Shown: positions 1 to 64,000 of the stretch, piece by piece
How positions within the stretch are numbered: position 1 is the stretch's first letter
Layout of the letters: every line of letters starts with the position of its first letter
DNA from: an uncultured delta proteobacterium
GTDB taxonomy: Bacteria; Myxococcota; Myxococcia; Myxococcales; Anaeromyxobacteraceae
Length of the DNA: 64,000 nt
Direction of reading: 5' to 3'
Assembly: GCA_963845515.1 (NCBI GenBank)
Contig: CAWJSR010000023.1
Coordinates: 160,001-224,000, forward strand
Position numbers and translations under genes: made by a program
Notes under the pieces: generated by a model
Databases searched by the model: none
What the model was told of the DNA's origin: nothing
Seen by the model: only the letters and a program-made list of their open reading frames with translations

Positions 1-1
1 C

Positions 2-595
2 TCCAAGACGGTCGCCTACGAGATCGCCGAGCAGCTCGGGTGGCGGACGCCGGACGCGGTCATCGCGCCGATGGCCGGAGGCTCGCTGGTCACCAAGATC
101 GACAAGGGCTTCCGCGACTTCGCGAAGGCCGGGCTGATCGACGGCGCGCACCCGAGGATCTACGGCGCTCAGGCGACCGGCTGCTCGCCGATCGTGGACC
201 TGGTGCGGCGCGGCGGCGACAAGATCGAGCCGGTGATCCCGAACACGATCGCCCGCTCCATCGCCATCGGGAACCCCGCCGACGGGCGCTTCGCAGCGAA
301 GGCCATCACCGCCTCGGGCGGCGCGGCCGCCGCGGTGACCGACGACGAGCTGGTGGCCGGGATCCGGCTGCTGGCAGAGACGACCGGGGTCTTCACGGAG
401 ACCGCCGGCGGTGTGACCGTCGCGGCGGCCCTCAAGCTCGCCCGCGAGGGGAAGCTGAAGGCTTCGGACGAGCTGGTCCTCTGCATCACCGGCAACGGCC
501 TCAAGACGATCGAGGCGGTCCAGCCGGCCCTCCCGGCCGCACCCGTCATCCCCCCAAAGCTGGGCGCCGTCGCGGCGCTCGTCGACGCCCGTTAG
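2..595 (+). CDS. Threonine synthase-like PLP enzyme (fold type II), 5'-truncated by window; possible sulfur-carrier-dependent O-phosphohomoserine sulfhydrylase
   Basis: Frame open from base 2: SKTVAYEIAEQLGW..PDAVIAPMAGGSL, AQATGCSPI, TIARSIAIGNPADG, LAETTGVFTE, LCITGNGLKT; directly upstream of a sulfur carrier. Confidence 0.85.
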   Translation, partial: SKTVAYEIAEQLGWRTPDAVIAPMAGGSLVTKIDKGFRDFAKAGLIDGAHPRIYGAQATGCSPIVDLVRRGGDKIEPVIPNTIARSIAIGNPADGRFAAKAITASGGAAAAVTDDELVAGIRLLAETTGVFTETAGGVTVAAALKLAREGKLKASDELVLCITGNGLKTIEAVQPALPAAPVIPPKLGAVAALVDAR

Positions 596-613
596 TAGAA
601 CCAGGAGAACGCC

Positions 614-889
614 ATGTCAGTCACAGTGAGAATCCCTACCGTGCTTGCCCGCGCCGCGGGCGGCAAGACCACCCACGAGGCCACCGGCGCCACCGTCGGC
701 GAGGTGGTGAGCGCGATCGCGGCGCTCCACCCAGACCTCGGCACGAAGCTGCGTGACGCGAAGGGGGAGCCCTATCCCTACGTCGTCTTCTACCTGAACG
801 ACGAGGACATCCGGTTCCAGAAGGGCTTCGCCACGCCCGTCGCGGACGGCGCCGAGATCGTCGTCGTCCCAGCCATCGCCGGAGGGTAG
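614..889 (+). CDS. MoaD/ThiS/CysO-family ubiquitin-like sulfur carrier
   Basis: 91 aa, V.IPT.L start, YLNDEDIRF, C-terminal PAIAGG; GGAG RBS. Confidence 0.93.
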   Translation: MSVTVRIPTVLARAAGGKTTHEATGATVGEVVSAIAALHPDLGTKLRDAKGEPYPYVVFYLNDEDIRFQKGFATPVADGAEIVVVPAIAGG

Positions 890-891
890 CC

Positions 892-2055
892 ATGCCGCTC
901 GGACGCCCTGCCGCTGAGCTGCCGAAGCTCTCGAAGGAGGAGATCCTCCGCTATGGCCGCCACCTCATCATCCCGGACGTCGGGGTCACCGGCCAGCGCA
1001 GGCTGAAGGACGCGAAGGTCCTGATGGTCGGCGCGGGCGGGCTCGGCTCTCCCATCGGCCTCTACCTGGCCGCCGCCGGCGTCGGGACGCTCGGCATAGT
1101 CGAGTTCGACATCGTCGACGAGACGAACTTGCAGCGGCAGATCCTGCACGGCACGAAGGACGTCGGGCGCAAGAAGCTCGACTCGGCCCGCGACCGGATC
1201 CACGACGTGAACCCGAACGTGAAGGTGATTGGGCACGACACGCGGTTCGACGCGAGCAACGCGCTGGAGCTCGTGCGCGACTACGACCTGGTGGTGGACG
1301 GGACCGACAACTTCGCCGCCCGGTACCTCACCAACGACGCCTGCGTGCTGCTCGGCAGGCCGAACGTCTACGGGTCGATCTTCCGGTTCGAGGGGCAGGC
1401 GTCCGTCTTCTGCACGAAGGACGGCCCGTGCTTCCGCTGCCTCCACCGTGATCCCCCGCCGCCGGGCGCCGTTCCGTCCTGCGCCGAGGGTGGCGTGCTG
1501 GGCGTGCTGCCGGGGCTCCTCGGCGTGATCCAGGCGACCGAGGCGGTGAAGCTCATCACCGGGATCGGCCAGTCGCTCATCGGCCGGTTGCTCCTGGTCG
1601 ACGCGCTCCAGATGTCCTTCAGGACCGTGAAGCTGCGCCGAGACCCGGACTGCCCGGCCTGCGGCAAGCGGACGATCACGTCGCTCGTCGAGTACACGCA
1701 ACTCTGCGGGATCGCCAGCCACGCCGACGACTCGGACGTGCCGACCATCGAGCCCGGCGAGCTGGAGCAGCGGCTCCGGCGCGGTGACCGGATCGACCTC
1801 ATCGACGTCCGCGAGCCGAACGAATGGGAGATCGGCCGGATCGACGGGGCGCGGCTCGCGCCGCTAGACGACTTCGCCGAGACGCTGGCGACGCTCGATC
1901 TCGAGCGGGACGTCGTCGTCTACTGCAAGGTGGGGGGCCGGAGCGCGAAGGCGGTGCGGCAGCTCCAGGCGGCCGGCTACAACCGGGTCTGGAACCTGGC
2001 CGGCGGGATCAACCGCTGGAGCGAGGAGATCGATCCCACGGTGCCGAGGTACTGA
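892..2055 (+). CDS. moeZ: MoeB/MoeZ sulfur-carrier adenylyltransferase with C-terminal rhodanese
   Basis: RYGRHL, GAGGLG, NLQRQ, DGTDNF, CFRC, PSCAEGGVLG; rhodanese DVREPNE..YCKVGGRS. Confidence 0.93.
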   Translation: MPLGRPAAELPKLSKEEILRYGRHLIIPDVGVTGQRRLKDAKVLMVGAGGLGSPIGLYLAAAGVGTLGIVEFDIVDETNLQRQILHGTKDVGRKKLDSARDRIHDVNPNVKVIGHDTRFDASNALELVRDYDLVVDGTDNFAARYLTNDACVLLGRPNVYGSIFRFEGQASVFCTKDGPCFRCLHRDPPPPGAVPSCAEGGVLGVLPGLLGVIQATEAVKLITGIGQSLIGRLLLVDALQMSFRTVKLRRDPDCPACGKRTITSLVEYTQLCGIASHADDSDVPTIEPGELEQRLRRGDRIDLIDVREPNEWEIGRIDGARLAPLDDFAETLATLDLERDVVVYCKVGGRSAKAVRQLQAAGYNRVWNLAGGINRWSEEIDPTVPRY

Positions 2056-2058
2056 CCT

Positions 2059-2529
2059 ATGAGTCCGGAGAAGCCGCAGCGCACCGCCCCGGTCGTCGAC
2101 GCCAGGGCCAGCCGCCTGGCCCAGGGCTTCACGGCCTTGCTCGTGGTCCTGGCGCTGGCCACGGGGATCTGGGAGCTCCTGGCCCTGCCCGTGGCGCACC
2201 TGGTCAGCTCGCTCGTGATCGGCAAGCGGGGCAACGCCGCGCTCGTCGCCTTCGACGCGATCCTCGCGCCGCGCCTCGGTCCGGGGGAGCTGAAGGACGC
2301 GCGCCCGCCCCGGTTCGCGAACCTGGTCGGCGCCCTCTTCCTGGCCGGCGCGATCGGCGCCCACCTCGCAGGGCTCGCCTGGCTCGGCTGGGCGCTCGCG
2401 GCGGTCGTGGCGATCCTCGCGGCCCTCGCGGCGACCACCGGCTTCTGCCTCGGCTGCAGGATCTACCTGCTCTACCGCCACGTCGCGCCCCACCTCCACC
2501 ACCGTACGGATCCGACGCACGCCGGCTGA
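2059..2529 (+). CDS. DUF4395-like membrane protein
   Basis: VDARASR, RPPRFA.LVG, TGFCLGCRIY; hydrophobic; family often lies near rhodanese genes. Confidence 0.75.
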   Translation: MSPEKPQRTAPVVDARASRLAQGFTALLVVLALATGIWELLALPVAHLVSSLVIGKRGNAALVAFDAILAPRLGPGELKDARPPRFANLVGALFLAGAIGAHLAGLAWLGWALAAVVAILAALAATTGFCLGCRIYLLYRHVAPHLHHRTDPTHAG

Positions 2530-2533
2530 CCCA

Positions 2534-3490
2534 GTGAAACCTCCGACGCGCCGACTGGCGCATCCTCCGATCGAATCTCTGCTGGGCGCGGTCGGCAACA
2601 CGCCGCTCGTGCGGCTCCGCCGCATCGGCGACGGCCTGCCCGGAGTCCGGATCTACGCGAAGGCCGAGTTCATGAACCCCGGCGGCTCGGTGAAGGACCG
2701 GGCCGCGCTCCGGATGATAGAGGTCGCGCTCGCAGATGGCAGCTTCGATCCCAGCCGGACGCTCATCGACTCGACGAGCGGCAACACCGGGATCGCCTAC
2801 GCCTGGATCTGCAGGGCCCTGGGGCTGCGCTGCACCCTCGTGATGCCCGGCAACGTGAGCGCGCCGCGCAAGCAGACCGCGACGGCGTACGGCGCCCAGG
2901 TGGTCTTCTCGGATCCGCTGGAGGGGTCGGATGGAGCCATCCTCCGAGTCCGCGAGCTGATCGCCGCCGCGCCGGAGCGCTGGTTCTATCCGGACCAGTA
3001 CGCGAACCCAGAGAATCCACGCGCGCACGAGCTCGGGACGGCGGTGGAGATCGCCGAGGCGCTCGACGGCAAGGTCGCCGCCTTCGTCGCCGGGATGGGG
3101 ACGAGCGGGACGATCATGGGGACGACCCGTGGCCTCCGAAGGCTGGTCCCCGGCGTCCGCTGCCACGGCGTGGAGCCGGCCGAGCCACTCCACGGCCTGG
3201 AGGGGCTCAAGCACATGGCCACCTCCATCGTCCCCCCCATCTACGACCCGTCGCAGCTCGACTCCGTGATCTCGGTGCCGACCGCCGACGGCTGGGCCAT
3301 GGCGGACCGGCTGGGCGCTGAGGAGGGGATCTTCGTCGGCCACTCTGCCGGGGCCGCGGTCGCAGGTGCGCTCATCGTGGCCACGCAGATGGCCGAACGT
3401 GGTGAGAGCGGAAACGTCGTGACGGTCCTGCCCGATCGTGCCGACCGCTACTTCGATCCCGCCAGCTGGGAGAGGATCAGGGGGCGATGA
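2534..3490 (+). CDS. cysM: PLP-dependent cysteine synthase (CysM type)
   Basis: VGNTPLV, NPGGSVKDR, STSGNTG, DQYANPEN, GMGTSGT, GLEGLK; GTG start. Confidence 0.88.
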   Translation: MKPPTRRLAHPPIESLLGAVGNTPLVRLRRIGDGLPGVRIYAKAEFMNPGGSVKDRAALRMIEVALADGSFDPSRTLIDSTSGNTGIAYAWICRALGLRCTLVMPGNVSAPRKQTATAYGAQVVFSDPLEGSDGAILRVRELIAAAPERWFYPDQYANPENPRAHELGTAVEIAEALDGKVAAFVAGMGTSGTIMGTTRGLRRLVPGVRCHGVEPAEPLHGLEGLKHMATSIVPPIYDPSQLDSVISVPTADGWAMADRLGAEEGIFVGHSAGAAVAGALIVATQMAERGESGNVVTVLPDRADRYFDPASWERIRGR

Positions 3491-3933
3491 CCGCGCGCTC
3501 GTATCCCCCGGACCTCCTCGCCCGGATCTCGGCCCTCTGCGAGGGGGACCCGGAGCGCGAGGTCTGCGGCTTCGTCGTCCGAAAGGGAGAGGCGCTGGAC
3601 GTCGTCCCGGTGGAGAACGTGGCCGACAGGTACCACGAGCGCGATCCGGCGGCCTTCCCGCGGACGAGCCGCGACGGCTACCTGATGGACCCGCGCGCCC
3701 AGCTCAAGGTCCACGTGGCGCTCGCGTCGGACGGCGAGATCGTCGCCGTCTGGCACTCGCACGTCGAGGTGGGGGCCTACTTCTCGGAGAAGGACCGTGC
3801 CGACGCGCTGGTGGATGGCACCCAGGTCATCCCCGGCGCCGAGTACCTGGTCTTCGGCGTGCGCGGGGGGCGGGTGACGGAGGTGAAGCGATACCGGTTC
3901 GAGGGGGGCGCCTTCGTGGAGAGCCCGCCCTAG
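3487..3933 (+). CDS. mec: JAMM/M67 metallopeptidase (Mec-like)
   Basis: EVCG, WHSH, YFSEKD JAMM motif; in CysO/MoeZ/CysM context. Confidence 0.85.
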   Translation: MTARSYPPDLLARISALCEGDPEREVCGFVVRKGEALDVVPVENVADRYHERDPAAFPRTSRDGYLMDPRAQLKVHVALASDGEIVAVWHSHVEVGAYFSEKDRADALVDGTQVIPGAEYLVFGVRGGRVTEVKRYRFEGGAFVESPP

Positions 3934-4556
3934 AGCGAGAACCCGAGGCGCAACGCCACGCCGAGCTGCGTGCCTCCCAGCTCGTAGGTTCCGGTCCCGC
4001 TCCCGCTGGCCAGCGTCACCGGGACGTCCGTGCTGTTCACGTCCCAGCGCGCGAAGCCCCAGACCCCGAGCAGGAAGTTGCCCTGCTCGCCGAGGTGAAG
4101 CGCGATCCCCGGGCGCAGCCCTACGTACGCCAGCCAGTCCGAGCGGTTGGAGTCCACGATCACGTCGGGGTTGTAGAGGGCATCGCCGTACCGGTGGCCA
4201 CCCAGCTCGGCGAGCGCGTCGATCTGAAGGCTTCCCAGCATGAGGTTCAGGCCGGCGAGGGCGGCGATCGCGGTGGTGGTGTTCTCACGGCCGGGGCGCC
4301 CCACCTCGACGAGGGCACCCGCGTCGAGCATCCCAAGGCGCAGGATCCCGGTGACGCCGTACGACTGCGACGCGTCCCGCAGCTGCTGGGCGTCGGTGAA
4401 GGAGGTGCTGGAGAGGCCGCTCTTGAAGCCGACCGAGTCGTACTTGTCCACGCCGCCATGGACGGTGAGGTCGAAGCCGATACCATCGGCGAGCGCTGGA
4501 CCTGCTCCGAGGACGACTGCGAGCGCCAGGACGCTGCGAGCGACATGGGAGATCAT
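3930..4556 (-). CDS. Exported hypothetical protein, probable small outer-membrane beta-barrel
   Basis: Signal peptide MISHVARSVLALAVVLGAGPALA; alternating beta pattern; ends LRLGFSL. Confidence 0.6.
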   Translation of the reverse strand: MISHVARSVLALAVVLGAGPALADGIGFDLTVHGGVDKYDSVGFKSGLSSTSFTDAQQLRDASQSYGVTGILRLGMLDAGALVEVGRPGRENTTTAIAALAGLNLMLGSLQIDALAELGGHRYGDALYNPDVIVDSNRSDWLAYVGLRPGIALHLGEQGNFLLGVWGFARWDVNSTDVPVTLASGSGTGTYELGGTQLGVALRLGFSL

Positions 4557-4773
4557 CTGCGTGCTCCTTCCGGGAGGATGTGGGTTCCGGATCGGATCCG
4601 CAGAACAGTTAAGTAGCGGCGCCCTGCCGTGCCATCGGCTACCTTGGGGCCCCTTTGCCCGGCAGCCCTTCACGGGTCGGATGCGGGTTCGCTGCATCGC
4701 GCCGGGGGCCGATTTCCGGCCCCATCCCCCCTTCGCGGCCTGTCCCCTCCATCAGCCTAGACCGGACCTCCGT

Positions 4774-4803
4774 TTGACAAGACGGCGTTCCGTTATCTAG
4801 GAT
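4774..4803 (+). promoter_or_regulatory. sigma70-like promoter of cysD with overlapping 14-bp sulfur box
   Basis: TTGACA 4774-4779, TAGGAT 4798-4803, TCCGTTATCTAGGA 4789-4802. Confidence 0.75.
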
Positions 4804-4812
4804 GCGTCCGTC

Positions 4813-5826
4813 ATGGCAGACCCAAATCCAGTACCACGGCGTGCCGTGGAGTCACCACCCCCGTCCCGCACCGGTCACGGCGACGCCGCAGCGGCCCCGT
4901 CTCCGGCCACGGCTCCGGCGAGGGCCGCCGCCGGCCTCTCGCACCTCGACTGGCTCGAGGCCGAGGCGATCCACGTGCTCCGCGAGGTGGCCGGGCAGTG
5001 CGCCAACGCCGTGCTGCTCTTCTCGGGCGGCAAGGACTCGGTCTGCCTGCTGCGGCTCGCGGAGAAGGCCTTCCGCCCGGCGCGCTTCCCGTTCCCGCTC
5101 CTCCACATCGACACCGGCCACAACTACGCCGAGGTGACGGAGTTCCGCGATCGGCGAGCGGCGGAGCTCGGGGAGCGGCTCATCGTCCGGTCCCTCGAGG
5201 ACTCCATCCGGCGGGGACGGATCGTCCTCAAGAGCCCCAGCGAGCCGCGGAACAAGCACCAGTCGGTCACGCTGCTCGACGCCATCGCCGAGCACGAGTT
5301 CGACGCCTGCATCGGCGGCGCGCGGCGCGACGAGGAGAAGGCGCGGGCCAAGGAGCGTGTCTTCTCCTTCCGCGACGAGTTCGGCCAGTGGGACCCGAAG
5401 AACCAGCGGCCGGAGCTCTGGAGCCTCTACAACGCGAGGATCCACAAGGGGGAGAACATCCGCGCCTTCCCGATCTCCAACTGGACCGAGCTGGACGTCT
5501 GGCAGTACATCGCGCGCGAGCAGCTCGCGCTGCCGTCGATCTACTTCGCCCACCGGCGCGAGGTGGTCCGGCGCGGCGGCGCGCTCGTCCCGGTCACGCC
5601 ACTCACTCCTCCACGGGCGGGTGAGACCGTCGAGATCGTCTCCGTCCGCTTCCGGACCGTCGGCGACATCACCTGCACCGCCCCGGTGGAGTCGACCGCG
5701 ACGACCGTCGAGGAGATCGTCGCAGAGACGGCCACGACCACCGTCACCGAGCGGGGCGCGACGCGCCTCGACGACCAGACCTCCGAGGCCTCGATGGAGC
5801 AGCGCAAGAAGGAGGGGTACTTCTAA
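4813..5826 (+). CDS. cysD: Sulfate adenylyltransferase subunit 2
   Basis: LFSGGKDS, HIDTGHN, GGARRDEEKARAKER, WDPKNQRPELW, MEQRKKEGYF. Confidence 0.97.
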   Translation: MADPNPVPRRAVESPPPSRTGHGDAAAAPSPATAPARAAAGLSHLDWLEAEAIHVLREVAGQCANAVLLFSGGKDSVCLLRLAEKAFRPARFPFPLLHIDTGHNYAEVTEFRDRRAAELGERLIVRSLEDSIRRGRIVLKSPSEPRNKHQSVTLLDAIAEHEFDACIGGARRDEEKARAKERVFSFRDEFGQWDPKNQRPELWSLYNARIHKGENIRAFPISNWTELDVWQYIAREQLALPSIYFAHRREVVRRGGALVPVTPLTPPRAGETVEIVSVRFRTVGDITCTAPVESTATTVEEIVAETATTTVTERGATRLDDQTSEASMEQRKKEGYF

Positions 5827-7109
5827 TGGCCCAGGCCGCAACCTCGACGCCGCGCCAGGGCTCCGCCCGCGACGGCCTCCTCCGCTTCCTGACCGCCGGG
5901 AGCGTCGACGACGGGAAGAGCACGCTCATCGGGCGACTCCTCCACGACACCCGCTCGATCCTGGCCGACGCGCTCCACGCCATCGAGAAGACCTCGAAGA
6001 AGCGCGGCCACGAGGTGGTGGACCTCTCGCTCCTCACCGACGGCCTGCAGGCCGAGCGGGAGCAGGGGATCACCATCGACGTCGCCTACCGCTACTTCTC
6101 GACCGGCACCCGCAAGTTCATCATCGCGGACTCCCCTGGCCACGAGCAGTACACGCGCAACATGGTGACGGCCGCGTCGACCGCCAGCCTGGCCGTGATC
6201 CTGGTGGACGCGCGCAAGGGGGTCGTGACGCAGACGCGCCGCCACTCCTACCTCGCGCACCTCCTGGCGATTCCTCACCTCGTCGTCGCCGTGAACAAGA
6301 TGGATCTCGTCGGCTGGTCGCGCGAGACCTTCGACCGGATCGCCGCGGACTACCGCGACTTCGCGGCGAGGCTCGGGATCGGTGACGTCCGCTTCGTCCC
6401 CATCTCCGCTCTGCAGGGGGACATGGTCGTGGAGCGCGGGGCCAACCTCGGCTGGTACGAGGGGCCGACCCTCCTGGAGCTCCTCGAGGCCGCGCCCGCC
6501 GACGACGCGGAGCGCCCCGCTCGCTTCCGCTTCCCGGTCCAGTGGGTCTGCAGGCCGCAGAGCGCCGGGTTCCACGACTTCCGCGGCTACGCCGGGCGCG
6601 TCGAGTCGGGGATCGTGGCGGTGGGGGACGAGGTGCAGCACCTCCCGTCCGGCAGGACCGCGCGCGTGAAGGAGATCCGGCTGGGGGAGCGGCAGCTCGA
6701 CTCCGCAGCCAGCGAGCAGTCCGTGACGATCCTGCTCGACCGGGAGCTCGACATCTCCCGCGGTGACCTGCTCGTCCGGGCGGGCGAGGCACCGGCCCCG
6801 GCGAAGACGCTCGACGCCATCCTCTGCTGGCTCCACGAGCGGCCGCTGGAGTCCGGTCGCCGCTACCTCGTCAGGCACACCACCCGCGAGGCGAAGGCGG
6901 CGCTCGCCGGGATCGAGTGGCGGATCGACGTGAACACGCTGGAGCGCGGCGCGGCGTCGAGCCTGGCGCTCAACGACATCGCGCGAGTCTCCCTGAAGCT
7001 CGCGCAGCCGGTCTTCGCAGATCCGTACGCCGAGAACCGGGCGACGGGGGCCTTCATCGTCGTCGACGAGGCGACCAACGACACAGTCGGAGCGGGGATG
7101 ATCCTGTGA
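5826..7109 (+). CDS. cysN: Sulfate adenylyltransferase subunit 1 (GTPase), no CysC domain
   Basis: GSVDDGKSTLIGRLL, EREQGITIDVAYRYF, PGHEQYTRNM, NKMD, TVGAGMI. Confidence 0.97.
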   Translation: MAQAATSTPRQGSARDGLLRFLTAGSVDDGKSTLIGRLLHDTRSILADALHAIEKTSKKRGHEVVDLSLLTDGLQAEREQGITIDVAYRYFSTGTRKFIIADSPGHEQYTRNMVTAASTASLAVILVDARKGVVTQTRRHSYLAHLLAIPHLVVAVNKMDLVGWSRETFDRIAADYRDFAARLGIGDVRFVPISALQGDMVVERGANLGWYEGPTLLELLEAAPADDAERPARFRFPVQWVCRPQSAGFHDFRGYAGRVESGIVAVGDEVQHLPSGRTARVKEIRLGERQLDSAASEQSVTILLDRELDISRGDLLVRAGEAPAPAKTLDAILCWLHERPLESGRRYLVRHTTREAKAALAGIEWRIDVNTLERGAASSLALNDIARVSLKLAQPVFADPYAENRATGAFIVVDEATNDTVGAGMIL

Positions 7110-7873
7110 GCGCCACCGTGACGAGAGAGCAGATTGCCCGCTGGGCGGAGGAGCTGGAGGGGCGCTCCCCCGGGGAGATCCTGGCGGCGGTGGCGCCCAG
7201 CTTCCCGGGGAGGATCTCGCTCGCGACCAGCTTCGGGCCCGAGGACAACGTGCTGCTGGAGCTCATCGCGCGGGAGAGGCTGGCGGTCGGCGCCTTCACC
7301 CTCGACACAGGCTTCCTCTTCGCCGAGACCTACGCGCTCTGGGCGAAGCTCGAGGAGCGGTACGGCCTGAAGGTCACGGCCGTGACCTCCGACGCGCCGC
7401 GCACGGTCGAGCCGGGGAAGGCGCCGCCGTGGCAGGCCGATCCCGATGGCTGCTGCGACGCCCGCAAGGTGCGGCCGCTCCGCGCCGCGCTGGCGACGCT
7501 GGACGCGTGGGTCACCGGGATCCGGCGCGACCAGACGCCTGAGCGGGCCAACGCCAGGGTGGTCGAGTGGGATGCCCGCTTCGGCCTCGTGAAGGTGAAC
7601 CCGCTCGCCGCCTGGACGAGCGACGACGTCTGGTCTCATCTCAAGCGGCTCGAGATCCCCTTCAACCCGCTGCACGAGCAGGGGTTCTCCAGCATCGGCT
7701 GCGCTCCCTGCACGACCCCCGTGATGCCGGGCGAGGATCCCCGCTCCGGCCGCTGGCGTGGGCGGGAGAAGACGGAGTGCGGGCTTCATCTGAGAGCGGC
7801 CCCCTCACCCAGCCTCTCCCCCGCGGGAGCGGGGGAGAGGGACGACGGCCTTGGGGAAGGCGACCAGCGATGA
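7106..7873 (+). CDS. cysH: APS/PAPS reductase, FeS-containing APS-reductase type
   Basis: LDTGFLF.ET, CCDARKVRPL, TGIRRDQ, SIGCAPCT, RSGRW, ECGLH; GTG overlaps the cysN stop. Confidence 0.93.
   Translation: MSATVTREQIARWAEELEGRSPGEILAAVAPSFPGRISLATSFGPEDNVLLELIARERLAVGAFTLDTGFLFAETYALWAKLEERYGLKVTAVTSDAPRTVEPGKAPPWQADPDGCCDARKVRPLRAALATLDAWVTGIRRDQTPERANARVVEWDARFGLVKVNPLAAWTSDDVWSHLKRLEIPFNPLHEQGFSSIGCAPCTTPVMPGEDPRSGRWRGREKTECGLHLRAAPSPSLSPAGAGERDDGLGEGDQR
7800..7841. repeat. 42-bp palindromic repeat (BoxC/RPE-like), copy 1, inside the cysH 3' end
   Basis: CCCCCTCACCCAGCCTCTCCCCCGCGGGAGCGGGGGAGAGGG, identical to 8755-8796. Confidence 0.9.
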
Positions 7874-8700
7874 CCGCGCGCTCGCGGGGCGTCCTGCCCG
7901 GCTTCGGCCTCTCGACCGGCTTCACGATCCTCTACCTGAGCCTCGTGGTCCTCCTGCCGCTCTCGACGCTGGCCTTCCGGGCCAGCGGTGCCGGCTGGGA
8001 CCACGCGCTCGCGGTCGCGGCCTCGTCGCGCGCGTTCGCCTCCTACCGGCTCAGCTTCGGCGCCTCCTTCGTCGCGGCGGCGGCCAACGTCCTCTTCGGC
8101 GTGCTGGTCGCCTGGGTGCTGGCGCGCTACCGGTTCCCCGGGCGGAGCCTCATCGACGGCGTCGTCGACCTTCCCTTCGCGCTGCCGACAGCCGTGAGCG
8201 GCATCGCCCTGACGGCCGTCTACGCGCAGAACGGGTGGATCGGGCGCCATCTCGACAGGCTGGGGATCAAGGCCACCTTCTCGCCGCTGGGCGTAGTCAT
8301 CGCCCTCACCTTCATCGGCCTCCCCTTCGTCATCCGGACGGTCCAGCCGGTGCTGGAGGACCTCGACCCCGAGCTGGAGGAGGCGGCGGCGGTGCTCGGC
8401 GCGTCGCGCTGGCAGACCTTCCGGCGCGTGATCCTGCCGGCGATCGTCCCAGCGGCGCTCACCGGCTTCACGCTCGCCTTCGCGCGGGCGCTCGGCGAGT
8501 ACGGCTCGGTCGTCTTCATCTCCGGGAACATGCCGGCGCGGACCGAGATCGCGCCGCTCCTGATCATGACGAGGCTGGAACAGTTCGACTACGAGGGGGC
8601 CGCAGTCATCGCGACGGTGCTCCTCGCCGCCTCCTTCGTGCTCCTCTTCTCCATCAACCGGCTGCAGGCCTGGACGCGGGCCAGGACGGGCAGGGCATGA
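7870..8700 (+). CDS. cysT: Sulfate ABC permease CysT
   Basis: VLPGFGLS.GFT, DLPFALPTAVSGI, EEAAAVLGA, FARALGEYGSV. Confidence 0.95.
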   Translation: MTARSRGVLPGFGLSTGFTILYLSLVVLLPLSTLAFRASGAGWDHALAVAASSRAFASYRLSFGASFVAAAANVLFGVLVAWVLARYRFPGRSLIDGVVDLPFALPTAVSGIALTAVYAQNGWIGRHLDRLGIKATFSPLGVVIALTFIGLPFVIRTVQPVLEDLDPELEEAAAVLGASRWQTFRRVILPAIVPAALTGFTLAFARALGEYGSVVFISGNMPARTEIAPLLIMTRLEQFDYEGAAVIATVLLAASFVLLFSINRLQAWTRARTGRA

Positions 8701-9692
8701 GCGACACCGGCCTCGCAGCTCGACGCTCTCCAGCGCCCGAGGTGGGCGAGCGCTCCCCCTCACCCAGCCTCTCCCCCGCGGGAGCGGGGGAGAGGGGTGG
8801 TCCGCTCGTTGGCGAGTGGGCTCCATGCGGGGCTCCCCGGCCGCGTCTGCTGCGCGCCACGGAGGATCCGCCCTGGGTGCGCCGGGGGCTGATCGGCGGG
8901 GCGCTCGTCTTCCTCGCCGCCTTCATCTTCGTCCCGGCGGCCGCGGTGCTCTACGAGGCGCTCAAGGGCGGCACGGCGCTCTGGCTAGAGGCCCTCCGCG
9001 ATCCGGACGCGCTCTCGGCGATAAAGCTCACGCTGACCGTGGCCGCGATCTCGGTGCCGCTCAATACGCTCTTCGGCCTCGCGGCGGCCTGGTCGGTGAC
9101 GCGGTTCCGCTACCGCGGAAAGAACCTGCTTGTCTCCCTGATAGACCTCCCCTTCGGCGTCTCGCCGGTGATCTCCGGCATGGTGACCATCCTCCTCTTC
9201 GGCGCGCACGGCTGGTTCGGCCCGTGGCTCATCGAGCACGGCTACAAGATCGTCTTCGCCGTGCCAGGGATCGCCCTCGCCACGGTCTTCGTCACCTTCC
9301 CCTTCGTGGCGCGCGAGCTGATCCCGTTCATGGAGGCGCAGGGGCTCGAGGAGGAGGAGGCAGCGCACGTCCTCGGCGCGAGCGGCTGGCAGATCTTCAC
9401 TCGCGTCACGCTCCCGAACATCAAGTGGAGCCTCCTCTACGGCGTGATCCTCTGCAACGCCAGGGCGATGGGTGAGTTCGGCGCGGTCTCGGTGGTCTCT
9501 GGCCACATCCGCGGCGAGACCAACACCATCCCGCTTCACGTCGAGATCCTCTACAGCGAGTACCAGTTCCAGGCGGCCTTCGCCGTCGCATCCCTCCTCT
9601 TCCTCCTGGCGCTCGGCACGGTCGTCGTGAAGAAGGCGCTCGAGTGGAAGCAGGAGGCGGAACGCGCAGCCGCCAAACGGAGCAGCACATGA
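8697..9692 (+). CDS. cysW: Sulfate ABC permease CysW (start uncertain; N-terminal extension contains the repeat)
   Basis: [46 protein letters not shown]. Confidence 0.93.
8755..8796. repeat. 42-bp palindromic repeat, copy 2, in the cysW 5' region
   Basis: Identical to 7800-7841; reads [13 protein letters not shown] in frame. Confidence 0.9.
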
Positions 9693-10765
9693 GCATCGCC
9701 ATCCGCGACATCCAGAAGTCCTTCGACGGCAACCAGGTCCTCCGCGACGTGTCGCTGGAGATCCCGGAGGGGGAGCTGGTAGCGCTGCTCGGGCCGTCGG
9801 GCTGCGGGAAGACGACCCTCCTCAGGATCATCGCCGGGCTCGAGCAGCCGGACGCCGGGGACGTGCTCCACTCGGGTGAGAGCCTCTCTGCCCGGTCGGC
9901 GCGCGAGCGGAACGTCGGCGTCGTCTTCCAGCACTACGCCCTCTTCCGTCACATGACCGTCGAGGAGAACGTGGCCTTCGCCCTCCGGGTCCGGAAGGCC
10001 CCGCCGGCGGCGGTCAGGGCCCGTGTCGGCGAGCTGCTCAGCCTCGTCCAGCTGGACAACTACCGCTCCCGATACCCGCACCAGCTCTCTGGCGGGCAGC
10101 GGCAGCGCGTGGCGCTCGCCCGCGCGCTCGCGACGGAGCCCAGGATGCTGCTGCTCGACGAGCCGTTCGGCGCGCTCGACGCGCGCGTACGGGACGAGCT
10201 ACGCCGCTGGCTGCGCAGGCTCCACGACGAGCTGCATGTGACCAGCATCTTCGTCACCCACGACCAGGAGGAGGCCTTCGAGGTGGCCGACCGGATCGTC
10301 CTGATGAACGCCGGGAAGATCGAGCAGGTCGGCAGCCCGTCACAGGTCTTCGAGAACCCGGCCACTCCGTTCGTCATGCGCTTCCTGGGGGCGGTCAACG
10401 TCTTCCAGGGGCGCGTGGAGGGGGAGCGGGCCGTCGTGAACGACCTGGTCTTCGCCGTCCCTGGCGCGGCACCGAGGTCTCGCGCCCACGTCTACGTTCG
10501 TCCACACGAGATCGAGATCCACCGCGCCGCGGTCCCCGGCAGCTTCGCGGCCCGCGTGAACCGGCTCGTTCCGCTCGGCGCTGCGATCCGCGTCGAGCTC
10601 TCGGCGCCGGGCTATGGCGACGGCGTGGAGGTGGAGCTCGACCTGCCGCGCAGCGAGGCGCTGGCCCTCGCCTCCGGGGACCAGGTCCACCTCTCGCCGC
10701 GTCGCGCCCGGGTCTTCCCGGTGCGCGAGGGCGAGGTGGACAGCCTCACCTCCAGCGCTCTCTAG
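9689..10765 (+). CDS. cysA: Sulfate ABC ATP-binding CysA
   Basis: [45 protein letters not shown]. Confidence 0.95.
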
Positions 10766-10919
10766 GCGGTCGAGCCTTCGACCGGCCGCTGGCCGGTCGT
10801 CCGGAGCCGAGCCTGCCCCCGGGGGAGGGGCGGGCATCGCGGCGTCGCGCCGAAGTCCAGCGATCTCCGCAGCCGAGCCGCTCCGGCATCCGTCGCAACG
10901 GACAAACCTCCGCTGCCGC

Positions 10920-10969
10920 TTGACATCCAAGGCGTGCCGTGAAATGAGAAGGGCATCCGCCATAACGGA
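10920..10969 (+). promoter_or_regulatory. Promoter region of sbp with 14-bp sulfur box
   Basis: TTGACA 10920-10925; TCCGCCATAACGGA 10956-10969. Confidence 0.7.
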
Positions 10970-11011
10970 CGACGCGCCGGACGGACCGGCCGCAGGAGGA
11001 GGAGAGAAGCC

Positions 11012-12049
11012 ATGAAGTTCCCGACGAGAAGGATCGCGCTCTTCGCGGCCGCGCTGGCCGCGGCCGGCGCGGGGCTGGCGCCGGCGCCCGGCGTGAGGGC
11101 CGCCGAGCCCGGCGAGGTGACGCTGCTCAACGTGTCGTACGACCCGACCCGTGAGCTCTACGAGGAGTTCAACGCGGCCTTCGCGAAGCACTGGAAGGCG
11201 ACCACCGGACAGTCCCTCAAGGTCAGGCAGTCGCACGGCGGCTCGGGCAAGCAGGCGCGCGCCGTGATCGACGGGCTCGAGGCAGACATCGTGACCCTGG
11301 CGCTCGCCTGGGACATCGGCGCGGTGGCGAAGGCCGGCTTCCTGGCTGCCGACTGGCAGAAGCGGCTGCCACAGAACGCGTCTCCGTACACGTCGACCAT
11401 CGTCTTCCTCGTCCGGACCGGCAACCCGAAGGGGATCAAGGACTGGGACGACCTCGTGAAGCCTGCCGTCCAGGTGATCACGCCCAACCCCAAGACCTCC
11501 GGCGGCGCGCGCTGGAACTACCTCGCGGCGTGGGCCCACGCGAAGTCGAAGAAGGGCGGCACCGACGCCACGGCGCAGGAGTTCGTGAGGGCGCTCTTCA
11601 AGAACGTCCCGGTCCTCGACTCGGGCGCTCGCGGCTCCACCACGACCTTCGTCGAGCGCGGCATCGGCGACGTCCTGCTCGCCTGGGAGAACGAGGCGTA
11701 CCTGGCCGTCCAGGAGCTCGGGAAGGGCAAGTTCGAGATCGTCGTCCCCAAGTCCAGCATCCTCGCCGAGCCTCCCGTCGCCGTCGTCGACAAGGTCGTC
11801 GACCGGCGCGGCACGCGCGCGGTGGCCGAGGCGTACCTGAGGTTCCTGTACACGGAGCAGGGCCAGGAGATCGCGGCGAAGAACCACTACCGCCCGCGCG
11901 ATCCGAAGGTCGCCAAGCGTCACGCCGGCGAGTTCACGCAGGTGAAGCTCTTCACAATCGACGAGGCCTTCGGGGGCTGGGACAAGGCGCAGGCCGCCCA
12001 CTTCTCCGACGGCGGCGTCTTCGACCAGATCTACACACCGGGAAAGTGA
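11012..12049 (+). CDS. sbp: Sulfate-binding periplasmic protein
   Basis: [40 protein letters not shown]. Confidence 0.96.
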
Positions 12050-12054
12050 TCACC

Positions 12055-13506
12055 ATGAGAACGTACCTCTCGAAGACCCTCTGCAGCGCCGCAGCCGCGG
12101 CGTTCATCCTCTCCACGGCTCCCGCCACGGCCCAGGAGGCCGCCGCGACTGCCGGTGCGGCGCCTGCCGCCGCTGCCGCACCGGCGGCTGCTCCTGCGCC
12201 AGTTGCCACTTCCGTTCCTGCACCTGCACCTGCACCTGCACCGGCACCGAAGGCCGGCGTGACCGTCTACGGGACGCTCAACCTCAACTTCCAGCTCACC
12301 CAGGCCAAGGGCGCGACGAAGGCCGCCGACAGCGTCCAGGAGAGGAACGCAGTCTCCACGGACTCGTCCAACGTAGGCGTGAAGGCGCAGGCCGAGGTCG
12401 TCGGTGGGCTCAACGTCCTCGCCCAGTGCGAGACGAGCGCCGCAGTCGACGGAATCGGCACCTCGGGCATCTGCGGTCGCAACAGCCGGGTCGGCGTCTC
12501 CAGCCCGTACGGCACGCTCTTCTTCGGAAACTGGGACACGCCGTTCAAGACCGCCACGGGCGGGACCAAGGTGGACGATCCGTTCCAGAGCACCGACGTC
12601 TTCGGGTACCAGAGCCTCGCTGGCAGCGCCGGCTTCAACTACAAGAGCGCCGCCGGAATCTCGGCGGCAGGCGGCGCGCCGGACACCACGGCCGCGTATC
12701 CTGCCGGCTCGGTGGTGAATGGCTTCGACGTGCGCGCCGGGAACAGCGTCGCGTACCACTCTCCGAAGGTCGCCGGCGCGTCCGTGAAGCTCCAGTACTC
12801 GGCCTCCGAGTTCGCGAGCGCAGACGGCACGCTCGTCCCGCAGCTCTTCAGTGCCGGCGTCAACTACGAGTGGAACGGTCTCTCGCTCCTCGCGGCCTAC
12901 GAGCGCCACGACGACTACTATGGCCTCGCAGGCATCAACGTCGCGGACAAGAAGAGCACGGCGGCGGGCGCCGCGGATCCGGAGACGCTCGCCCCCAAGA
13001 GCGCCGCGTTCGGCGCGAGCTCGCCCCAACACCGCGACCCACAGCTCGGTCGACTGGGCGTGGCGCGCTGGCGCCGGCTACCAGCTCGACACGCTGGCGG
13101 GCGCGACCACCATCGGCGTCCTCGTCGACCAGCTGACCTTCGGTCAGGAGAACGCGGTCGCAGGCGCCGTCGAGGAGTACAAGCGGCTCGCCTGGCAGGT
13201 CTCTGCCAAGCACCGCTACGGCGACCACGAGCTGCGCGCGCGCTTCAACGTCGCTGGCGCGGCGACGCGAAGCTGGTGGGCGGCGCGGCTGCGTCCACGG
13301 AAGGCTACGGCGCGAAGCAGGTCACCGCCGGCTACGCCTACCACCTCTCGAAGACGGCGCAGGCCTACCTGTCCTTCACCCGGATCGTGAACGAGAAGAA
13401 CGCCCAGTACACGCCCACCGTCGCGGGCGCGGCCGCCGTGGCGGGCAAGACCCCGAAGGGCGCTGACCCGCAGGCGCTGGGGCTCGGCATCCGATACTCG
13501 TTCTAA
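12055..13506 (+). CDS. Gram-negative porin with two apparent compensating frameshifts (~13027 and ~13260)
   Basis: Signal peptide, VTVYGTLN, RNSRVG..YGTLFFGNWDTP, ends GIRYSF; 13030-13260 is porin-like only in the alternative frame (WAWRAGAGYQL..WQVSAKHRYG). Confidence 0.8.
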   Translation: MRTYLSKTLCSAAAAAFILSTAPATAQEAAATAGAAPAAAAAPAAAPAPVATSVPAPAPAPAPAPKAGVTVYGTLNLNFQLTQAKGATKAADSVQERNAVSTDSSNVGVKAQAEVVGGLNVLAQCETSAAVDGIGTSGICGRNSRVGVSSPYGTLFFGNWDTPFKTATGGTKVDDPFQSTDVFGYQSLAGSAGFNYKSAAGISAAGGAPDTTAAYPAGSVVNGFDVRAGNSVAYHSPKVAGASVKLQYSASEFASADGTLVPQLFSAGVNYEWNGLSLLAAYERHDDYYGLAGINVADKKSTAAGAADPETLAPKSAAFGASSPQHRDPQLGRLGVARWRRLPARHAGGRDHHRRPRRPADLRSGERGRRRRRGVQAARLAGLCQAPLRRPRAARALQRRWRGDAKLVGGAAASTEGYGAKQVTAGYAYHLSKTAQAYLSFTRIVNEKNAQYTPTVAGAAAVAGKTPKGADPQALGLGIRYSF

Positions 13507-13584
13507 GCGGGGAGAGCAGGTGCGAGCGCCGTTCGGTTCCTCCTCCGGGGGGGCCGGGCGGCGCTCTGCTCGTCTCCGGCCGGT

Positions 13585-14637
13585 TCAGTCGTACAGCGAG
13601 AGCAGCCGCTCCGCCGCCCGCGCCGCGCCTTCGAGGTCCGGCTTCGGCGGCATCGTGCGGGTGAGCACGCTCCGGATCGCGTCGCCGATCCGTCCCGCCC
13701 GCAGGTCTTCGTTGCCGACGTGGACGCAGGCGAGGTGCTGCGCCATCTCCGCCACCATGATCGGGTACTCGGGGAAGTCGCCGCGCTCCGTGTAGACGAG
13801 CCGCGTCCCCGCCGCGATGGCGTCGGTCACGATCCCGTAGCCGGGCTTCGTGACGACCGCGTCCACCGCGCCGACGACGTCGGGGTAGTGGAGCCCCAGC
13901 GCGTCGAGCCGGTCGGTCTCCAGATCCTCCGGATACAGGAAGCGGAAGCCCGCCTCGCGCACGAGGACGGCCGGAGTCAGCCCCGGCAGCCCGATCCCGC
14001 CGAAGGAGACGAGCACAGCGGGGCGGTCGTCGAGCCCGAGCCGGCGCCTGGCGTCGGCCCGCTCCACGCGCGGCCGGCGCGCGACGAACCCCACCTGCTC
14101 GCGCTCGCGGAAGGCGGACAGGTCGCCCGCGAAGGGCAGCTCCAGCAGCAGCGCCGCGTTCCCGTAGGCCCGGGCGGCACGCCCCGCCGATGGCGCGAAC
14201 GCGGGCTGGCGTCCCGACAGGTGCCGGTAGATCCAGTCCCAGGAGAAGTTGCTCATCCCCACGGCGGGGACGCCGGCGCGCGCGGCCGCGTCGAACGGGA
14301 GCGCGGGGATGTCGGCGACGACGAGCCTCGCGCCAGAGCTCCTGAGGAAGTCCACCTCGACGGCGACCCGCTCGTCCCAGGTCGCGTCGAGCGCCGCGCA
14401 GCGGGCGGCGCTCGCCGGCTCGTCGATCTCGAGGGCGTCGCGCTGCACGAGCCCGACGTCGGTCGCGACCGCGCGGAACGCGAGCGGGCCGGGGACGGCG
14501 CGCCGAACGAGCCGCTCGGGCAGGGTCCCCACGAAGGTGATGGGCAGCGACGGCGCGCGCTCGCGGACCGCGCGCAGCACCTCGCAGAGCCGCGTCATGT
14601 GGCCGAAGCCGTGGCCGGTGGCGTAGGCGACGAGCAT
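13585..14637 (-). CDS. GT-B glycosyltransferase-like protein (arabinokinase N-terminal-like)
   Basis: ATGHGFGH.TR, VVADIP, SNFSWDWIY, VSFGG, VVTKPGYG. Confidence 0.7.
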   Translation of the reverse strand: MLVAYATGHGFGHMTRLCEVLRAVRERAPSLPITFVGTLPERLVRRAVPGPLAFRAVATDVGLVQRDALEIDEPASAARCAALDATWDERVAVEVDFLRSSGARLVVADIPALPFDAAARAGVPAVGMSNFSWDWIYRHLSGRQPAFAPSAGRAARAYGNAALLLELPFAGDLSAFREREQVGFVARRPRVERADARRRLGLDDRPAVLVSFGGIGLPGLTPAVLVREAGFRFLYPEDLETDRLDALGLHYPDVVGAVDAVVTKPGYGIVTDAIAAGTRLVYTERGDFPEYPIMVAEMAQHLACVHVGNEDLRAGRIGDAIRSVLTRTMPPKPDLEGAARAAERLLSLYD

Positions 14638-14722
14638 CCCGCGCGCATTCTCGCACGGTCTCCTCGCGCGGCGCGCGCGGCTGTGGTCTCCTTGATGGCC
14701 CTGGAGCGAGGCCCTGACCGAC

Positions 14723-15328
14723 GTGACAGCCACCCCGCTGCTCTTCTCGCTCACCGGCTTTGGCTGAGGTCCTGTCGAAGGGTTCGGTTGAGGAACCGCC
14801 CTCGCGCCCGTGCTGGCGCGGATCGAGTCGGTGGAAGGGGTCGAGTGGGCCGCGGTCGAGGCGACGGGGCGCTTCCTCGCCGTGCGTCCGCGCGCTGGCG
14901 CCGCTGTCGAGCTGGTGGCCGCCGACGTCGAGCGGAGGCTCGGCGGGCGCGGGCGGCGCGCGGGCGACGCGCTGGCGCGGGCGCAGCTGGCGGCGCACTC
15001 GCGCGGCGACCCCTGGTTCACCGCGAAGGAGGCGCACGCCCTCTCGTACATCGAGGGGCGGCTGGTCGCCGTCCACGCGGCCGCGATGGTCGCCGGGGAG
15101 CTCGGGCTCGGGAGCGGCGCGCAGGAGGCTCTCGCGGAGGCCGTGCGGGAGGTCTTCTTCGGCGTGCTCGAGCGCGTGCACGCCGAGGGCGGGCGCGAGT
15201 CGAGCGGCTGGTTCTACGCGGAGTGGCCGCGGATCGCGGCGGCCGTCGCCGCGCGGATGGCGGTCGAGGTCCCGGACGCCGCCGCGCTCTCCGCGCGGCT
15301 CGCGGCCTGCTACGCGCGCCCACCGTAG
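14723..15328 (+). CDS. Candidate selenoprotein with two in-frame UGA (U-x7-U) in an HMA-like N-terminus
   Basis: GTG 14723 is in frame with ORF 14810; TGA at 14765 and 14789; reads GFG-U-GPVEGFG-U-GTALAPVLARIESVEGV; hairpin after each TGA. Confidence 0.65.
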
Positions 15329-15344
15329 CAGCGCCGCCCTGCCT

Positions 15345-15641
15345 CTACCCGCAGCACCCGCCGCCGTCGTCGCAGCCGCAGGAGGGGCTGGCGCTCCCGC
15401 CTCGCAGCGCGGCCTTCGTGAGGGCGGCCGCGCAGCCGACACCGGCCTCCACGGTGATGGCGCCAGTCGCGCAGTTGCGCTGGCAAGCTCCACACTCCAT
15501 GCAGCGATCACCGTCGACGAGCGCCGCGCGCCGGTCGCTCAAGACGAAGACGCCGTGCGGGCACACGTCAGCGCAGCGGCCGCAGCCGTTGCAGCGCGCC
15601 GGGGTGTAGCGGAGGGTGGTGACGCCTGACAGGTACCTCAT
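15345..15641 (-). CDS. hgcB: Mercury methylation ferredoxin HgcB
   Basis: CNGCGRCADVCPHGVF, CMECGACQRNC, GVGCA, C-terminal CC; overlaps the hgcA stop. Confidence 0.93.
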   Translation of the reverse strand: MRYLSGVTTLRYTPARCNGCGRCADVCPHGVFVLSDRRAALVDGDRCMECGACQRNCATGAITVEAGVGCAAALTKAALRGGSASPSCGCDDGGGCCG

Positions 15642-16714
15642 CGCGCCCCCCCGGCGCCGAGCACGTGCGACGCCACGAGGACCAGGGCGATCGCCACCGC
15701 GGCGGCCTGGAGCGGCACCGCCCAGCGCATCTCCTTCCGCACCCCCGAGATCCCGGTGAAGGTGGTCGAGCCCGTGAACTGGAGCGTCAGGTAGGAGCTC
15801 AGGGCCGGGAAGAAGAGCATCGCCGCGAGCGCGACGAGCGGCGCGCGGGTCGCCGGACCGGGGAGCAGCGCCAGCGTCGCCGCGGTCACCGGAGCCCCCG
15901 CGGCGAGCCCCTTCACCGAGAAGGCCCGGCCCGGGAGGAACGGCAGCGCGAGCGGCGCCACGGCGGCGCCTGCGAGGATCGCCGTGAGCGTGAGCGCCAG
16001 GATCGGCGCGGCGCGCGACCAGGCCCCGGCGAGGCCGACGCCGAACGCGAGGAGTGCCAGCGCGACCGCGGCAAACACCGCGTACCACTTCAGCGCGGGC
16101 ATGAGCTCCATGGGGAAGAGGGCAGCCCGATCGAGCAGCCCGAAGCGGACTCGGCGCATCTCGGGCGAGGCGACGCGCCCCGCCCGCAGGTACTCGGGGA
16201 GGTCGTCGGCGCGGACCGGACCGAAGTGGACCCGGAAGCCGGTCGCGCACTGCACCTCGTGGGCGGCGACCCCGGGGGCGCCCAGCTGCGGGACGATCAG
16301 CCTGCGGTGGTCGACGACCCGAACCAGCGAGACCGCGCCGACTCGGTGCACCAGCTCCGCCGTTCCGAAGGTCCCCTTGCCGGCGGCGCACCAGACGTTG
16401 ACGCCGCGCGTGTCGAGGACGAGGAGCCACGCGTCGAGCCCGCGGAGGGCGCGGCGGACGACGTCGAAGGTGAGGCCGTAGTTGGCCGTTACGACGACCT
16501 CGGAGTCGCGTCCGGGGTCGCCGACGGCGTACAGGCCCGGCGGCCGCCGATTCCGGTTACGGAACGATCCGAGGCGGCAACGCACGTGCTCCAGTCGATC
16601 GCGCCAGGTCCACGTGGACGGCACGCGAGGAATCATCCCTGCGTCGGTCCGCACCATCCCCTCGACGTATCGTGGCGCCGGTCCCCCCGCGCAGCCGCAG
16701 CCTGATCCGCTCAT
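15638..16714 (-). CDS. hgcA: Mercury methylation corrinoid protein HgcA
   Basis: Cap-helix NVWCAAGKGTFGT, PGLYAVG.P, TANY.LTFD, PQLGAPGV, GPVRA.DLP, TM domain, FTGSTTFT..SGV.KEM. Confidence 0.96.
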   Translation of the reverse strand: MSGSGCGCAGGPAPRYVEGMVRTDAGMIPRVPSTWTWRDRLEHVRCRLGSFRNRNRRPPGLYAVGDPGRDSEVVVTANYGLTFDVVRRALRGLDAWLLVLDTRGVNVWCAAGKGTFGTAELVHRVGAVSLVRVVDHRRLIVPQLGAPGVAAHEVQCATGFRVHFGPVRADDLPEYLRAGRVASPEMRRVRFGLLDRAALFPMELMPALKWYAVFAAVALALLAFGVGLAGAWSRAAPILALTLTAILAGAAVAPLALPFLPGRAFSVKGLAAGAPVTAATLALLPGPATRAPLVALAAMLFFPALSSYLTLQFTGSTTFTGISGVRKEMRWAVPLQAAAVAIALVLVASHVLGAGGAR

Positions 16715-17526
16715 GCCCGTGCCTCCGGCCGCGTCGCCCAGTAGAGTGCGTACCCGAGCTTCCCCGCCAGCACCGCCCCGTAGAACTCACGTTCGTTCTC
16801 CAGCGCCTTCCATACGCCCCGCGGGCCGTACCGCCGAAGGACGCGTGCGACGGTCCGGAGCCGCTCGCCCAGCGTGAGGACGGAGCCGGGACCGCGCACG
16901 ACCCGATCCTTTCGCACCGTCCAGAACATCTCCGGGTTCGACCAGGGCTCGGCCTCGCTCCTGATCTCCTCCGCACCGGCGCGGCGCAGCATCTCCTGCC
17001 AGTGGGCGGGTTCGAGTGGCGTGGTGCCGTATCGGTCGGAGAGCTCCGCCTTCTCGTCGGCGTCGAGCGCCATGCGCCAGGTGGACTCGTGGATCACGAC
17101 GGCGCCGCCGGGGCGGACCACGCGCAGCATCTCGTTCAGCACCGCTTGCGAGTCGTCGGGGATGCCGACCGCGCACTCGTTGATCACCGCATCGAAGGCC
17201 GCGTCGGGGAAGGGGAGCCGCTGCGAGTCCGCGACCTCGAAGCGGACCCTGTCGGACAGGCCGGCCTCCGCGGCGCGCGCCGACGCCGCCCGGACCATCT
17301 CGTCGGAGAGGTCGATGCCGGTGACGTCCACACCGAACTCCCTGGCGTAGAAGATGGCCTGCGTGCCGCGGCCACTGGAGACGTCGAGCACCCGCATTCC
17401 CGGCGCGAGGCGAGCGACCTCTCCCGTCCGTCGGCTCAGCTCCAGTCCGCCCGGGTGGAGGGTCTCGATGCCGCTGAGCTCGATCAGTCGCTCGATGGTC
17501 GGTTCGTGTCGTTCGCTCCGCCTCAT
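16711..17526 (-). CDS. Class I SAM-dependent methyltransferase
   Basis: LHPGG, VLDVSSGRG, GIDLS..MV, LPFPDAAFDAVINEC, RVVRPGG. Confidence 0.88.
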   Translation of the reverse strand: MRRSERHEPTIERLIELSGIETLHPGGLELSRRTGEVARLAPGMRVLDVSSGRGTQAIFYAREFGVDVTGIDLSDEMVRAASARAAEAGLSDRVRFEVADSQRLPFPDAAFDAVINECAVGIPDDSQAVLNEMLRVVRPGGAVVIHESTWRMALDADEKAELSDRYGTTPLEPAHWQEMLRRAGAEEIRSEAEPWSNPEMFWTVRKDRVVRGPGSVLTLGERLRTVARVLRRYGPRGVWKALENEREFYGAVLAGKLGYALYWATRPEARA

Positions 17527-17906
17527 GTCGTCCCTCCCCGTGATGAAGCCGGCTTCGTGGCGATCCCGCTCTCCTTCAGTTCAACGTTCGGCGCGCAGGC
17601 CTCCTCCAGCGCGTCCGCCAGGTTCCTGAGGACGGCGGCGAGCGCCGTCGCGCGCACCCGGTAGAAGACCTCCTTGCCCTGCTTGCGCGCCTCGATGGCG
17701 CCGGCGTCGCGCAGGATCCGCAGGTGGCGCGAGACGACCGAGAGGTCGACGGTGCAGCAGGCGCCGAGGCCGGAGACGGTTCTCTCGCCTCCGCCGTCCG
17801 CCAGAAACGCGAGCAGCGCGAGGCGGGTGGGGTCGCCAAGGGCCTTGAACAGCGCCGGCGAGAGCCAGCGCTGGAGGTTGGGACAGCAGCTCGAGGAACC
17901 GACCAT
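17523..17906 (-). CDS. ArsR/SmtB-family metalloregulator
   Basis: FKALGDPTRL, SVVSRHLRILRDAG, GKEVFY; CC pairs at the N-terminus and before the recognition helix. Confidence 0.9.
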   Translation of the reverse strand: MVGSSSCCPNLQRWLSPALFKALGDPTRLALLAFLADGGGERTVSGLGACCTVDLSVVSRHLRILRDAGAIEARKQGKEVFYRVRATALAAVLRNLADALEEACAPNVELKESGIATKPASSRGGTT

Positions 17907-17940
17907 GGCGTTACGGTAGCACGGTTGCGTCGTTATGCAA
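17907..17940 (-). promoter_or_regulatory. Leaderless-type promoter of the arsR-hgc operon with inverted repeat
   Basis: Minus strand TTGCAT-16-TACCGT with extended TG, 6 nt before ATG; TTGCGT-N4-ATGCAA at 17925-17940. Confidence 0.55.
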
Positions 17941-18010
17941 ACAGACTGGGTTAGCTCGTATATACGGGGCATTGCGAGCTGAGTTTCGTGAGGACTCGAC
18001 AAGTGAGGCT

Positions 18011-18035
18011 AATCCATACTAATTCGATAGGGAAC
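18011..18035 (+). promoter_or_regulatory. AT-rich CymR/Rrf2-like box upstream of cbs
   Basis: AATCCATACTAATTCGATAGGGAAC in very GC-rich DNA. Confidence 0.45.
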
Positions 18036-18079
18036 GGGACCCGCGCAGGGCGGGGGCCCATCGCCCGGGAAGCTCCAGC

Positions 18080-19444
18080 ATGGCCACGTCGACCACCCTC
18101 GACCTGATCGGCAACACCCCCGTCGTCCGCGTCGACCGGCTCGAGACCGGGCCGTGCGAGCTCTTCCTGAAGCTGGAGAGCCAGAACCCTGGCGGCTCCA
18201 TCAAGGACCGGGTCGGCCGCTCGATGATCGAGGCGGCCGAGCAGGCTGGCAAGCTCGGTCCGGGGCAGCGCCGCATCACCGAGGCGACGGCAGGAAACAC
18301 GGGGCTGGGGCTCGCGCTCGTCGCGGCGCGGAAGGGCTACCACCTGACGCTCGTAATCCCCGACAAGATGAGCCGCGAGAAGGTGATCCACCTGAAGGCG
18401 CTCGGCGTCGAGGTGATCATCACCCGCTCCGACGTCGAGAAGGGCCACCCCGCCTACTATCAGGACATGGCCGAGCGGATCGCCAGCGAGGACGGGTCCT
18501 TCTACGCCAACCAGTTCGGGAACCCCGCCAACCCGCTGGCGCACGAGCGGACGACCGGCCCCGAGATCCTGCAGGCCCTCGACGGCCGGATCGACGCGAT
18601 GGTCTGCGGCGTCGGCTCAGGCGGCACCATGACCGGGCTCTCGCGCTTCTTCGCGAGGACGGCCCCCACCTGCGAGATGGTCCTCGCCGATCCGGAGGGC
18701 TCGGTCCTCGCGGGCTACGTGAAGACCGGCAAGCTCGGGAAGGCCGGCTCCTGGCTCGTGGAGGGGATCGGCGAGGACTTCATCCCGCCGATCGCCGACC
18801 TGTCTCGCGTGCAGAAGGCCTTCACGATCACCGACCGCGAGAGCCTCCAGACGGCGCGCGACCTGCTCCGCGTCGAGGGGGTGCTCGGGGGCTCCTCGTC
18901 GGGGACGCTCCTCGCCGCGGCGCTCCGCTACTGCCGCGAGCAGTCCGTGCCGAAGCGGGTCGTCACGCTCGTCTGCGACAGCGGCAACAAGTACCTCTCG
19001 AAGCAGTTCGACGACGCGTGGATGGTCGATGCCGGCTTCGGCGCGCGCGAGGCGACGGGCGACCTGCGCGACCTCGTCACCCGCCGCTTCCTGGACGGGT
19101 CGGTGGTGACGGTGCAGCCTTCCGACACGCTCGCGATCGCCTTCGCGCGCATGAAGATCCACGGCGTCTCGCAGCTGCCCGTGGTGGAGGGGCAGCGGAT
19201 CGTCGGGATCGTGGACGAGTCGGACCTCCTCGCCGCAACGCTCGAGGACGAGGTGCACTTCGGCGACGCCGTGCGCGACGTCATGACGTCGCGGCTCGAG
19301 ACCGTCTCCCCCTCGACCCCCCTCGCGCGCCTGCTGCCGCTCCTCGCCGCCGGGATGGTGCCGATCCTGGTCGACGGAGATGCCTTCGTCGGGCTGGTGA
19401 CTCGGACCGACGTGCTCAACCACCTCCGTCGGAGGGTTCATTGA
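18080..19444 (+). CDS. cbs: Cystathionine beta-synthase with CBS domains
   Basis: IGNTP, NPGGSIKDR, EATAGNTGLGL, DKMSREK, VEGIGEDF, DSGNKYLSK; C-terminal CBS pair. Confidence 0.9.
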   Translation: MATSTTLDLIGNTPVVRVDRLETGPCELFLKLESQNPGGSIKDRVGRSMIEAAEQAGKLGPGQRRITEATAGNTGLGLALVAARKGYHLTLVIPDKMSREKVIHLKALGVEVIITRSDVEKGHPAYYQDMAERIASEDGSFYANQFGNPANPLAHERTTGPEILQALDGRIDAMVCGVGSGGTMTGLSRFFARTAPTCEMVLADPEGSVLAGYVKTGKLGKAGSWLVEGIGEDFIPPIADLSRVQKAFTITDRESLQTARDLLRVEGVLGGSSSGTLLAAALRYCREQSVPKRVVTLVCDSGNKYLSKQFDDAWMVDAGFGAREATGDLRDLVTRRFLDGSVVTVQPSDTLAIAFARMKIHGVSQLPVVEGQRIVGIVDESDLLAATLEDEVHFGDAVRDVMTSRLETVSPSTPLARLLPLLAAGMVPILVDGDAFVGLVTRTDVLNHLRRRVH

Positions 19445-20472
19445 CGCCGCCCACCGCCAGCGCGCTGTCCCACGCAGACGAGCCGTCGGCCTACGAGCCG
19501 AGGAGGCTCGGGCGTAACGGGCCGCTCGTGAGCCGGCTCGGGCTGGGGCTCGCCGCGCTCGGGCGCCCCGCGTACCACACGCTGGGGCACGACGCCGACT
19601 TCCCCGAGGGACGCGCCCCCGAGCAGCTGGAGCGGCGAACGCACGCCGTGCTCGACGCCGCGCTCGCGGCGGGGGTCCGCTACGTCGACGCCGCCCGCTC
19701 GTACGGCCGCGCCGAGGCCTTCCTGCGCTCGTGGCTGGAGAGCCGCCCCGTCGGTCGTGAGGTCGTCATCGGGTCGAAGTGGGGCTACCGGTACGTCGGC
19801 GACTGGAAGCTCGACGCCAGCGTGCACGAGGTGAAGGACCACTCGCTCGCCGGGCTCCGCGCGCAGGCGGCCGAGTCGCTCGCCCTGCTCGGCCCCTGGC
19901 TCTCCCTCTACCAGATCCACTCCGCGACCCCCGACAGCCCCGTGCTCGCCGACGGCGCCGTCCTGGATGAGCTGGCCAGGCTGAGGGACCGGGGGATCCG
20001 CATGGGCGTCACGGTCAGCGGCCCGTCGCAGTGCGAGGTCGTTCGCCGCGCGCTCGCGATCGAACGGGGAGGCGAGCCGCTCTTCGACGCGATCCAGGCG
20101 ACCTGGAACCTGCTGGAGCGCTCGGCGGAGCCAGCGCTCAGCGAGGCGCACGCCGCTGGGCGGGGCGTCATCGTGAAGGAGCCGCTCGCGAACGGGCGGC
20201 TCGGGCCGCGCGGGGACGCCGGCGCTGCAGGGCCCCTCGCGGAGGCGGCCCGGGAGGCGGGGAGCACCGTCGATGCGGTCGCGCTCGCCGCGGCCGCCGC
20301 CCAGCCCTGGGCCGACGTCGTCCTCATGGGCGCGGTCACGGTCGATCAGCTGCGCTCGAACCTCGGCGCGCTCGACCTCGAGCCGGACGAGGGCGAGCTC
20401 GCCGCGCTCACGGAGCTGCGCGAGGCGTCCGCGGAGTACTGGCGCCGCCGCGCCAGCCTGACCTGGAGCTGA
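19441..20472 (+). CDS. Aldo/keto reductase
   Basis: GLGLAALGRP, DAARSYGRAE, SKWGY, LYQIHS, QATWNLL; TTG start overlaps the cbs stop. Confidence 0.85.
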   Translation: MTPPTASALSHADEPSAYEPRRLGRNGPLVSRLGLGLAALGRPAYHTLGHDADFPEGRAPEQLERRTHAVLDAALAAGVRYVDAARSYGRAEAFLRSWLESRPVGREVVIGSKWGYRYVGDWKLDASVHEVKDHSLAGLRAQAAESLALLGPWLSLYQIHSATPDSPVLADGAVLDELARLRDRGIRMGVTVSGPSQCEVVRRALAIERGGEPLFDAIQATWNLLERSAEPALSEAHAAGRGVIVKEPLANGRLGPRGDAGAAGPLAEAAREAGSTVDAVALAAAAAQPWADVVLMGAVTVDQLRSNLGALDLEPDEGELAALTELREASAEYWRRRASLTWS

Positions 20473-20500
20473 GGGGACGACGCACTCTCAGAGCGGGAGC

Positions 20501-20532
20501 TTGCTTGCGGTCTGCCTGTCCGCTATAACAGA
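20501..20532 (+). promoter_or_regulatory. sigma70 promoter with sulfur box over the -10
   Basis: TTGCTT 20501-20506, 17 nt, TATAAC 20524-20529; TCCGCTATAACAGA 20519-20532; GTG at 20536. Confidence 0.75.
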
Positions 20533-20535
20533 CAC

Positions 20536-21195
20536 GTGGCAGTCATCACGGACATTGCGACCGCCAGTCACAGCCGCCCCACGGTCCTGATCCTCCCGGG
20601 CTGGAGGGGCTCCGGCCCGGGTCACTGGCAGACGGTGTGGCAGCGGGCTCGGCCCGACCTGCGCCGCGTGGAGCAGGCGAGCTGGAACGAGCCGCTGCTG
20701 GGGGACTGGGCCGAGCAGCTGGAGAAGGCCGTCCGCTCCGCGCCGTCCCCCGTCCTGCTCGTCGCTCACAGCCTCGCGTGCGCGCTGGTGGCTCACTGGG
20801 CGCGAGCCGGCTCCGTCGCGCGAGTGGCCGGGGCGCTGCTCGTGGCCCCCGCGGACGTCGACGATCCGTCGCTCGGGACGCCCCGGACCTTCTCGCCGAT
20901 GCCGCGTGAGCGGCTCCCCTTCCCCTCGTGGGTGGTGGGGAGCCGGAACGATCCCTTCGCGCCCTTCGAGCGGGCCGGGGCGCTCGCGCGTGCGTGGGGA
21001 GGTCAGTTCCTCGACGCCGGGATGAGCGGCCACATCAACGTCGAGTCGGGCCACGGTCCCTGGACGCGAGGCGCGGACCTGCTCGCCGCGCTGGAGCTCG
21101 AGCTCGCGCGTCGGATCGAGCGGCGACGCGCGGACGAAGCGCTTCATGCAGCGCACGGCGCGGCGCCGAGAGCCGCGAATGGAGGCCAGAGATGA
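20536..21195 (+). CDS. RBBP9/YdeN-family alpha/beta hydrolase
   Basis: LPGW.GSGPGHWQ, VAHSLAC, LLVAPAD, SRNDPF, GHIN. Confidence 0.88.
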   Translation: MAVITDIATASHSRPTVLILPGWRGSGPGHWQTVWQRARPDLRRVEQASWNEPLLGDWAEQLEKAVRSAPSPVLLVAHSLACALVAHWARAGSVARVAGALLVAPADVDDPSLGTPRTFSPMPRERLPFPSWVVGSRNDPFAPFERAGALARAWGGQFLDAGMSGHINVESGHGPWTRGADLLAALELELARRIERRRADEALHAAHGAAPRAANGGQR

Positions 21196-21617
21196 AGATC
21201 CTCGTCGCAGACCAGACGGGAGCGCTCGCGCCCCCGTGCATCATCTTCCTGTCCTACTGGGGGCACGAGGTGGAGGTTGTGAGCGACGGGCTCGCCGCGC
21301 TACGCACAGCGCGGAGCTGGCGCCCCGATCTCGTCCTCGCGCCGGTCGAGCTGGAGCGGATGGACGGGCTCACGCTCGCGGCGGCGCTGCGCGCCGTCGC
21401 CAGGACGTCGCCGGTGGAGGTGGCGCTCGCCGGGCCGCCGAACGCGGCGGCGCGCGAGCGGGCGCTCGAGGTCGGCGCCGTCGCCTACCTCGAGACGCCG
21501 CTCTCCGTGGTGGCGCTGGCGCTGACGGTGCAGCGGGTCGAAGAGTCGAGGCGGCTCAGGGAGCCGAGGCAGCCGGAGGCGCGGGGACGCCAGGCCGGCA
21601 GAAGGGGGGTCGCCTGA
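21192..21617 (+). CDS. Atypical (pseudo) receiver-domain protein
   Basis: MKILVAD, DG..AL, PDLVL, MDG.TL, GA.AYL..P; phosphoacceptor Asp absent. Confidence 0.7.
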   Translation: MKILVADQTGALAPPCIIFLSYWGHEVEVVSDGLAALRTARSWRPDLVLAPVELERMDGLTLAAALRAVARTSPVEVALAGPPNAAARERALEVGAVAYLETPLSVVALALTVQRVEESRRLREPRQPEARGRQAGRRGVA

Positions 21618-22690
21618 TGGCGGAGCCACTTCACCCCGACACGCACGCGATCCACGCCGACGAAGGGATCGAGCCTGCGTCCGACGTCGCGCCGCCGATC
21701 CACGTCGCGACGACCTTCACGGCGGGCGACCAGGCGGGGACCTTCTACTCACGGATCGACCAGCCGACCCGCCAACGGCTGGAGGCGGTCCTCGGCGCGC
21801 TCGACGGCGGCGACGCCATCACCTACTCGTCTGGGCTCGCGGCGGTGACGGCGGCCATCTCGGTCCTGCGGCCGAAGCGGGTGGCGATCGGCCGCGGGGG
21901 CTACTTCGGCACGCACGGCGCCATCGACGCGTTCGTGCCGTGGGGGGTCGAGAAGGTCCCCCTGGATGCTCCCGTGGGGGAGGGGGACGTCATCTGGTTG
22001 GAGACGCCCCTCAACCCGACCTGTGAGCTGCAGAGCATCGCGGCTCACGCCGCCCGCGCGGCCGCGGCAGGCGCGCGGCTCATCGTCGACGGGACCTTCG
22101 CGACCCCCGTCCTGCAGCGGCCGCTCGACCTCGGGGCAGACCTCGTCCTCCACTCGACGAGCAAGTACCTGTCGGGCCACTCGGACGCCCTGGGCGGCGT
22201 GCTCGTCGCTCGCTCTCACGCCCTCTCGAAGCGGCTGCGGGACGCACGAACGTACGCCGGCTCCGTCCCCGGGACACTGGAGACCTGGCTCACGCTGCGC
22301 GGCGTGCGGACGCTGGGGCTTCGGGTCCGGCACCAGACGGCGACGGCGACCCGGCTGGCGGCCTGGCTGGAGCCGCGCGTGGCGAAGGTCTGGCACCCGT
22401 CGCTCCGCTCCCACCCCCAGCACGACCTGGCCGAGCGACAGATGCGCGGCCCGGGGCCGATGCTGTCGATCGAGCTCGCCGACGAGGAGGCGGCGCGCGA
22501 CCTTCCGCGTCACTTGAAGCTCTTCCGGGACGCGACGTCGCTCGGCGGCGTCGAGTCGCTCATCGAGTGGCGCTACAAGCTCGACAAGGAGGCTCCCCCG
22601 GCGCTGCTCCGCGTGTCGGTGGGGCTGGAGGAGCCGGAGGATCTCATCGCGGACCTGGCCCAGGGGCTCGCGAAGGTGGCCGCGCGATGA
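21617..22690 (+). CDS. Cystathionine gamma-lyase/synthase family PLP enzyme
   Basis: [51 protein letters not shown]. Confidence 0.9.
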
Positions 22691-23715
22691 CGGTCGAGGC
22701 GTCGGTCGTCGTCGGAGAGGGACAGGGGCTCCGCGCCGTGATGGAGCTGGTCGTGCGCGCGGCGCCGGCCGACGTCCCCATCCTCATCACAGGGGAGACG
22801 GGCTCGGGCAAGGAGGTGGTCGCCCGCGCCATCCACGAGCGCTCGTCCCGTGCGGCCGGGCCAATCATCCGGGTCAACTGCGGAGCGATCCCGACCGAGC
22901 TGGTGGACTCGGAGCTCTTCGGCCACGAGAAGGGGAGCTTCACGGGGGCCGTGGCCGCGCGGAAGGGATGGTTCGAGCGAGCCGACTCGGGGACCCTCCT
23001 CCTGGACGAGATCGGCGAGCTGACGCTGGCCGCCCAGGTTCGCCTGCTCCGCGTCCTGCAGGACGGCACCTTCGAGCGCGTCGGCGGGCAGCGGACCCTC
23101 TCCGTGAACGTCAGGATCGTCGCCGCGACCCACCGCGACCTGTCGCTCATGGTCGCGGCGGGCCAGTTCCGCAAGGACCTCTGGTACCGGCTGAGCGTCT
23201 TCCCCATCCACCTGCCGCCGCTGCGGGAGCGGACGGAGGACGTCGGCCCCTTCGCGACCCACTTCGCGGCGCAGGCGGGGACACGGCTCTTCGGCGCGCC
23301 CGTCATCCCGACCGAGGGGGACATCGCACTCCTGCAGGCGCACACGTGGCCCGGGAACGTCCGGGAGCTGGCGGCGGTGATCGAGCGGGCGGCGCTGCTT
23401 GGCGGCGGGCGGTCCCTCGCGATCGCGGCGGCGCTGGAAGGATCGGCGCAGATCGAGGACGTTCCGCGCTCGCCGATGCTGCTGCCGCCGCTGGCGCAGG
23501 CGCCGTCCGCCGCGCGGATCCCCACGCTCGACGAGGCGGTGACGGAGCACATCGAGCGGGCGCTCGCCAGCGTCGGAGGGCGGATCGAGGGGCAGGGCGG
23601 CGCCGCGGAGCTGCTCGGGATCAACCCGCACACGCTCCGGGCCCGCATGAGGAAGCTGGGGATCGACTGGGCTCGCTTCCGGGGTCGTCCCGGGCTTCGC
23701 TCGGTCGGGGGGTGA
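22687..23715 (+). CDS. sigma54-dependent activator lacking an N-terminal sensory domain
   Basis: GETGSGKE, ELFGHEKGSFTGA, LLDEIGE, WPGNVREL, C-terminal HTH. Confidence 0.92.
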   Translation: MTVEASVVVGEGQGLRAVMELVVRAAPADVPILITGETGSGKEVVARAIHERSSRAAGPIIRVNCGAIPTELVDSELFGHEKGSFTGAVAARKGWFERADSGTLLLDEIGELTLAAQVRLLRVLQDGTFERVGGQRTLSVNVRIVAATHRDLSLMVAAGQFRKDLWYRLSVFPIHLPPLRERTEDVGPFATHFAAQAGTRLFGAPVIPTEGDIALLQAHTWPGNVRELAAVIERAALLGGGRSLAIAAALEGSAQIEDVPRSPMLLPPLAQAPSAARIPTLDEAVTEHIERALASVGGRIEGQGGAAELLGINPHTLRARMRKLGIDWARFRGRPGLRSVGG

Positions 23716-24853
23716 CTCCCCCGGCGAGCTGACGCCACGCGAGCCAGCCGAAGAGGGGCGCCAGCAGGAGGAAGACGCCCTGCGTGCCGAGGGCGCGACC
23801 GATCAGGCCGCCGAGCAATCCTCCCACCAGCCCCCCGGACGAGCCCGAGAGCGACTGGAGGCACGAAGCGGCGTCCTGTCCAACGCGGGCGCCGACCCGG
23901 GCGGCCCGGATCAGGTTCTCCATCTGGACGAGGCCGAGCCCAGCGCCGAGCAGGAGGCTCCCCGCCCAGAGCCAAGAGCCGCTTCGCGCCAGCCCGAGCA
24001 GCAGGAGCCCGACGACTGCGGACCCGTAGGCAGCGAAGACGAAGCGGGACCGGTCCCAGCGAGAGGCGAGCCCGCCCATCGTGAGGAGCACGATGACGAA
24101 GCTCGCGGCCTGCGCGCTCAGGAGCCCGGCCGCGGCCGGCGCGCCGAACCCGTGCCGCTGGATCGCGACCGGGATGATGAAGAACGAGAAGCAGGTGAAG
24201 GTCCCCTGGGCTGCGAACTCGGTCGCGGCGAGAGGAAGCGTCTCCGGGTCGGCGCCGGCGATCCTCAGCGCCGCGCCCATCGCGCCCTCCGCCGCCGGCT
24301 GCGCTCCGTCGAGCACGCCCCGCGCCGCCCACGCGGGAAGGACGAAGCTGGCGGCGACGAACCACCACGTGACTGGAAAGCCGAGCGCCGCCACCACGGG
24401 GACGGCGATCGACGGCCCGAGGACGAACATGCTCAGGAGGTGGATGCCGCGGTACCAGCCGGCCCGGGCGTTTCCCTCGAGGGCTAGCCGCTGCATCGTC
24501 ACGACGTTGGTCGAGACGAAGCGGAGCGGCATGCAGAAGCCCACGCCGGTGAAGCACGCGACGAGGAACCAGGGCTGACGCACCAGCGGCACCGCCGCGC
24601 ACGCGAGCCCCCCGAGCAGGCTGCCGCCGATGAAGGCGCTCGCTGGGCCGTGGCGCCGCACCAGCGCGCCGCTCGGCAAGCTCATCAGGACGAGCCCCAG
24701 GCTCTGGCACGCGGCCAGGAGGCCGAGCTCGGTCGGAGAGGAGTGGATCGTGACCGCGTAGAGCGACGTGGCCACCCGCGCCAGCCCCGTGCTGAGCCCC
24801 GCGAGGGCCAGCACCGCCAGGAACGGCGCGATGGGGTCGGCGGCACGCCTCAC
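23621..24853 (-). CDS. MFS transporter (both ends uncertain)
   Basis: About 12 hydrophobic segments, G.LVRRHG loop; 3' end overlaps the convergent activator gene. Confidence 0.8.
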   Translation of the reverse strand: MRRAADPIAPFLAVLALAGLSTGLARVATSLYAVTIHSSPTELGLLAACQSLGLVLMSLPSGALVRRHGPASAFIGGSLLGGLACAAVPLVRQPWFLVACFTGVGFCMPLRFVSTNVVTMQRLALEGNARAGWYRGIHLLSMFVLGPSIAVPVVAALGFPVTWWFVAASFVLPAWAARGVLDGAQPAAEGAMGAALRIAGADPETLPLAATEFAAQGTFTCFSFFIIPVAIQRHGFGAPAAAGLLSAQAASFVIVLLTMGGLASRWDRSRFVFAAYGSAVVGLLLLGLARSGSWLWAGSLLLGAGLGLVQMENLIRAARVGARVGQDAASCLQSLSGSSGGLVGGLLGGLIGRALGTQGVFLLLAPLFGWLAWRQLAGGVTPRPSEARDDPGSEPSRSPASSCGPGACAG

Positions 24854-24863
24854 AGCGACGCGC

Positions 24864-25670
24864 TCACGGGTCGTGCGGGAAGCCGGCGACGACGAAGCCA
24901 CCCCCGGAGACGTCGAGGCGGGTGCCGGTGACGAACGAGGCCTCGTCGGAGAGGAGCCACAGGATCGGCTTCGCCACCTCGTCGGCGGTCGCCGGGCGGT
25001 TGATCGGGATGGTGGCGCTCACCGCAGCGAGCGCGGCCGCGTCCTCGGTGGCGCGACGGGTCATCGCGGTGCGGGTGAACCCGGGGCGCACGACGTTCAC
25101 CCGGATGCCACGCGCCGCGACCTCCTTGGCGAGCCCCACGCTGAACGCGTCCACCGCCGCCTTGGAGGCGGCGTAGGCGGAGGCCCCGGGCCGACCGCCG
25201 ATGGTCGCCGCCATCGAGGAGACGTTGACGATGGCGCCGCCGCCCGCGCGCGCGTCGAACCGCTTCACGGCCTCGCGGCTCGCGATGATGGTGCCGGTGA
25301 CGTTGGTGGCCCAGAGGGCCGCCAGGTCGGCCGCCGCGAAGCTCGAGATCGGGCCGTGCTTCCCGCCGATCCCGGCGCTGTTCACGAGTCCAGCGAGCGC
25401 GCGCCCGGCGAAGCGGGCGTCGACCTCGTCGAAGAGCCGGACGATCTCCTCCTCCTCCGCGACGTCTGCTCCGAAGGCGTGGATCTCGGCGCCCTTGGCG
25501 CGCAGCTCCGAGACGAGCGCCTCGGCCGCGGCGCGCTGGGAGCGGTAGGTGATGGCGACGGGGATGCCGCGGGCGGCGGCGTGGCGCGCCACCGAGGCGC
25601 CGATGCCGCTGGAGCCGCCGGTGACGAGGATGGGACCGGGCGTCGAGCCCTTGCGAGTGCAGTCGGTCAT
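24864..25670 (-). CDS. SDR-family oxidoreductase
   Basis: TGGSSGIG, VNSAG, VNVSS, YAASK, VRPG. Confidence 0.92.
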   Translation of the reverse strand: MTDCTRKGSTPGPILVTGGSSGIGASVARHAAARGIPVAITYRSQRAAAEALVSELRAKGAEIHAFGADVAEEEEIVRLFDEVDARFAGRALAGLVNSAGIGGKHGPISSFAAADLAALWATNVTGTIIASREAVKRFDARAGGGAIVNVSSMAATIGGRPGASAYAASKAAVDAFSVGLAKEVAARGIRVNVVRPGFTRTAMTRRATEDAAALAAVSATIPINRPATADEVAKPILWLLSDEASFVTGTRLDVSGGGFVVAGFPHDP

Positions 25671-25677
25671 GGACGCC

Positions 25678-26997
25678 TCAGACCTGGGGGAACTTCCACT
25701 GGGGGAGCCGGCCGCCGACGGCCTCGCCGGCTGCGATCCGGAAGGCGTCGTGCGTCGGGCTGCTGTTGCCGAGCGCGCCGTAGAGCTGCGCCGTGGTGTA
25801 GCCGTGCTTCGCGAAGATGGCGGCGACCTTCAGCGTCAGGTCGTAGTGCCAGCTGGCCTCGGGCGTGCGGTGCCCCTCCAGCGCCGAGCCCGGGTTCGGG
25901 CACCACTGCCCCGCGAAGCAGATGACCCCCCTCGAGGCGAGGTGCTCGACCCCCTGGAGGATCGAGTCCTTCGGCTCGATCCCGGCCACGATGTTGGAGC
26001 GGACGTTGCCCCGGCCGAACACCTCGGCCGCGCGCTCCAACGCCTTGACCCAGTGGTCCCAGCCGCCGCAGCGCTTCTGCTTGCCCGGGCAGATGGCCTT
26101 GAAGATGTCGCGATCCCAGATCTCCAGGTTCATCGCGAGCGTCGTGTAGCCGGCCTCGCGGTACTTCTCGAGGATCGACAGGTCGAGCGGAGCGCCGATC
26201 ACCGCCGTGCCGTGGATCTGCTTCACGCCGGTCCGCGACTTGATCTCGTCGGCGACGTCCAGGTAGTACTCCACCTCCCGCCGCTCAGGGATGAAGCCGC
26301 CGGTGACGTTGATGTGGTTGGCGAGGTTCAGCTCGTACGCGGCCGCGTAGACCTCGGCCACCTGTCGTGGCGTCTTGAGGAAGATGTTCTGCTTCCGGTA
26401 GGCGTCGGCCGTCGAGTTGATGTTGCAGTATCGGCAGTCGTCGCCTGTCTGCTTCAGGTCGCACTCGTTGCTGAAGAAGACGCCGATGCCCCCCTCCGGC
26501 GTGAAGTTGGCGATGTGGTCGAAGCCCTCGCCATCGCTCGTCTTGAGGTCGAGCAGCTTCGGCCGCTTGTAGAACTCGATGTCGGCGACCCGCTCCCCGT
26601 CCCGGTGGAGGACCGGCTTCCCCGAGTCGGCCTGGAGCCGGTAGCGGGAGTCGGGATCCCAGCGGAACGCGGTGAAGAGCCCGTGGGGCAGGTAGAACGC
26701 TGCCGGCAGCTCGAGGTCGCCGTGGTGCGCCTTGTCCATGTCGAAGAGCAGGTGGATCTGCTCCAGGTTCTCCGTGCCGATCCGGAACTGCCGGAGCGCC
26801 TCGCGGTCGAAGGCGATCCCCTCCACGCCGAGGGCGAGCTTCAGCTTCAGCTCCTCGAGCAGCACGCGCCGGGCGTCCTGCGCCCCGTCGGACGTCACCT
26901 CAGTGGTCTGGGTCTTCTGGCAGCTGGACGTCCCGCTGCAGCCGGTCCGGGCTCGGGCGTTGGCGGCGTTGGGCAGGGTCGTGACTGATTCGGTCAT
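25678..26997 (-). CDS. Radical SAM protein 1 (CX8CX2C, subtype A)
   Basis: NECDLKQTGDDCRYC, TGG, ICPGK, PNPGSALEGHR. Confidence 0.88.
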   Translation of the reverse strand: MTESVTTLPNAANARARTGCSGTSSCQKTQTTEVTSDGAQDARRVLLEELKLKLALGVEGIAFDREALRQFRIGTENLEQIHLLFDMDKAHHGDLELPAAFYLPHGLFTAFRWDPDSRYRLQADSGKPVLHRDGERVADIEFYKRPKLLDLKTSDGEGFDHIANFTPEGGIGVFFSNECDLKQTGDDCRYCNINSTADAYRKQNIFLKTPRQVAEVYAAAYELNLANHINVTGGFIPERREVEYYLDVADEIKSRTGVKQIHGTAVIGAPLDLSILEKYREAGYTTLAMNLEIWDRDIFKAICPGKQKRCGGWDHWVKALERAAEVFGRGNVRSNIVAGIEPKDSILQGVEHLASRGVICFAGQWCPNPGSALEGHRTPEASWHYDLTLKVAAIFAKHGYTTAQLYGALGNSSPTHDAFRIAAGEAVGGRLPQWKFPQV

Positions 26998-27028
26998 GGC
27001 GTTCTCCGTTCGAGGTTGGGTGGGGGGG

Positions 27029-28273
27029 CTAGGCCGGGGCGGGCTGGGCCGCCGCCTGCTTCGCCTTGCAGCACGGCCTGGCGGTCCGCTCCTCGCGCGG
27101 CAGGAAGGCGCGCCCCTCCTCGATCCTGTAGATGTCGTGGACGAGGGTCAGAGGGGCGGCGTTGGCGTCGTAGATCTGGTCCCACGTGTAGCCGGCCTTC
27201 CGGTAGATCTCGGCCGTCTGCTTCGCGACATCGAGGTGCCACGCCGGCTCGGGTGCGCGGTGCCCTTCGAGCGCCGAGCCGGGGTTGGGGAACCAGTTTG
27301 GCGAGATCGCCAGGATCCCCTTGGACGTGAGGTGCTCGATCCCCTCCAGCGTAGAGGCCTTGCTCTCGAGGCCGCCCACCATGTTGGAGCGCACGCGGCC
27401 GCGGCCGAAGACGTCTACCGCGCGCTCCAGCGCGTTGATCCAGTGCTTCTGGCCACCGCAGAGCTGGTCCTTGCCGGGGCAGTAGGCCCGGAAGAAGTGC
27501 TCGTTCCAGACCTCGATGTTGATCGCGAGCGTCCTGAACCCGACCTCCCTGTACTTCTCGATGATGGAGAGGTCCTGCGGCGCGCCGATGCAGGCGGTGC
27601 CGTTGAAGTCGGTCAGCCCGGTGTGCTCCTTGATGCTCTCGGCGACGTCCAGGTAGTAGTCCACCTCGCGCCGCTCCGGCACGAAGCCGCCGCTGATGGT
27701 GACGTGGCGCGCGCCGTCGGCGTACGCCGCCGCGACCGTCTCACCGATCTGGCGCGGGTACTTCCACTTCACCCCCTCGGCGTCGCCGTAGGTGTCCCGG
27801 GTCGCGTTGATGTTGCAGAAGAGGCAGTCCTTGCCGGTGGACTTGAGCGAGCACTCGTTGCTGTACGCCACGAAGACGACACCGTCGGTGTTGTTCACCG
27901 CGACCGTCTTCATGGCCGTCCCGTCAGAGGTCTTCTTCGCGTAGTAGGCTGGCCGCTTCACGAAGTCGACCGGGATGGACTCTCCGTCCCGGCGGACGAC
28001 GAAGTACTGCGTCCCGTCGCGCTCGAGCCTGTTGGCGGAGCGGCGCGTGTAGTTGAAGAGCGTGACGAGCCCGTTCGGCAGGACGAGGTAAGGGGGCAGC
28101 TCGAGCCCGACGTGCGTGTCGGTGTCGTACTCGAAGAGGCAGTGAACCTGCTCCTGGAGCCTCCCGCCCACGTCGAGCCCCTCGAAGATCCTGGGGTCGA
28201 AGTTGATCCCCTCCTGGCCGAGCTCGGCCTTCAGCTGGAGCTCGCGGTACAGCACGTCCTTGTCGGCAGCCAT
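27029..28273 (-). CDS. Radical SAM protein 2 (CX8CX2C, subtype B)
   Basis: NECSLKSTGKDCLFC, SGG, YCPGK, PNPGSALEGHR. Confidence 0.88.
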   Translation of the reverse strand: MAADKDVLYRELQLKAELGQEGINFDPRIFEGLDVGGRLQEQVHCLFEYDTDTHVGLELPPYLVLPNGLVTLFNYTRRSANRLERDGTQYFVVRRDGESIPVDFVKRPAYYAKKTSDGTAMKTVAVNNTDGVVFVAYSNECSLKSTGKDCLFCNINATRDTYGDAEGVKWKYPRQIGETVAAAYADGARHVTISGGFVPERREVDYYLDVAESIKEHTGLTDFNGTACIGAPQDLSIIEKYREVGFRTLAINIEVWNEHFFRAYCPGKDQLCGGQKHWINALERAVDVFGRGRVRSNMVGGLESKASTLEGIEHLTSKGILAISPNWFPNPGSALEGHRAPEPAWHLDVAKQTAEIYRKAGYTWDQIYDANAAPLTLVHDIYRIEEGRAFLPREERTARPCCKAKQAAAQPAPA

Positions 28274-28288
28274 CGGTGCAACTCCTGT

Positions 28289-29722
28289 TCAGGTGTGGGG
28301 CAGCTGGAGCGGGGTTCTTGAGGGAGGGATCGAGAGGGCACAGCCCGAAGCAGGACGGCGAGCGGTGCCAGCAGCCGGCTCGAGCGTCTCCTGGCGCGGT
28401 TCGGCGCGGCTCGTCGCCGCTGCCCGCTCCCGCCGGACGGCGCCGAGCAGCTCCTCCACGAGCGTCACCGCGCCGTCGACTCCGGCGAAGCTGCGGCGAA
28501 GGACCGGGACCGCGTGGACGGGGGCAGCCGTCTCCACGAGGGCGGCGCCGAGGCCGCGGGCGGCGTAATGCTCGAGCGCGCTGCCCAGGATGAGCTCCGG
28601 GCCCGAAGCGGCGAGCGCGCGGGCGATCTCCTGCCGGCTCTCGAGGAACTGGACGTCGACCCCGCCCCCCGCGATCGCGCGGATCGAGGCGGCGATGGAC
28701 GCGTGGCGCTGCGCCGGAGGGCGATCGGTGACGATCACCTGCTCGACCAGCTGTCCCAGCGTCCCGGAGAGGAAGCGGGCCTGGCCGACTGCCGCGGCGG
28801 TCCCGCCCACCACTGCGATCCGCTCCTGGACGTCTCCGAGCAGGAGGCTGGGCGCGGCCTTCTTGAGGAAGTGGCGCAGGCGCGAGTCCAGGCGCGCCCG
28901 GGCGGCATCGACGGTCCTTCCGTCGAGCGAGAGCGCCTCGGCCACCTTCTCCACGAGGAGCGCGGCGTCGCGGCTCCCGACCGGCAGGAACCCGAGGTCC
29001 ACGACCGGCGTGCCATGGCGATCGGCGAGCAGCCGCGCAGCCTCGAGCCCCCACGGCGAGAGCACGACGTTGACGCGCGCGAGGGGCGCCTGGCGCCAGG
29101 CAGCGGTCCCCTGGCCGAGGCCGACCAGCCGGTTCGACCGGAGGCCGAGCTCGGCCAGGATCCCCTCGACCGCCAGGAGGTCCCCCTCCCAACCCGGATC
29201 GCGGCCTGGGACCACTCCCAGCAGGTTCACGTCGGGCCTGTCGCCGCCAGCCTCTGGAGCCAGGATCGACGGGAGCTGCTCGAGGAGCGCGCGCGCGGTG
29301 GAGGCGTAGCCCGTCCAGCCGTTCCCCTTGAAGCCGGGGGCGGCGATCCCGAGGACCGGGAAGCGCTGCTCGGTCGCCTCCTTCACCATCGCGGGCACGT
29401 CGTCCCCGACCACCTCGGGGACGCAGCCGGTGACGACGACGTAGAGGTCGCCAGTGAGCACCTTCAGGGTGTTCTTGATCTGCTCCCGCAGGCGCGAGGT
29501 GCCGCCGAAGACGACCTGCTTCTCGTGCAGGACCGTCGCGCTCGTCTCGCCAGACGAGGAGGCGAGCTGGCCGAGGCCGCCGGCGAAGGCGTCGCCGGAG
29601 ACCCGAGCCGCGACGGCGCACCCGGCGCTGGCGTGGAGGATCGGCACCACGCCGCCGACGGCCTCGAGCAGGCGGAGCGCGCCGTGGAGGGCGCAGCCAT
29701 TCCGGTCTTCGTGCAGGGCCAT
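28289..29722 (-). CDS. Nitrogenase component 1-like beta (K/N-like) subunit
   Basis: GCALHGA, HASAGC, EKQVVFGG..RL, TGCVPEVVGDD. Confidence 0.88.
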   Translation of the reverse strand: MALHEDRNGCALHGALRLLEAVGGVVPILHASAGCAVAARVSGDAFAGGLGQLASSSGETSATVLHEKQVVFGGTSRLREQIKNTLKVLTGDLYVVVTGCVPEVVGDDVPAMVKEATEQRFPVLGIAAPGFKGNGWTGYASTARALLEQLPSILAPEAGGDRPDVNLLGVVPGRDPGWEGDLLAVEGILAELGLRSNRLVGLGQGTAAWRQAPLARVNVVLSPWGLEAARLLADRHGTPVVDLGFLPVGSRDAALLVEKVAEALSLDGRTVDAARARLDSRLRHFLKKAAPSLLLGDVQERIAVVGGTAAAVGQARFLSGTLGQLVEQVIVTDRPPAQRHASIAASIRAIAGGGVDVQFLESRQEIARALAASGPELILGSALEHYAARGLGAALVETAAPVHAVPVLRRSFAGVDGAVTLVEELLGAVRRERAAATSRAEPRQETLEPAAGTARRPASGCALSIPPSRTPLQLPHT

Positions 29723-29724
29723 GC

Positions 29725-31128
29725 CTACTTCACCTCGTGCTTGATGAACCAGTGGGTGCTCTTTCCGAGCCAGCCGGGCTGGTAGAGCGGGGCGTCCTCC
29801 TCCGCGAGGAAGCGCGCGAAGGACGGATGGGCGAGCCGGCGCGAGACCGCGGCGGCGAAGCGCTCCGCGCCCGCGTAGCCGAGGATTGGAACGGCCTGGA
29901 GATCCAGCACGGGTATCCCGAGCCGGAGCGCGTGGACTGCGGCGCTGCCGCTGCCGACGTAGAGATCCGGCTTCAGCGACGCGAGGAGGTTCACCTCCTC
30001 GAAGGCCTGCCCCTCGCCGACGAGAACGCGGAGCCCCGGGTTGGCCGCGGCCAGCGCCTCCAGCGGCGAGGCGTGGCGGGCCGAGACCGTCGTGAGCCCG
30101 ATGCCGGCGAGGCCCAGGCCCAGCTCACCGATCAGCTCGGCGACCCCAAGGGCCTGCTGCGGTGGAAGGCTGACGAAGATCCGTGCTCCAGCGTGGGGCG
30201 CCGTCCGCTCTAGCGCGCCGGCGAGCCGGCGCGCGTGGCGCGTGGCCACCTCGGCGGCCTGCACCGCGCGGCCGGTCGCTTCGCCTACGGCCGCCAACCA
30301 GCGGGTCGTCCCGACGAAGCCGATGGGAGGGGGCGGAGCGAGGTAGGGAACTCCCCGCAGCCGCCGCAGCGCCTCGCCGGCGTACTCGGCCTCGTCGGGA
30401 TCGATGGAGATCGAGAGGCGAGAGGAGGCCACGCGCCCAAGCTCGGAGACGCGCGCCGACCGGGGGAAGAGGACGCTGTCGATGCCGACCTCTCCCAGGA
30501 GCGCCCTGAGCGCGTGGGTCTCCTCGGCCCCCTCGGCGATCGAGAGGAGGGTGACGTGGTCGCCCGCGCTCCCGTGGCGCCCAGGCAGCAGGTGGGACGC
30601 GAGGGCGTGGACGGCCACGTCGTGTCCGGTCGCGGCGACCTTGGAGCGGAACCCGTCGGCGAAGACCGGAAAGACCGGGATCCCCAGCTCGTCGCGCAGC
30701 TCGATGGTCGCCGAGAGGATGTCGTCGTTGTTGATGGCGACCACGGGCGTGGCGACGACCGCGATCGCGCGCGGCGACCGGGTCGCGAAGAGCCCCCGGA
30801 TCGCGTCGTGCAGCTTGTCGTCTCCCCCCATGATCGAGTCGCGCTGGTCGAGCCCCGTCACGACCCACGGTGCGCTCGCTCCCTCCGCGTGCAGGCTGGC
30901 GGCGCAGCCTGCAGGTCCGTCGACCACGATCCCGAGCCCGTCGACCGACCGGAGCAGCGAGAGCGCCCGCTGCACGTCGCTGGGCGTGTCCTGGCTGAAC
31001 GTCCGGACCCGCTGGGCGAGCGGGCCGGCGGCCGCGTCGCGGGCGAGCGCCTCGACGGTGCCGGAGAAGGCGGCGATGACCCCGGTGCGCTTCTCACGGA
31101 TCGGGGCGGTGCGCTGAAGGCTCGACAT
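29725..31128 (-). CDS. Nitrogenase component 1-like alpha (D/E-like) subunit with degenerate ligands
   Basis: IREKR, RTFSQ, GPAGC, IMGG..KL, GFRSK, PIG; only one Cys in the protein. Confidence 0.85.
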   Translation of the reverse strand: MSSLQRTAPIREKRTGVIAAFSGTVEALARDAAAGPLAQRVRTFSQDTPSDVQRALSLLRSVDGLGIVVDGPAGCAASLHAEGASAPWVVTGLDQRDSIMGGDDKLHDAIRGLFATRSPRAIAVVATPVVAINNDDILSATIELRDELGIPVFPVFADGFRSKVAATGHDVAVHALASHLLPGRHGSAGDHVTLLSIAEGAEETHALRALLGEVGIDSVLFPRSARVSELGRVASSRLSISIDPDEAEYAGEALRRLRGVPYLAPPPPIGFVGTTRWLAAVGEATGRAVQAAEVATRHARRLAGALERTAPHAGARIFVSLPPQQALGVAELIGELGLGLAGIGLTTVSARHASPLEALAAANPGLRVLVGEGQAFEEVNLLASLKPDLYVGSGSAAVHALRLGIPVLDLQAVPILGYAGAERFAAAVSRRLAHPSFARFLAEEDAPLYQPGWLGKSTHWFIKHEVK

Positions 31129-31143
31129 GGCGGCGCGCCTCCC

Positions 31144-32016
31144 TCAGATCCCGGCCTGTGCCGAGACGACGCCCTGCTCGCTCTCGAGCACGAGGCTGCC
31201 CCACTTCCTGGCCCACGCTCGGAGGTCGTTTACGGCGAGCGGCTTGGGGATGACCGCCGACCGGTCCTCCAGGACCGTCCTGGCGAGCTGCCGGTAGACG
31301 TCGGCCTGCGCCGACGTCGGGCTCGCCTCGATCACCGTCTGCCCATACAGCTCGGCCTGCGCGACGGTCGTCGAGCGCGGGACGTACTGGATCGCCCGCG
31401 TCCCCGTCGTCGCGGCGAAGTCGTCGATGAGCGAGCGGGCGTACGGCGCCACGAGCGAGTTGGCGATGATCCCGCCGAGCTTGGCGCCGCCCGACGGGGC
31501 GTACTTGTTGATGGCGCGGAAGAGGTTGTTGGCGGCGTAGATCGACATGAAGTCCGAGGACGACACGACGTAGACGCGGTCTGTGAGCCCCTCCCGGATC
31601 GGGACGGCGAAGCCGCCGCACACCACGTCGCCGAGGACGTCGTAGAGGACGACGTCCGGCTTGAACTCCTCGAAGAGGTGCAGCTCGCGGAGCAGCTCGA
31701 TCGCTGCGTTGATGCCGCGCCCCGCGCAGCCGACGCCGGGGACCGGACCGCCCGCCTCGATGCAGAGGACGCCGGAGAAGCCGACCGCAGAGACGTCGGA
31801 GAGCTTCACCTGGGAGCCGTCCCGCGTGGCGTCGAGGACGCTGGGGAGGTAGGCGCCCCCGCGAAGGGTGTTGGTCGAGTCGCTCTTCGGATCGCACCCG
31901 ATCTGGATGACCCGGCTCCCGCCCTCGGCGAGGGCGGCGGCGAGGTTCGAGGTGGTGGTGGACTTGCCGATGCCACCCTTTCCATAGACGGCGATGTGCT
32001 GGGGCCTGTGGCTCAT
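31144..32016 (-). CDS. NifH-like Fe protein
   Basis: [47 protein letters not shown]. Confidence 0.93.
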
Positions 32017-32026
32017 GTGGGTGCGC

Positions 32027-32824
32027 TCAGATCTGGTATTCGATGGTGGGGTCGGAGACGGTGAAGAACTCGCCGTAGATCTTCTTGCGGACGGCGGCGA
32101 AGGCGCCGTCGCTGCGATCGCGCGGGCGAGACAGGTTCACGTCGACGAAGCGGCGTACGGTCCCGGGGCGGCTCGACATGATCGCCACCCGGTCGCCCAG
32201 GAAGACCGCCTCGTCGATGTCGTGCGTCACGAGGATCACGGTCGACCGCTCGGCCTCCCAGATGCGCAGCAGCTCCTGCTGCATCTGGATCTTCGTGAGG
32301 GCGTCCAGCGCGCCGAAGGGCTCGTCGAGGAGCAGCACGCGAGGCTTGTTGACGAGGACCCGCGCGATGGCCGCGCGCTGGGCCATGCCACCAGAGAGCT
32401 GGTGCGGGTAGGCCTTCTCGAAGCCGGCGAGCCCGACCAGGCGGAGCGCATCGGCCACGCGCTCCCGCGCCTCGGCCTTCGGCACCCTGGAGAGGGCGAA
32501 CGCGACGTTCCGCTCCACGGTGAGCCAGGGGAGCAGCCGGCTGTCCTGGAACATGATGCCGCGCTGGAGCGACGGACCGGCGATCGGCGCCCCGTCGACG
32601 GTGACGGAGCCGGTGTCATTCCGCTCGAGCCCGGCGACGATGCGCAGGAAGGTGCTCTTGCCGCACCCACTGCCGCCGATGATCGAGAGGAACTCGCCGG
32701 GGCGGACGTCGACGTTCACGCCCTCGAGGGCGACGACCTCGGCGCCGTTGGCGTTGAAGCGCTTGCCGATGCCGGTCGCCCGGATCGGCGGTGCGGGTTG
32801 CGCGACTGCGTTGGAGTGGCTCAT
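32027..32824 (-). CDS. SsuB/TauB-type ABC ATP-binding protein
   Basis: [38 protein letters not shown]. Confidence 0.92.
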
Positions 32825-32851
32825 GGCGATGGCTTCCGGTCTCCTGGTTGG

Positions 32852-33649
32852 TCAGCTCTCGGCCTGCTGGTGGGATGGTCGCCAGCGGAGGACGTGCCGC
32901 TCGACGAGCCCGATCGCGGTGTTCAGCCCGAAGCCGATCGCGCCGATGACGAAGATCCCGACGATCACCATGTCCATCCGTCCGAGCGACCGCCCCTCGA
33001 TGAGGACGCTGCCGACGCCGGGCGTGATCTGCAGGAAGAACTCCGAGCCGAAGGTCGCGAGCCACGAGGTGACGAGGGCGAGGTGAAGCCCGACCAGGAT
33101 CTGCGGCGCCGCGGAGGGGATGACGACCGACAGGACGAACCGGGCGCGTCCGACCTCCAGCACGCGGGCGAGCTCGCGGTGCTCCGGAGCGAGCGAACGG
33201 ACGCCGACGAAGGTGTTGAAGATCACCGGCGCGACGGAGGCGACGGCGATGAAGGCGATCTTGCAGGAGTCGCCCCCGCCGAACCAGGCCGAGATGAGCG
33301 GGATCCAGGCGAAGACGGCGACCTGGCGCCAGGCGTGGAAGGTGGGGCCGACGAGCCGATCCGCCCAGCGCGAGACGCCCAGCAGCACGCCGAGGGCGAG
33401 CCCCACGGCGACCGCGATGCCGAAGCCGGCGAAGGTCCGGACGAGGCTGGAGCCGACGGCGACCCAGAACCCGGAGTCGAGCAGGTGCTCGCGGGCGGTC
33501 GCGAGGACGACGGCCGGCGACGGCAGCAGGTTGGGGTCCACGCGCGCCAGCCGGGTCGCGGTGAACCAGGCGAGCAGGAGGGACGCGGGCAGCACGAGCC
33601 CGCGCAGCTGGCCCAGGGAGCGGCGGGAGAGAGCGATCGGGACGGTCAT
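32852..33649 (-). CDS. SsuC/TauC-type ABC permease
   Basis: LLPSP..V, AWIPLISAWFG.G, VVIPSAAP. Confidence 0.88.
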   Translation of the reverse strand: MTVPIALSRRSLGQLRGLVLPASLLLAWFTATRLARVDPNLLPSPAVVLATAREHLLDSGFWVAVGSSLVRTFAGFGIAVAVGLALGVLLGVSRWADRLVGPTFHAWRQVAVFAWIPLISAWFGGGDSCKIAFIAVASVAPVIFNTFVGVRSLAPEHRELARVLEVGRARFVLSVVIPSAAPQILVGLHLALVTSWLATFGSEFFLQITPGVGSVLIEGRSLGRMDMVIVGIFVIGAIGFGLNTAIGLVERHVLRWRPSHQQAES

Positions 33650-33661
33650 GGCCGTGCCTTC

Positions 33662-34552
33662 CTAGAACGCGTCGCGCTGCCAGAGCCGCAAGCGGCGCTC
33701 GGCCGCGCTCAGCACCAGGTCGAGGGCCAGGCCGACCACGCCGATCACGACGATGGCCGCGATCACAACGTCGAGCTGGAAGAGCTGGCGCCCCCAGACC
33801 ACCATGAAGCCGACCCCCTCGCTCGAGGCGACCAGCTCGACCACCACGAGGGACATCCACGCGGCGCCGAGCCCGCCGCGCAGACCGGTGAAGAGCGAGG
33901 GGAGGGCGGCCGGAATCGCGATCTTCCAGATGACCTCGTGGCGCCTGAGCTGGTGGACGCGGGCGAGCTCGAACCACTTGGCCGGGATGCCCGCGATCCC
34001 CTTGGCCGTGTTGACCGTCACGGGGAGGGCCGCGGAGTAGGTGATCGCTGCGGTCTTGAGCGGCTCGTCGATCCCGAAGAGGAGGATCAGCAGCGGGATC
34101 CAGGCCATGACGTTGACCTGGTAGACGGCGAAGACGGTCGGCTGCACGTAGCTCCGGAACGAGGACGAGAGGCCGAACGCCGCGCCCAGGGCGAGCCCGA
34201 TGGCAGCGCCGATCCCGAACCCCTTCGCGACGCGGACGGCGCTGACGCTCAGGTTGGAGAGGATCGTCCCGTCGCCCCAGAGCTCACGGAGCGTCTGCCA
34301 GACGACCGCAGGCGGCGGTAGGATCAGCGGTGAGACCCACTCGCGGTCCGCGACGAGCTGCCAGAGCGCGAGGAGGGTCGCAGGGAGGATCGCGGCCGCC
34401 AGCACGGTGCCCGCGCGGGCGACGGCCGGCCTGCGGAGCGTCACGGCGACGCGCCGCAGGACTCTGGAGAGCCGGTTCTCTCGGGGAGCCCCTGCGGCGC
34501 GGGGTCCGAACTCCCCGTTCAGCAACAGCCCGGCAGCGGCATCGGTTTCCAT
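33662..34552 (-). CDS. SsuC/TauC-type ABC permease
   Basis: ILPPP..V, AWIPLLILLFGIDE, PAALPSLFTGLR, VVELVASSEG. Confidence 0.9.
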   Translation of the reverse strand: METDAAAGLLLNGEFGPRAAGAPRENRLSRVLRRVAVTLRRPAVARAGTVLAAAILPATLLALWQLVADREWVSPLILPPPAVVWQTLRELWGDGTILSNLSVSAVRVAKGFGIGAAIGLALGAAFGLSSSFRSYVQPTVFAVYQVNVMAWIPLLILLFGIDEPLKTAAITYSAALPVTVNTAKGIAGIPAKWFELARVHQLRRHEVIWKIAIPAALPSLFTGLRGGLGAAWMSLVVVELVASSEGVGFMVVWGRQLFQLDVVIAAIVVIGVVGLALDLVLSAAERRLRLWQRDAF

Positions 34553-34574
34553 CGGTCCCTCTCTCTTTGGTCCT

Positions 34575-35652
34575 CTAGCGGCTGACGACGGTGGGGTGGC
34601 TCGGCCTGAACTCGGTGTCCTGCTCGTGCCACAGGTGTTCGAGCCCGAGCGTCTTGAGCCCCTGAACCAGGAAGGAAGGGTCGATCCACTTGTCGACGTC
34701 GAAGTCCTTCCGGATCAGCTTGAGCTCGCGCCCCTTCTGGAGGAGCCGCTTGTAGTGAGCGCGGTAGAAGGCGTCGAAGAGGGGGGACGCCCGCTCCCGG
34801 AGGACGAAGGCGTCCCAGTCGCCCTTCCAGGCCGGCAGCCCGAAGCCGCTCTTGGTCCAGACCTGGTAGGCGCGGGCGCGGCTCGACTCCTCGGCGAGCC
34901 ACGCCGCGTCCTTCAGGACGACGTTCACCACGCGCTGCACCAGCTGCGGGTACTTCGCCGCGAAGGGCTCGGTGACGAGCAGGTGGGTGAGGCGGCCCGA
35001 TCTCGGATCGCCCTGTGTCGAATGCACGATCCGAGCGACTCCCCGCTCTACGAGCGGGAAGACGTCGGGGCCTGAGACCTGCGCGTCGATGGCCTTCGAC
35101 AGCAGGGCGGCGTTGCCGTCGAGGACCGACATGTTGACGAGCTTGAAGTCGCTCTCCTTGAGCCCTCTCGAAGCCAGGACGCTGTAGAAGGCGAGCTGAA
35201 GGTTGGTCCCCTTGAAGACCGCGACCCGCTTTCCCTTCAGGTCCTCCAGCGTCCTGGCGGTAGAGTCGGCGGGGACGTTGACGTAGATGGCGATCGAAGC
35301 GGCTGGCCGCCAGGATGAGCCTGGTCGGGAGCCCACCGCCCCTCGCGACGAGCGCCGGCAGATCACCCTGGAAGGCGAAGTCGAGCTGGCCGTTGGCGAG
35401 CGCCTCGTTGACCGCCGGTCCCGCGCCGGAGAAGTAGGTCCACTTCACGGGTATCCCGTCGGGGCGGAACTCGTTCTCGAGGGAGGCGTTGTCGGCCACG
35501 ATCGAGACGAAGGACCAGCCGGAGACGGGGCGACCGCCCGTGCCTACCTGGGCGACGCCGATGCGGATGGCCTCCGGCCGGGGCTCGGCTGCCGTGGCCG
35601 AGGACGCCAGCGACAAGAGCGAGAGGACGACTGCTGCGAGCTGGTTCTTCAT
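34575..35652 (-). CDS. SsuA-like sulfonate-binding protein with apparent frameshift at ~35292
   Basis: N part MKNQ..IRIG..W..F.GAGPAVNEALANGQLDF..GDLP; C part DLKGKRVAVFKGTN in another frame. Confidence 0.82.
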
Positions 35653-35669
35653 TGACGATTCTCCCCGGC

Positions 35670-37124
35670 CTAGAAGCCGAACTGGAGCTGCGCGAGGACT
35701 TCTGTGGATGCGACGTCTTCCGCGCCGCCGACGTGCTGGATGCGTCGATTGACGTTCAGCTGCGCCTTGGTGGTCTCGGCGAAGAAGACGTTGAGACCGG
35801 CGGTGTAGAGCTCGTTTGCGGTTCCTGGTGCCTTTGCGTCGGGCTCCCAGCGGTCGTAGCGGACGAACGGCTGCCAGGTCTTCGGCCACCAGTCGTCGAA
35901 CTTGGCCTGGGTCTTGATGCTCCGGAGGAACTGCTCGCCGAAGCTGTAGAAGGCGGTGGCGGTGTGACCGTTCCTGTCGAACCGGGCTTCCCTCGCAGTG
36001 GCCGCGATCCAGACGTCGTCGACCGCGCGAACGAACTCGTAGGTGAAACCGAGCGGAAAGTGGTTGTAGTAGACGTCGACGCCGTACCGGTTCCTGAGGC
36101 CAGTCGCTACGAGCGCGGGAGTGGCAGGAGCTACGGCCCCGTCGCTGAGCGACGCGCGGCCGAGGTAGGCCGACGCGCCGATCCGCAGCTCGCGGAGCCA
36201 TGAGTTGTAGTCGGCGGGCAGGGTGATCGCGACGCGTCCGACCACGTCCTTGAAGGCGTTGTCGTCGTCGCGGTTCGGCCCGGTGCCGTTGACTACGCCG
36301 AGAGCGAAGGCCAGCAGCGCCTGGCGGTAGTTGTAGCCGAAGTCGAACTGCGTGAAGAACTCGCCGCGAGCGATGAGTCCGATCTGGCGCGCGCCGAGGC
36401 CGGCCTGCACCACGAACTGTGCATTGTTGATGACCGGCTTCAGCTCCTCCGTCGTGTTGCTCTCCAGCCCGAAAGGCACGAGCTGCTGTCCGAGCGTGAG
36501 CGAGAGGCGCGGGCCGTCGTTCTCGATGGTGGGGAGCAGCTGGTAGGTCAGGTTCGCGTCTAGGATGCTGAGGTAATTGAAGTTGGTGCCTGCCGCGGGG
36601 GAGGCGGCGGCGCTGAGCGTGAAGCCGACGTTCCGCGCCTGCTCGTAGTCCCGGTACAGGAGCCCGTTGAAGGCCAGGATCGCCGCGGGGATGTCGAACG
36701 TGGTCTTCCGGTTGTCCAGGAGCGCCGGGTTGTTGACCGAGGTGCTCGCGACGTTCTTGTTCAGTGGCGAGCTGATGAAGGCGCCGTAGTACGCGCCGCG
36801 GGCCTGGACGATCCCGCTGATGAGCAGGTTGCGGGTGGAGAGCGCGCTCTTGGTCTCGCGATCCCGCTGGTACTGGTACTTGAAGTTCTCGAGGTCGGCC
36901 TGGACGCCCTGGACGTCGCCGCGGGAGGCGGCCTCCGCTCCCGCCGATTCGAGCCGGGCCCTCAGCTCGGCCAGCTCCTTCTCGAGCGTCACGAGCGCGT
37001 CGTCGCTCACAGCGGCGGTGGGCGCCGCGCGCTGCTCACCGGCGGCAGACTGGGGCTGGGCGCCGGCCTGCGTTCCGGCCATCAGGAGCGTCAGGGTCAG
37101 CAGTGCTCTGTGGGTCACGTTCAC
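35670..37124 (-). CDS. Outer-membrane porin (OprO/P-like) with N-terminal coiled coil
   Basis: Signal peptide, GQQLVPFGLE, GVVNGTG.N..DDN, PFVRYD, C-terminal QLQFGF; start approximate. Confidence 0.75.
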   Translation of the reverse strand: MNVTHRALLTLTLLMAGTQAGAQPQSAAGEQRAAPTAAVSDDALVTLEKELAELRARLESAGAEAASRGDVQGVQADLENFKYQYQRDRETKSALSTRNLLISGIVQARGAYYGAFISSPLNKNVASTSVNNPALLDNRKTTFDIPAAILAFNGLLYRDYEQARNVGFTLSAAASPAAGTNFNYLSILDANLTYQLLPTIENDGPRLSLTLGQQLVPFGLESNTTEELKPVINNAQFVVQAGLGARQIGLIARGEFFTQFDFGYNYRQALLAFALGVVNGTGPNRDDDNAFKDVVGRVAITLPADYNSWLRELRIGASAYLGRASLSDGAVAPATPALVATGLRNRYGVDVYYNHFPLGFTYEFVRAVDDVWIAATAREARFDRNGHTATAFYSFGEQFLRSIKTQAKFDDWWPKTWQPFVRYDRWEPDAKAPGTANELYTAGLNVFFAETTKAQLNVNRRIQHVGGAEDVASTEVLAQLQFGF

Positions 37125-37153
37125 CTTCCCGCGTGAGGAGTTCCCCGGCACTA

Positions 37154-37170
37154 CTGCAAGGCGCGTGCGC
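37154..37170 (-). promoter_or_regulatory. sigma54-like element (non-canonical)
   Basis: GCGCACG-cgcc-TTGCAG on the minus strand upstream of the porin; same pattern at 43841-43857. Confidence 0.5.
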
Positions 37171-37255
37171 AGCGCCTCCAACATCGCGGATGAGGCCGCC
37201 GATCGCGTCGGGACGGGGCGCGCCCTGCCCTGCCTCGGATCAGTCCGCGTGGAAA

Positions 37256-37269
37256 TCCGTAATAACGGA
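37256..37269. promoter_or_regulatory. 14-bp sulfur box
   Basis: TCCGTAATAACGGA, flanked A..T. Confidence 0.8.
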
Positions 37270-37455
37270 TGCCGTCTTGGGCCTCCCGCGGTCGGTCGCC
37301 GCCCGGCCCGGTCCTCGTCGCCCGCGTCTTCCCCAGGCGGCGCGGATCGCTGGCGGCAGCGTGCGCGCTGGCCCCCGCCACGGCGCCTCCCCGGGTGCGC
37401 CACGGGCCGCCAGCGCCAGGCACGGCGACGCGCCTCTTGGCGCCTGAGAAGCACT

Positions 37456-37532
37456 AGTAGCAGCCGCCGAAACGATCAGCGGCGCTGCGACCGCAAGTGG
37501 GCCGCAGCGCCGCGAAGGCATCGTCTGCTACT
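37456..37532. terminator. Nested inverted repeat downstream of radical SAM 3
   Basis: AGTAGCAG..CTGCTACT enclosing GCGGCGCTGCG..CGCAGCGCCGC. Confidence 0.45.
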
Positions 37533-37547
37533 TCGTGGGCTAGCGCC

Positions 37548-38795
37548 TCACGAGGCTCGCTTCCGCCCCTGGGCCGGTCCGTCGAGCCGTTCCCGGAACA
37601 CCGGCAGGAGCTCGTCCTCGATCCGGTAGAGGTCGTGCTGGATCCCGTTGGTGGCCGCGTTGGAGTCGAAGACGTGCTCGAAGGTGATCCCGTGCTTCTT
37701 CCAGGAGCCGACGAGCTTCTCCGCGAGGTCGAGGTACCAGCCCGGCTCAGGCGCGCGGTGGCCGCGCAGCTCGGAGCCTGGGTTGGGGCACCAGACCGTG
37801 AAGGTGCTGACGACCCCCTTGCCGGCGAGCACCTCGAGCCCCTCCAGCGTGCGCGCCTTGGGCTCGATCCCCGCGACGAAGTTGGAGCGGACGCGCCCGT
37901 GGCCGAAGACCCGGACACCGTGCTCGAGCGCGCGGACCCAGTGGTCCCACCCGCCGGAGCTGCGCGCCTTTCCTGGGCAGATGACCTCGTAGATCCGCTT
38001 GTCCCAGATCTCGAGGTTCATCGCGGTGGTGCGGAACCCGGCCTCCTTGAACCGGTCGAGGTTCCCGAGATCGAGCGGAGCGGCGACCGTCGCCGTGCCG
38101 TTGAACTGGTCTTCCCCGGTCCGCTCCCGGATGGCCTCGGCCACGTCCAGGTAGTAGTCGAGCTCACGCCGCTCCGGGATGACGCCGCCGGTCACCGTGA
38201 GGTGCTTGAAGAGCCCCTCCTGCTTCGCGGCCGCGACCGTCTCTCCGATCTGCCCGGGCGTCTTCCACTGCGCGCCGTACTTGTCGTTGAAGACGTTCTT
38301 CGTCTCGTTGATGTTGCAGAAGAGGCAGTCCTCGCCGCGGTCCTTGTAGGAGCACTCGTTGCTGTAGACGATGAAGATGTGGCCGTCCGGGTTGGCGATG
38401 GCGATGGTCTGCATCGGCTTGCCGTCCGAGGTCTTCCGGTCGTAGAAGCCGGGACGAGGATGGAACGAGACCTCGAAGACCTCGTTCGCACCCTCGGCCA
38501 GGATGAAGCGCTCCCCGTCGAGCGCGAGCCGGTAGCGCGAGCGCGGGTTCCAGCGGACCGGCACGTCGAGGCCGTTCGGCGTCACGAACTCGGAGGGGAG
38601 ATCCCCCTCGTGCGGCTCGAAGTCCATCACGAAGAGGCAGTGGATCTGCTCCTTGACCTTCTGGCCGAGCCGGAGCGCGCGCAGCGCGTCCGAATCGACC
38701 GCGACGCCGTCCGTGACGACGTCCGTCTTCACCTTCAGCTCATGCCAGAGCTTCTTCTTCAGCTCGCCCGTCGATCCGGTGCTTGCGGTGCTCAT
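37548..38795 (-). CDS. Radical SAM protein 3 (CX8CX2C, subtype B)
   Basis: NECSYKDRGEDCLFC, TGG, ICPGK, PNPGSELRGHR. Confidence 0.88.
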   Translation of the reverse strand: MSTASTGSTGELKKKLWHELKVKTDVVTDGVAVDSDALRALRLGQKVKEQIHCLFVMDFEPHEGDLPSEFVTPNGLDVPVRWNPRSRYRLALDGERFILAEGANEVFEVSFHPRPGFYDRKTSDGKPMQTIAIANPDGHIFIVYSNECSYKDRGEDCLFCNINETKNVFNDKYGAQWKTPGQIGETVAAAKQEGLFKHLTVTGGVIPERRELDYYLDVAEAIRERTGEDQFNGTATVAAPLDLGNLDRFKEAGFRTTAMNLEIWDKRIYEVICPGKARSSGGWDHWVRALEHGVRVFGHGRVRSNFVAGIEPKARTLEGLEVLAGKGVVSTFTVWCPNPGSELRGHRAPEPGWYLDLAEKLVGSWKKHGITFEHVFDSNAATNGIQHDLYRIEDELLPVFRERLDGPAQGRKRAS

Positions 38796-38819
38796 CTTCG
38801 CTCCTCCTTTCGGCGCCGC

Positions 38820-39275
38820 TCAGACTTCGATGCTCGAGACTGCCGCCGGGCCGTGCCCCTTCGAGAAGTCCACGACCTTCACCTGCTTCGGCGTGACGCG
38901 GAGGAAGGCGTTCCCGCCCAGCTCACCCTTCTCGGCCCGCTCCTTGAACCGGGGGTTGCGGATCGAGATGAGCCGGATCGCCTTCGCCCGCTCCTCCTCG
39001 GTGGCCAGCACCTCCGCGACGCCGCGGATCTCCACGTTCGCGAAGTCCTTCACCTCCTGCTGCTCGTGCTGGAAGAGGATGGAGACGTTGGGGTTCGCGG
39101 CGATCTGGCCGACCTTGTCGGAGGTCTTCCCGGTCGAGAAGTAGACGGTGAGCCCGTCTGCCGCGAAGGAGCCGAGCGCGCGGGTGGCCGGCGTGTTGGC
39201 CGGGCCGACGGTCGACAGGATGATGAAGCGGGTGTCGTTGAGGTACTGCGGGACCTGCTGACGTTCCAGCGCCAT
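38820..39275 (-). CDS. Pyridoxamine 5'-phosphate oxidase-like FMN-binding protein
   Basis: ILSTV..P.TR, VYFST..S.KV.QI..NPNVS; own GGAG RBS but in frame with the upstream MFS. Confidence 0.8.
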   Translation of the reverse strand: MALERQQVPQYLNDTRFIILSTVGPANTPATRALGSFAADGLTVYFSTGKTSDKVGQIAANPNVSILFQHEQQEVKDFANVEIRGVAEVLATEEERAKAIRLISIRNPRFKERAEKGELGGNAFLRVTPKQVKVVDFSKGHGPAAVSSIEV

Positions 39276-40499
39276 GGGGTTGCTCCCTGTGTGACGAGAA
39301 GCGGCATCGCTCGCGTCCTGCGGGCGGTCGCGGTGCCGGGTGGAGGCCGCGCGGGCGCCGGCGGCGCCCACGGCCAGGAGGATGAAGAGCGGAAGGAAGA
39401 GGAGCAGGACGTCCTGTGCCGGGACCCAGCGGCCGGCCAGCGCGCAGGCCAGCGGTCCCAGGGTCACGCCGAGCCCCGCCGCGAGCTGGAAGAGCGCGGA
39501 GATCCTGCCCTTGGCCCCCGCGAGGCTCGCGATCCAGGAGGCGACGAAGACGTGGACGAGCCCGGTCGCGACGCCGATGGCGACGCCGGCAAGCGCGAGC
39601 GAGAGCGGTCCCGAAGCGATGGCCGTGCCGACCGTCCCCGCCACGCCTGCGAGCCCCGCGACCAGCCTGAGGCGCGCCCGATCTGCGGCGAAGCGGCCGC
39701 CCAGGAACGCGGTGACGACGAAGCTCAGCCCCTCGACGATCAGGACCCGCGAGGCGACCGCTGCGTTCGCGCCGTGCACCCTGACCGCGACGACGACGAC
39801 GAAGGCGCTGAAGGCCGAGAAGGTGGCGGCGCCCAGCATCTCCGCCGCGAGCGCGGGGCGGATCGACGCCGTGCGGAGCATCGCGAGCAGCTCGGCGGCC
39901 CGGTCCGCCAGCCGAGGCCTCGGCGACGCCGCGGCGTGCGCACGCGCCCCTTCGAGCTCGGCCAACGTCACCAGCGAGGCGGAGAGGAGATGCAGCGCCA
40001 CGACGACGCCGAAGAGCGTCGGGAACCCGGCGCTGCGGCCCAGGAGGCCACCGATGAGCGGTCCGAGGAAGGTGAGCCCCACCGACATCGACGCCTTGAA
40101 CCAGCCTGCCTTCTCGATCCCGATCGACCCGAGCTTCCCGTAGAACGACGCGGTGAGGGCGGTGAACCGGAGCGGCGCGAAGAGCCCCTCCAGCCCCATC
40201 AGCAGGACGACGAGGAGGGGCGAAGGGGCGGCGGCATAGACGACGGCTATCGCCGCTCCCGCGAGCGCGCCGACCCGGAAGACGCGCCTCGCGCCGAGGT
40301 GATCGACGAGGAAGCCGATCGGGATCACGACCAGGAGCATCCCGAGCCCGCCGACGGAGCGGACGAGCCCGATCTGCGCGTTGGTCGCCCCGCCGCTCAG
40401 GGCGAGCAGCGGGACGCCGAGCTGCATCACCCCGCCGGCCGTACCGACGAGGACGTTGAGCGCGAAGAAGCCGACCGCGAGCCGGGCGCCGCGTGGCAC
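39276..40499 (-). CDS. MFS transporter (no stop seen before the PNPOx-like domain)
   Basis: GFLVDHLGARR, GGRFAADR, about 12 TM; similar to the MFS at 23621. Confidence 0.8.
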
Positions 40500-40574
40500 G
40501 GACGGCGACGCCTTCGCCCGGGAGCGGCCCGGCGGTGTCGAGCGAGATGGCCACGGGGTCCCGGTCCGATGCCG

Positions 40575-41802
40575 CTACTCGAACATCTCCATGAAGGCCT
40601 TGAGGCGCGTGACGTTCTGACCGGTCGGGACGCCGGTCTGGAAGGAGCCGTCGAGGATCAGGGACGGGATTCCGACCGCGTTGAAGTGCTTCTTCAGCAC
40701 CTCGAAGTTGACCGAGCTGAAGGAGCACCCGAAGTAGCCGTAGAAGATGATCCCCTTCGAGCCGGTCCTCTGGAGGGCGGTCTCGAGGTGGGGGAGCTGG
40801 TCCTTCGAGCCGCCGGGGCCGCCCATCCCGATGACCGTGTTCCGGGCGACGGCACGGAGGGGACGCAGGCTCTCGTCGTAGTCGCGCAGGAGCAGGCCGG
40901 TCATCGTCCAGCTGGAGATGTAGCCGTTCAGGTCGTCGAAGAGCTTGTAGAGGCCGAACTCCTGGCCGCGCCCGCCGGCCCAGATGATGGGCACCCGCGT
41001 CGACTCGACGCCGCGCTTCGCGTACCGCTCCAGCTCGTCGGTGAGCTGATCGAGCAGCTCTTCGTACTCTCCGGGTACACCGTAGTTGTGGTTGGCGCCG
41101 TTCCAGACGAAGAGCGTCTCGAGCGTGCCGATGTAGTCGGGGTTGGCGACCTGGAGCTCCAGGATCCGCCGCACCTTGGCGTGAAGGCGGTTGAGCCGAC
41201 GAGTCTCCTGTCCGAGCCGCGCTTCGTCGTAGGCCCCTCCGAGCCACGTCGCGAGGCCGAGCAGCTCCTGCTCGGCGAAGTCGACCAGGCTCTCGAAGCG
41301 CTCCCCTTCGACGCCCTCGGCGCGGTAGGGCAGGTCGACCGAGTAGATGTCGTACCCCTCGTCCTTGAGCACCTCGAAGGCGGCGTTGTAGGGCTCACAG
41401 AGCGAGCAGTAGTTGATGAGCCGCTTGAAGAGCGCCTTCCGCTTGAGCAGCTCCCCCATGGTGGCCTTCACCATGGAGCAGGTCTCGCGGGCGATGCGGA
41501 AGTAGTCCTCCGCGAGCGCGACCGAGCCGTCTCCGGCGAGGCGGCCGAGCTCGGGGAAGACGCACGGGAAGGTGTCCGTGGCGTGGATGATCGGGGCGTC
41601 GGTCATGCCGCCGCCGTAGACCACCTTGCGCCCCTGGCTGGTGAGCCTCGTCCGCGCGCTGGATGTAGGTGAGCGCCAGGTCGAAGATCCGGTCGACCGC
41701 GGGGGATCCGGTGCGGGACTTGAGGTAGTCGATCTGGCCGAGCTCGGCGTGCTCTGGGCGGCGCGAGAGCTGGACGACTGGGCTAAGCGGGGACGCGGAC
41801 AT
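40575..41802 (-). CDS. 2-hydroxyacyl-CoA dehydratase / BcrB-family subunit with apparent frameshift at ~41638
   Basis: ETCSMVK, CSLCEPY, DLP, FGCSF, GIPSLILDG, TRLKAFMEM. Confidence 0.78.
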
Positions 41803-42895
41803 CGGTCTCTCCCTTCTTGAGCAGCTCGAGGAACGCGCCGACCCGGGTCCGGAGCTGCCCCAGGTCGCTCTCCGAGTAGTCGGATGAGAGCTCCAGGACG
41901 GGGATCCCGAGCTTCTCGAAGCGCTTCGCGAAGGTGTTCCCGGTGATCGCGTAGCAGCTGCAGAACTTGAGGCTCACGTAGACGATGGCGTCGACCCGGT
42001 ACTCCCGGGCTAGCTGCTCGCTGAAGTCGAGCCGCTCGGTGAGCGGCTTCATGCGCGCGCAAGGGGCGGAGTCGAGGTAGCCGTCCGACAGCGCCTGGAG
42101 CGGAGGGACGTCCTCGGGGATCTGGCCGTAGAACGGCCGGAGGCCGGTGCAGTGGTCCTCGACCACGATCCGGGTGTCGAGCTCGTCTTCCAGGAGCTCC
42201 TCGAGCCTGTGGTCGCCGTCGGCGACGATGCCGCCGGAGACCATGATCCGAAGCGGGCGTTCGCCAGAAGGCTGCTCTGCCGTGAGCTGGCCGAGCAGCC
42301 GCTCGAAGTGCTCGGTGCTCTTCTCGATCGGCAGGTAGTAGAAGGCCTTCACCAACTCCAGATATTCGCCGCCGGTGATCGGTGGATCGTCCCGCTTGCG
42401 CAGCTCGGAGATCGCCTTCAGCAGCCGGCGCGCGCGGTTGTAGCGCGAGATCTCGGCCCGCAGCCCGCTCTCGGTGACCCGGTTGCCGGTCAGCTCCTCC
42501 ACGTCCTTCTGCATGAACGCGACCTCCCGGCGCATGAACTCGCGGGAGGCGGTCCGGTTCCGCTCGCGAGGGAGGCAGAGCATCCGGTACGGCACGTCGA
42601 AGAACTCACCGATCGCCTCGACCCCCTTCTTCATCTGGTCGCAGGTGTTGAAGTGGTAGAGCTTGTCGATCGACGTGTAGAGGGGGTCCCCCTCGCGGAA
42701 CGCACCGACGCTGTACTGCGCGAACTGGCAGAAGAAGCTGCGGGTGTGGACCTCGCCGCTGTTGACCGTGTTGGCGTCGCCACCCTTGAAGAGGCGCACC
42801 GGCGTCGCGCCGGCCGCGGCGATCAGCTCGGCCGGCGTGTAGACGCAGAAGTACCCGGCGCGCTTCGGCGCGCCCCCGCTGCTAGCTGGCGTCAC
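41783..42895 (-). CDS. 2-hydroxyacyl-CoA dehydratase / double-cubane-like subunit
   Basis: GYFCVYTPAELI.AAG, TCDQMKK, EDHCTG, PCARM, KFC, LRTRVGAFLE; AAGGAGG RBS before GTG 42895. Confidence 0.85.
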   Translation of the reverse strand: MTPASSGGAPKRAGYFCVYTPAELIAAAGATPVRLFKGGDANTVNSGEVHTRSFFCQFAQYSVGAFREGDPLYTSIDKLYHFNTCDQMKKGVEAIGEFFDVPYRMLCLPRERNRTASREFMRREVAFMQKDVEELTGNRVTESGLRAEISRYNRARRLLKAISELRKRDDPPITGGEYLELVKAFYYLPIEKSTEHFERLLGQLTAEQPSGERPLRIMVSGGIVADGDHRLEELLEDELDTRIVVEDHCTGLRPFYGQIPEDVPPLQALSDGYLDSAPCARMKPLTERLDFSEQLAREYRVDAIVYVSLKFCSCYAITGNTFAKRFEKLGIPVLELSSDYSESDLGQLRTRVGAFLELLKKGETDVRVPA

Positions 42896-43775
42896 TGAGG
42901 ACCTCCTTCGCACGCCCCAGGTCGTGGCGGAGCGAGCCGAGCAGGTCGCGATCCTTGCGGCGGTGCTCCCGCTTCGCCACCTGGTTCTCCGAGTACTCAC
43001 GCGCGTAGACCGCAGCGCCGAGGGCGCCCGCGTACTGGGCGTCGAGCGAGAGATCGACGAAGTTGGCCTTCGTCACCTCCTCCAGCGCGCGCCGCATCCC
43101 CCTGTTCTTGGAGACGCCCCCCGTGAAGACGACGTCCGACTCGATCCCGACGCGGGAGAGGAGGTTACCGACGCGCCGCGCCACGGAGAGGTGGACGCCC
43201 GCCGCGATGTCCGCCTGGCTGACGTCCTGCGCCTTCAGCGAGATGACCTCGGACTCGGCGAAGACGACGCACTGGCTCGTCACCTTCACGATCCTGGTGG
43301 ACTGCAGCGAGACCTCGCCGAGCTGCTCGACCGGGAGGTTGATCGACGCGGCGATCATCTCCAGGAACTTCCCCGTGCCGGCGGCGCACTTGTCGTTGAG
43401 CACGAAGCCCGCGACCTTGCCGTTTCGCGGGTCGACCTTGATCGCCTTCGAGTCCTGGCCGCCGATGTCGACGATGGTCCGGACGTTGGGGTGCAGGTAG
43501 TGCGCGCCCTTCGCGTGGCAGGAGATCTCGGTCACGTCCCCGTAAGGGATCCCCTCGAAGCCGAGGGTGATCCGGCCGTAGCCAGTCCCGACGATGTAGG
43601 CGAGCTCACCCTTCGTCGTGCGCCCCTTCTGGAGCAGCTCTTCTACGAGGGCGTCGCCGGTCTCCTGCATGTTGAAGCCGGTCGGCCGAATGGCAGTGAA
43701 GATCTCGCTGCCGACCAGCAGCACGCCCTTGGCCGTGCGCGATCCGATGTCCAGCCCCAGCACTCTCTTGGTCAT
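42882..43775 (-). CDS. HgdC/BadF-type ATP-dependent activase (ASKHA, [4Fe-4S])
   Basis: GLDIGS..AK, GTGYGR, TEISCHAKG, DIGGQDSK, NDKCAAGTG.FLE, CVVFAESEV, TGGV. Confidence 0.93.
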   Translation of the reverse strand: MTKRVLGLDIGSRTAKGVLLVGSEIFTAIRPTGFNMQETGDALVEELLQKGRTTKGELAYIVGTGYGRITLGFEGIPYGDVTEISCHAKGAHYLHPNVRTIVDIGGQDSKAIKVDPRNGKVAGFVLNDKCAAGTGKFLEMIAASINLPVEQLGEVSLQSTRIVKVTSQCVVFAESEVISLKAQDVSQADIAAGVHLSVARRVGNLLSRVGIESDVVFTGGVSKNRGMRRALEEVTKANFVDLSLDAQYAGALGAAVYAREYSENQVAKREHRRKDRDLLGSLRHDLGRAKEVLSDAS

Positions 43776-43840
43776 GTCCGGCTCTTTCGCGGTCCGCGAC
43801 GAAGTGACGGCGCGGTTCGTGGTGCGTGAGGGGCGGGAGT

Positions 43841-43857
43841 CTGCAAGCGACGTGCGC
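43841..43857 (-). promoter_or_regulatory. sigma54-like element (non-canonical)
   Basis: GCGCACG-tcgc-TTGCAG on the minus strand upstream of the activase. Confidence 0.5.
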
Positions 43858-44026
43858 GCCCTTCGGCGAGCCAACGGCGCGCACGAAGAGCCATTCGAGC
43901 GGGCTCGGCGCCGCCGCCCGTCGGGGGGCACGGGGCGCCCAGCGCCAGTGACGGAGGCCCGTCCGCGATCACGGACGCCAGCGAGGCAGCGCGCCCAGAC
44001 CTCTGCGGCGCAAGCTCGGGCGCTAC

Positions 44027-44050
44027 TTGACGGCCGTCCGCCATAACGGA
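44027..44050 (+). promoter_or_regulatory. metK promoter with 14-bp sulfur box
   Basis: TTGACG 44027-44032; TCCGCCATAACGGA 44037-44050. Confidence 0.75.
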
Positions 44051-44134
44051 TAGACAGTACGGAGCCTCGCGCCGTCGTCTCGCGAGCCGATTCCCGGTCA
44101 CCTTCGACCGCCGAAACCACACGGAGCCGCACCG

Positions 44135-45283
44135 ATGCCGACCCATCACCTGTTCACCAGCGAGTCCGTCTCCGAGGGGCACCCGGACAAGGTCGCCGAT
44201 CGGATCTCCGATGAGCTCCTAGACGGCTACCTTCGCGAGGCGCCGAAGGCGCGCGTCGCGATCGAGACGCTCGTCACCACCGACCGCGTCGTCGTCGCCG
44301 GCGAGGTTCGCGGCGCGGAGGTTGGGCTGGAGGCGCTCGCGCGGAAGGCCATCCGCGACGTGGGCTACGCCGCGCCGGGCTTCCACTGGGAGACGCTCCG
44401 CTTCGAGTCACACGTCCACGCGCAGTCGGCGGAGATCGCACAGGGAGTGGACCGGGAAGACGGCGAGGAGGGGGCAGGCGACCAGGGGCTCATGTTCGGC
44501 TTCGCGTGCAGGGAGACGCCGGAGCTGATGCCGGCCCCGCTTCAGTACTCGCACCGGATCCTCGAGAAGTTCGCCGAGCGCCGTAAGGCTGGCGACAAGG
44601 ATCTGGGCCCCGACGCGAAGTCGCAGCTCACCGTCGAGTACGTGGACGCCAAGCCGGTCCGCGTCCACACGGCCGTCGTCTCGCACCAGCACGTGGCCAG
44701 CCTCTCCAACGCCGCCCTCCGGGACCTCGTCGGAGAGGTCCTGAAGGAGGTGCTGCCCGAGGGCTGGCTGACGGGGGACACCCGGATCCTGGTGAACCCT
44801 ACCGGCTCCTTCGTCCACGGCGGTCCCGCCGCCGACACCGGCCTCACCGGCCGGAAGATCATCGTCGACACCTACGGCGGCGCGGCTCCCCACGGCGGCG
44901 GCGCCTTCTCCGGCAAGGATCCGAGCAAGGTCGATCGCTCCGCGGCGTACGCCGCCCGCTACGTGGCCAAGAACGTGGTGGCGTCCGGCCTCGCGGACCG
45001 CTGCCTCATCCAGATCGCCTACGCGATCGGCGTCGCGGAGCCGCTGGCCCTCTATGTCGACACGCAGGGGACCGGAAAGGTGCCCGACGCGAAGATCGCC
45101 GAGGCCGTCCGGAGGACCGTCTCGCTCACGCCGCGGGCCATCCGGGAGCGGCTGGCCCTGACGAAGCCCATCTACGCCCGGACCGCCGCCTACGGCCACT
45201 TCGGCCGGACGCCGACGCCGGACGGCGGCTTCTCGTGGGAGCGGACCGATCTGGCGGACACGCTGCGCGCTGCGGTGGGGTAG
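44135..45283 (+). CDS. metK: S-adenosylmethionine synthetase
   Basis: [42 protein letters not shown]. Confidence 0.98.
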
Positions 45284-45286
45284 GGG

Positions 45287-46546
45287 ATGGCTGGCGCGGC
45301 GGCCGTGCTGCCGTCTCAACAGTCCGAGCTCCACGACGAGATCCTCCTGTCGACCGAGCTCTACGTTGAAGGGATCTCCGTCGCTGACGAGGACCTCGCC
45401 CGGTTCGCCGTCGGCACCGAGGTCAACGAGCAGCGGCACCTGCTCTTCGACATGAACCGGCGCCATCGCAGGGAGGTCCTGCTTCCCACGGAGCTCTTCC
45501 TGCCGCGCGGCAGCGCGGTCCTCTTCCGCTGGGACGCCGGCTCCCGGTTCTCCCTGCGCGCGGTGGACGGGAGGGCGGTCGTCTTCAGGGACGGGAAGCC
45601 CATCTCCGAGGTCGAGCTCTTCCGCCGCCCTGCGATCAACGACTCCGTGACGAGCGACGGGACGGCCTTCAACAAGCTCGCGTCCTTCTGTCACGAAGGG
45701 AGCGTCCACTTCTTCTTCAGCAACGAGTGCGCGCTGAAGGGGACGGGAGACGACTGCAAGTTCTGCAACATCAACTCGACCGCCGCGGCTTTCGGAGACC
45801 ATACGGTCTTCTTCAAGAGTGCGCGGCAACTCGGCGAGGTCTACGCCGAGGCGTTTCAGTCCGGGTGGGCGAACCACGCCCGGCTCACCGGCGGCTTCAT
45901 CCCGGAGCGCCGCGAGGTCGAGTACTACCTGGACGTCGCCGAGGAGTTCAAGGAACGAACGGGTCAGGAGTCTCTTCACGCCCTCACGGTCATCGGGGCG
46001 CCGCACGACCTCACGGTCATCGAGAAGTACAAGGAGGCGGGCTGGAGCAACCTGGCGATCAACATCGAGATCTGGAACGAGAAGATCTTCAACGTGATCT
46101 GCCCGGGGAAGTCGAAGCAGTTCGGGGGGTGGAAGAGCTGGCTGCGGGCGCTCGAATATGCGGCGGAGGTCTTCGGCAAGGGGAACGTCCGCTCGAGCAT
46201 CGTGTCGGGCCTGGAGCCGAAGGACTCGACGCTGGAGGGGGTGGAGCACCTGGCCTCTCTCGGCGTCATCGCGTTCCCCGGGCCGTGGATCCCCAACCCC
46301 GGCTCGGCTCTGGAGGGGCACCGGACGCCGGAGCCTTCCTGGCACTACGACGTGATCCGGAAGTCGGCGGCGATCTACGAGCGGCACGGCTTCACGACCG
46401 AGCAGCTCTATTCGTGCGGTGGTTGGCAAACTCCGTTCATCGACACCTTCCGCGTGAACAAGGGGGAAGCCGTGGACGGAAGGCTGCCGCTCTGGAAGTT
46501 CCCCGATCGGAGGACCGCCGGCGCAGGTCGGCAGGGGCGAAGCTGA
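45287..46546 (+). CDS. Radical SAM protein 4 (CX8CX2C, subtype A)
   Basis: NECALKGTGDDCKFC, TGG, ICPGK, PNPGSALEGHR. Confidence 0.88.
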   Translation: MAGAAAVLPSQQSELHDEILLSTELYVEGISVADEDLARFAVGTEVNEQRHLLFDMNRRHRREVLLPTELFLPRGSAVLFRWDAGSRFSLRAVDGRAVVFRDGKPISEVELFRRPAINDSVTSDGTAFNKLASFCHEGSVHFFFSNECALKGTGDDCKFCNINSTAAAFGDHTVFFKSARQLGEVYAEAFQSGWANHARLTGGFIPERREVEYYLDVAEEFKERTGQESLHALTVIGAPHDLTVIEKYKEAGWSNLAINIEIWNEKIFNVICPGKSKQFGGWKSWLRALEYAAEVFGKGNVRSSIVSGLEPKDSTLEGVEHLASLGVIAFPGPWIPNPGSALEGHRTPEPSWHYDVIRKSAAIYERHGFTTEQLYSCGGWQTPFIDTFRVNKGEAVDGRLPLWKFPDRRTAGAGRQGRS

Positions 46547-46549
46547 GCG

Positions 46550-46596
46550 ATGCGGATCTGCTTCTTCGGCGACAGCTTCGTCGCTGGCGTAGGCCT
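46550..46596 (+). pseudogene. Remnant N-terminus of an SGNH/GDSL hydrolase
   Basis: MRICFFGDSFVAGVG (block I) followed by sequence with no SGNH resemblance. Confidence 0.45.
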
Positions 46597-46720
46597 CCGG
46601 CGACGGCGCGCATCCGGGCGCGCGCGGATACGCGCTGATCTCGGAGGCGGTGGAGTCCTGGTCGGCGTGGAGGGCCTGGATTCCCTGACCCCACCAGCGC
46701 ACCTACATGCTGCGAGAGCG

Positions 46721-47421
46721 ATGAGCGCGATCAAGGCGATCTCCTTCGACGGGGACATGACCCTCTGGGACTTCGAGAGGGTCATGCGCCATTCCCTCGG
46801 CCACGCCTTGGCGGAGCTGCGGGAGCGCCGACAGTGTTCTGCGACCGAGCGGATGACCGTCGACGCGATGATCGAGATTCGCAACGGCGTGGCGGCGGAG
46901 AGCTCAAGGGGAAGGTGACTCACCTCGAGGAGCTCCGCTTTCGCGCCTTCGAGCGCACCGTCGAGCGGGTCGGCGGCGCTGATCGTCGGCTGGCGTCCGA
47001 ACTGAACGCGGTCTACCTGAAGCACCGCTTCGAGGACGTCGAGCTGTACGACGACGTGGCGCCGGCGCTCGATCTGCTGGGGAGACGCTTTCTCCTCGGG
47101 TTGATCTCGAACGGGAACGGGTATCCGGAGCGCTGTGGGCTCGGTGAGCGGTTCGCCTTCGTCGTCTTCTCGCAGGACGTGGGGGTCGAGAAGCCAGCCC
47201 CCGGGATCTTCCACGCCGCGTGCCGTCGGGCGGGCTGCGACCCGCAGGAACTCCTGCACGTCGGTGACTCCCTCGAATCGGACGTCCTGGGAGCGAACGA
47301 GGTCGGCGCTGTATCGGTGTGGCTGAATCGCGGAGGAGCGTCGAACGCGTCGCGCATCCGGCCTCGCTTCGAGGTGTCTTCGCTGACCGAGTTGCGCTCG
47401 ATCCTGGAGCCCCCGCCATGA
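46721..47421 (+). CDS. HAD-family hydrolase with apparent frameshift at ~46905
   Basis: IKAISFDGDMTLWD in one frame; ISNGN, EKP.PGIF, HVGDSLESDV in another. Confidence 0.8.
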
Positions 47422-47522
47422 GCGTCGTGCCGCGAGCCCGAAGCGCCTGGGCGCATGGCGCCTCCCGCACGGTCAGGCCGCCGAGGAATCCGCCCGGCGG
47501 CGAGACGAGTCGCGGAGTCCGC

Positions 47523-47553
47523 TTGACCGGACCGAGCGTCCGTTATATAGGAT
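47523..47553 (+). promoter_or_regulatory. sigma70 promoter with sulfur box over the -10
   Basis: TTGACC 47523-47528; TCCGTTATATAGGA 47539-47552. Confidence 0.78.
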
Positions 47554-47560
47554 GCCGGTC

Positions 47561-48832
47561 ATGACCGGTCGAACTGCGGAAGTGCTCGCGCTCCACCCGA
47601 AGGAAGACGCCTCCGAGCTGGATGCCACGTGCGCTCGCCACCCCGACGTCCCACGCCTGGTGATCGTCAAGACCGACGTCCAGCGGCGCGGCGTCCACTA
47701 CACCGAGGGCGCCCTCGCGCTCCTCGACGAGAACCGCCACTCGGTCACCGGGACGCACATCTTCGGAGCGCGCGACGGGAAGCTGGCGCCCCGGCCGGAG
47801 TCGCTGCTCCTGCGCGACGGCAGCTCCATCATCACCACCCCGACGCCGGAAGAGCAGAGACCCTACGTGGTGGATCACGTGGACGGCCGCCTCGCGCTAG
47901 TGGACCGCGGCGAGGTCATCGAGGAGGTCGAGTACTGGCCGCGGCCGGACTACTACGCGAAGACGACGCGCTCCGGGCTGCCCATGAAGTACGTGGTGAG
48001 CGCGCGGCCCCAGCGGCTCAACGTCTTCCCCTACCGTCACTGTCACTTCTGGAACGAAGACGAGGGCTGCCTCTTCTGCGACATCGTCAAGCAGACGCGG
48101 AAGGGCAAGGACGATCTCGGCATCCCGCCGCGCCTCGACCCCGAGGACGTGCGCGAGACGATCGCCGAGGCCCTGCGCGAGCCCGGGCGGTTCGCCGGCC
48201 TCTGCCTGACGGCGGGCTCGAACACCCGCGGCGCCCGTCCGTTCGACGCGGAGGTCGACTACTACATCGAGATCCTCCAGGCCATCGGCTCGGCGTTCAG
48301 GACGCCGCGCTTCCCGAGCCAGCTGATCGGCACGGCCTTCGAGACGGATCAGCTCGAGCGGCTCCACGCCCAGACCGGCCTCATGAGCTACACGGCGGAC
48401 GTCGAGGTGCTGGACGAGAAGCTCTTCTCCTGGATCTGCCCGGGCAAGGCGCGGTGGGTGGGCTACCGCGAGTGGAAGGATCGGCTGGCGCGCGCGGTCG
48501 ACATCTTCGGCCGCGGCAGGGTCAACACGGGCATCGTCGCGGGGGTGGAGCTGGCGCGTCCAAACGGCTTCAGATCAGAGGCCGAAGCCCTGAAGAGGAC
48601 GCTGGACGAGGCGGAGGAGCTCGCCGCGCGCGGGGTCAGCACCGTCTTCATCGTCTGGTCGCCGCGCCCCGGAACGCCGCTCGCCGGGCAGCGCAACGCG
48701 TCGCTGGGCTACTACGTCGCGCTCGCGAAGGGGCTGCACGATCTCCGCGTCCGACATGGCCTCCCGATCGACTTCGACGACTACCGCCACTGCGGCAATC
48801 ACCCCGACACCGACCTCTCGAGGCTCCTGTGA
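47561..48832 (+). CDS. Radical SAM protein 5 (CX8CX2C, divergent)
   Basis: HCHFWNEDEGCLFC, WICPGK, VAGVE, PRPG; start 47561 (alternative 47552). Confidence 0.87.
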   Translation: MTGRTAEVLALHPKEDASELDATCARHPDVPRLVIVKTDVQRRGVHYTEGALALLDENRHSVTGTHIFGARDGKLAPRPESLLLRDGSSIITTPTPEEQRPYVVDHVDGRLALVDRGEVIEEVEYWPRPDYYAKTTRSGLPMKYVVSARPQRLNVFPYRHCHFWNEDEGCLFCDIVKQTRKGKDDLGIPPRLDPEDVRETIAEALREPGRFAGLCLTAGSNTRGARPFDAEVDYYIEILQAIGSAFRTPRFPSQLIGTAFETDQLERLHAQTGLMSYTADVEVLDEKLFSWICPGKARWVGYREWKDRLARAVDIFGRGRVNTGIVAGVELARPNGFRSEAEALKRTLDEAEELAARGVSTVFIVWSPRPGTPLAGQRNASLGYYVALAKGLHDLRVRHGLPIDFDDYRHCGNHPDTDLSRLL

Positions 48833-49296
48833 CCACCGCCGTCGCTCTCGATCCACGCGTCAAGGCGCTGCTCGACGATCCGACCACGGTGAAGGTGCTG
48901 GCCACGAGCGATCGCGCCGGGCGCCCGCGCGCCACCGTCGACGACTCGATCCACCTGGGTCCGGGCGGCCACCTAGTCTACCTGGAGCGGCTGGAGGGCT
49001 CGGGGACCCAGCGGGACCTCGTGGCGGGGATCTGGTTCGACCGGCCGGTGGCCGTCACGCTCCGCAGGGGGCAGGAGGAGGTCGAGATCGTCGGGCGTCC
49101 GGTGAAGTCGCTCGTCGCCGGTCCCGAGTTCCGGCGCCACTACGAGGCGCTGCGCGCCCGCCTGCCGGAGGGAGACCTGGCCGCCGTCTGGCTCATCCAG
49201 CCGAGCGAGGTCTCCGACCTTTCGTACGACGTCCGCCGCGCCCGCCAGGAGGCGGAGCGCCCCTTCCTCACCCACCTCGACCGACTGGCGCGGTAG
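48829..49296 (+). CDS. Pyridoxamine 5'-phosphate oxidase-like protein
   Basis: KVLATSDRAGRP, YLERLEGS.TQ..LV..IWF; GTG overlaps the radical SAM stop. Confidence 0.72.
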   Translation: MTTAVALDPRVKALLDDPTTVKVLATSDRAGRPRATVDDSIHLGPGGHLVYLERLEGSGTQRDLVAGIWFDRPVAVTLRRGQEEVEIVGRPVKSLVAGPEFRRHYEALRARLPEGDLAAVWLIQPSEVSDLSYDVRRARQEAERPFLTHLDRLAR

Positions 49297-49316
49297 CGCC
49301 CCTCAGGAGGAGCACC

Positions 49317-50321
49317 ATGTCCCGCATCCGGCAGTCCGTCCTCGCGATCCTCGCCCTCACGGCGTTGGCCGTCCCCGTTGCGCCGCTGGCAGAGGTGAAG
49401 GAGGTCCGGATCGCCAGGCAGCACGGTCTGGGGTACCTGCCGCTCCTCGTCCTGGAGGACCAGAAGCTCATCGAGCGTCGCGCGGCGGAGGCGGGGCTCG
49501 GCGACGTGAAGGTCACCTGGGCCGTCCTCGGCGGCGGCGCCCCGTCCAACGACGCGCTCCTCTCCGGCAGCGTCGACTACATCTCGACCGGCGTCACGCC
49601 GCTCGTCCTGCTCTGGGCGAAGTCGGGCGGCAAGGTCAAGGGCGTCTCCGCGCTCATCTCGACGCCCGTCGTCGTGAACACCACCAACCCCGCGGTGAAG
49701 ACGATCGCCGACTTTGGCGAGAAGGACCGGATCGCGGTCCCGTCGGTGAAGATCTCGATCCAGGCGGTGGTGCTGCAGATCGCCGCCGAGAAGGCGTTCG
49801 GCGCCGGCAACCACGGCCGGCTCGATCCGCTCACGGTGGCGTTGAAGCACCCCGACGCCGTAGCGGCCCTGCTCTCCGGCCGCTCCGAGATCACCGGCCA
49901 CGCCGCGAGCCCGCCCTTCGTGGCGCAGGAGCTGGCCGACAAGCGCGTCCGGAAGGTGCTCTCGTCCTACGAGGTGCTCGGCGGGCCCCACACCTTCAAC
50001 GTGCTCTCCTCCTCGCAGACCTTCGCGGACGCGAACCCCAGGACGTTCGCGGTGGTCTACGGCGCGCTGTCCGAGGCCATCGCCTGGATCCAGAAGAACC
50101 CGAAGGCCGCCGCGGAGACCTACCTCCGAGTCACCGGCTCGAAGGAGCCCGTCGGCTCGGTGGTCGCGCAGATCGAGGATCCGACCATCCGCTACACGAC
50201 GACGCCGGAGCGGGTGGGGGTGTTCGCGGAGTTCCTCGCGCGTGTCGGGACCGTCTCGGCGCGCCCGAAGGACTGGCGCGACCTGTTCTTCCCCACCGTG
50301 CACGCGCAGCCGGGGAGCTGA
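49317..50321 (+). CDS. NitT/TauT-family ABC substrate-binding protein
   Basis: Signal peptide, RIARQHGLGYLP, NDALLSG, IAVPSVKISIQA, HPDA. Confidence 0.85.
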   Translation: MSRIRQSVLAILALTALAVPVAPLAEVKEVRIARQHGLGYLPLLVLEDQKLIERRAAEAGLGDVKVTWAVLGGGAPSNDALLSGSVDYISTGVTPLVLLWAKSGGKVKGVSALISTPVVVNTTNPAVKTIADFGEKDRIAVPSVKISIQAVVLQIAAEKAFGAGNHGRLDPLTVALKHPDAVAALLSGRSEITGHAASPPFVAQELADKRVRKVLSSYEVLGGPHTFNVLSSSQTFADANPRTFAVVYGALSEAIAWIQKNPKAAAETYLRVTGSKEPVGSVVAQIEDPTIRYTTTPERVGVFAEFLARVGTVSARPKDWRDLFFPTVHAQPGS

Positions 50322-50322
50322 C

Positions 50323-51109
50323 GTGTCGGAGCATGCCTCGGGCCCCGGCGCGCCGCTGCTGGACGTGGCGGGGGTGACGCTTCGTTACCGGAGCGCCGGG
50401 CGCATGGTGGACGCCACCGACGCGGTCTCCTTCCAGGTGAACGAGGGGGAGCGGGTGGCGCTGCTGGGGCCCTCGGGCTGCGGGAAGTCGACGCTGCTCA
50501 AGGCCATCGCCGGCTTCCACCGGCCGGCCGCGGGCCGGATCTCGCTGCGCGGCAAGGACGTGGTCGCGGCCGGTCCCGACCGCGTGGTTGTCTTTCAGGA
50601 GTTCGAGCAGCTCCTCCCCTGGCTGACCGTCACCGAGAACGTCGTCTTCGCCCTCAGAATCCGCGCGCGGCCTCGCGCGACCGGAGGCGCTCCGCATCAC
50701 GAAGGAGCACGTCGCCCGGGTGAACCTCACGGGCTTCGCCGACGCCTACCCGCACGAGCTCTCCGGCGGGATGAAGCAGCGCGTGGCCATCGCCCGCTGC
50801 CTCGCGCTGAAGCCGGAGGTGGTGCTCATGGACGAGCCGTTTGCCGCCCTCGACGCCCTCACGCGCCAGCGGATGCAGGACGAGCTGCTCGAGCTCTGGA
50901 AGGCCGCCCGCTTCACGCTGGTCTTCGTGACCCACGACATCGCCGAGGCGCTTCGGGTCGGCACCAGGGTGGTGCTCATGTCCGCGCACCCGGGGCGCGT
51001 GCGGGCGGACCTGCGGGTGGGCGAAGGCCCGCTCGCGGGCTCCACGGAGTCGACCCAGGCGCACGTCCGGGAGCTCCTCTTCGAGGGCGTGGGGGACTGG
51101 AGCATATGA
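50323..51109 (+). CDS. NitT/TauT ABC ATP-binding protein with apparent frameshift at ~50655-50715
   Basis: [19 protein letters not shown]; then LSGGMKQR, DEPFAALD in another frame. Confidence 0.85.
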
Positions 51110-51963
51110 GCGTCGAGCAGGCCGTCGCAGTCGTTGCGCCGCCGCCCGTGGCCGAAGGGGCAACTGGGTCGCCGCGGATCCTCCTTGCGTGGCTCGTGGA
51201 CCAGGGCTGGCTCCGGAAGCTCGTGCTGCTCGCCGCCCTGGCGGGGCTCTGGGAGGCGTACGCCCGCCACCTGGCCAACCCGCTGCTCGTGCCGACCTTC
51301 TCGTCCACGGGCTCCGCGCTCGTCGAGGAGCTGCTCCACGGCGAGCTCCTCGCCAGGATCGTCTCTTCCTTGAGGCTCCTGCTCGTCGGATATGCGGTCG
51401 GGGTCGCGCTGGCGACGGCGCTCACCCTCCTCGCCGTCGGGACCCGCCTCGGAGCGGACCTGCTGGAGCTGCTCACCGCCATGCTCAACCCGCTGCCCGC
51501 GGTGGCGCTGCTCCCGATCGCGCTGCTCTGGTTCGGGATCGGGCAGGGGAGCATCGTCTTCGTGCTCGTCCATGCCGTGGTCTGGCCCGCGGCGCTCAAT
51601 GCGCACGCCGGCTTCGCGGGCGTGAGCCCCACCCTCCGGATGGTGGGGCGGAACTACGGGCTGCGCGGCCCTCGCTTCGCCTTCCGGATCCTGGTGCCCG
51701 CCGCCGCGCCTCACCTCCTGACGGGGCTGAAGGCGGGGTGGGCGTTCGCGTGGCGCACCCTGATCGCGGCGGAGCTGGTCTTCGGCGTCAGCTCGGGCCA
51801 GGGCGGGATCGGTTGGTACATCTACGAGCGTAAGAACCTGCTCGAGATGCCCCAGGTCTTCGCCGGCCTCGTGGTCGTGGTCCTGATCGGGCTCGCCGTC
51901 GAGAACGGCATCTTCAAGCGCATCGAGGCGAGGACGGTGCGGCGGTGGGGAATGCGGAGCTGA
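51106..51963 (+). CDS. NitT/TauT ABC permease
   Basis: NPLPAVALLP.ALLWFG, WAFAWRTLIAAELVFG. Confidence 0.88.
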   Translation: MSVEQAVAVVAPPPVAEGATGSPRILLAWLVDQGWLRKLVLLAALAGLWEAYARHLANPLLVPTFSSTGSALVEELLHGELLARIVSSLRLLLVGYAVGVALATALTLLAVGTRLGADLLELLTAMLNPLPAVALLPIALLWFGIGQGSIVFVLVHAVVWPAALNAHAGFAGVSPTLRMVGRNYGLRGPRFAFRILVPAAAPHLLTGLKAGWAFAWRTLIAAELVFGVSSGQGGIGWYIYERKNLLEMPQVFAGLVVVVLIGLAVENGIFKRIEARTVRRWGMRS

Positions 51964-51966
51964 GCC

Positions 51967-53722
51967 TCAGCTCAAGACAGACGCCAGCGCGAGGAAGAGG
52001 AGGACGAGCGCCTCCCCGGTGATGAAGCCGGCCGCCAGCGGCGTCGCGTAGACCTGCTCGCGGCGAGGGTCCGCGCGGCGCCAGAGGGTGCTGACGATCC
52101 CGCCGAGGACCATGGGAACGACGGCGTTGGCGGGGATGAGCATCCCGATGCCGATCGCCGTCGGCGAGGGGACCCAGCGCCGGAAGCGCGTGCTCTCCCC
52201 GAGCGTCAGGGCGAGCCCCACGACGAGCGCCAGGATCAGCGCGGCGAAGGCGCTCGAAGGCAGCGCGCCGAAGCCGCGGGAGAGCAGCTCGGCGAAGCCG
52301 GCCCACTTCACGCTGATCGGCGAGGTGAGGCCACCTGCGCCGCCGATCCCGAAGCGTGCGCGAGCGGCTGGGTAGGTGATGGCCACGGCGAGCGCGCCCA
52401 CCGGCACGCCGACCAACTGAAGGAGGGTCAGGTTCCGGTTGGAGGAGCCGACCACCTTACCCGCGCGGAAGTCCTGCATCAGGTGCTCGCCGTTGCCGGC
52501 GATCGTCCCGCTCATGCCCGAGCCGATCATGTTGATCGGGACGTGGCCGGGCGCGAGGAGGGCGAAGACGGCCTGCATCACGTTGGCCATGGCGCTGATG
52601 GGGGCCCAGTTGGTCTCGCCGAGCACCCGGATGCCGACGAGCATCAGCACGACCGACAGCGCGATCGACAACAACGTCAGCCGGATCGGGAAGCCGAGCG
52701 AGCGCCACTGGACGAGCGCCAGGGCGATCGCGGCCAGCGAGCCCGCCCCAGACCACCCACCGCATCGGGAAGTCGTCGCCGTCGCCGGTCTCCCGCGCGG
52801 CGAGCCCCGTGAAGGTCCTCGCCACCTCGCGCCACCGGAGCGCGAGCGCGGTGAGCCCTCCCGCGACCATCAGGCCGGTCGCCGGCCACATGGTCCAGCG
52901 CTGGAGCAGGGTGTTGAACGTGAGCTCCGAGACGACGCCGCTCGCGAGGAGCGGCCCCGGCGCGACGATCCAGGCGAGGGCCATCCCGAGCCCCATCGAC
53001 AGGGTGACCCGCAGGCCGACGAGCATCCCCGCGCCGACGGACAAGGCGCCGACCTCCGCGCCGAGCCGCAGGGCGGCCGCGTGCGGCGTGATCGCGGTGA
53101 AGGGGATGGACCCGGGGAGCCACCGGAGGCCGTCGCGGGCGAGCGTGACCAGCGCGGAGAGGAGGCCGCCGATCCCGAGCGCAGCGACCCGAGGGCCCGC
53201 CTGCCGCGGCCCCTCGTCGAGCACGAGGAGCGTCAGCCCCGCGGCCGTTCCGTCGGCGAAGGGCAGGTTCTCGTCGTCGATGAAGTGCTTGCGGAGCGGG
53301 ACCGCGAGGAGCACCCCGAGGATCCCGGCGGGGGTCAGCCACGCGAAGATCTGGAGGCGGGAGAGGTGGACGGAGAGCAGCCCCCGATCGTTCAGCATGT
53401 CGATGGCGGCCAGGACGACCGCCATGAAGCCGACCCCTGCGCCGGCCGCGGTGCCCGCAGTCTGGACGAGGTTGGTCTCCCAGCGGGTGCCGCGCACCCC
53501 GGTGACGAACCCGACGAGCGAGATGAGGATGAAGCCGAGGAACGCGCTCACCACCGAGAGGTTGGGGCCGTAGCCGATCTTGAGGACCACGAGCGGTTCG
53601 GCTGCACCCATGAGCGCCGCCACGAGGACGGCGACCGCCACCGCGCGAACGGTCAGCTCGCGGTGCCGCCTGGTGGGATCGAGAGTTGGTGGCGGCAGGG
53701 CGGCGTCCGTGGTAACAGACAT
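51967..53722 (-). CDS. OPT-family (YSL-like) transporter with apparent frameshift at ~52740
   Basis: ELTVRA, ETNLVQT, LAVPLRK, LPFADG; C part GETNWAP, QDFRAG, AAGFITGE. Confidence 0.85.
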
Positions 53723-53739
53723 GCATCCGGTATAGCGGG
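53706..53739. promoter_or_regulatory. Two degenerate sulfur boxes in the OPT/tas divergent region
   Basis: TCCGTGGTAACAGA 53706-53719; TCCGGTATAGCGGG 53726-53739. Confidence 0.6.
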
Positions 53740-53787
53740 TTAACGCAGTCCTGTCCCGCTCGCCACCCTACTGGAGACGAGGCTCCG

Positions 53788-54840
53788 ATGAAATACCGCA
53801 AGCTCGGTCGCACCGGCGTCGAAGTCAGCGTCATCGCCCTGGGCACCATGACCTTCGGCGAGCAGAACACCGAGGCCGACGGTCACGCCCAGCTCGATCT
53901 GGCGGTCGACGCCGGGGTCAACTTCATCGACACCGCCGAGATGTACCCGGTCCCGCCGCGGCCTGAGACGCAGGGCCGGACCGAGGCGATCGTCGGCAGC
54001 TGGCTCGCGCGGTCGCCTGCGCGCCGCCAGCGGATCGTCCTCGCCACCAAGGCGGCCGGGCCGGCGCGCGACGGCGTTCGTCCCTCGCACGTCCGGGGTG
54101 GCAGGACGAGCTTCACCCGCGAGAACCTCTTCGAGGCCCTGGACCAGAGCCTCCGGCGCCTGAAGACGGACTACGTCGACCTGTACCAGCTCCACTGGCC
54201 CGACCGGACGACCAACACCTTCGGGAGGCTCGGCTTCGAGCCGGCGAAGGACGAGGAGACCGTCTCGATCGAGGAGACGCTGGAGGCGCTCGGGCTCCTG
54301 GTGAAGAGCGGCAAGGTGCGCGCCATCGGAGTCTCCAACGAGACGCCATGGGGGCTCGGCCGCTTCCTGCAGCTCGCGGAGGCTCGCGGCCTGCCGCGGG
54401 TGGCGAGCATCCAGAATCCCTACAGCCTCCTCAACCGCTCCTTCGAGATCGGACTCGCCGAGATCGCGTGGCGCGAGGAGGCCGGGCTGCTGGCCTACTC
54501 ACCGCTCGCCTTCGGCACCCTGAGCGGCAAGTACGTCGACGGCGCGCGGCCGGAGGGGGCCCGCGTCACGCTGTTCGAGCGCTTCCAGCGTTACAGCAAC
54601 GCCGAGGCCGAGCGAGCGACCAGGGAGTACGTGGAGCTCTTCCGTCGCCACGGTCTCGACCCTTCCCGGGCGGCGCTCGCGTTCGTCAACGATCGCTTCT
54701 TCGTCACCAGCACCATCGTCGGCGCTACGGCGCTAGAGCAGCTCGAGAGCAACATCTCCAGCGTCGACCTGACGCTCTCGGACGAGGTGCTGCGAGCCAT
54801 CGAGGAGATCCACCGTCGCCAGCCAAACCCGGCGCCCTGA
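53788..54840 (+). CDS. tas: NADP(H)-dependent aldo-keto reductase Tas
   Basis: LGTMTFGEQN, DTAEMYPVPP, LYQLHWPDR, SNETPWG, SIQNPYSLLNR. Confidence 0.92.
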   Translation: MKYRKLGRTGVEVSVIALGTMTFGEQNTEADGHAQLDLAVDAGVNFIDTAEMYPVPPRPETQGRTEAIVGSWLARSPARRQRIVLATKAAGPARDGVRPSHVRGGRTSFTRENLFEALDQSLRRLKTDYVDLYQLHWPDRTTNTFGRLGFEPAKDEETVSIEETLEALGLLVKSGKVRAIGVSNETPWGLGRFLQLAEARGLPRVASIQNPYSLLNRSFEIGLAEIAWREEAGLLAYSPLAFGTLSGKYVDGARPEGARVTLFERFQRYSNAEAERATREYVELFRRHGLDPSRAALAFVNDRFFVTSTIVGATALEQLESNISSVDLTLSDEVLRAIEEIHRRQPNPAP

Positions 54841-54982
54841 CCTGGCTCAGCCCCGAAGGACTGATCCCGTCTCCGGCCTCCCGTTTGGAGCGCCCCTCGC
54901 GGAACCACGAAGCCTGGCGCCCACGGGGCGTCGGCGGCGCCACGGCGCTATGCTTTCACTGCACCCGTGACGGAGGTGGCTC

Positions 54983-55141
54983 ATGGCGGACGAGAAGAAG
55001 GGTGGATTCCACGCGTTCGAGCAGCGTGTCCACCAGCTGGAAGAAGAGGACGCGAAGGCGGCGCAGAAGTCTGCTCCGGGCACAGGCCAAGGCGGGAAGC
55101 GAGACGTGAAGGAGGAGCGCAAGGAGCCGAAGGAGAAGTGA
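54983..55141 (+). CDS. Small charged hypothetical protein (52 aa)
   Basis: GGAGGT RBS, MADEKKGGFHAFEQRVHQLEEEDAK...; absent from the ORF track. Confidence 0.5.
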   Translation: MADEKKGGFHAFEQRVHQLEEEDAKAAQKSAPGTGQGGKRDVKEERKEPKEK

Positions 55142-55175
55142 AGCTGGCTCAGCGGCCGGTCGGTGGGCCGGCCGC

Positions 55176-55862
55176 CTACCCCACCGTCTCGGGGTAGGTC
55201 ATCACGAGGTAGATGACTGCCTCCTCGTCCGAGGCGTTCCCATAGAGATGCGGGACGTCGGCCTGGAAGACGACGGCATCGCCCGTGGTGAGCACCTCGC
55301 GGCGCTCACCGACCCCCAGCTCGAGCGCTCCCGCAGCAACGGCCAGGTTCTCGATGGTGCCCGGGGGGTGGGGATCGGCGTGCTCCACCCCGTGCGGCGC
55401 GAGGCGCAGCTCGTAGAACTCGACCCGCCGCGGCTTGTCGAACGGGAAGAGCGCGCGAGACGTGAACGTCCCGTCGTGCGAGGAGAGGACCTTCGCCTCG
55501 CTCCGGCGCAGGACCGACGTGCCGCGGCTGGTGTCCTCCGCGATCAGCGAGGAGAATGGGACCTCGAGCGCGCGCGCGATCCGCCAGACCACGTTTATGG
55601 TCGGCGTGCTGCGCCCCAGCTCCACCTGGGAGAGCATCGCGCGCGAGACGCCGCTCGCCTGCGCGAGCCGCTCCAGCGAGAGGCCGCGGCGGACGCGGAT
55701 GCGGCGCAGGTTGGTCCCAACCAACGGAGTGAGGTCGCCGATCGCCTCAGCCAGCCTGGCGTGCTCCTCGGGGCTCGGCGTGGCACCGCGGCCGATCGGA
55801 GCCCTGGAGCGACGCGAGCGGGGCGGTGTCCTGGTGGCGGAGGCGGCCGCGTCGAGGCTCAC
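55176..55862 (-). CDS. XRE-cupin (SutR/YdcN-like) transcriptional regulator; start uncertain
   Basis: VGTNLRRIR.RRGLSLERLA..SGVSRAMLSQVELGRSTPT; cupin EFYEL..PHPPGT.E. Confidence 0.9.
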   Translation of the reverse strand: MSLDAAASATRTPPRSRRSRAPIGRGATPSPEEHARLAEAIGDLTPLVGTNLRRIRVRRGLSLERLAQASGVSRAMLSQVELGRSTPTINVVWRIARALEVPFSSLIAEDTSRGTSVLRRSEAKVLSSHDGTFTSRALFPFDKPRRVEFYELRLAPHGVEHADPHPPGTIENLAVAAGALELGVGERREVLTTGDAVVFQADVPHLYGNASDEEAVIYLVMTYPETVG

Positions 55863-55975
55863 CGTGCACCCCCGTCGGCGGCTTCGCGCCGCGCTCGGTG
55901 ACGCAGCTCCTCGATGTCGGTCGCTTCGGCGGTCTGGCTCATCGCTCTCTCCGGCTCCGTTAGACTGGCGAACTA

Positions 55976-56000
55976 TCTGTTATCGCGGAACGCATGTCAA
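55976..56000 (-). promoter_or_regulatory. Regulator promoter with sulfur box between -35 and -10
   Basis: Minus-strand TTGACA 56000-55995; TCTGTTATCGCGGA 55976-55989. Confidence 0.75.
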
Positions 56001-56110
56001 CAGGACGGAGAGAGGTCTGCTAGAGCGGACGTGGCGGTGGACGGCGGATGGCCTCGCCCGTCGGCGCAGGGGCACCGCGCGGGTTCGCGGAGCCGCGGCT
56101 CCGGGCTGCC

Positions 56111-57745
56111 TTACCGCGGCGGGATTGGCAGCGAGCCGGTCGCGCCGAGGCGCGCCGCCGTGGACCTCGTCGCGAGGAGCGGCCGGTGGTCGCCGGGGTT
56201 TCGCCGCCCCGCCCCGCTCGCGCGCCCATCCCGGTCGGTCAGCCGGAAGAACGAGATCGCGTGCTGCAGGGACTCCGCCTGCGCGGACATCTCCTCAGCG
56301 GTGGAGGACAGCTCCTCTGCGGCGGCTGCGTTCCGCTGCGTCACCCGGTCGACCTCGTCCATCGCCAGCGACACCTGCCGGGTTCCCGCGGCCTGCTCCT
56401 GGGAGGCCGCCACCGCCTGCTGAACGAGCTCGGCGGTCTCGCGGATCGCAGGCACCAGGTCTGCGACGAGCGCCCCGGAGCGCTCGGCCACGGTCACGCT
56501 CCTCTGCGCGACCCCGGCGATCTGCCGGGACGCTCCCTGGGCGCGCTCCGCGAGCTTGCGCACCTCGGAGGCCACCACCGCGAACCCGCGCCCTTCCTCG
56601 CCGGCGCGGGCGGCCTCGATGGCCGCGTTGAGCGCGAGCAGGTTGGTCTGGTAGGCGATCTCCTCGATGATCGAGATCCTCTCGGCGATCTCCTTCATCG
56701 CCGCGACCGTGTCGAGCACCGCCGTGCCGCCTTCCGCCGCGGTCCTCGCGCTCGCGACGGCCAGCTGCTCCATCTGGCGGGCGTTCTCGGCGCTCCGGGT
56801 GACGGACGTGCTGATCTCCTCGAGCGACGAGGTCGTCTCCTCCACGCTCGCGGCCTGCTCGCCCGTCCCCTGCGACAAGGCCTGCGCCGTCGCCGACACC
56901 TGCTGCGACGCCTCGGTGAGCGCGTCGGCTCCGCCGCGGACCTCGCCGATCACCTGCGCGAGCCGCTCCACCATTCGCGTCATCGCGTGCAGCACCGTCG
57001 CGGTGCCGCCAGACGCCCGACCGATGACGACGTCGAGGTCGCCGTCGGCGACCCGGTTCGCGATGTCGGCCACGACGGCGGGCTCCGCGCCGAGCGGGGC
57101 GAGGATGCTCCTGGAGACGAGCCACGCGATGAGCCCGAAGACGGCGGCGATGCCCAGGAGGAAGAGGGCATTTCGCGTGGTCTGCTCGGAGAACGCGGCG
57201 TCCACGTCGTCGACGTAGATGCCGCTCCCGACGATCCAGCCCCACGGCGCGAAGGCCTTCACGAACGAGATCTTCCGGACCGGTGCGCTGACGCCGGGCT
57301 TCGGCCAGAGGTACTCGACGAAGCCCTCGCCCTGTCGCCTCGAGATGGCCGCGAACTCGACGAAGAGCCGCTTGCCGTTGGGGTCCTTGTAGTCGGAGAG
57401 GTCCGTCCCGTTCAGCTCGGGCTTGAACGGATGGACGATCATGAAGGGCCGGAAGTCGTTGATCCAGAAGTAGTCCTGGTCGCCGTAGCGGAGCGCCGCG
57501 ACCTCGGCGATGGCGGCGGCCTTCGCTGCGTCCTCGGTCAAGGCGCCCTTCTGCGCGAGCAGCTGGTAGCGCTCCAGCACGCCGTGGGCGAGCTCGACCA
57601 CGTGGCGCGTCTTCGTCCTCTTCTCCGCGTCGAGCGTGCTGCGGAGCGTGAACACCGAGGCGACCATCACGGCGGTCAGGCACGTGAGTCCAACCGCGAC
57701 GAGGAGCGCGAGCTTCTTCGACGTCGTGATCCCTGCGAGGTGCAT
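56111..57745 (-). CDS. Methyl-accepting chemotaxis protein with Cache sensor domain
   Basis: [58 protein letters not shown]. Confidence 0.95.
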
Positions 57746-57916
57746 TGGACGTCCTCCGAGAAGCGACAGGATGCTCCCGCCGGCCCCCCCCCCGGGGGTG
57801 CAGACTCGAGCCTGCGCTCTCGCTCGACCGTACCCGATGGGGCCGCCAGGTCAACTGCGGGTGTAACCGGCGGTGCTGCGGTGCCACGCCACGGTGAGTG
57901 CGTGTGCTCCCGGCGC

Positions 57917-59036
57917 CTACGTCAGCCTCGTGCCGAACGCCCGACCGACGGCCCAGGTGATCCCGGCGGCGACGGCCGCGAGGCCGACCATGCGGAGGGC
58001 CGAGCGGAGCACGCTCGTCCCGGAGAGGAAGCCCACGAAGCCGCCGACGCCGGCGAGCACGAGCCCTGCGAGCAGGCTGGCGGCGATCACCGCGGGCGTG
58101 CCCGTCGTCACGAGGAAGGGGATCACCGGCACGATCGCGCCCACGGAGAAGAGCGCGAAGCTCGCGACGGCCGCCCCCATCGGCGAGCCGAGGTCGTCGG
58201 GGTCCAGCCCGAGCTCTTCCCTGATCAGCGTGTCGGCGGCGGAGTCCGGGTTCTTCAGCAGCTCGGCCGCGGTCCGCGCCGCCTGCTCGGGCGAGAGCCC
58301 CTTCTGCTGGAAGATCAGCGTGAGCTCGGCCGCCTCCTCCTCCGGGGCCTCCTGGATCTCCCGCTTCTCGAGGTCCACCTGGCGCCCGAGCAGGTCACGC
58401 TGGCTCGCCACGGAGCTGTACTCGCCGGCCGCCATCGAGAAGGCGCCCGCCAGCAGCCCGGCGAAGCCCGTGAGGACCACGGTCCTCGGCTCCACGCCGG
58501 CGCCCGAGACGCCGACGATGAGCGAGAGGTTGGAGACGAGCCCGTCGTTCATGCCGAAGATGGCGGCGCGGACCGACCCCGCGCGCCCGCTCGTCCCATG
58601 CCACTTCTCTCTCGCGGCGATGGCGGCGCGTGCGTCGGGGCGCTCTCCCTGGGGAGTCATCGCCGCCAGGGCGGCGCGGTGGGCCCGCTCCTCGATGGCC
58701 ATGGCCGTCGCGTCTCCGCCCTGCAGATCGTACTTCTCGGCGTCGCCGCTCTCGGCCTGGATCACGAGCGGCACCACGGCACCCGAGCCCAGCCGGCGCG
58801 CGAGCCAGACGAGCGCGCGCACCCGCGACGACGCCCGGTTCGGCGGCAGGGGGATGCCCGCCTTCGGCGAGCTTCCGCTCCCAGATCCCGCCGTGGCGAC
58901 GCTCGGCCTCGGCCATCTCGCGGAAGGCCGCCGACTTCGCCGGGTCCTTCTCCCACTTCGCGAGGCCGTCGTAGAGGGCCGCCCCGTCGCGCTCGTCGAC
59001 GAGGTTCTGCATCCAGACTTCGGTGCGGGGATCCAT
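57917..59036 (-). CDS. VIT1/CCC1 transporter with ferritin/rubrerythrin-like N-terminus; apparent frameshift at ~58850
   Basis: DE.DGAALY..EAERRH; RAAIFGMNDGLVSN, SMAAGEY, REELG. Confidence 0.85.
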
Positions 59037-59102
59037 CCCGCCGAGTGTAGTCGGGGCCCGCGCGCGCGGCAGCTTCCTCTTGGGGGCGAGCCGGTGGGAG
59101 GG

Positions 59103-59726
59103 CTACTCCCCGCGCATCCAGCGCTTCAGCTCGGGCACCACCTTGCGGCTCCAGCCGCGCCCGGACCGGACCTCGAGGAATACGGCCACGAGCGCGTCGA
59201 GCAGCGCGGAGAGGCGCTGGGAGAGGAAGAGCCGCTCGAGCAGCCGCTCGTCGTCCTCCTCGGCGATCAGGTCGGGGAGCTTCGCCGCGCGGACGTCGAG
59301 GTGCTCGGCGTCCAGCGTCGCCTCCCATGACTTCTCGCCGTGCTCGATCCGCAGCCTCGCCTGGTGGACGAGCAGGCCGGCGTCGAGCGCCCGCTTCACC
59401 TGGGCGGAGTACGGGGCCTGCGTGCCGCGGGCCACGAGCTCAGTCACGTCTCCGAAGGCGCCGCGCAGCACGAGCCGTCCCGTGAAGACGACGCTGACGT
59501 CCTCGCCGTCGAGCCGCGCGAGCGCCTCGGTCGACTCGGAGCGCCAGAGGAGCCAGGTGAGCAGCTCACGCCCCAGGAAGGCGTGGCCGCGGAGGAGCTG
59601 CTCGCGCGCCGAGTCCCGCTCCTGCTCGGCGGCGTCGCGCTCGTCGGCGCCGGAGTCGACGCCGTCGATGCCCGCATCGCCTCTCAGGATGGCCGCCTCA
59701 CCGCGCGCCTCGGAGCGCCGGCTCAT
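59103..59726 (-). CDS. RdgC-like hypothetical protein
   Basis: FLGRELLTWLLWRS, LLERL; tandem with the upstream RdgC-like gene. Confidence 0.6.
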   Translation of the reverse strand: MSRRSEARGEAAILRGDAGIDGVDSGADERDAAEQERDSAREQLLRGHAFLGRELLTWLLWRSESTEALARLDGEDVSVVFTGRLVLRGAFGDVTELVARGTQAPYSAQVKRALDAGLLVHQARLRIEHGEKSWEATLDAEHLDVRAAKLPDLIAEEDDERLLERLFLSQRLSALLDALVAVFLEVRSGRGWSRKVVPELKRWMRGE

Positions 59727-60346
59727 CGCGCCACCTCCGCCCCGCGCGGAGCGCCGACCAGCTCGGCCGTCGGGCCCAGCTTCTCGAGCGCCGCGCCACC
59801 ACGCGCCGCGAGGGCTGCCGGCGAGCCGGGCGTCAGCTTCGCGCCGAAGGCGGTCTCGAGCGCCGCGGCGATCTCATCCACCACCTTTCGCGAGGCCACC
59901 CACGCGAGCAGCTCGTTGGTCTCCAGGTTCCAGGAGAGGTCGAACGTCCTGGTGGCGATCGGGGTGCGCAGTCGCAGCTCCCGCCGGACCGTCTCGCGGG
60001 CCGAGGCCCGCTCGGCCCGCGCGGGCGGCCGACGCTGCTTCGCGACGAAGGCCGCCTCCCACTTCGCCAGCTCGACCTTCACCGCCGAGGCGCGGACCGC
60101 GACCGAGTCGATGCGCCAGGCGAAGAGGGCCCACTCGCCGAGCGCGACGGCCCCGACGCTGAACCGGGTGGAGCTGGTCTCCTCCCGCTCCACGAAGCCG
60201 GCCGAGCGATCGTCCTCGCTCCGCTGGAGGTCGAGCGGCTCGAAGGCGCCCTTGGAGAGGCTGCGGGTGAGCCACCTGCGCGGATCGCCGGCGGGAGGCT
60301 CTACGGTGAAGCGGGAGAAGGTCGCTGAGCCGCTCTGGAGTCCCAT
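59723..60346 (-). CDS. RdgC-like protein
   Basis: MGLQSGSATFSRF, RSAGFV, FAWRID, LETAFG. Confidence 0.65.
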   Translation of the reverse strand: MGLQSGSATFSRFTVEPPAGDPRRWLTRSLSKGAFEPLDLQRSEDDRSAGFVEREETSSTRFSVGAVALGEWALFAWRIDSVAVRASAVKVELAKWEAAFVAKQRRPPARAERASARETVRRELRLRTPIATRTFDLSWNLETNELLAWVASRKVVDEIAAALETAFGAKLTPGSPAALAARGGAALEKLGPTAELVGAPRGAEVAR

Positions 60347-60502
60347 GGGGGCGCGGACAATGGTGGAGGGGAGGGCGGGCGTCAAGCTGCGACGGCGCCT
60401 GCCCGCCGGTGGCCCTGAAGGGTCACGACAGCCGGGACCCAGATGGCCGTTGCATGGGCCGTCGCGGCGAGGCACGAGTGGAGGTGAAGCCGAGGAGCCC
60501 CA

Positions 60503-61576
60503 GTGGTCCCGACCCCAGATCCGGCGATCCTCTCCATCGGCAGGGCGCTGCCGCCGCACTACGCGGACCAGGAGACGCTCACCGCCGCGCTCAGCGCCTT
60601 CTGGGCGCAGCAGCACTTCAATGGCGAACGGCTGGGCCAGATCCACCGGGCCGCGCTGGTGGCGGGGCGATACCTCGCGCTGCCGCTCGCCGAGTACCCC
60701 GGCCTCGACACCTTCGGGAAGCGGAACGACGCGTACATCCGGGTGGCGCTGGAGGTGGGCGAGCGGGCGGTCCGCGATGGGCTCGCGCGCGCCGGGCTGG
60801 AGCCGCGCGACGTGGATCACCTCTACTTCGTCACGACGACGGGGCTCTCGACCCCGTCGCTCGACGGGCGGCTGGTGAACAGGCTGGGGCTGAAGCCGTC
60901 GGTGCGGAGGACCCCCATCTTCGGCCTCGGCTGCCTCGGAGGCGCGGCCGGGATCGCGCGCGCCTGCGACGCGCTCCGCGCCTGGCCCGACGAGGTCGCG
61001 GTGATGCTCTCCGTGGAGCTCTGCTCACTCACGCTTCAGAAGGACGATCTCTCGGTCCCCAACGTCGTGGCCACCGGCCTCTTCGGCGACGGCGCGGCGG
61101 CGGTGGTGCTCGGCGGCGGCGCCCGCGCGCCCCGATCCGGCGCCCCGCGCGTCCTCGCCACCCGCTCCGTCTTCTACCCGGAGACCGAGTGGGTGATGGG
61201 CTGGGAGATCGTGGACAGCGGCTTCAAGATCCTGCTCTCGGCCAAGGTGCCGGAGGTGGTGGCCGCCAACGTCGGCGCGGACGTGGATCGCTTCCTCGCC
61301 GAGCACGACCTGCGACGCTCCGACATCGCCCACTGGATCGCGCACACCGGCGGCCCCAGGGTGTTGGAGGCGATCCGGACCGCCCTCGACCTGTCCGAGG
61401 CGGCGCTCGCCCGGAGCTACCGCTCGCTCCGCGAGGTCGGGAACCTCTCTTCCGCCTCGGTCCTCTTCGTCCTCGGCGACCACCTCGAGGCGGGCGAGGC
61501 GCGCGAAGGGGACCTGGGGCTGCTCGCGGCGATGGGGCCCGGCTTCGCGGCCGAGCTGGCGCTCCTGCGGTGGTGA
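60503..61576 (+). CDS. Type III polyketide synthase (FtpA/SrsA-like)
   Basis: GLGCLGG, VELCSL, LFGDGAAA, HTGGP, GNLSSAS, MGPGF. Confidence 0.93.
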   Translation: MVPTPDPAILSIGRALPPHYADQETLTAALSAFWAQQHFNGERLGQIHRAALVAGRYLALPLAEYPGLDTFGKRNDAYIRVALEVGERAVRDGLARAGLEPRDVDHLYFVTTTGLSTPSLDGRLVNRLGLKPSVRRTPIFGLGCLGGAAGIARACDALRAWPDEVAVMLSVELCSLTLQKDDLSVPNVVATGLFGDGAAAVVLGGGARAPRSGAPRVLATRSVFYPETEWVMGWEIVDSGFKILLSAKVPEVVAANVGADVDRFLAEHDLRRSDIAHWIAHTGGPRVLEAIRTALDLSEAALARSYRSLREVGNLSSASVLFVLGDHLEAGEAREGDLGLLAAMGPGFAAELALLRW

Positions 61577-62148
61577 CCGTGCCGACGCCGCGCGCGCTCC
61601 TCCACGGCTACCTGGCGCTTCTCCTCGTCGAGCGCACGGTCGAGCTGCTCGTCTCCCGCCGAAACGCGCGGCGCGCGCTCGCGGCCGGTGGCGTGGAGGC
61701 CGGGCGGGGCCACTACGCGGCGATGGTCCTCTTTCACGCGGCGGTGCTGATCGCCTGCGCGGTAGAGCCCATCCTCGCGCCGCGCCAGTGGCCGCTCGCC
61801 TTCTCGTTCGCCGCCCTCGCGCTGGCGGCCCTGGCCCAGGGGCTGCGCTGGTCTGCGGTGGCGACCCTCGGCGAGCGCTGGTCCACGCGGATCGTGGTCG
61901 TCCCCGGCGCGCTGCCGGTGACAGGCGGCCCCTATCGGTTCCTGCGCCACCCCAACTACCTCGCGGTCGCGGTCGAGCTCTTCGCGGTGCCGCTCATCGG
62001 CGGCGCGATCTTCACCTCGGTCGTCGCCTCGATGGGCAACGCGCTCCTGCTCTCGATCCGGATCCCGGCGGAGGAGCGCGCGCTGGGGGACGCATGGGCG
62101 CGCGCCTTCGCTGGGCGCAGCCGGCTCCTCCCGGGGAGGCGCAGGTGA
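61573..62148 (+). CDS. Isoprenylcysteine carboxyl methyltransferase family (FtpB/SrsB-like)
   Basis: ER..EL..S.RN, HY..MV..H, LGERWSTRI, GPYRFLRHPNY, RI..EE. Confidence 0.9.
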   Translation: MTVPTPRALLHGYLALLLVERTVELLVSRRNARRALAAGGVEAGRGHYAAMVLFHAAVLIACAVEPILAPRQWPLAFSFAALALAALAQGLRWSAVATLGERWSTRIVVVPGALPVTGGPYRFLRHPNYLAVAVELFAVPLIGGAIFTSVVASMGNALLLSIRIPAEERALGDAWARAFAGRSRLLPGRRR

Positions 62149-62420
62149 CGACCGCCGAGGCCGCCGTGGCCGCCGAGATCCTCCGGATCGTCCGCGAGGA
62201 GGTGGGCTTCGCGGGGGCGCTGCCCGGGCCCGACGAGCCGCTGGCGGGCCGCCTCGACTCGCTCATGCTCCTCACGCTGGTCGTGGCGGTCGAGGACCGG
62301 TTCCACGTCCTCCTCGACGACGACGATTCGGCGGGCGCCCGAACCCTCTCGGACCTGGCGCGGATCGTCTCCGCGCGGGCCGAGGCCGGGCGGCTGCCGC
62401 TCGCCGGGGCGGCGCCATGA
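62145..62420 (+). CDS. Acyl carrier protein
   Basis: LDSL..LTLVVAVEDRF. Confidence 0.85.
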   Translation: MTTAEAAVAAEILRIVREEVGFAGALPGPDEPLAGRLDSLMLLTLVVAVEDRFHVLLDDDDSAGARTLSDLARIVSARAEAGRLPLAGAAP

Positions 62421-64000
62421 AGCTGCGCGGACCACCGGCGCCGACGCTCCGCCACGCGACGCTCGTCGGCGCGCTCGCCGCCGCGGCCGACCACTGGAGC
62501 GCCGTCACCTTCGTCGATCTCCGCGAGCGCGAGGTGCGGATTCTCATGGGCGAGATCCACGAGCGCGCGCTGCGAGCCGCCGCGGCGCTGGCCGAACGCG
62601 GCGTTCGGCCCGGCGACGCCGTGGCCATCGTCCTCCGGACCGAGCCCGCGTTCCTCGACGCCTTCTTCGGGACCTGGCTGGCCGGCGCGGTGCCGGTCCC
62701 GCTATACCCGCCGGTCCGACTCGGCAGGATGGAGGAGTACCTCGCCGGCACCGCTCGGATGCTCTCGGTCTCGAAGGCGGCGCTGGTCGTGTCTGGCGGC
62801 GGGACCCTCCGGCTGCTCGGCGAGGCGGTGGAGGCGGGAGGGGTGCGCCTGGGGATCCACGACGCAGCGGGGCTCGTCGCCGGGACCCGCCGGCTCGAGC
62901 GAGCACCCGCGGCCGGCGACCTCGGGCTCGTCCAGTTCTCCTCCGGCTCGACGGTCGATCCGAAGCCGGTGGCGCTGACCCACGGGGCGCTCGCGGCGCA
63001 GGTGGGCGCGCTGCTCCAGATCGTGGAGCCGACCCAGCGAGACGCGCTCGTCTCGTGGCTGCCGCTGTACCACGACATGGGGCTGATCGGCTGCCTCCTG
63101 GGGGCGCTCAGCTACCCCGGGCCGGCGGTCCTCATCCCGCCAGAGCACTTCCTGGCGCGGCCAGCCCTCTGGCTGCGCGCGATCTCCCGCCACCGGGGCA
63201 CGGTCTCGGCAGCGCCCAGCTTCGCGTACGCCTACTGCGCCGACCGGGTGAAGGACGAGCAGCTCGACGGCTGCGATCTCTCGTCGTGGCGGCTCGCCCT
63301 CGACGGCGCCGAGCCGGTCTCCGGAGAGGCGATGCGCCGCTTCGCCGGCCGCTTCGCCCCCTTCGGCTTCGCGCAGCGGGCGCTGGTCCCGGTCTATGGC
63401 CTGTCTGAGGCGGCCCTGGCGGTGACCTTCTCGGCGCCGGGGGGACCGCTGGAGGGGCGGAGGATCGACGCCCTCCGGCTCGCGCGCGACGGCGCTGTCA
63501 CGCCCGGCGATCGCGAGGTGGTCGCGGTCGGCTTGCCCATCCCCGGCGTCGAGGTGGAGCTGCGCGGCGCGGACGGGCGCGGCGTCGGCGAGGCCAGGCT
63601 TGGGAGGATCTGGGTGAAGGGGCCCTCGCTGATGCAGGGCTACCTGGGAGACGACGCCGCGACGGCGCGGGCGCTGGTGGAGGGCTGGCTCGACACCGGC
63701 GATCTCGGCTTCGTCGCCGGCGGGCTGCTCTACGTCCACGGCCGGGCCAGGGACCTCGTGATCGTCCGCGGTGCCAACCACGCGCCGGACGAGTTCGAGG
63801 CGGCGCTGGGCGGGCTGTCCGGCCTCCGTCCCGGCTGCGCGGTCGCCCTCGGGTTCACGCCGCCGGGCGGAGGAGGAGAGGAGCTGCTGCTGCTCGTCGA
63901 GCGCGGGCGCGACGCGGACGAGGAGTACGACGCCGTGCTCGAGGCGCAGGTCAGGTCCGCGGTCACCGCGCAGACCGGTGTCGCGCCCCACACCGTCCGG
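62417..64000 (+). CDS. Fatty acyl-AMP ligase (FtpD-like), 3'-truncated by window
   Basis: GAVPVPLYPP, QFSSGST..PK, SWLPLYHDMGLIG, YGLSEA, DTGDLG. Confidence 0.88.
   Translation, partial: MKLRGPPAPTLRHATLVGALAAAADHWSAVTFVDLREREVRILMGEIHERALRAAAALAERGVRPGDAVAIVLRTEPAFLDAFFGTWLAGAVPVPLYPPVRLGRMEEYLAGTARMLSVSKAALVVSGGGTLRLLGEAVEAGGVRLGIHDAAGLVAGTRRLERAPAAGDLGLVQFSSGSTVDPKPVALTHGALAAQVGALLQIVEPTQRDALVSWLPLYHDMGLIGCLLGALSYPGPAVLIPPEHFLARPALWLRAISRHRGTVSAAPSFAYAYCADRVKDEQLDGCDLSSWRLALDGAEPVSGEAMRRFAGRFAPFGFAQRALVPVYGLSEAALAVTFSAPGGPLEGRRIDALRLARDGAVTPGDREVVAVGLPIPGVEVELRGADGRGVGEARLGRIWVKGPSLMQGYLGDDAATARALVEGWLDTGDLGFVAGGLLYVHGRARDLVIVRGANHAPDEFEAALGGLSGLRPGCAVALGFTPPGGGGEELLLLVERGRDADEEYDAVLEAQVRSAVTAQTGVAPHTVR

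Follow-up and report, generated by a model that had tools for sequence, protein, structure and literature searches.

Selenocysteine (Sec) is classically a redox residue, and few bacterial proteins contain two of them. Among the mercury-related selenoproteins named in the accessible part of the work of Haft and Gwadz (bioRxiv 10.1101/2022.07.06.499078) are HgcA with a CU motif, HgcB, SaoL/SaoB/SaoC, the MerT/CopZ fusion NF045683 and MbdU (NF045648). The available text of PMC13188914 lists a protein of the NF041115 type as a "putative mercuric reductase" with 2 Sec, and gives a model of the bacterial SECIS (bSECIS) element with a stem of 4-16 bp, a loop of 3-9 nt that lies 16-37 nt from the UGA and has G in its first two positions, and an MFE of ≤-7.5 kcal/mol. 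The locus described here is located within a 64,000-nt stretch of DNA, analysed as a whole and referred to below as the window. The gene product is almost certainly a true selenoprotein of the cytoplasm, 201 residues long and with two Sec (U15 and U23), which annotation has missed. Our overall reading of this locus, to which we assign a probability of about 0.6, is that of a di-Sec, HMA-like protein that binds soft metals and is decoded by means of tandem SECIS elements.

The reading frame starts with a GTG codon (14723-14725) and runs through two TGA triplets (14765-14767 and 14789-14791), both of which are in frame with a 172-aa ORF located at 14810..15328. Translation with TGA read as U yields the peptide VTATPLLFSLTGFG-U-GPVEGFG-U-GTALAPVLARIESVEGVEW. 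The frame is closed upstream by an in-frame TGA at 14693, and GTG 14723 is therefore the sole available ATG/GTG/TTG start codon; the real start lies 29 codons ahead of that of the shortened hypothetical protein recorded in databases. A preliminary description of this DNA had already pointed to GTG 14723, to GAGG 11 nt upstream of it, to TGA 14765 and TGA 14789, and to the hairpin that follows each of them, and inspection of the sequence and its translation located all of these elements at the same coordinates. In many relatives, a TAnnnT box is present just 5′ of the start codon in place of GAGG. The features of the locus are summarized in Table 1.

Table 1. Position and characteristics of the features identified at the selenoprotein locus (numbering of the window)
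Feature	Position	Strand	Characteristics
Candidate Shine-Dalgarno sequence, GAGG	14708..14711	+	11 nt 5′ of the start codon; spacing rather long
Full selenoprotein CDS	14723..15328	+	201 residues; GTG start; TAG stop; Sec codons 15 and 23
N-terminal HMA-like beta-alpha-beta-beta-alpha-beta domain (predicted)	14723..14962	+	residues 1-80; U15 and U23 in the beta1-alpha1 loop; AlphaFold2
UGA-1 (Sec 15)	14765..14767	+	TGA in 48/48 distinct 81-nt sequences; aligns with invariant Cys C70 of P0064
Hairpin 1, putatively serving UGA-1	14779..14802	+	core GGUUC/GGUUGAG/GAACC at 14781-14797
UGA-2 (Sec 23)	14789..14791	+	TGA in 48/48 sequences; aligns with invariant Cys C78 of P0064
Hairpin 2, putatively serving UGA-2	14803..14820	+	CGCGCC/CGUGCU/GGCGCG; -11.8 kcal/mol
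C-terminal helical domain (predicted)	14966..15325	+	residues 82-201; five helices; W98, L107, E111 and H-x-E/A-G-G motif conserved
hgcB	15345-15650	-	NF040864, 114.4 bits; converges on the selenoprotein gene
hgcA	15638-16714	-	NF040863, 402 bits; hgcAB span 15345..16714; context only

Fifty-one distinct relatives (31 from Anaeromyxobacteraceae-like genomes and 20 metagenome loci) were examined at the DNA level, and in all of them the two TGAs lie exactly 24 nt apart. Both triplets are located within the region of homology at 19 of the 20 places found in one search and at 32 of 33 in another, each exception being a C-terminal fragment, as well as at all 20 metagenome loci. In every relative that covers the N-terminus, homology extends through both TGAs up to residue 2-9, and an alignment of the Sec forms revealed that both Sec positions are invariant (16/16). 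Since both TGAs, with the same 24-nt spacing, are kept in every relative with a readable N-terminal part, this observation is not due to chance. The possibility that sequencing reads would carry TGC or TGT at these positions had also been raised; among the matches listed for contigs of four public runs, both TGAs are unchanged.

The preliminary description had suggested a search for homologues with C-x7-C, and these were indeed found. Full-length Cys homologues carry C-x7-C in the same two columns as the TGAs, the full-length pattern C-x7-C-G..P.L being present in at least 34 of the 150 best representatives, and both Cys columns are invariant across an alignment of 26 Cys and Sec forms. In total, 385 representative clusters match the profile of the family. 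Homologues lacking Cys or TGA at the two positions had been named as a case that would speak against Sec; this check came out in favour of Sec, the Sec forms having the TGA pair and the Cys forms C-x7-C. Two features of selenoprotein genes are present at this locus: orthologues retain the in-frame UGA and are homologous both before and after it, and other homologues have Cys at the position of the UGA.

Each TGA is followed by a SECIS-like hairpin, as had been proposed, and the conserved loops begin 17-18 nt after each TGA. Hairpin 1 consists of a 5-bp stem and a loop (GGUUGAG or GAGG) located 18-22 nt from UGA-1, and UGA-2 falls within its loop and 3′ arm. The family consensus of this element is GCCUC/GGYU/GAGGC; the window's own hairpin deviates from it, and may also adopt a shifted form (CGGUU/GAGG/AACCG) with a lower stem. 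Its two lower pairs show compensatory changes (CG10/GC10/GU2 and AU8/GC7/GU7), and its covariation (0.083 versus 0.048 in shuffles) was reached in 0/500 shuffles. The 6-bp stem of hairpin 2 begins 11 nt, and its loop 17 nt, past UGA-2. All six pairs are invariant in 31/31 sequences, and a compensatory change from CG to UA was found in 2/17 sequences of the metagenome set. Six of six pairs can form in 46 of 48 Sec forms, versus at most four of six in 15 Cys forms. The L-A-P-V-L-A codons that span hairpin 2 are frozen at synonymous sites: the A-P-V-A residues are encoded by one single codon each in 27/27 sequences, the first Leu is always CTC (25/25), and the second shows one synonymous TTG among 26, in comparison with 2-4 codons used at other conserved G/P/A/L/V/R positions. 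The Cys forms lack both hairpins, and RNAalifold, applied to the metagenome set, recovered both of them independently and de novo.

Both hairpins fall within the limits of the bSECIS model as quoted in the accessible text of PMC13188914, with values of -10.4 kcal/mol for hairpin 1 (14776-14802, including the lower stem; only -5.2 kcal/mol in its minimal 17-nt form) and -11.8 kcal/mol for hairpin 2. The fold energies are not better than those of shuffles (z from -0.8 to -2.4; z = -0.81 for a 61-nt stretch). Stability alone is no evidence here, because the DNA has a G+C content of 75%; the support for the two elements comes from conservation and covariation. An Rfam scan of positions 14600-15000 (E up to 10) revealed no SECIS family and only a chance match to CRISPR-DR29. 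A third hairpin, in which UGA-1 is embedded (GAGGCCCG/GUGA/CGGGCCUC), pairs in 91% of cells. This candidate was rejected as a SECIS element, since its covariation does not go beyond that of shuffles (156/500) and its loop is merely 9 nt from the UGA.

The genome containing the window encodes the machinery for Sec incorporation, which the preliminary description had proposed to look for: tRNA-Sec (77.8 bits, anticodon TCA), selA (526 bits), selB (291/311 bits) and selD, the three protein-coding genes all scoring above the cut-off and selD itself having a TGA. Across the family, selA is present in 36 of 36 genomes. The earlier idea of a hidden di-selenocysteine protein (U-x7-U) is thus in agreement with the conserved TGAs, with the C-x7-C homologues and with the Sec machinery of the genome, and we infer that Sec is inserted at both codons. 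At UGA-1 (codon 15), hairpin 1, with its loop starting 18 nt downstream, would recruit SelB carrying Sec-tRNA(Sec). The ribosome would melt this hairpin, which itself contains UGA-2, and hairpin 2 may then recruit a second SelB complex, with insertion of Sec at codon 23.

The AlphaFold2 model of the protein (pLDDT 93.3) is consistent with the earlier suggestion of an HMA/MerP-like pattern with a wider spacer, as it shows an HMA fold with a widened loop. The top four structure matches are all HMA domains (Z 8.1-8.8, rmsd 1.6-2.0 Å), including the N-domain of ZntA (1mwz_A; Z 8.8, rmsd 1.8 Å, 70/73 residues aligned) and ATP7B (6a71_A; Z 8.6). Hg-NmerA (2kt3_A) gave a Z-score of 6.8, and Foldseek assigned MerP (1osd_A) a target-normalised TM of 0.69. 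The predicted fold is of the ferredoxin-like HMA type (MerP/CopZ/ZntA), with a widened metal loop and a helical domain after it. The metal loop would be widened from C-x-x-C to U-x7-U and folded back, placing the two selenols side by side. For the C-terminal domain, a search with the full-protein model gave no clear fold match (helical matches with Z ≤7.7 and rmsd of 3.4-5.6 Å). At the sequence level, no Pfam or NCBIfam (release 20.0) model, HMA included, matches the full window protein at E up to 1, and the (M/L)-x-C-x-x-C motif of HMA domains is absent, its place being taken by U-x7-U (C-x7-C in Cys forms). A profile-profile comparison with HMA (hhalign) was weak (probability 20%), albeit in the expected register, and the Cys relative P0059 scored 22 bits against PF00403 (cut-off 24.8).

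The metal link comes from the Cys homologues. Of 22 that were scanned, 7 are fused to MerT and 7 to HMA. At locus L087, the order of genes is CsoR-like regulator, MerT, a fusion of HMA with the family domain, and MerA (TIGR02053, 499.6 bits; cut-off 454.45), i.e. a merT-merP::X-merA operon. MerT is encoded immediately upstream at loci L094 and L096, and MerC follows at L092. These mer-linked Cys forms are distant (about 25-45% identity) and secreted or membrane-anchored; the window protein has no signal peptide. The mer context is confined to these distant homologues: no merT, merA, merC or mer regulator lies near the window gene, and neither a MerA above the cut-off nor a MerT was found in the window genome (88% complete). 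The MerP-type HMA domains fused to Cys relatives reach 65-71 bits against NF041115, below its 95-bit cut-off; the window protein itself has no match to this model at E up to 1 and no U-x-x-U motif. A search of the ESM Atlas with the Cys homologue P0064 yielded only "hypothetical protein" clusters (scores ≤0.85).

Because Cys homologues are fused to MerT or to MerP-type HMA domains, and one of them lies in a mer operon, soft-metal (possibly Hg) binding is the best functional reading. A role of this kind is probable, and mercury itself may tentatively be put forward as the bound metal, with somewhat less than even odds. A bis-selenolate site could bind a soft metal ion with high affinity, buffer it or pass it on, Hg(II) or organomercury being the leading candidate. 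The preliminary description had offered a choice between a Hg/MeHg-binding and a redox selenoprotein; its mercury (or soft-metal) part is plausible, the fusions and mer operons of the Cys forms pointing to it indirectly.

The redox part of that proposal would imply a real di-Sec protein in which U-x7-U is a redox-active selenol/diselenide centre on an HMA-like scaffold, acting as an oxidoreductase or as a scavenger of peroxides or electrophiles rather than as a metal carrier. Most known bacterial selenoproteins are redox enzymes with Sec in place of a redox Cys, according to the accessible portions of PMC1794560 and PMC13188914. In the model, residues 14 and 22 form a beta-bridge, and the two Sec could therefore form a diselenide; moreover, a thioredoxin-like gene adjoins one metagenome locus (L111), and the genes of Anaeromyxobacteraceae have no metal-gene neighbours. 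However, structure comparison indicates the fold of a metallochaperone and not that of thioredoxin, peroxiredoxin or AhpD, and the Cys homologues are found not only fused to MerT and MerP-type HMA, but also beside MerA, MerC and CsoR-type metal repressors, which makes a purely redox function unlikely. A far less probable alternative is that the gene starts at GTG 14810, as annotated (172 aa), in which case the TGAs would be ordinary stops and the upstream stretch a non-coding leader or a 14-codon uORF. It is true that the 40 database proteins among the matches listed, annotated as "hypothetical protein" and 169-179 aa long, all begin downstream of the second TGA, that [MV]L(APVL)A[RQ]L forms the precise start of about 68 among the 150 best-ranking representatives, and that no Rfam family was found at the locus. 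Such truncated starts arise because gene callers stop at TGA. The upstream stretch, however, varies with a three-base period, with GGN, CCN and GTN each occurring in 3-4 synonymous codons, and shows residue-for-residue homology with Cys homologues whose frame is uninterrupted. A start at 14810 would also remove strand beta1 and the metal loop from a domain that the model folds with confidence. Homologues starting near 14810, which the preliminary description had regarded as an argument against Sec, are answered by the full-length Cys homologues, which read through this region and retain C-x7-C.

A narrower version of the metal-binding reading is that the di-Sec protein works specifically with HgcAB, delivering Hg(II) to the methylation complex or capturing methylmercury. 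The gene converges on hgcB with a gap of 16 nt (the neighbours in the window being a protein without a family match, hgcB, hgcA, a methyltransferase and ArsR), and the same layout is kept in a second genome of the genus (G002, locus L010). The HgcA and HgcB families themselves include selenoproteins, as stated in the available text of Haft and Gwadz (bioRxiv 10.1101/2022.07.06.499078), and the protein family is tied to Hg through its mer contexts. The HgcA of the window has an N-terminus with Cys only (MSGSGCGC...) and no CU. Against such a partnership, the selenoprotein gene and hgcAB do not constitute one operon, because they converge, and a search of 37 family genomes detected HgcA in only three, one of which (G016) has hgcA and the selenoprotein gene on separate contigs; 15 of the 18 carrier genomes yielded no HgcA match. 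Adjacency to hgcAB was observed only in the window genome (G000, locus L009) and in G002; none of the 18 other loci has hgcA or hgcB within 1.5 kb, and none of the 39 called genes nearest the selenoprotein gene at 11 loci with 8-kb flanks is HgcA- or HgcB-like. No neighbourhood is conserved within Anaeromyxobacteraceae (different neighbours at 11 of 11 loci), and 13 metagenome Sec loci have mixed neighbours, including one CsoR-like, one ArsR and the thioredoxin-like gene mentioned above. The association with hgcAB that had been suggested does not hold as a general rule, as adjacency occurs in one genus only and HgcA in 3 of 18 carrier genomes. The position beside the mercury-methylation genes is probably incidental, and a dedicated HgcAB partner is still less likely than a redox protein.

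On the soft-metal reading with two Sec residues, the gene defines a new protein family that resembles metal chaperones and has a predicted two-selenium site. No U-x7-U entry appears in the accessible part of a 2026 review counting 119 selenoprotein families. The family has been missed by current annotation, with truncated records in 40 of 40 cases among the matches listed and no model in Pfam or in NCBIfam release 20.0, and hundreds of shortened entries could come within reach of gene callers and of selenoproteome surveys (see the 385 representative clusters). Two UGAs located 8 codons apart, each with its own putative SECIS element, provide a compact natural test case for the action of SelB at close sites. 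The predicted two-selenium site on a metallochaperone fold, together with Cys relatives in mer operons, suggests that mercury or other soft metals are handled by means of selenium, which would concern anaerobic soil and sediment bacteria, a mercury methylator included. It is conceivable, but improbable, that this family of HMA-like proteins with a bis-selenolate site is widespread in soil and sediment, is decoded by tandem SECIS elements, acts as an ultra-high-affinity chaperone or sink for Hg(II) and methylmercury and, in carriers of hgcAB, feeds Hg(II) to HgcAB or strips methylmercury from it. If so, the forms of Anaeromyxobacteraceae would be cytoplasmic and those of other lineages lipoproteins, and the first element, with the second UGA in its apical loop, would force two ordered loadings of SelB 8 codons apart.

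Compared with known systems, the protein resembles the selenoproteins in the accessible part of the preprint of Haft and Gwadz in that Sec is proposed as a ligand of heavy metals or organometals and that database entries are typically truncated at the UGA; those proteins have other folds and a CU dipeptide motif, and none of the models given there matches the window protein. The UxxU (seleno)protein NF041115 is likewise small and of the HMA type, with Sec as both of its metal ligands, but it has U-x-x-U and about 74 residues, whereas the window family has U-x7-U and a second domain. The HMA metallochaperones (MerP, CopZ, NmerA and the N-domains of ZntA and ATP7B; PF00403) share the predicted beta-alpha-beta-beta-alpha-beta fold, with two chalcogen ligands in the beta1-alpha1 loop and at the helix N-cap. 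The present protein, which has no PF00403 match, differs from them in (i) the x7 spacing, with a Gly-rich insert (G-x-x-U-G-P-V-x-G-L-G-U-G) in place of M-x-C-x-x-C, (ii) the predicted presence of Sec as both ligands and (iii) the addition of a helical domain some 120 residues long. Finally, as in canonical bSECIS elements of the E. coli fdhF type, each hairpin is located in the coding region, with a loop of 4-7 nt that lies 17-18 nt past the UGA and has G in its first two positions; the essential loop G and U of fdhF lie at about the same distance from the UGA. Unlike the canonical elements, those identified here have no Rfam match, the second UGA forms part of the loop and 3′ arm of the first element, and the two elements directly adjoin each other, their arrangement matching the 24-nt distance between the two UGAs.

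The G+C content of the window is approximately 75%, and the 172-aa ORF located within it can be extended in frame upstream, through two TGA codons, to a GTG codon preceded at a distance of 11 nt by the sequence GAGG; further upstream the frame is closed by another in-frame TGA. With the two TGAs read as selenocysteine (U15 and U23), the product has 201 residues and the N-terminus VTATPLLFSLTGFG-U-GPVEGFG-U-GTALAPVLARIESVEGVEW. All coordinates in the preliminary description proved correct on re-reading of the sequence, and its central proposal, a hidden di-selenocysteine protein with a U-x7-U motif, is supported by the conservation of both TGAs, the existence of Cys homologs, the hairpins and the Sec machinery. 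We place the probability that the gene encodes a real di-selenocysteine protein at about 0.93.

Features of the selenoprotein locus and its surroundings (positions in the window)
Feature	Position	Strand	Remarks
Gene upstream of the selenoprotein gene	13585-14637	minus, divergent	350 aa, MLVAYATGHGFGH...
TGA closing the frame	14693	+	
Selenoprotein gene	14723-15328	+	GTG start
UGA-1	14765	+	U15
UGA-2	14789	+	U23
172-aa ORF	14810-15328	+	
Hairpin 1		+	loop 18 nt after UGA-1; consensus GCCUC/GGYU/GAGGC plus lower stem
Hairpin 2	14803-14820	+	CGCGCC/CGUGCU/GGCGCG; stem 11 nt, loop 17 nt after UGA-2
hgcB	15345-15650	minus	converges on the selenoprotein ORF
hgcA	15638-16714	minus	converges on the selenoprotein ORF
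Apparent operon (ArsR-type regulator, SAM-dependent methyltransferase, hgcA, hgcB)	15345-18002	minus	

A six-frame search of 61 genomes of the order, with stop codons read through, revealed a relative in 18 of them (the window's own genome and 17 of 36 same-family genomes) and in none of the 24 genomes of the other eight families. Of the 20 places found, one is a C-terminal fragment; in the other 19, the homology extends as far as query residue 1-9 and crosses two TGAs, no more and no fewer. When 401 genomes of the phylum were searched with a profile, 29 carriers were identified, i.e. 28 of the same family (including the window's genome) and one of another family, with two TGAs in 32 of 33 places and a fragment in the remaining one. 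A more distant branch is represented by 20 metagenome loci, which share 36-50% identity with their own query, the truncated database protein P0072, in the best aligned segment; all of them contain the motif F-x-U-x-A-x-x-G-L-G-U-G-S-R-L-A-P-V-L-A, and the TGA-to-TGA spacing in genome and metagenome loci is 24 nt without exception. The best-conserved stretch of the entire protein in a 16-sequence alignment is U15-G-P-V-x-G-x-x-U23-G...A-P-V-L-A-R. Between the two TGAs, Gly, Pro and Val are each encoded by 3-4 synonymous codons, so the segment upstream of the annotated start has the evolutionary pattern of coding DNA. Among the matches listed, contigs from four public sequencing runs show no difference at either TGA; two of them span positions 14650-14840 with 0 and 1 mismatches, and may derive from the source sample of the window. 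Genome G239 carries the di-Sec gene at three places, two of which score identically and could represent a single repeat. Genome G005 has two copies (L014/L046 and L027/L048), the second of which adjoins a sigma-54 activator gene and, at a distance of 1.6 kb, is accompanied by HMA and zf_CopZ genes.

Searching 1.84 billion representative proteins with a profile yielded 385 matches at E values up to 1e-3. Among the best 150 of these, no fewer than 34 are full-length proteins that show C-x7-C-G...P-x-L in the corresponding alignment columns. Approximately 68 have [M/V]-L-(A-P-V-L)-A-[R/Q]-L as their very first residues, which is the site where a gene caller restarts past the second TGA, and the rest, some 47, are either fragmentary or deviate in the motif. 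The C-x7-C homologs sought at the U positions are thus present and, since both Sec columns fall on two invariant Cys columns in a joint alignment of 21 Cys and 5 Sec forms, Sec/Cys exchange is seen at both sites of this 26-sequence alignment. In a collection of 5.8 billion proteins, all 40 proteins found are truncated (169-179 aa) and annotated as 'hypothetical protein' wherever the source gives a name; one is labelled Anaeromyxobacteraceae. One truncated family member, P0087 (352 aa; start VLARLDGIPGV...), carries a C-terminal dual-specificity protein phosphatase domain (PF22741 and related families).

The SECIS-like hairpins proposed to follow each TGA were analyzed in RNA-level alignments of distinct 81-nt segments (31 from genomes and 17 from metagenomes). 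The six pairs of hairpin 2 are invariant in all 31 genome sequences; in the metagenome set (17 sequences) one pair has UA in place of CG, both partners being replaced, in two sequences and is broken in one, and another pair is broken in one. The codons forming this hairpin (L-A-P-V-L-A) show almost no synonymous variation: in all 27 sequences the two Ala, the Pro and the Val each have one and the same codon, Leu at the first position is CTC in 25 of 25, and the other Leu deviates once, as synonymous TTG, among 26. By comparison, 2-4 codons are in use at other conserved positions of the gene (Gly, Pro, Ala, Leu, Val and Arg), the commonest at a frequency of 0.44-0.93. Hairpin 1, whose loop and 3′ arm contain UGA-2, shows compensatory changes in its two lowest pairs (CG 10, GC 10, GU 2; and AU 8, GC 7, GU 7, CG 1). 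Its covariation is 0.083 versus 0.048 in shuffles, a value reached by none of 500 shuffles, although this is not a probability, as the sequences are related. De novo RNAalifold analysis of the metagenome set recovered both hairpins. A third hairpin, embedding UGA-1, was rejected, as it shows no covariation.

Fifteen Cys-form loci, scored at the hairpin columns, served as a control. In these loci 0-4 of the 6 pairs of hairpin 2 are intact, whereas 46 of 48 Sec forms have all six and the remaining two have five; of the upper stem of hairpin 1, the Cys forms retain 2-4 of the 5 pairs and 42 of 48 Sec forms all 5. The Cys-form locus L083 encodes the same G-L-G-C-G...L-A-P-V-L-A-R peptide with other synonymous codons, and both stems are broken in it. 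Since most of the remaining Cys forms have amino acid differences at hairpin 2 as well, the control is only partly synonymous. Hairpin 1 of the window, GGUUC/GGUUGAG/GAACC (-5.2 kcal/mol; -10.4 kcal/mol when shifted to include the lower stem), is a variant because residue 21 is F and not L, and hairpin 2 folds with -11.8 kcal/mol. Both hairpins fit the bSECIS model in the form quoted in PMC13188914; Rfam contains no matching model.

The genome of the window (4.74 Mb, 58 contigs, 88% complete) also encodes the complete set of sel genes sought: selA, selB and selD, all above cut-offs, and tRNA-Sec (selC; 77.8 bits; ARAGORN identifies it as SeC with anticodon TCA). In the family, selA is present in 36 of 36 genomes. 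The selD gene of the window's genome (L039/L040, G000:C40:29135-30063) itself contains an in-frame TGA (GAG-U-ACK), followed by the hairpin GGCGCA/CGUGC/UGCGCC, which has the CGUGCU loop in common with hairpin 2 at a greater distance from the UGA. The selD match consists of two overlapping pieces, and a frame change or assembly error is possible.

An AlphaFold2 model of the protein (16-sequence alignment, U entered as C; mean pLDDT 93.3, pTM 0.85) consists of beta1 (6-10), a loop (11-23), alpha1 (24-35), beta2, beta3, alpha2, beta4 (to 79) and five helices (82-196). DSSP assigns residues 14 and 22 of the model to a beta-bridge, so that in the predicted fold the loop is folded back and U15 and U23 lie side by side. 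A structural search against representatives placed HMA domains at the top for residues 2-86: ZntA (1mwz_A; Z 8.8, rmsd 1.8 A, 70 of 73 residues aligned), ATP7B (6a71_A; 8.6), 4a48_A (8.2), Ccc2a (8.1), CopZ (7.4) and Hg-bound NmerA (2kt3_A; 6.8). Agreement with Foldseek is weak (best E 1e-2; target-normalised TM 0.69 for MerP, 1osd_A), and the helical domain gave no convincing match. The previously suggested HMA/MerP-type pattern with a wider spacer therefore holds for the predicted fold, but not for the sequence: the window protein does not match PF00403, and hhalign to HMA gives a probability of 20%, albeit in the expected register, in which U15 is aligned with the first Cys of C-x-x-C and an 8-residue insert comes next.

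The Anaeromyxobacteraceae proteins start only 9-16 codons before U15, several directly past a stop codon, and so contain no signal peptide. A signal peptide with a lipobox-like L-x-x-C is present in the metagenome Sec forms and in the majority of the Cys forms, and the metagenome branch (L099-L118) is predicted to comprise exported or lipid-anchored proteins with two selenocysteines. In 14 of 19 relatives (loci L012, L013, L015-L017, L019-L025, L027 and L028), a TAnnnT box (TATCCT, TACACT, TAGAGT and so on) without a Shine-Dalgarno sequence is located up to 18 nt before the alignment start, its end usually 6-9 nt before the chosen start, which suggests leaderless transcripts. The window's own gene has GAGG and no TAnnnT box.

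The preliminary description linked the selenoprotein with hgcAB. This is not supported by its distribution: hgcAB adjoins the gene only in the window and in same-genus genome G002, and HgcA was found in 3 of 37 family genomes (the window's, G002 and G016, the last with its copy on another contig). A functional link is quite improbable, and the adjacency is genus-specific and probably incidental. In the operon, the methyltransferase stop and hgcA start overlap at 16711-16714, and hgcA and hgcB at 15638-15650. Among the loci tested, the divergent upstream gene, which had no match in Pfam and NCBIfam scans, is kept beside the selenoprotein gene only in G002 (81% identity). No conserved neighborhood was detected in the family (11 loci with 8-kb flanks; Pfam on the 39 nearest called genes, 2-4 per locus); the neighbors include kinases, response regulators, PAS sensors, TauE, amidohydrolase and aconitase, and HMA and zf_CopZ genes occur only near locus L048, at a distance of 1.6 kb.

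Function is better illuminated by the contexts of the Cys forms, found in genomes of Thermoanaerobaculia (9 loci), other Acidobacteriota (4), Planctomycetota (2) and Myxococcaceae (one short match). Of 22 longer representatives scanned, 7 contain MerT in the same polypeptide and 7 a canonical HMA domain; NCBIfam recognized MerTP-like and MerT/CopZ-like parts. Locus L087 has the order CsoR-like repressor, MerT (79 bits), a protein combining a signal peptide, a MerP-type HMA and this domain, and MerA (TIGR02053; 499.6 bits vs a cut-off of 454.45). MerT lies directly upstream in L094 and L096, MerC downstream in L092, a CsoR-like repressor in L091, and a multicopper oxidase with an outer-membrane efflux protein in L090; the three closest Cys loci (L083-L085) contain no metal genes. 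Judging from these fusions and mer/CsoR-type neighbors, the domain, at the family level, travels with mercury and soft-metal transport. For the cytoplasmic Sec form of the window a metal role is suggested indirectly, and in its genome neither MerT nor an above-cut-off MerA was found. Soft-metal binding is the best functional reading, and a reasonably probable one; that the metal is Hg is a tentative suggestion, and a redox role of the di-Sec site, the main rival to soft-metal binding, is rather unlikely.

Sec has been described in HgcA, as a CU motif that precedes the annotated start, in HgcB and in six SAO proteins (Haft and Gwadz, bioRxiv 10.1101/2022.07.06.499078); the passages covered make no mention of the present family. 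Unlike the CU selenoprotein form reported there for most HgcA, the HgcA of the window looks like a Cys form, because its N-terminus is Cys-rich (MSGSGCGCAGG...; hgcA start region 16600-16894, minus strand) and the sole in-frame TGA upstream lacks a CU context. Eleven selenoproteins, none of the U-x7-U kind, are listed for Anaeromyxobacter dehalogenans in a table passage of a 2006 survey (PMC1794560), and searches of the literature on selenoproteins of Anaeromyxobacter/Myxococcota, Sec with hgcA, and Sec with heavy-metal-associated/MerP proteins found no description. Within the literature covered, the family is therefore treated as undescribed. A 2026 review (PMC13188914), in the sections available, counts 119 selenoprotein families, most with one Sec, and includes a UxxU HMA-type protein (NF041115), MbdU and MerT-type selenoproteins. 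The window protein matches none of the models for these. It is assigned here to a new, HMA-like family characterized by a U/C-x7-U/C site, and two adjacent SECIS hairpins would direct its decoding.

Follow-up and report, generated by a model that had tools for sequence, protein, structure and literature searches.

A very likely IsrBHDK-type sulfonate-sulfur assimilation operon in a sulfur island of an uncultured Anaeromyxobacteraceae bacterium

The operon and its surroundings

The window is a 64,000-nucleotide stretch of DNA from an uncultured member of the Anaeromyxobacteraceae (assembly GCA_963845515.1, contig CAWJSR010000023.1, positions 160,001 to 224,000). Twelve minus-strand genes (37118-23621) form one operon with intergenic gaps of -38 to 31 nt, and profile searches against Pfam and NCBIfam matched all 12 to protein families (Table 1). 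The gene order from the 5' end is porin-ssuA-C-C-B-H-D-K-B-B-SDR-MFS. These data confirm the tightly packed operon described in an earlier note on the sequence, but the porin starts at a GTG at 37118 and not at 37270 as given there. The porin is 60-85% identical across Anaeromyxobacteraceae loci, and the SDR is 71-79% identical in four Anaeromyxobacteraceae loci and 54% in two Chlorobiaceae loci. The ssuA gene is interrupted by one extra base near 35291. It is intact in all five Anaeromyxobacteraceae relatives, and a contig from run X1 has one base fewer at 35291, which restores the frame. The frameshift is probably an assembly error.

Table 1. Positions of the operon genes, the neighboring genes, and the upstream elements in the window.
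Feature	Position	Strand	Evidence
Sigma-54 enhancer-binding protein (AAA+, HTH_8), convergent with operon end	22567..23715	+	
MFS transporter, last gene of operon	23621..24901	-	family match
Classical SDR oxidoreductase	24864..25670	-	family match; generic by NCBIfam and PDB
IsrB-family radical SAM rA (CDLKQTGDDCRYC)	25678..26997	-	NF045502, 432 bits
IsrB-family radical SAM rB (CSLKSTGKDCLFC)	27029..28273	-	NF045502, 457 bits
IsrK-like subunit	28289..29722	-	family match; Cys10, Cys35, Cys100
IsrD-like subunit	29725..31128	-	family match; single Cys (Cys75)
IsrH-like Fe protein	31144..32016	-	PF00142, 315 bits; P-loop GKGGIGKS, Cys97, Cys133
SsuB/TauB-type ABC ATPase	32027..32824	-	family match
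SsuC/TauC-type ABC permease 2	32852..33649	-	family match
SsuC/TauC-type ABC permease 1	33662..34552	-	family match
SsuA-family periplasmic binding protein	34575..35652	-	family match; two frames in window
Porin_O_P-like (OprO/P-family anion porin) with signal peptide	35670..37118	-	PF07396, 29.9 bits, cut-off 20.9
-24/-12-like element GCGCACG-N4-TTGCA, ~40 nt before porin start	37155..37170	-	
16-bp palindrome (sulfur box), candidate operator or upstream activator site	37255..37270	.	ATCCGTTATTACGGAT
IsrB-family radical SAM rC	37548..38795	-	NF045502, 437 bits; outside the interval of the earlier note
MFS-PNPOx fusion (38820-40499), two HgdB/double-cubane-like subunits (40575-43000), HgdC/BcrAD-type activase (42882-43776)	38820..43776	-	
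Second metK (44135-45283), then IsrB-family radical SAM rD (45287-46546)	44135..46546	+	family match
Divergent IsrB-superfamily radical SAM rE (47552-48832), second SsuA-family binding protein, ABC ATPase, permease	47552..51963	+	

The operon lies in a sulfur island. The window also holds cysD, cysN, cysTWA, sbp, CysO-type genes, a cystathionine enzyme, and a second metK, and a sulfite reductase is encoded just upstream of the window (C23:157673-158953, contig coordinates). The MFS-PNPOx, HgdB, and activase genes are kept in a genome of the same genus (L121) and were found in 0/80 other Isr loci.

The sulfur box that the earlier note placed before the operon is present as the palindrome ATCCGTTATTACGGAT, which recurs upstream of several operons in the island. 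Related RTCCGY-N4-ACGGAY sites precede the sulfate-binding protein gene (10888 and 10955), and further sites are found at 43961, 44036, 47517, 20518, 53705, and 4806. In relatives L003, L004 (one mismatch), L008, and L061 the palindrome also lies upstream of the porin, whereas L058 lacks it there. The -24/-12-like element, whose -24 part is atypical, may be a sigma-54 promoter. It is kept in four relatives, and L058 carries a canonical TGGCAC-N5-TTGC in its position. The element recurs exactly at 43842-43857, ahead of the activase operon. The sigma-54 activator is a conserved neighbor in L004, L008, and L061 (68-72% identity) and in L058 (40%). Together, the palindrome and the activator would place the operon under sulfur-limitation control. 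R. palustris IsrHDK is up-regulated under sulfate limitation according to part of a preprint; for the present organism, no RNA run was found to contain the stretch.

Isr signature and phylogenetic placement

Isr is the Group IV-F nitrogenase-like isethionate reductase, IsrBHDK (Morimoto 2024, PMC11423573). The window D protein contains a single cysteine, Cys75, at the NifD Cys88 column ('GPxGC'). Pro128 occupies the Cys154 column, Asp243 the Cys275 column, and there is a gap at the His442 column; the alignment shows none of the FeMo-co Cys/His ligands at the NifD columns. Passages of PMC11423573 describe IsrD in the same terms, with a single Cys74, equivalent to NifD Cys88, the other two P-cluster cysteines being absent, and with the FeMo-co ligands Cys275 and His442 missing. 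Cys10, Cys35, and Cys100 of K align with the three NifK P-cluster cysteines, the first offset by one column, and correspond to the kept Cys12/37/99 reported for IsrK in the same passages. H has its GKGGIGKS P-loop at residue 12 plus Cys97/Cys133, as IsrH has an ATP-binding motif and the [4Fe-4S] cysteines Cys99/135 there. H scores 369.5 bits against the nifH model, under the cut-off of 394. The window proteins thus show the published Isr features: the D ligand pattern, the three K cysteines, the H motifs, an IsrB-type partner, and membership of the D/K clade.

The earlier note had found no nifB, nifEN, ssuD, or tauD in the window. These absences hold there and were extended to the whole assembly (88% complete), where nifB was not found, no SsuD scored above cut-off, the only two PF00148 genes are the present D and K, and the one TauD-family gene is on another contig. 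A Nif/Vnf/Anf nitrogenase was considered and rejected; the nifD score (50.8 bits) lies under the cut-off of that model (653), and the ligands, nifB, and further PF00148 genes are absent.

A D/K tree of 37 rows, with references labeled by NCBIfam equivalogs and including neither R. capsulatus sequences nor a CfbD reference, places D in a clade of 18 (support 99) with the R. palustris and Rhodomicrobium (R. vannielii) D proteins. Mar-like D, NifD/AnfD/NifE, and BchN/Y all fall outside this clade. Within it, the window D falls in a distinct subclade (support 96/100) and shares 36-44% identity with the alphaproteobacterial Isr-clade D proteins. Functions may differ among Group IV-F subclades, according to part of a Chem Rev review.

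The cultured relative Anaeromyxobacter oryzae Red232 has a syntenic locus (L004): porin-SBP-perm-perm-ATPase-H-D-K-rSAM-SDR-MFS. Identities to the window are 86% for H, 66% for D, 71% for K, 82% for the rB-type protein, 79% for the SDR, and 79% for the rC orthologue. The H-linked D and K are the only non-nif PF00148 pair of the A. oryzae genome, and both loci have a sigma-54 activator and metK as neighbors. They differ in two radical SAM copies. The rA-type copy between rB and SDR is missing from A. oryzae, and the window shares it only with L058. The rC-type copy of A. oryzae follows MFS in the same direction, whereas the window rC is upstream of the porin. In addition, nifDK and nifEN are present in A. 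oryzae and absent from the window's genome. In Table S9 of PMC11423573, A. oryzae appears as 'Isr' with two B proteins, beside R. capsulatus, R. palustris, and R. vannielii; the searched passages of its main text do not discuss the A. oryzae locus.

The window system resembles IsrBHDK+SsuCAB of R. capsulatus SB1003 in its NifH-like Fe protein, the one cluster cysteine in D and three in K, the lack of FeMo-co ligands, a non-NifB IsrB-type radical SAM protein, a linked Ssu-type ABC importer, and sulfur-assimilation surroundings. The R. capsulatus order is B-H-D-K with a separate ssuCAB, and the window system differs further in its two permease genes, its porin, its five IsrB-family paralogues, and the second metK in the island. 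The Isr assignment draws on the genes present and their families, the pattern of cluster ligands, synteny, and the position in the trees. Orthology to the genetically tested R. capsulatus Isr appears to hold through the intermediates and the paper's own table. The earlier note had mentioned the isethionate-linked Nfl system of Rhodobacter only as background and named orthology to a characterized system of the same architecture as its refutation. Because the signatures, the tree, and Table S9 all assign the clade to Isr, and the syntenic A. oryzae locus with it, this is largely what we find at the family level, although gene order and radical SAM copy number differ. The locus is therefore the published IsrBHDK+SsuCAB and not a separate new kind of system. 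We consider it very likely that the operon is the core of an IsrBHDK-type (Group IV-F) anaerobic sulfonate-sulfur assimilation system in this organism.

Radical SAM paralogues and alternative identities

The genome has five IsrB-type genes, and all of them lie in the sulfur island beside the single HDK (5/5; PF00148 genes, 2/2). The earlier note described a radical SAM pair with CX8CX2C. Both rA and rB carry this motif, which is present in 91/94 family members, but three more proteins of the family lie outside the interval considered there, and one of them, rC, is nearest to alphaproteobacterial IsrB. Of the copies, it is the closest to the radical SAM protein whose gene immediately precedes isrH in Rhodopseudomonas and Rhodopila, and in the radical SAM tree it groups with the A. 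oryzae distal copy (support 100) and with alphaproteobacterial copies (94). The rB protein is the downstream-of-K type of the Anaeromyxobacteraceae, and rA groups with the L058 copy and with Chloroflexales copies upstream of H. In the five Rhodopseudomonas loci the order is rSAM-H-D-K, and the radical SAM protein is 51-52% identical to rB. All copies match NF045502 and none matches nifB.

One alternative keeps the enzyme family and changes the substrate: the island would be a multi-substrate desulfonation platform in which each radical SAM protein and its neighboring transporter handle a different organosulfonate and the single HDK serves all. We regard this as quite plausible, though somewhat short of an even chance. 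The paralogues that share one HDK are divergent (42-58% pairwise identity; rE versus the others, 25-30%) and fall in four separate clades, each with relatives from other phyla. The window D has its own subclade, and Table S9 of PMC11423573 lists up to six B proteins per HDK. Across 80 Isr loci, 45/89 radical SAM copies have a transporter gene no more than 600 nt away, compared to 30/89 that adjoin H/D/K, with adjacency scored by tblastn using the window's own proteins as the only probes and with related genomes that are not independent samples. Two to three copies occur at 14 of the 46 loci with full flanks. On the other hand, the paralogues could be redundant or differently regulated.

A more specific form of this idea, which we advance tentatively as the less likely case, is that the IsrB-family radical SAM proteins and not IsrDK are the substrate-specific C-S cleavers. 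The single IsrHDK would be a shared ATP-driven low-potential reductase and the island a modular multi-substrate platform. SAM would be a consumed co-substrate, and this would account for a dedicated MetK. The rE protein and its importer would be a minimal version without the nitrogenase-like partner.

The radical SAM proteins could instead be maturases that build or insert a metal cluster or cofactor of IsrDK, as NifB analogues that do not act on the sulfonate. Passages of PMC11423573 report that IsrB, whose name is modeled on NifB, is essential in R. capsulatus, and they leave the catalyst and maturase roles both open. The family has only four near-invariant cysteines, the CX8CX2C triad and one in YCPGK, and no auxiliary-cluster ligands among them. 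We did not find a PDB sequence relative, and the nearest folds to the AF2 model of rB are predicted to be the small-molecule enzymes HydE, LipA, PylB, BioB, and ThiH, not NifB. DK has no complex-cofactor ligands. Many divergent paralogues and their adjacency to transporters are hard to explain by maturation, and the rE-type module persists in two relatives (G210 and G251), neither of which has an IsrD-level match. These data make a maturase role doubtful.

MarBHDK (Group IV-C) also uses ATP-driven nitrogenase-like C-S cleavage for anaerobic sulfur acquisition, and the trees show Mar-like D (support 84) and K as the sister group. It is nevertheless very improbable that the window encodes a Mar-type reductase of thioethers (methylthio-alkanes) or some other enzyme with a nitrogenase cofactor. 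Mar has P-cluster and L-cluster ligands (in D, three P-cluster cysteines plus Cys/His) and a NifB-like MarB, and the window D lacks both the three cysteines and the one found at the cofactor column of Mar-like D. The genome has no nifB or marB-like gene, the radical SAM proteins belong to an unrelated family, and the transporter is of the Ssu/Tau type. A tetrapyrrole or cofactor reductase (DPOR/COR/CfbCD-like) with a BciD-like tailoring radical SAM enzyme is less probable still: BciD is the nearest Swiss-Prot relative of IsrB in the relevant passage of PMC11423573 and D/K match BchB/BchN/CfbD models weakly, but the matches are far under cut-offs (BchB 90.5 bits versus 490; CfbD 30.9 versus 268), D/K sit apart from BchN/Y/B/Z, the genome has no other PF00148 genes, and a sulfonate-type importer forms part of the operon, which lies within a sulfur-assimilation island.

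Proposed pathway and implications

We infer the substrate and chemistry of the Isr system in this organism as follows. An anionic sulfonate, presumably isethionate or a close analogue, would cross the outer membrane through the OprO/P-type porin, bind the SsuA-like protein, and enter through the two-permease/one-ATPase ABC importer. In the cytoplasm, IsrH (ATP-dependent, [4Fe-4S]), IsrDK, and one or more IsrB-family radical SAM proteins would release sulfite, as in the literature. IsrDK would hold one inter-subunit [4Fe-4S] cluster on 1+3 cysteines, with no P-cluster and no FeMo-co-like cofactor. The sulfite reductase whose gene lies a short way upstream of the window would then reduce this sulfite and supply the cysteine-synthesis genes of the island. 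A role for SDR/MFS in processing and exporting the carbon product is a guess. The relevant passages of PMC11423573 report that Isr in R. capsulatus is required anaerobically when isethionate is the only source of sulfur and induced without sulfate, that B, H, DK, and SsuCAB are all essential, and that sulfite is released. According to the passages of the Isr literature consulted, the reaction has never been reconstituted in vitro. The O2-independent sulfonate C-S cleavage by HDK, radical SAM proteins, and importer that the earlier note proposed fits all of these results, but as an already known system.

The glycyl-radical isethionate sulfite-lyase IslAB likewise forms sulfite from isethionate without O2, has a radical SAM activase, and complements an R. 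capsulatus DK deletion. It belongs to an unrelated protein family, and profile searches found no Gly_radical domain in the window's genome (assembly 88% complete).

The locus is an Anaeromyxobacteraceae version of the published Isr system, with no new enzyme class, and is unusual mainly for its five copies of the radical SAM partner. New details are the five IsrB-type genes beside one HDK, the second metK, the recurring palindrome, and the divergent radical SAM-importer module in two relatives without IsrD. The words 'paralog', 'copies', 'synthetase', and 'metK' are absent from the main text of PMC11423573. Isr is among the very few known O2-independent routes from sulfonate to assimilable sulfur, and in the parts of the literature consulted the role of IsrB and the chemistry are unsolved. 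Three patterns meet in this one island: many divergent IsrB paralogues share one HDK, radical SAM genes adjoin transporter genes more often than HDK, and a second metK is present no more than 10 kb away, as in 43/80 loci. With the IsrD-less radical SAM-importer module, they let a catalytic role of IsrB be told apart from a maturase role experimentally, and the cultured relative A. oryzae is at hand for such experiments.

The operon and its sulfur island

The window has a G+C content of ~71%, and coding frames were selected by third-position G+C because many of its ORFs are spurious. Twelve minus-strand genes run from 37118 down to 23621, and each has a family match. With intergenic gaps of only -38 to 31 nt, the genes are most naturally read as one operon. 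The earlier note described this twelve-gene operon and a CX8CX2C motif in its pair of radical SAM proteins (rSAMs); the family matches confirm all of the genes, and the motif is present in both proteins. The operon limit of that note, 37270, is not a gene start but the last position of a perfect 16-bp palindrome, ATCCGTTATTACGGAT, which is evidently the note's 'sulfur box'. The operon sits in a sulfur island that covers most of the window, and 1-2 kb ahead of the window there is a gene for sulfite reductase.

Features of the operon and the surrounding island
Feature	Position (nt)	Strand	Remarks
CysO/thiocarboxylate-type cysteine synthesis set: ThiF-rhodanese, DUF4395, PALP enzyme, JAB/Mec-like protease	892-4697		island start
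cysD, cysN, cysTW-type permease, cysA, sulfate-type binding protein	within 1-12 kb
RTCCGY-N4-ACGGAY sites	10888, 10955		before sulfate-binding protein gene
Cystathionine beta-synthase-like, serine hydrolase, cystathionine gamma-lyase/synthase-type genes	within 18-23 kb
Sigma-54 enhancer-binding protein	within 18-23 kb		convergent with operon end
SDR, then MFS transporter	operon end	-	family match
rSAM rA	25678-26997	-	NF045502 'variant_rSAM' (NCBIfam), 432 bits, cut-off 125
rSAM rB	27029-28273	-	after K; NF045502, 457 bits, cut-off 125
D and K	after H	-	PF00148, 189 and 208 bits
NifH-family protein (H)	after ATPase	-	PF00142, 315 bits
SsuB/TauB-type ATPase	after permeases	-	family match
Two SsuC/TauC-type permeases	after SsuA-family gene	-	family match
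SsuA-family binding protein	after porin	-	family match
OprO/P-type porin	start GTG 37118	-	signal peptide; PF07396, 29.9 bits, cut-off 20.9
RTCCGY-N4-ACGGAY site	37255		before porin operon
rSAM rC	37548-38795	-	NF045502; upstream of porin, just outside the interval of the earlier note
MFS-PNPOx fusion, two HgdB/double-cubane-like subunits, HgdC/BcrAD-type activase	38820-43776	-	directly upstream of rC
RTCCGY-N4-ACGGAY sites	43961, 44036		divergent region between activase gene and metK
metK	44135-45283	+	divergent from activase-side genes; beside an rSAM gene
rSAM rD	45287-46546	+	NF045502
rD with HAD hydrolase gene	45287-47421	+	between metK and rE
RTCCGY-N4-ACGGAY site	47517		before rE
rSAM rE	47552-48832	+	NF045502
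rE, second SsuA-family binding protein, ABC ATPase, permease	47552-51963	+
RTCCGY-N4-ACGGAY sites	20518, 53705, 4806

The binding-protein gene of the operon is split over two frames, with the break near 35291. The gene is unbroken across this point in all five Anaeromyxobacteraceae relatives. A 2304-nt contig from sequencing run X1 (73% of sampled words), which may be the source sample, is one base shorter at 35291 and restores the frame; this is weak evidence, a single contig with a depth of ~5, and three other runs (X2-X4) cover the region only in parts. Among the runs listed for the stretch there is no RNA run. The intact gene in the relatives and the X1 contig indicate that the frameshift is probably a consensus error and not a pseudogene. 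Downstream of rE, one long ORF (50242-51963, +) joins an ABC ATPase N-terminal part (residues 61-145) to a permease domain (residues 400-564), and it may be a fusion or another assembly frame error.

The two HgdB/double-cubane-like subunits reach 237 bits on the double-cubane reductase model, below its cut-off of 350. The activase, HgdB-like, and MFS-PNPOx genes are kept in the same-genus locus L121 and are found in none of 80 other isethionate reductase (Isr) loci. As judged from sequence, the activase and HgdB-like genes are a putative second ATP-driven low-potential system of the island. Mercury-methylation genes also lie beside the island (15345-16714 with 16711-18002, both -). The first is hgcA (NF040863 equivalog, 402 bits, cut-off 275), and the gene after it encodes an hgcB-like 2x[4Fe-4S] ferredoxin that has a Cys-rich tail; genes for a SAM-dependent methyltransferase and for an ArsR-family regulator precede the pair on the same strand.

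Assignment to the isethionate reductase family

The NifD-like protein (D) contains one cysteine in its entire length, Cys75. Alignment with labeled NifD, AnfD, NifE, BchN, BchY, and Mar-like D places this residue in the column of the NifD 'GPxGC' cysteine. Pro128 occupies the NifD Cys154 column, Asp243 is found at the FeMo-co Cys column, and there is a gap at the FeMo-co His column. In the NifK-like protein (K), Cys10, Cys35, and Cys100 align to the three NifK P-cluster cysteines, and the NifH-like protein (H) has a P-loop plus Cys97 and Cys133. This pattern is the one described for Rhodobacter capsulatus IsrHDK, in which Cys74 is the single cysteine of IsrD, IsrK has Cys12/37/99, IsrH has Cys99/135, and the FeMo-co ligands are absent (Morimoto et al. 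2024, PMC11423573).

The PF00148 genes of Rhodopseudomonas infernalis and Anaeromyxobacter oryzae were used as tree references and named by NCBIfam equivalogs (NifD, NifK, NifE, NifN/NifEN, AnfD, AnfK, BchN, BchB, BchY, and BchZ), which left Mar-like and Isr-like pairs as the unnamed rest. The D/K tree was a quick IQ-TREE run on 37 rows, exclusive of the R. capsulatus proteins, with SH-aLRT support only. This comparison with Nif, Mar, Isr-like, and Bch proteins, which the earlier note had called for, puts window D in an Isr-like clade of 18 (support 99) with D of R. palustris, R. infernalis, and Rhodomicrobium vannielii. Mar-like D is the sister of this clade (support 84), and NifD/AnfD/NifE (support 100) and BchN/BchY are placed apart from it. 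The Anaeromyxobacter D subclade (support 100) is separate from the alphaproteobacterial and Firmicutes subclades. Window K groups with A. oryzae K (support 100) and with R. infernalis Isr-like K (support 92).

The best D homologue (93% identity) is from a MAG of Anaeromyxobacteraceae, and A. oryzae D is 66% identical. Table S9 of PMC11423573 (supplementary file 2) lists R. capsulatus SB1003, R. palustris CGA009, R. vannielii, and A. oryzae as type 'Isr', with two B proteins given for A. oryzae; its R. capsulatus entries are WP_013067946.1 (B), WP_013067945.1 (H), WP_013067944.1 (D), and WP_013067943.1 (K). The only non-nif PF00148 pair of A. oryzae is in a locus syntenic with the window (porin-binding protein-permease-permease-ATPase-H-D-K-rSAM-SDR-MFS), where H is 86%, K 71%, rSAM 82%, and SDR 79% identical to the window proteins. 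Thus, the window clade is already filed as Isr in print. According to sections of a 2026 review (PMC13474568), ISR belongs to Group IV-F, and divergence within IV-F hints at differing subclade functions. Passages of a 2026 preprint (10.64898/2026.08.20.746119) report up-regulation of R. palustris IsrHDK under sulfate limitation.

The assembly (4.74 Mb, 58 contigs, 88% complete) has only two PF00148 genes, window D and K, and nifB was not found in it. These data show that D and K do not belong to the gene set of a nitrogenase, DPOR, COR, or Mar system, and they extend to the assembly the earlier observation that the window has no nifB or nifEN. Neither ssuD nor tauD had been seen in the window; SsuD has no match above cut-off in the 88% complete assembly, but one TauD-family gene is present on contig C28. 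A Gly_radical domain was not found in the same assembly. The window operon is an Isr-family member in Anaeromyxobacteraceae. The proposal of O2-independent sulfonate C-S cleavage holds in outline, but not as a separate system, since Isr is already published.

The radical SAM paralogues

The five NF045502 genes of the window (rA-rE) are all five of the genome. The operon rSAMs match this model, and their remaining matches (CofH, MqnC, and BioB models) are remote; they are not NifB-like. The likeness of IsrB to NifB is confined to the rSAM motif, and its closest Swiss-Prot relative is BciD (PMC11423573). Five Rhodopseudomonas loci have an rSAM-H-D-K order, as in isrBHDK, and that rSAM is 51-52% identical to rB. 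All five window rSAMs have the CX8CX2C motif. The mutual identity of rA-rD is 42-58%, and rE is 25-30% identical to the others.

A quick-search tree was computed for 94 rSAMs, 89 from 80 loci plus the five window copies. The rC protein pairs with the A. oryzae distal copy (support 100), and the two together group with the Rhodopseudomonas and Rhodopila copies located directly upstream of H (support 94), which makes rC the closest relative of alphaproteobacterial IsrB. The rB protein groups with the downstream-of-K copies of Anaeromyxobacteraceae (support 99), rA pairs with the copy of another Anaeromyxobacteraceae locus, L058 (support 96), and rA, rD, and Chloroflexales upstream-of-H copies form a group of 7 (support 100). 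The rE protein is in a distant clade (support 100). In the same-genus genome G205 (locus L121), neither rD nor the HAD hydrolase gene stands between metK and rE, and rD is on a long branch beside rA; the two genes look like a recent duplication or insertion. IsrB-family genes with an internal stop or running into a neighboring ORF were seen in three loci (L013:3207-4604, L044, and L065), and they are possible pseudogenes or sequence errors. High-scoring NF045502 matches without IsrD in four Myxococcota genomes (G040, G267, G165, and G271) were considered as HDK-independent IsrB and dropped as a different subfamily, since their identity to the window copies is just 26-35% and they lack a sulfonate context.

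The CX8CX2C motif is present in 91 of the 94 family members, and the exceptions are a truncated row, a protein without the motif, and one with CX10CX2C-like spacing. Only four rSAM cysteines are near-invariant, the triad plus Cys265 of a YCPGK motif, so the family has no auxiliary-cluster ligand set. An AlphaFold2 model of rB (43-row alignment) has a pLDDT of 92.3. It is best matched in the PDB by HydE, lipoyl synthase, PylB, BioB, HydG, and ThiH, with TM scores of 0.41-0.44 (query-normalized, ~240 columns), and the N-terminal ~130 residues are outside these fold matches. A PDB sequence search with the rSAM matched no chain.

The gene-neighborhood survey suggested by the earlier note compared 80 Isr loci for rSAM copy number and for transporter and metK adjacency. 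In the 46 loci whose flanks reach at least 8 kb in both directions, the rSAM copies number zero (2 loci), one (30), two (12), or three (2). Among the 89 copies, 45 have a transporter gene within 600 nt, 30 adjoin H/D/K, 6 do both, and 20 do neither; the probes were the window's own proteins, and divergent transporters are missed. In 43 of 80 loci, IsrD has a metK homologue no more than 10 kb away (Bacillota 38/48, Myxococcota 4/5, Spirochaetota 1/1, Pseudomonadota 0/14, and others 0/12). The metK and rSAM counts come from related genomes and are not independent samples. The genome has two metK genes, the island copy and another on contig C43.

IsrD-level matches (>600 bits) occur in only three of 301 Myxococcota genomes, this assembly, G205, and G287. 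The rE-binding protein-ATPase-permease module is kept in two Anaeromyxobacteraceae genomes, G210 (rE 84%, binding protein 81%) and G251 (rE 76%, binding protein 64%), whose best IsrD-profile matches (101 and 87 bits) are at the level of nif-type genes. These data suggest that at least this divergent rSAM type works with an Ssu-like importer in genomes that lack an IsrD-level match. Together with its own binding protein and ABC transporter, rE may form an rSAM-importer module that does not depend on HDK.

The rSAMs could be maturases in the manner of NifB, or catalytic and substrate-specific proteins that consume SAM. The putative catalytic role is the better fit, given the many paralogues beside one HDK, the rSAM genes adjoining transporter genes, the dedicated metK, the absent auxiliary-cluster ligands, and the occurrence of the rE module where no IsrD-level match is found.

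Candidate regulatory elements and proposed pathway

With up to two mismatches, the palindrome is found 4 times versus 1.69 expected; 9 of 100 shuffles reach 4, and the count is not significant. The palindrome upstream of the porin gene is kept in 4 of 5 Anaeromyxobacteraceae loci, and it is the conservation and the intergenic positions of the palindrome, rather than the raw count, that give it weight. A second element, GCGCACG-N4-TTGCA, lies ~95 nt downstream of the palindrome and ~40 nt before the porin start. It is kept in four relatives, L058 has the canonical TGGCAC-N5-TTGC in its place, and an identical core is found ahead of the activase operon. The usual sigma-54 -24 element has a GG that is absent from this sequence, and the canonical pattern with up to two mismatches gives 22 matches in the window versus a shuffle mean of 38, fewer than chance. 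The enhancer-binding protein is a conserved neighbor, with an identity of 68-72% in three loci and of 40% in L058. We consider the second element a putative sigma-54-type promoter, solely on the basis of its conservation across relatives, and the palindrome a candidate activator site.

Rfam gave no match in the window at gathering scores and only a chance-level chrB-a match in the leader (36800-37700), and thus no SAM riboswitch. A sigma-70 promoter scan returned 0 sites, and terminator-like sites occurred at a chance-level number.

The SDR is generic by its NCBIfam and PDB matches, with no sulfonate-related enzyme near the top of the latter. TsaC, a 4-formylbenzenesulfonate dehydrogenase, is among the 60 matching chains listed, level with many FabG-like chains. 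SDR-type sulfoacetaldehyde reductases exist, and the SDR of the operon may act as a reductase of an aldehyde product or may convert sulfoacetaldehyde to isethionate.

R. capsulatus genetics established sulfite release and showed that B, H, DK, and SsuCAB are essential (PMC11423573); the same authors also used Cereibacter sphaeroides as an expression host. The Isr reaction has not been reconstituted, and ethanol is only proposed as the carbon product in the parts consulted of the published accounts (PMC11423573; PMC13474568). The best supported reading of the island is a path from the porin and importer through IsrHDK and rSAM-dependent sulfite release to cysteine. The sulfonate would enter through the porin and then the ABC importer, and IsrH would pass ATP-driven electrons to a [4Fe-4S] cluster that has one D cysteine and three K cysteines as ligands. 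Sulfite would be released in a step that needs an IsrB-type rSAM, and the neighboring genes would then reduce the sulfite and make cysteine.

Follow-up and report, generated by a model that had tools for sequence, protein, structure and literature searches.

The window analysed here is a 64,000-nucleotide stretch of DNA from an uncultured member of the Anaeromyxobacteraceae, and it contains two gene modules, of which module 2 is the subject of this study (Table 1). A sequence-only reading had described module 2 as two divergent units around a box, one with a radical SAM gene, a PNPOx-like gene, an MFS gene, two dehydratase-family subunits and an activase, and the other with metK and a second radical SAM gene. 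Pfam and NCBIfam profiles confirm this gene content, except that MFS and PNPOx form a single ORF, and a repeated motif is indeed present in the spacer between the units. The genes lie where they had been placed, with four corrections: the MFS/PNPOx fusion, an insertion in the beta gene, a longer module and a radical SAM pairing of which only the A half is borne out by the tree. The observation on module 2 is partly confirmed in this form. The module does not end at 46546 but at approximately 51963; past 46546 the plus-strand unit continues with a HAD hydrolase, a fifth radical SAM gene, an SsuA-like protein, an ABC ATPase and a permease. The window also contains hgcAB.

Table 1. Features of module 2 and its surroundings (positions within the window).
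Feature	Position	Strand	Evidence or remark
Operator-like palindrome TCCGTAATAACGGA	37256..37269	.	one of 8 TCCGYNATNACRGA sites
IsrB-family radical SAM B2, 415 aa, cluster motif Cx8CxxC	37548..38795	-	NF045502, 437 bits (cut-off 125)
MFS with fused C-terminal PNPOx-like (FMN-binding split-barrel) domain, 559 aa	38820..40499	-	MFS_1 + PNPOx_N
Beta subunit, HGD-D (PF06050)	40575..41802	-	Pfam; predicted three-cysteine [4Fe-4S] catalytic subunit; frame broken
Alpha subunit, HGD-D (PF06050), 370 aa	41783..42895	-	HGD-D, 292 bits
HgdC/BzdQ-type ATP-dependent activase ("archerase"), 298 aa	42882..43778	-	TIGR00241, 250.6 bits (cut-off 125.4); BcrAD_BadFG, 194 bits
Divergent promoter region	43779..44134	.	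two operator copies, 43962-43975 and 44037-44050
Second, divergent SAM synthetase (metK paralogue)	44135..45283	+	TIGR01034, 477 bits
IsrB-family radical SAM A2, 419 aa	45287..46546	+	NF045502, 396 bits
HAD-superfamily hydrolase, two frames in this assembly	46550..47421	+	PF00702 over 46834-47421
Divergent fifth radical SAM, r5 clade	47552..48832	+	NF045502, 186 bits
SsuA-like binding protein, split	48847-50321	+	TIGR01728 SsuA_fam, 80 bits (below cut-off 163.5)
ABC ATPase, split	50242-51109	+	part of transporter set 48847..51963
ABC permease	51190-51963	+	part of transporter set 48847..51963

The activase most likely starts at the methionine at 43778, with the TIGR00241 match spanning residues 7-257, and the divergent spacer is therefore 356 bp long. 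Alpha starts with a GTG codon at 42895, and in related loci the activase gene lies directly 5' of alpha. We found that the frame change in beta, near 41638-41640, is a 1-nt insertion. Beta is out of frame in this assembly, and if the insertion is real the organism may lack the enzyme. Within the same 12 kb or so, the HAD hydrolase, SsuA-like protein, ABC ATPase and OPT genes also change frame, and these changes could be taken as real mutations in a module that is decaying in this organism. However, codon bias stays high (GC3 0.9-1.0) on either side of each break, and the extra base in beta is unique to this assembly, being absent in two congeners and in contigs from 4 public runs (3 studies). 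Many single-base frame changes in a metagenome-assembled genome of 58 contigs and 88% completeness fit an indel-prone assembly, and we consider decay of the module very unlikely.

The alpha subunit contains six invariant cysteines, C17, C56, C85, C249, C279 and C312 (C12, C51, C80, C244, C274 and C307 in a 365-aa fragment). Their spacing agrees with that of the six [8Fe-9S] ligands of both BzdN, which are Cys36/73/100/263/293/327 in the accessible part of PMC11971306, and DCCP, as given in the accessible part of PMC7317905. When alpha was aligned with its PDB relatives, the sole loss was the equivalent of Cys94, which is not a ligand. The best PDB matches were DCCP (7yyl and 6eno, E 1e-38) and BzdN (2e-28). 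This suggests that alpha carries an [8Fe-9S] double-cubane cluster; against this assignment, alpha scores 237.5 bits with the NCBIfam double-cubane model NF040772, under the cut-off of 350.

Beta is an ORF of about 400 aa that immediately follows alpha in nearly all related loci. An alignment of 30 sequences contains exactly three invariant cysteines, which align to the DCCP proximal-subcluster cysteines, and two C-domain cysteine positions are gone. The best solved relative of the beta profile is DCCP (E 8e-25), and the same part of PMC11971306 gives a comparable three-cysteine pattern for BzdO (Cys95/128/380). We infer that beta holds a [4Fe-4S] cluster bound by three cysteines, with an open site of the substrate-binding kind seen in BzdO and HadB. 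Such a site is easier to reconcile with an independent enzyme than with electron shuttling. Judged from its sequences, module 2 is built like BzdNO and has a single HgdC-type activase.

The Pfam HGD-D and activase families are shared with conventional CoA-thioester enzymes, and a 2-hydroxyacyl-CoA dehydratase or class I benzoyl-CoA reductase might merely lie beside sulfur genes here. BzdN, MbdN and HadC are all among the PDB matches of alpha, and many related loci resemble benzoyl-CoA reductases in having a pair of activase genes. However, alpha scores under every curated cut-off (HadC 101.9/700, BzdN 100.4/453.8, BcrC 78.4/421) and is at most 35% identical to that group, compared with at least 44% inside its own clade. 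As the sequence-only reading had noted, no CoA transferase or ligase lies nearby: we found none among the scanned ORFs between 18 and 58 kb, and none among the annotated recurrent neighbour clusters of alpha loci. The genome has no HGD-D genes other than alpha and beta, and control paralogues lack sulfur context. A conventional CoA enzyme is extremely improbable on these grounds, and the cut-offs, the absence of a CoA-activating gene among those ORFs and the count of HGD-D genes all bear out the earlier separation of these subunits from a standard hydroxyacyl-CoA dehydratase.

All five radical SAM genes in the window belong to the IsrB family by NF045502 and by their motifs, which agree with the IsrB motifs of Fig. 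S4 in PMC11423573. B2 contains the invariant C148/C157/C160 plus C273, and its AlphaFold model (pLDDT 93.7) has HydE, LipA, MqnE and BioB as nearest folds. A2 is 58% identical to the module-1 radical SAM at 25678 and shares one clade with it in the tree, whereas B2 shares 48% identity with each of the module-1 copies and falls in a separate three-member clade. The supposed mirroring of an A and a B radical SAM between the modules is only half right, because the A pairing holds and B2 clades apart from the module-1 copies. A2 is missing from the equivalent place in the closest congener. The r5 gene belongs to a 15-member clade with support of 100; in relatives it adjoins genes of an ABC transporter, and no reductase lies close by. 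In the fused ORF, MFS_1 covers residues 13-349 and PNPOx_N residues 415-543; the two are separate genes in congener G002 and in Geobacter. The MFS proteins of the two modules are paralogues as claimed, though distant ones (27% identity over 311 aa, E 2e-9, PLRF and AGW in both), and metK is an extra, divergent copy, the one on another contig scoring 594 bits with the same model.

The cysteines of module 1 (a single Cys75 in NflD, Cys10/35/100 in NflK and Cys97/133 in NflH) match the published pattern of IsrD (Cys74), IsrK (Cys12/37/99) and IsrH (Cys99/135) (PMC11423573), and on this pattern module 1 is an isethionate-reductase-type NflHDK. We then looked at 35 metagenome loci centred on IsrB, each at least 8 kb long. 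Nfl genes were present in 29 and the alpha/activase system in 7, and all 7 of the latter have Nfl too, often in one co-directional string. In line with the sequence-only reading, other genomes do combine the radical SAM family with each of the two ATP-driven reductase types, but the proposed swap of Nfl for the double-cubane system does not hold. In Anaeromyxobacter oryzae the NflHDK cluster holds orthologues of B2, MFS, PNPOx and MetK and contains no double-cubane genes.

The sequence-only reading had further wired both reductases to the radical SAM family, with NflHDK and activase/alpha-beta as unrelated ATP-driven feeders of very-low-potential electrons to IsrB enzymes doing C-S chemistry and MetK supplying SAM. 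Growth on isethionate requires both IsrB and IsrHDK, with their division of labour unsettled (PMC11423573; PMC13474568), and no ligands for a catalytic cofactor are present in IsrDK. One NflHDK set often accompanies 2-6 tandem IsrB paralogues, and the supplement of PMC11423573 counts 65 IsrB orthologues against 34-40 of IsrH/D/K; this surplus agrees with a single reductase serving several radical SAM enzymes, each with its own substrate. The second MetK copy is a dedicated one, and IsrB-like genes are present in 23 of 50 alpha-clade genomes compared with 26 of 401 sampled Myxococcota, an enrichment confounded by a common anaerobic, sulfur-scavenging lifestyle and by kinship. However, an IsrB-like gene lies no more than 10 kb from alpha in only 10 of 57 loci, and 27 of the 50 genomes, many of them incomplete assemblies, have no match to the family at E 1e-30. 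In the IsrB-centred loci the alpha system never replaces Nfl, r5-type radical SAM genes and one IsrB locus (L171) have neither reductase in the flanks retrieved, the accessory orthologues of A. oryzae sit beside NflHDK alone, and beta retains its substrate-binding-type three-cysteine site. We regard the feeder role as quite unlikely, and the earlier interpretation as a whole is partly supported.

The alpha clade is discrete: the first 83 homologues listed are 44-96% identical and the next ones at most 35%, and activase-alpha fusions are present in 8 of the 120 homologues listed. We collected 57 alpha-centred loci, counted their neighbours by HMM and verified the families with Pfam. These loci come from Myxococcota, Geobacteraceae, Alphaproteobacteria, Verrucomicrobiota, Acidobacteriota, Bacillota, Actinomycetota, Spirochaetia and Methanoperedens, with Rhodoblastus sphagnicola DSM 16996, Rhodopseudomonas rhenobacensis DSM 12706, Azospirillum sp. 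TSO22-1 and Sporobacter termitidis DSM 10068 as named cultured carriers. Importers were the commonest neighbours, with an NMT1/SsuA-type binding protein in 32 loci (23 of the 33 that are at least 15 kb long) and an ABC permease in 33. PNPOx-like genes were found in 12 loci, CysK-like genes and NflDK in 9 each, and MetY/CGL-like and NifS-like genes in 8 each. At least one sulfur marker was present in 43 of the 57 loci and in 30 of the 33 longer ones, counts in which loci of related organisms are non-independent and for which the marker set was picked after viewing the clusters. Around distant HGD-D paralogues (23-31% identity, related genomes) none of 10 control loci had such a marker. Among the 14 alpha loci without one, 11 are under 15 kb and three (L037, L039 and L049) are longer. 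The gene order around the activase-alpha-beta core varies across three congeners, so the accessory genes are not a fixed operon.

A 14-bp palindromic operator-like site links both modules to cysDN and sbp. We found 8 distinct TCCGYNATNACRGA sites, or 13 strand matches against 0.87 expected, a count equalled by 0 of 100 shuffles. Sites precede cysD, sbp, a hydrolase-cystathionine lyase unit, the module-1 operon and an HTH-cupin regulator; two stand 75 nt apart in the module-2 spacer, and one is in the spacer between OPT and an aldo-keto reductase gene. The palindrome at 37256 lies between the B2 stop codon and the point where the first gene of the module-1 operon, a porin, probably begins. The perfect palindrome is found at equivalent places in relatives, and congeners G001 and G002 have the motif at the position corresponding to the module-2 spacer. 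Gene neighbourhood and this putative operator suggest that module 2 belongs to a sulfur-limitation regulon.

Co-regulation with sulfur genes could also suit a different target, for example the reduction or detoxification of small inorganic or organometallic molecules, or the repair or maturation of Fe-S enzymes under sulfur scarcity. A preprint, in its accessible part, ties NF040772 proteins to a putative organometallic uptake locus (10.1101/2022.07.06.499078), NifS-like cysteine desulfurases adjoin alpha in the 8 loci counted above, and hgcAB shares the window. Against such targets, SsuA/NMT1-type importers are the most frequent neighbours (32 of 57 loci), sulfide- or thiol-consuming CysK-like and MetY-like enzymes recur near alpha, the operator is common to cysDN and sbp, and no metal-efflux or selenoprotein genes are present in the neighbour clusters that recur in at least 3 loci. 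We consider a non-organosulfur target unlikely.

Family membership, cysteine patterns, gene contexts and operator sites together point, tentatively and with a probability of roughly 45%, to an additional ATP-dependent reductase that helps to assimilate organosulfur compounds anaerobically; we found no paper describing one. Module 2 would encode a three-protein, very-low-potential reductase of the benzoyl-CoA reductase/hydroxyacyl-CoA dehydratase/double-cubane (HGD-D) superfamily, with a BzdNO-like plan but without CoA chemistry. The HgdC-type activase would drive electrons into the double-cubane cluster of alpha, and from there they would pass to the [4Fe-4S] cluster of beta, where a small substrate would be reduced at the free iron site. 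The C-S bond of an imported organosulfur compound may be cleaved reductively in this way, and the freed sulfur would enter cysteine and methionine synthesis. Purely by analogy with 2-hydroxyacyl-CoA dehydratases, a candidate reaction is a ketyl-type one in which an alpha-sulfo carbonyl, for example sulfoacetaldehyde, loses sulfite by elimination. The enzyme would be an add-on to the neighbouring NflHDK/IsrB system and not its replacement; the IsrB-family paralogues would be substrate-specific radical enzymes with SAM as co-substrate, and the extra MetK would remake SAM from the methionine that they release. Against an organosulfur role, the double-cubane protein activities given in the accessible part of PMC7317905 are reduction of acetylene, hydrazine and azide only, none of them a sulfur compound.

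Among solved structures, DCCP/DCCP-R of Carboxydothermus hydrogenoformans (6ENO, 7YYL) gives the best match both to alpha and to the beta profile. Alpha retains its six [8Fe-9S] cysteines, an HgdC-type ATPase gene adjoins and no CoA genes are nearby. Both subunits of the DCCP homodimer carry a cluster, in contrast to alpha and the cluster-poor paralogue beta that follows it, and alpha does not reach the NF040772 cut-off. DCCP has no assigned natural role or known genomic tie to sulfur, whereas module 2 has sulfur neighbours. The lost seventh cysteine of alpha and the activase-alpha fusions recall the "class III" candidates in the accessible part of PMC7317905.

BzdNO/BzdPQ (PDB 8S02) and MbdNO likewise combine a six-cysteine [8Fe-9S] electron-store subunit with a three-cysteine catalytic [4Fe-4S] subunit, and BzdNO and module 2 are both powered by BadF/BcrAD-type ATPases. 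Identity is about 30% or less, however, and the BzdN and BcrC scores are far under cut-off; module 2 has one activase gene where BzdNO/BzdPQ has two different ones, and it has sulfur genes as neighbours, with no CoA ligase gene and no dienoyl-CoA genes downstream. HgdAB/HadBC with HgdC/HadI share the Pfam family, the activase family and the open three-cysteine cluster on the catalytic subunit, and the proposed ketyl-radical chemistry is borrowed from them. They require a CoA transferase, which module 2 lacks, and alpha falls far short of the HadC model. The accessory subunit HadC, in the accessible part of PMC7317905, has a single [4Fe-4S] with three cysteines and a sulfhydryl on the unique Fe, not a six-cysteine double cubane; the dehydratase accessory-subunit cluster is called [4Fe-5S] in that of PMC11971306.

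IsrBHDK with SsuCAB of Rhodobacter capsulatus (PMC11423573) matches module 1 in cysteine signatures and transporter context. The published cluster has one IsrB upstream of isrH, with no double-cubane genes, MFS-PNPOx or MetK described, and the fold of its NifH/NifDK-like proteins is unrelated to activase/alpha-beta. IsrBHDK is an ATP-driven reductase in anaerobic sulfur scavenging, and module 2 is proposed to be another. MarBHDK, with its nitrogenase-type clusters and NifB-like maturase, has no sequence relation to module 2; as described in the accessible literature, it offers a functional analogy to the role proposed here, since it cleaves C-S bonds reductively at the expense of ATP and so provides sulfur when sulfate is limiting.

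The whole window (G+C content 70%), which comes from a genome bin of 4.74 Mb in 58 contigs (88% complete), is a sulfur island. Because of the high G+C content we picked ORFs by third-position G+C and then checked them against Pfam and NCBIfam. We found cysDN, a sulfate ABC system, cystathionine beta-synthase and gamma-lyase-type genes, three NMT1/SsuA-type ABC importers, one NflHDK set and five radical SAM genes of one family. The genes that the sequence-only reading had listed at 37548-46546, the activase/dehydratase-type module (module 2), were all present by Pfam and NCBIfam, except that its MFS and PNPOx-like genes form a single ORF of 559 amino acids. The module is longer than first described, since its plus-strand unit does not stop at 46546 and reaches 51963 by way of a HAD hydrolase, the fifth radical SAM gene, an SsuA-like binding protein, an ABC ATPase and a permease. 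A transporter joined to a flavin-binding domain is an unusual arrangement. The same-frame fusion is also found in the closest congener, the two matches abut in Anaeromyxobacter oryzae, and the genes are separate in a second congener and in Geobacter.

The reading frame of beta, one of the two dehydratase-family subunits of module 2, is broken by one extra base that is absent from two congeners and from contigs of four public runs (three studies). Four further genes just downstream, encoding the HAD hydrolase, the SsuA-like protein, the ABC ATPase and an OPT transporter, are also split, with codon bias running on across the breaks. We therefore read all of these breaks as probable single-base indel errors of assembly.

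Elsewhere in the window a pair of ORFs resembles the mercury-methylation genes hgcA and hgcB. The HgcA candidate reaches 402 bits on NF040863 (cut-off 275), and the ORF directly downstream has a Cys-rich tail and a two-[4Fe-4S] ferredoxin-like end. Directly upstream of the pair are genes for a DVU_1556-family methyltransferase and an ArsR-type regulator.

Features of the window (window positions; TCCGYNATNACRGA is the 14-bp operator-like motif)
Feature	Position	Strand	Remark
hgcA-hgcB-like pair	15345-16714 with 16711-18002	minus	
SDR oxidoreductase	24864-25670	minus	after the module 1 radical SAM genes
Radical SAM 25678	25678		module 1
Radical SAM 27029	27029		module 1
Radical SAM 37548	37548-38795		module 2
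MFS-PNPOx fusion	38820-40499		
beta	start 41802		ATG; frame shifts near 41640
alpha	start 42895		GTG, preceded by GGAGG
Activase	start 43778		
Radical SAM 45287	45287-46546		module 2
HAD hydrolase	46550-47421	plus	split between reading frames
Radical SAM 47552	47552-48832	plus	'r5'
SsuA-like binding protein	48847-50321	plus	split between reading frames
ABC ATPase	50242-51109	plus	split between reading frames
OPT transporter	51967-53722		split between reading frames
HTH_3-cupin protein	55176-55862		
TCCGYNATNACRGA sites	4807, 10956, 20519, 37256, 43962, 44037, 53706, 55976		before cysD; sbp; a hydrolase/cystathionine lyase unit; the head of the module 1 operon; in the module 2 spacer (two); in the OPT/aldo-keto reductase spacer; upstream of the HTH_3-cupin regulator

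The top curated family for alpha, the other dehydratase-family subunit, is the double-cubane reductase model NF040772, at 237.5 bits and under the cut-off of 350; the models for HadC, BzdN and BcrC give much lower scores. The nearest solved structures are DCCP (E 1e-38), then BzdN, MbdN and HadC. Six cysteines are invariant across 16 members of the alpha clade. In alignment they coincide with the six cysteines that bind [8Fe-9S] in DCCP, and they are spaced as in BzdN. Only the seventh, non-ligand cysteine (DCCP Cys94) is missing, where alpha reads 'rlfkgg' and DCCP 'glc-gg'. The activase scores 250.6 bits on TIGR00241 (cut-off 125.4), and in related loci its gene lies directly 5' of alpha.

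A beta paralogue of about 400 amino acids comes after alpha in nearly all related loci, and this constancy argues for a heterodimer as the probable state of alpha and beta. Beta scores 42.8-54.1 bits on NF040772 (cut-off 350) and has exactly three invariant cysteines in 30 sequences. In DCCP the equivalent three bind the proximal cubane; beta has lost both C-domain positions. Two papers (PMC7317905, PMC11971306) describe the three-Cys pattern also in the substrate-binding subunits BzdO and HadB. From these cysteine patterns we infer that alpha would carry a double cubane and beta an open-site [4Fe-4S] cluster; together with the activase, they therefore suggest a plan in which electrons pass from activase to double cubane (alpha) to open-site cluster (beta).

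Among 120 listed homologues of alpha, a block of 83 at 44-96% identity is followed by a fall to 35% or less, and 8 of the 120 are fused to an activase domain. Beyond the genus, the window's own order gave alpha matches only at 31% identity or less, and the clade was therefore traced through a species-wide genome collection. With each species represented by one genome, we obtained 57 alpha loci, which span at least nine major lineages. We clustered every ORF in them, named the recurrent clusters by Pfam and then counted the neighbours again with HMMs. ABC permeases (33/57) and NMT1/SsuA-type binding proteins (32/57) were the commonest, then PNPOx-like (12/57), IsrB-like radical SAM (10/57), NflDK and CysK-like (9/57 each), MetY/CGL-like and NifS-like (8/57 each) and MetK (6/57). 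At least one sulfur marker was present in 43 of the 57 loci, and in 30 of the 33 that span at least 15 kb, vs none of the 10 control loci, which were taken from related genomes and centre on more remote HGD-D paralogues. This contrast is large, despite the facts that the 57 loci are not all independent and that the markers were chosen after the clusters were seen. As to gene arrangement, two activase genes flank alpha-beta in many of the loci, as in the four-subunit benzoyl-CoA reductases, and some genomes (five loci) have two or even three adjacent copies of the activase-alpha-beta set.

The neighbouring operon, module 1, is an Isr-type system with an SsuCAB-like importer. This follows from its cysteines: NflD has Cys75 only, NflK has Cys10/35/100 plus Cys461, and NflH has Cys97/133 among four. 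They match the signature of IsrHDK (Group IV-F Nfl) in PMC11423573, that is, one conserved cysteine in IsrD, three in IsrK and two cluster cysteines in IsrH. In module 1 an SDR gene comes after the radical SAM genes, a position that is conserved in relatives and across many metagenome loci.

The five radical SAM proteins score 437.3, 396.0, 431.7, 456.5 and 185.9 bits on the 'variant_rSAM' model NF045502 (cut-off 125), and all of the genome's copies lie inside the window. They share Cx8CxxC and a fourth invariant cysteine. The motifs Cx8CxxC (in YSNEC..DCLFCNIN), GGFVPE and TGLxDF of the IsrB orthologue printed in Fig. S4 of PMC11423573, the sequence used here in place of R. capsulatus IsrB itself, are invariant columns of the window-family alignments. 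A requirement for IsrB, with IsrHDK, in isethionate use is published only for R. capsulatus, and a July 2026 review (PMC13474568) calls IsrB function obscure. A model of radical SAM 37548 (pLDDT 93.7) resembles HydE, lipoyl synthase, MqnE, BioB, PylB, HydG and ThiH in a fold search (TM ~0.4-0.5), and a profile search against PDB chains gave no match at E 0.01. The complex prediction for beta with radical SAM 37548 scored 0.00 (mark 0.32) and returned no answer, which counts neither for nor against binding.

The sequence-only reading paired these genes across the two modules as A and B. In a tree of 108 family members (FastTree only, some long branches flagged) the A pair held, with 45287 and 25678 in one clade, but 37548 stands apart from its supposed partner in a small clade of its own. 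Radical SAM 27029 falls in the clade that usually adjoins NflK, and 47552 in the distant 'r5' clade; in the closest congener the r5 gene directly follows metK and 45287 is absent. Tandem arrays of four to six IsrB-family paralogues stand beside a single NflHDK in seven metagenome loci, usually with an SDR gene in between. The metK of module 2 is the genome's second, as would suit radical SAM enzymes that use up SAM and give back methionine. Three Pseudobutyrivibrio loci have a gene resembling 5'-deoxyadenosine/MTA nucleosidase, an observation in line with this.

We then compared how the radical SAM family associates with the two ATP-driven systems, which had been proposed to replace one another. 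Among 68 radical-SAM-centred metagenome loci (1 to 6 copies each), the 35 of at least 8 kb were used for counts. Nfl genes were present in 29, activase/alpha in 7 and neither in 6; some of these loci are the same contig or seemingly the same organism, and the independent numbers are smaller. By genome, the family was matched in 23 of 50 alpha-clade genomes vs 26 of 401 sampled Myxococcota. So the alpha-clade and radical SAM families travel together above chance expectation, as supposed, yet the swap fails: all seven loci with activase/alpha also carry Nfl, and the double-cubane system comes on top of Nfl-plus-IsrB islands and is no substitute. A. oryzae has NMT1-ABC-NflHDK-rSAM-SDR-MFS-PNPOx-rSAM, with MetK ~2 kb beyond, without double-cubane genes, and about half of the genomes with the double-cubane system lack IsrB-like genes.

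These patterns bear on what module 2 does. One account is that the IsrB-family radical SAM enzyme needs electrons below the reach of ordinary ferredoxin and that anaerobes recruited both NflH/NflDK and archerase/double-cubane pumps to energise it. We consider this improbable. If true, ATP-coupled reduction would be known for a radical SAM cluster for the first time, with IsrDK and the double-cubane protein as dedicated electron injectors, not catalysts. The reading that we prefer, at a probability of roughly 45%, is that module 2 encodes a reductase, powered by ATP, which breaks a C-S bond in an imported organosulfur compound at the open iron site of beta. If the enzyme works like the 2-hydroxyacyl-CoA dehydratases, one plausible chemistry would be ketyl-type elimination of sulfite from an alpha-sulfo carbonyl; the module 1 SDR could make such a carbonyl from a hydroxy-sulfonate.

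The module 2 spacer contains two copies of a 14-bp palindrome. The window has 8 distinct sites of the motif TCCGYNATNACRGA (13 strand matches vs 0.87 expected), all in promoter-like positions, and the perfect form of the motif, TCCGTTATAACGGA, is found at matching places in relatives within the Anaeromyxobacteraceae. A looser palindrome, TCCG-N7-CGGA, was not enriched in the window (5 matches vs 6 expected), and Rfam at gathering thresholds gave no riboswitch or other RNA family there. By position, TCCGYNATNACRGA appears to mark a local regulon of sulfur genes. One site lies ~114 nt upstream of the HTH_3-cupin gene, whose product is a candidate autoregulated regulator; sulfur status is the presumed signal. 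In E. coli an HTH-cupin protein regulates sulfur utilisation. The regulators of Isr-type clusters are not known according to the July 2026 review (PMC13474568), and the palindromic operator is a first point of entry to their regulation.

The Isr system is already published. In open-access papers and preprints we found none that ties HGD-D, double-cubane or activase proteins to sulfur assimilation; the accessible portions of two 2026 Mar papers do not contain the words dehydratase, benzoyl-CoA or activase, and the review mentions neither double-cubane proteins nor benzoyl-CoA reductase. Double-cubane proteins have been without a physiological role since their discovery, according to papers from 2020 and 2025 (PMC7317905, PMC11971306). 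A discrete heteromeric clade in many phyla, among genes for sulfonate-type import and cysteine/methionine synthesis, gives them a concrete, testable role. If our reading is true, module 2 would join Mar and Isr as a third ATP-driven route, of independent evolutionary origin, to sulfur from organics without oxygen. Cultured carriers of activase-alpha-beta exist (Rhodoblastus sphagnicola, Rhodopseudomonas rhenobacensis, Azospirillum sp. TSO22-1 and Sporobacter termitidis), so genetics is feasible. The isrBHDK genes have already been transferred into Cereibacter sphaeroides. For IsrB, the options are narrowed by the tandem arrays of as many as six paralogues beside one NflHDK, the dedicated MetK and a fold similar to those of HydE, LipA and BioB.

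Three named systems were compared with module 2. The standard 2-hydroxyacyl-CoA dehydratase (HgdAB/HadBC), the alternative raised by the sequence-only reading, was rejected: HadC scores 101.9 of a 700 cut-off and no CoA transferase was seen among the scanned ORFs. Class I benzoyl-CoA reductase (Bzd/Bcr) shares the pairing of a six-Cys with a three-Cys subunit. Alpha is under the equivalog cut-offs of BzdN (100.4 of 453.8) and BcrC (78.4 of 421), as is the activase for BzdQ (178 of 380) and BcrA (158 of 578), and neither the scanned window ORFs nor the annotated recurrent neighbour clusters of alpha loci include a CoA ligase or ring-pathway genes. The double-cubane proteins (NF040772; cluster IV of the FldB/C family) differ from module 2 in the seventh cysteine, which it lacks, and in its score below the cut-off, but share with it the six-Cys ligand set and an adjacent HgdC-type reductase.
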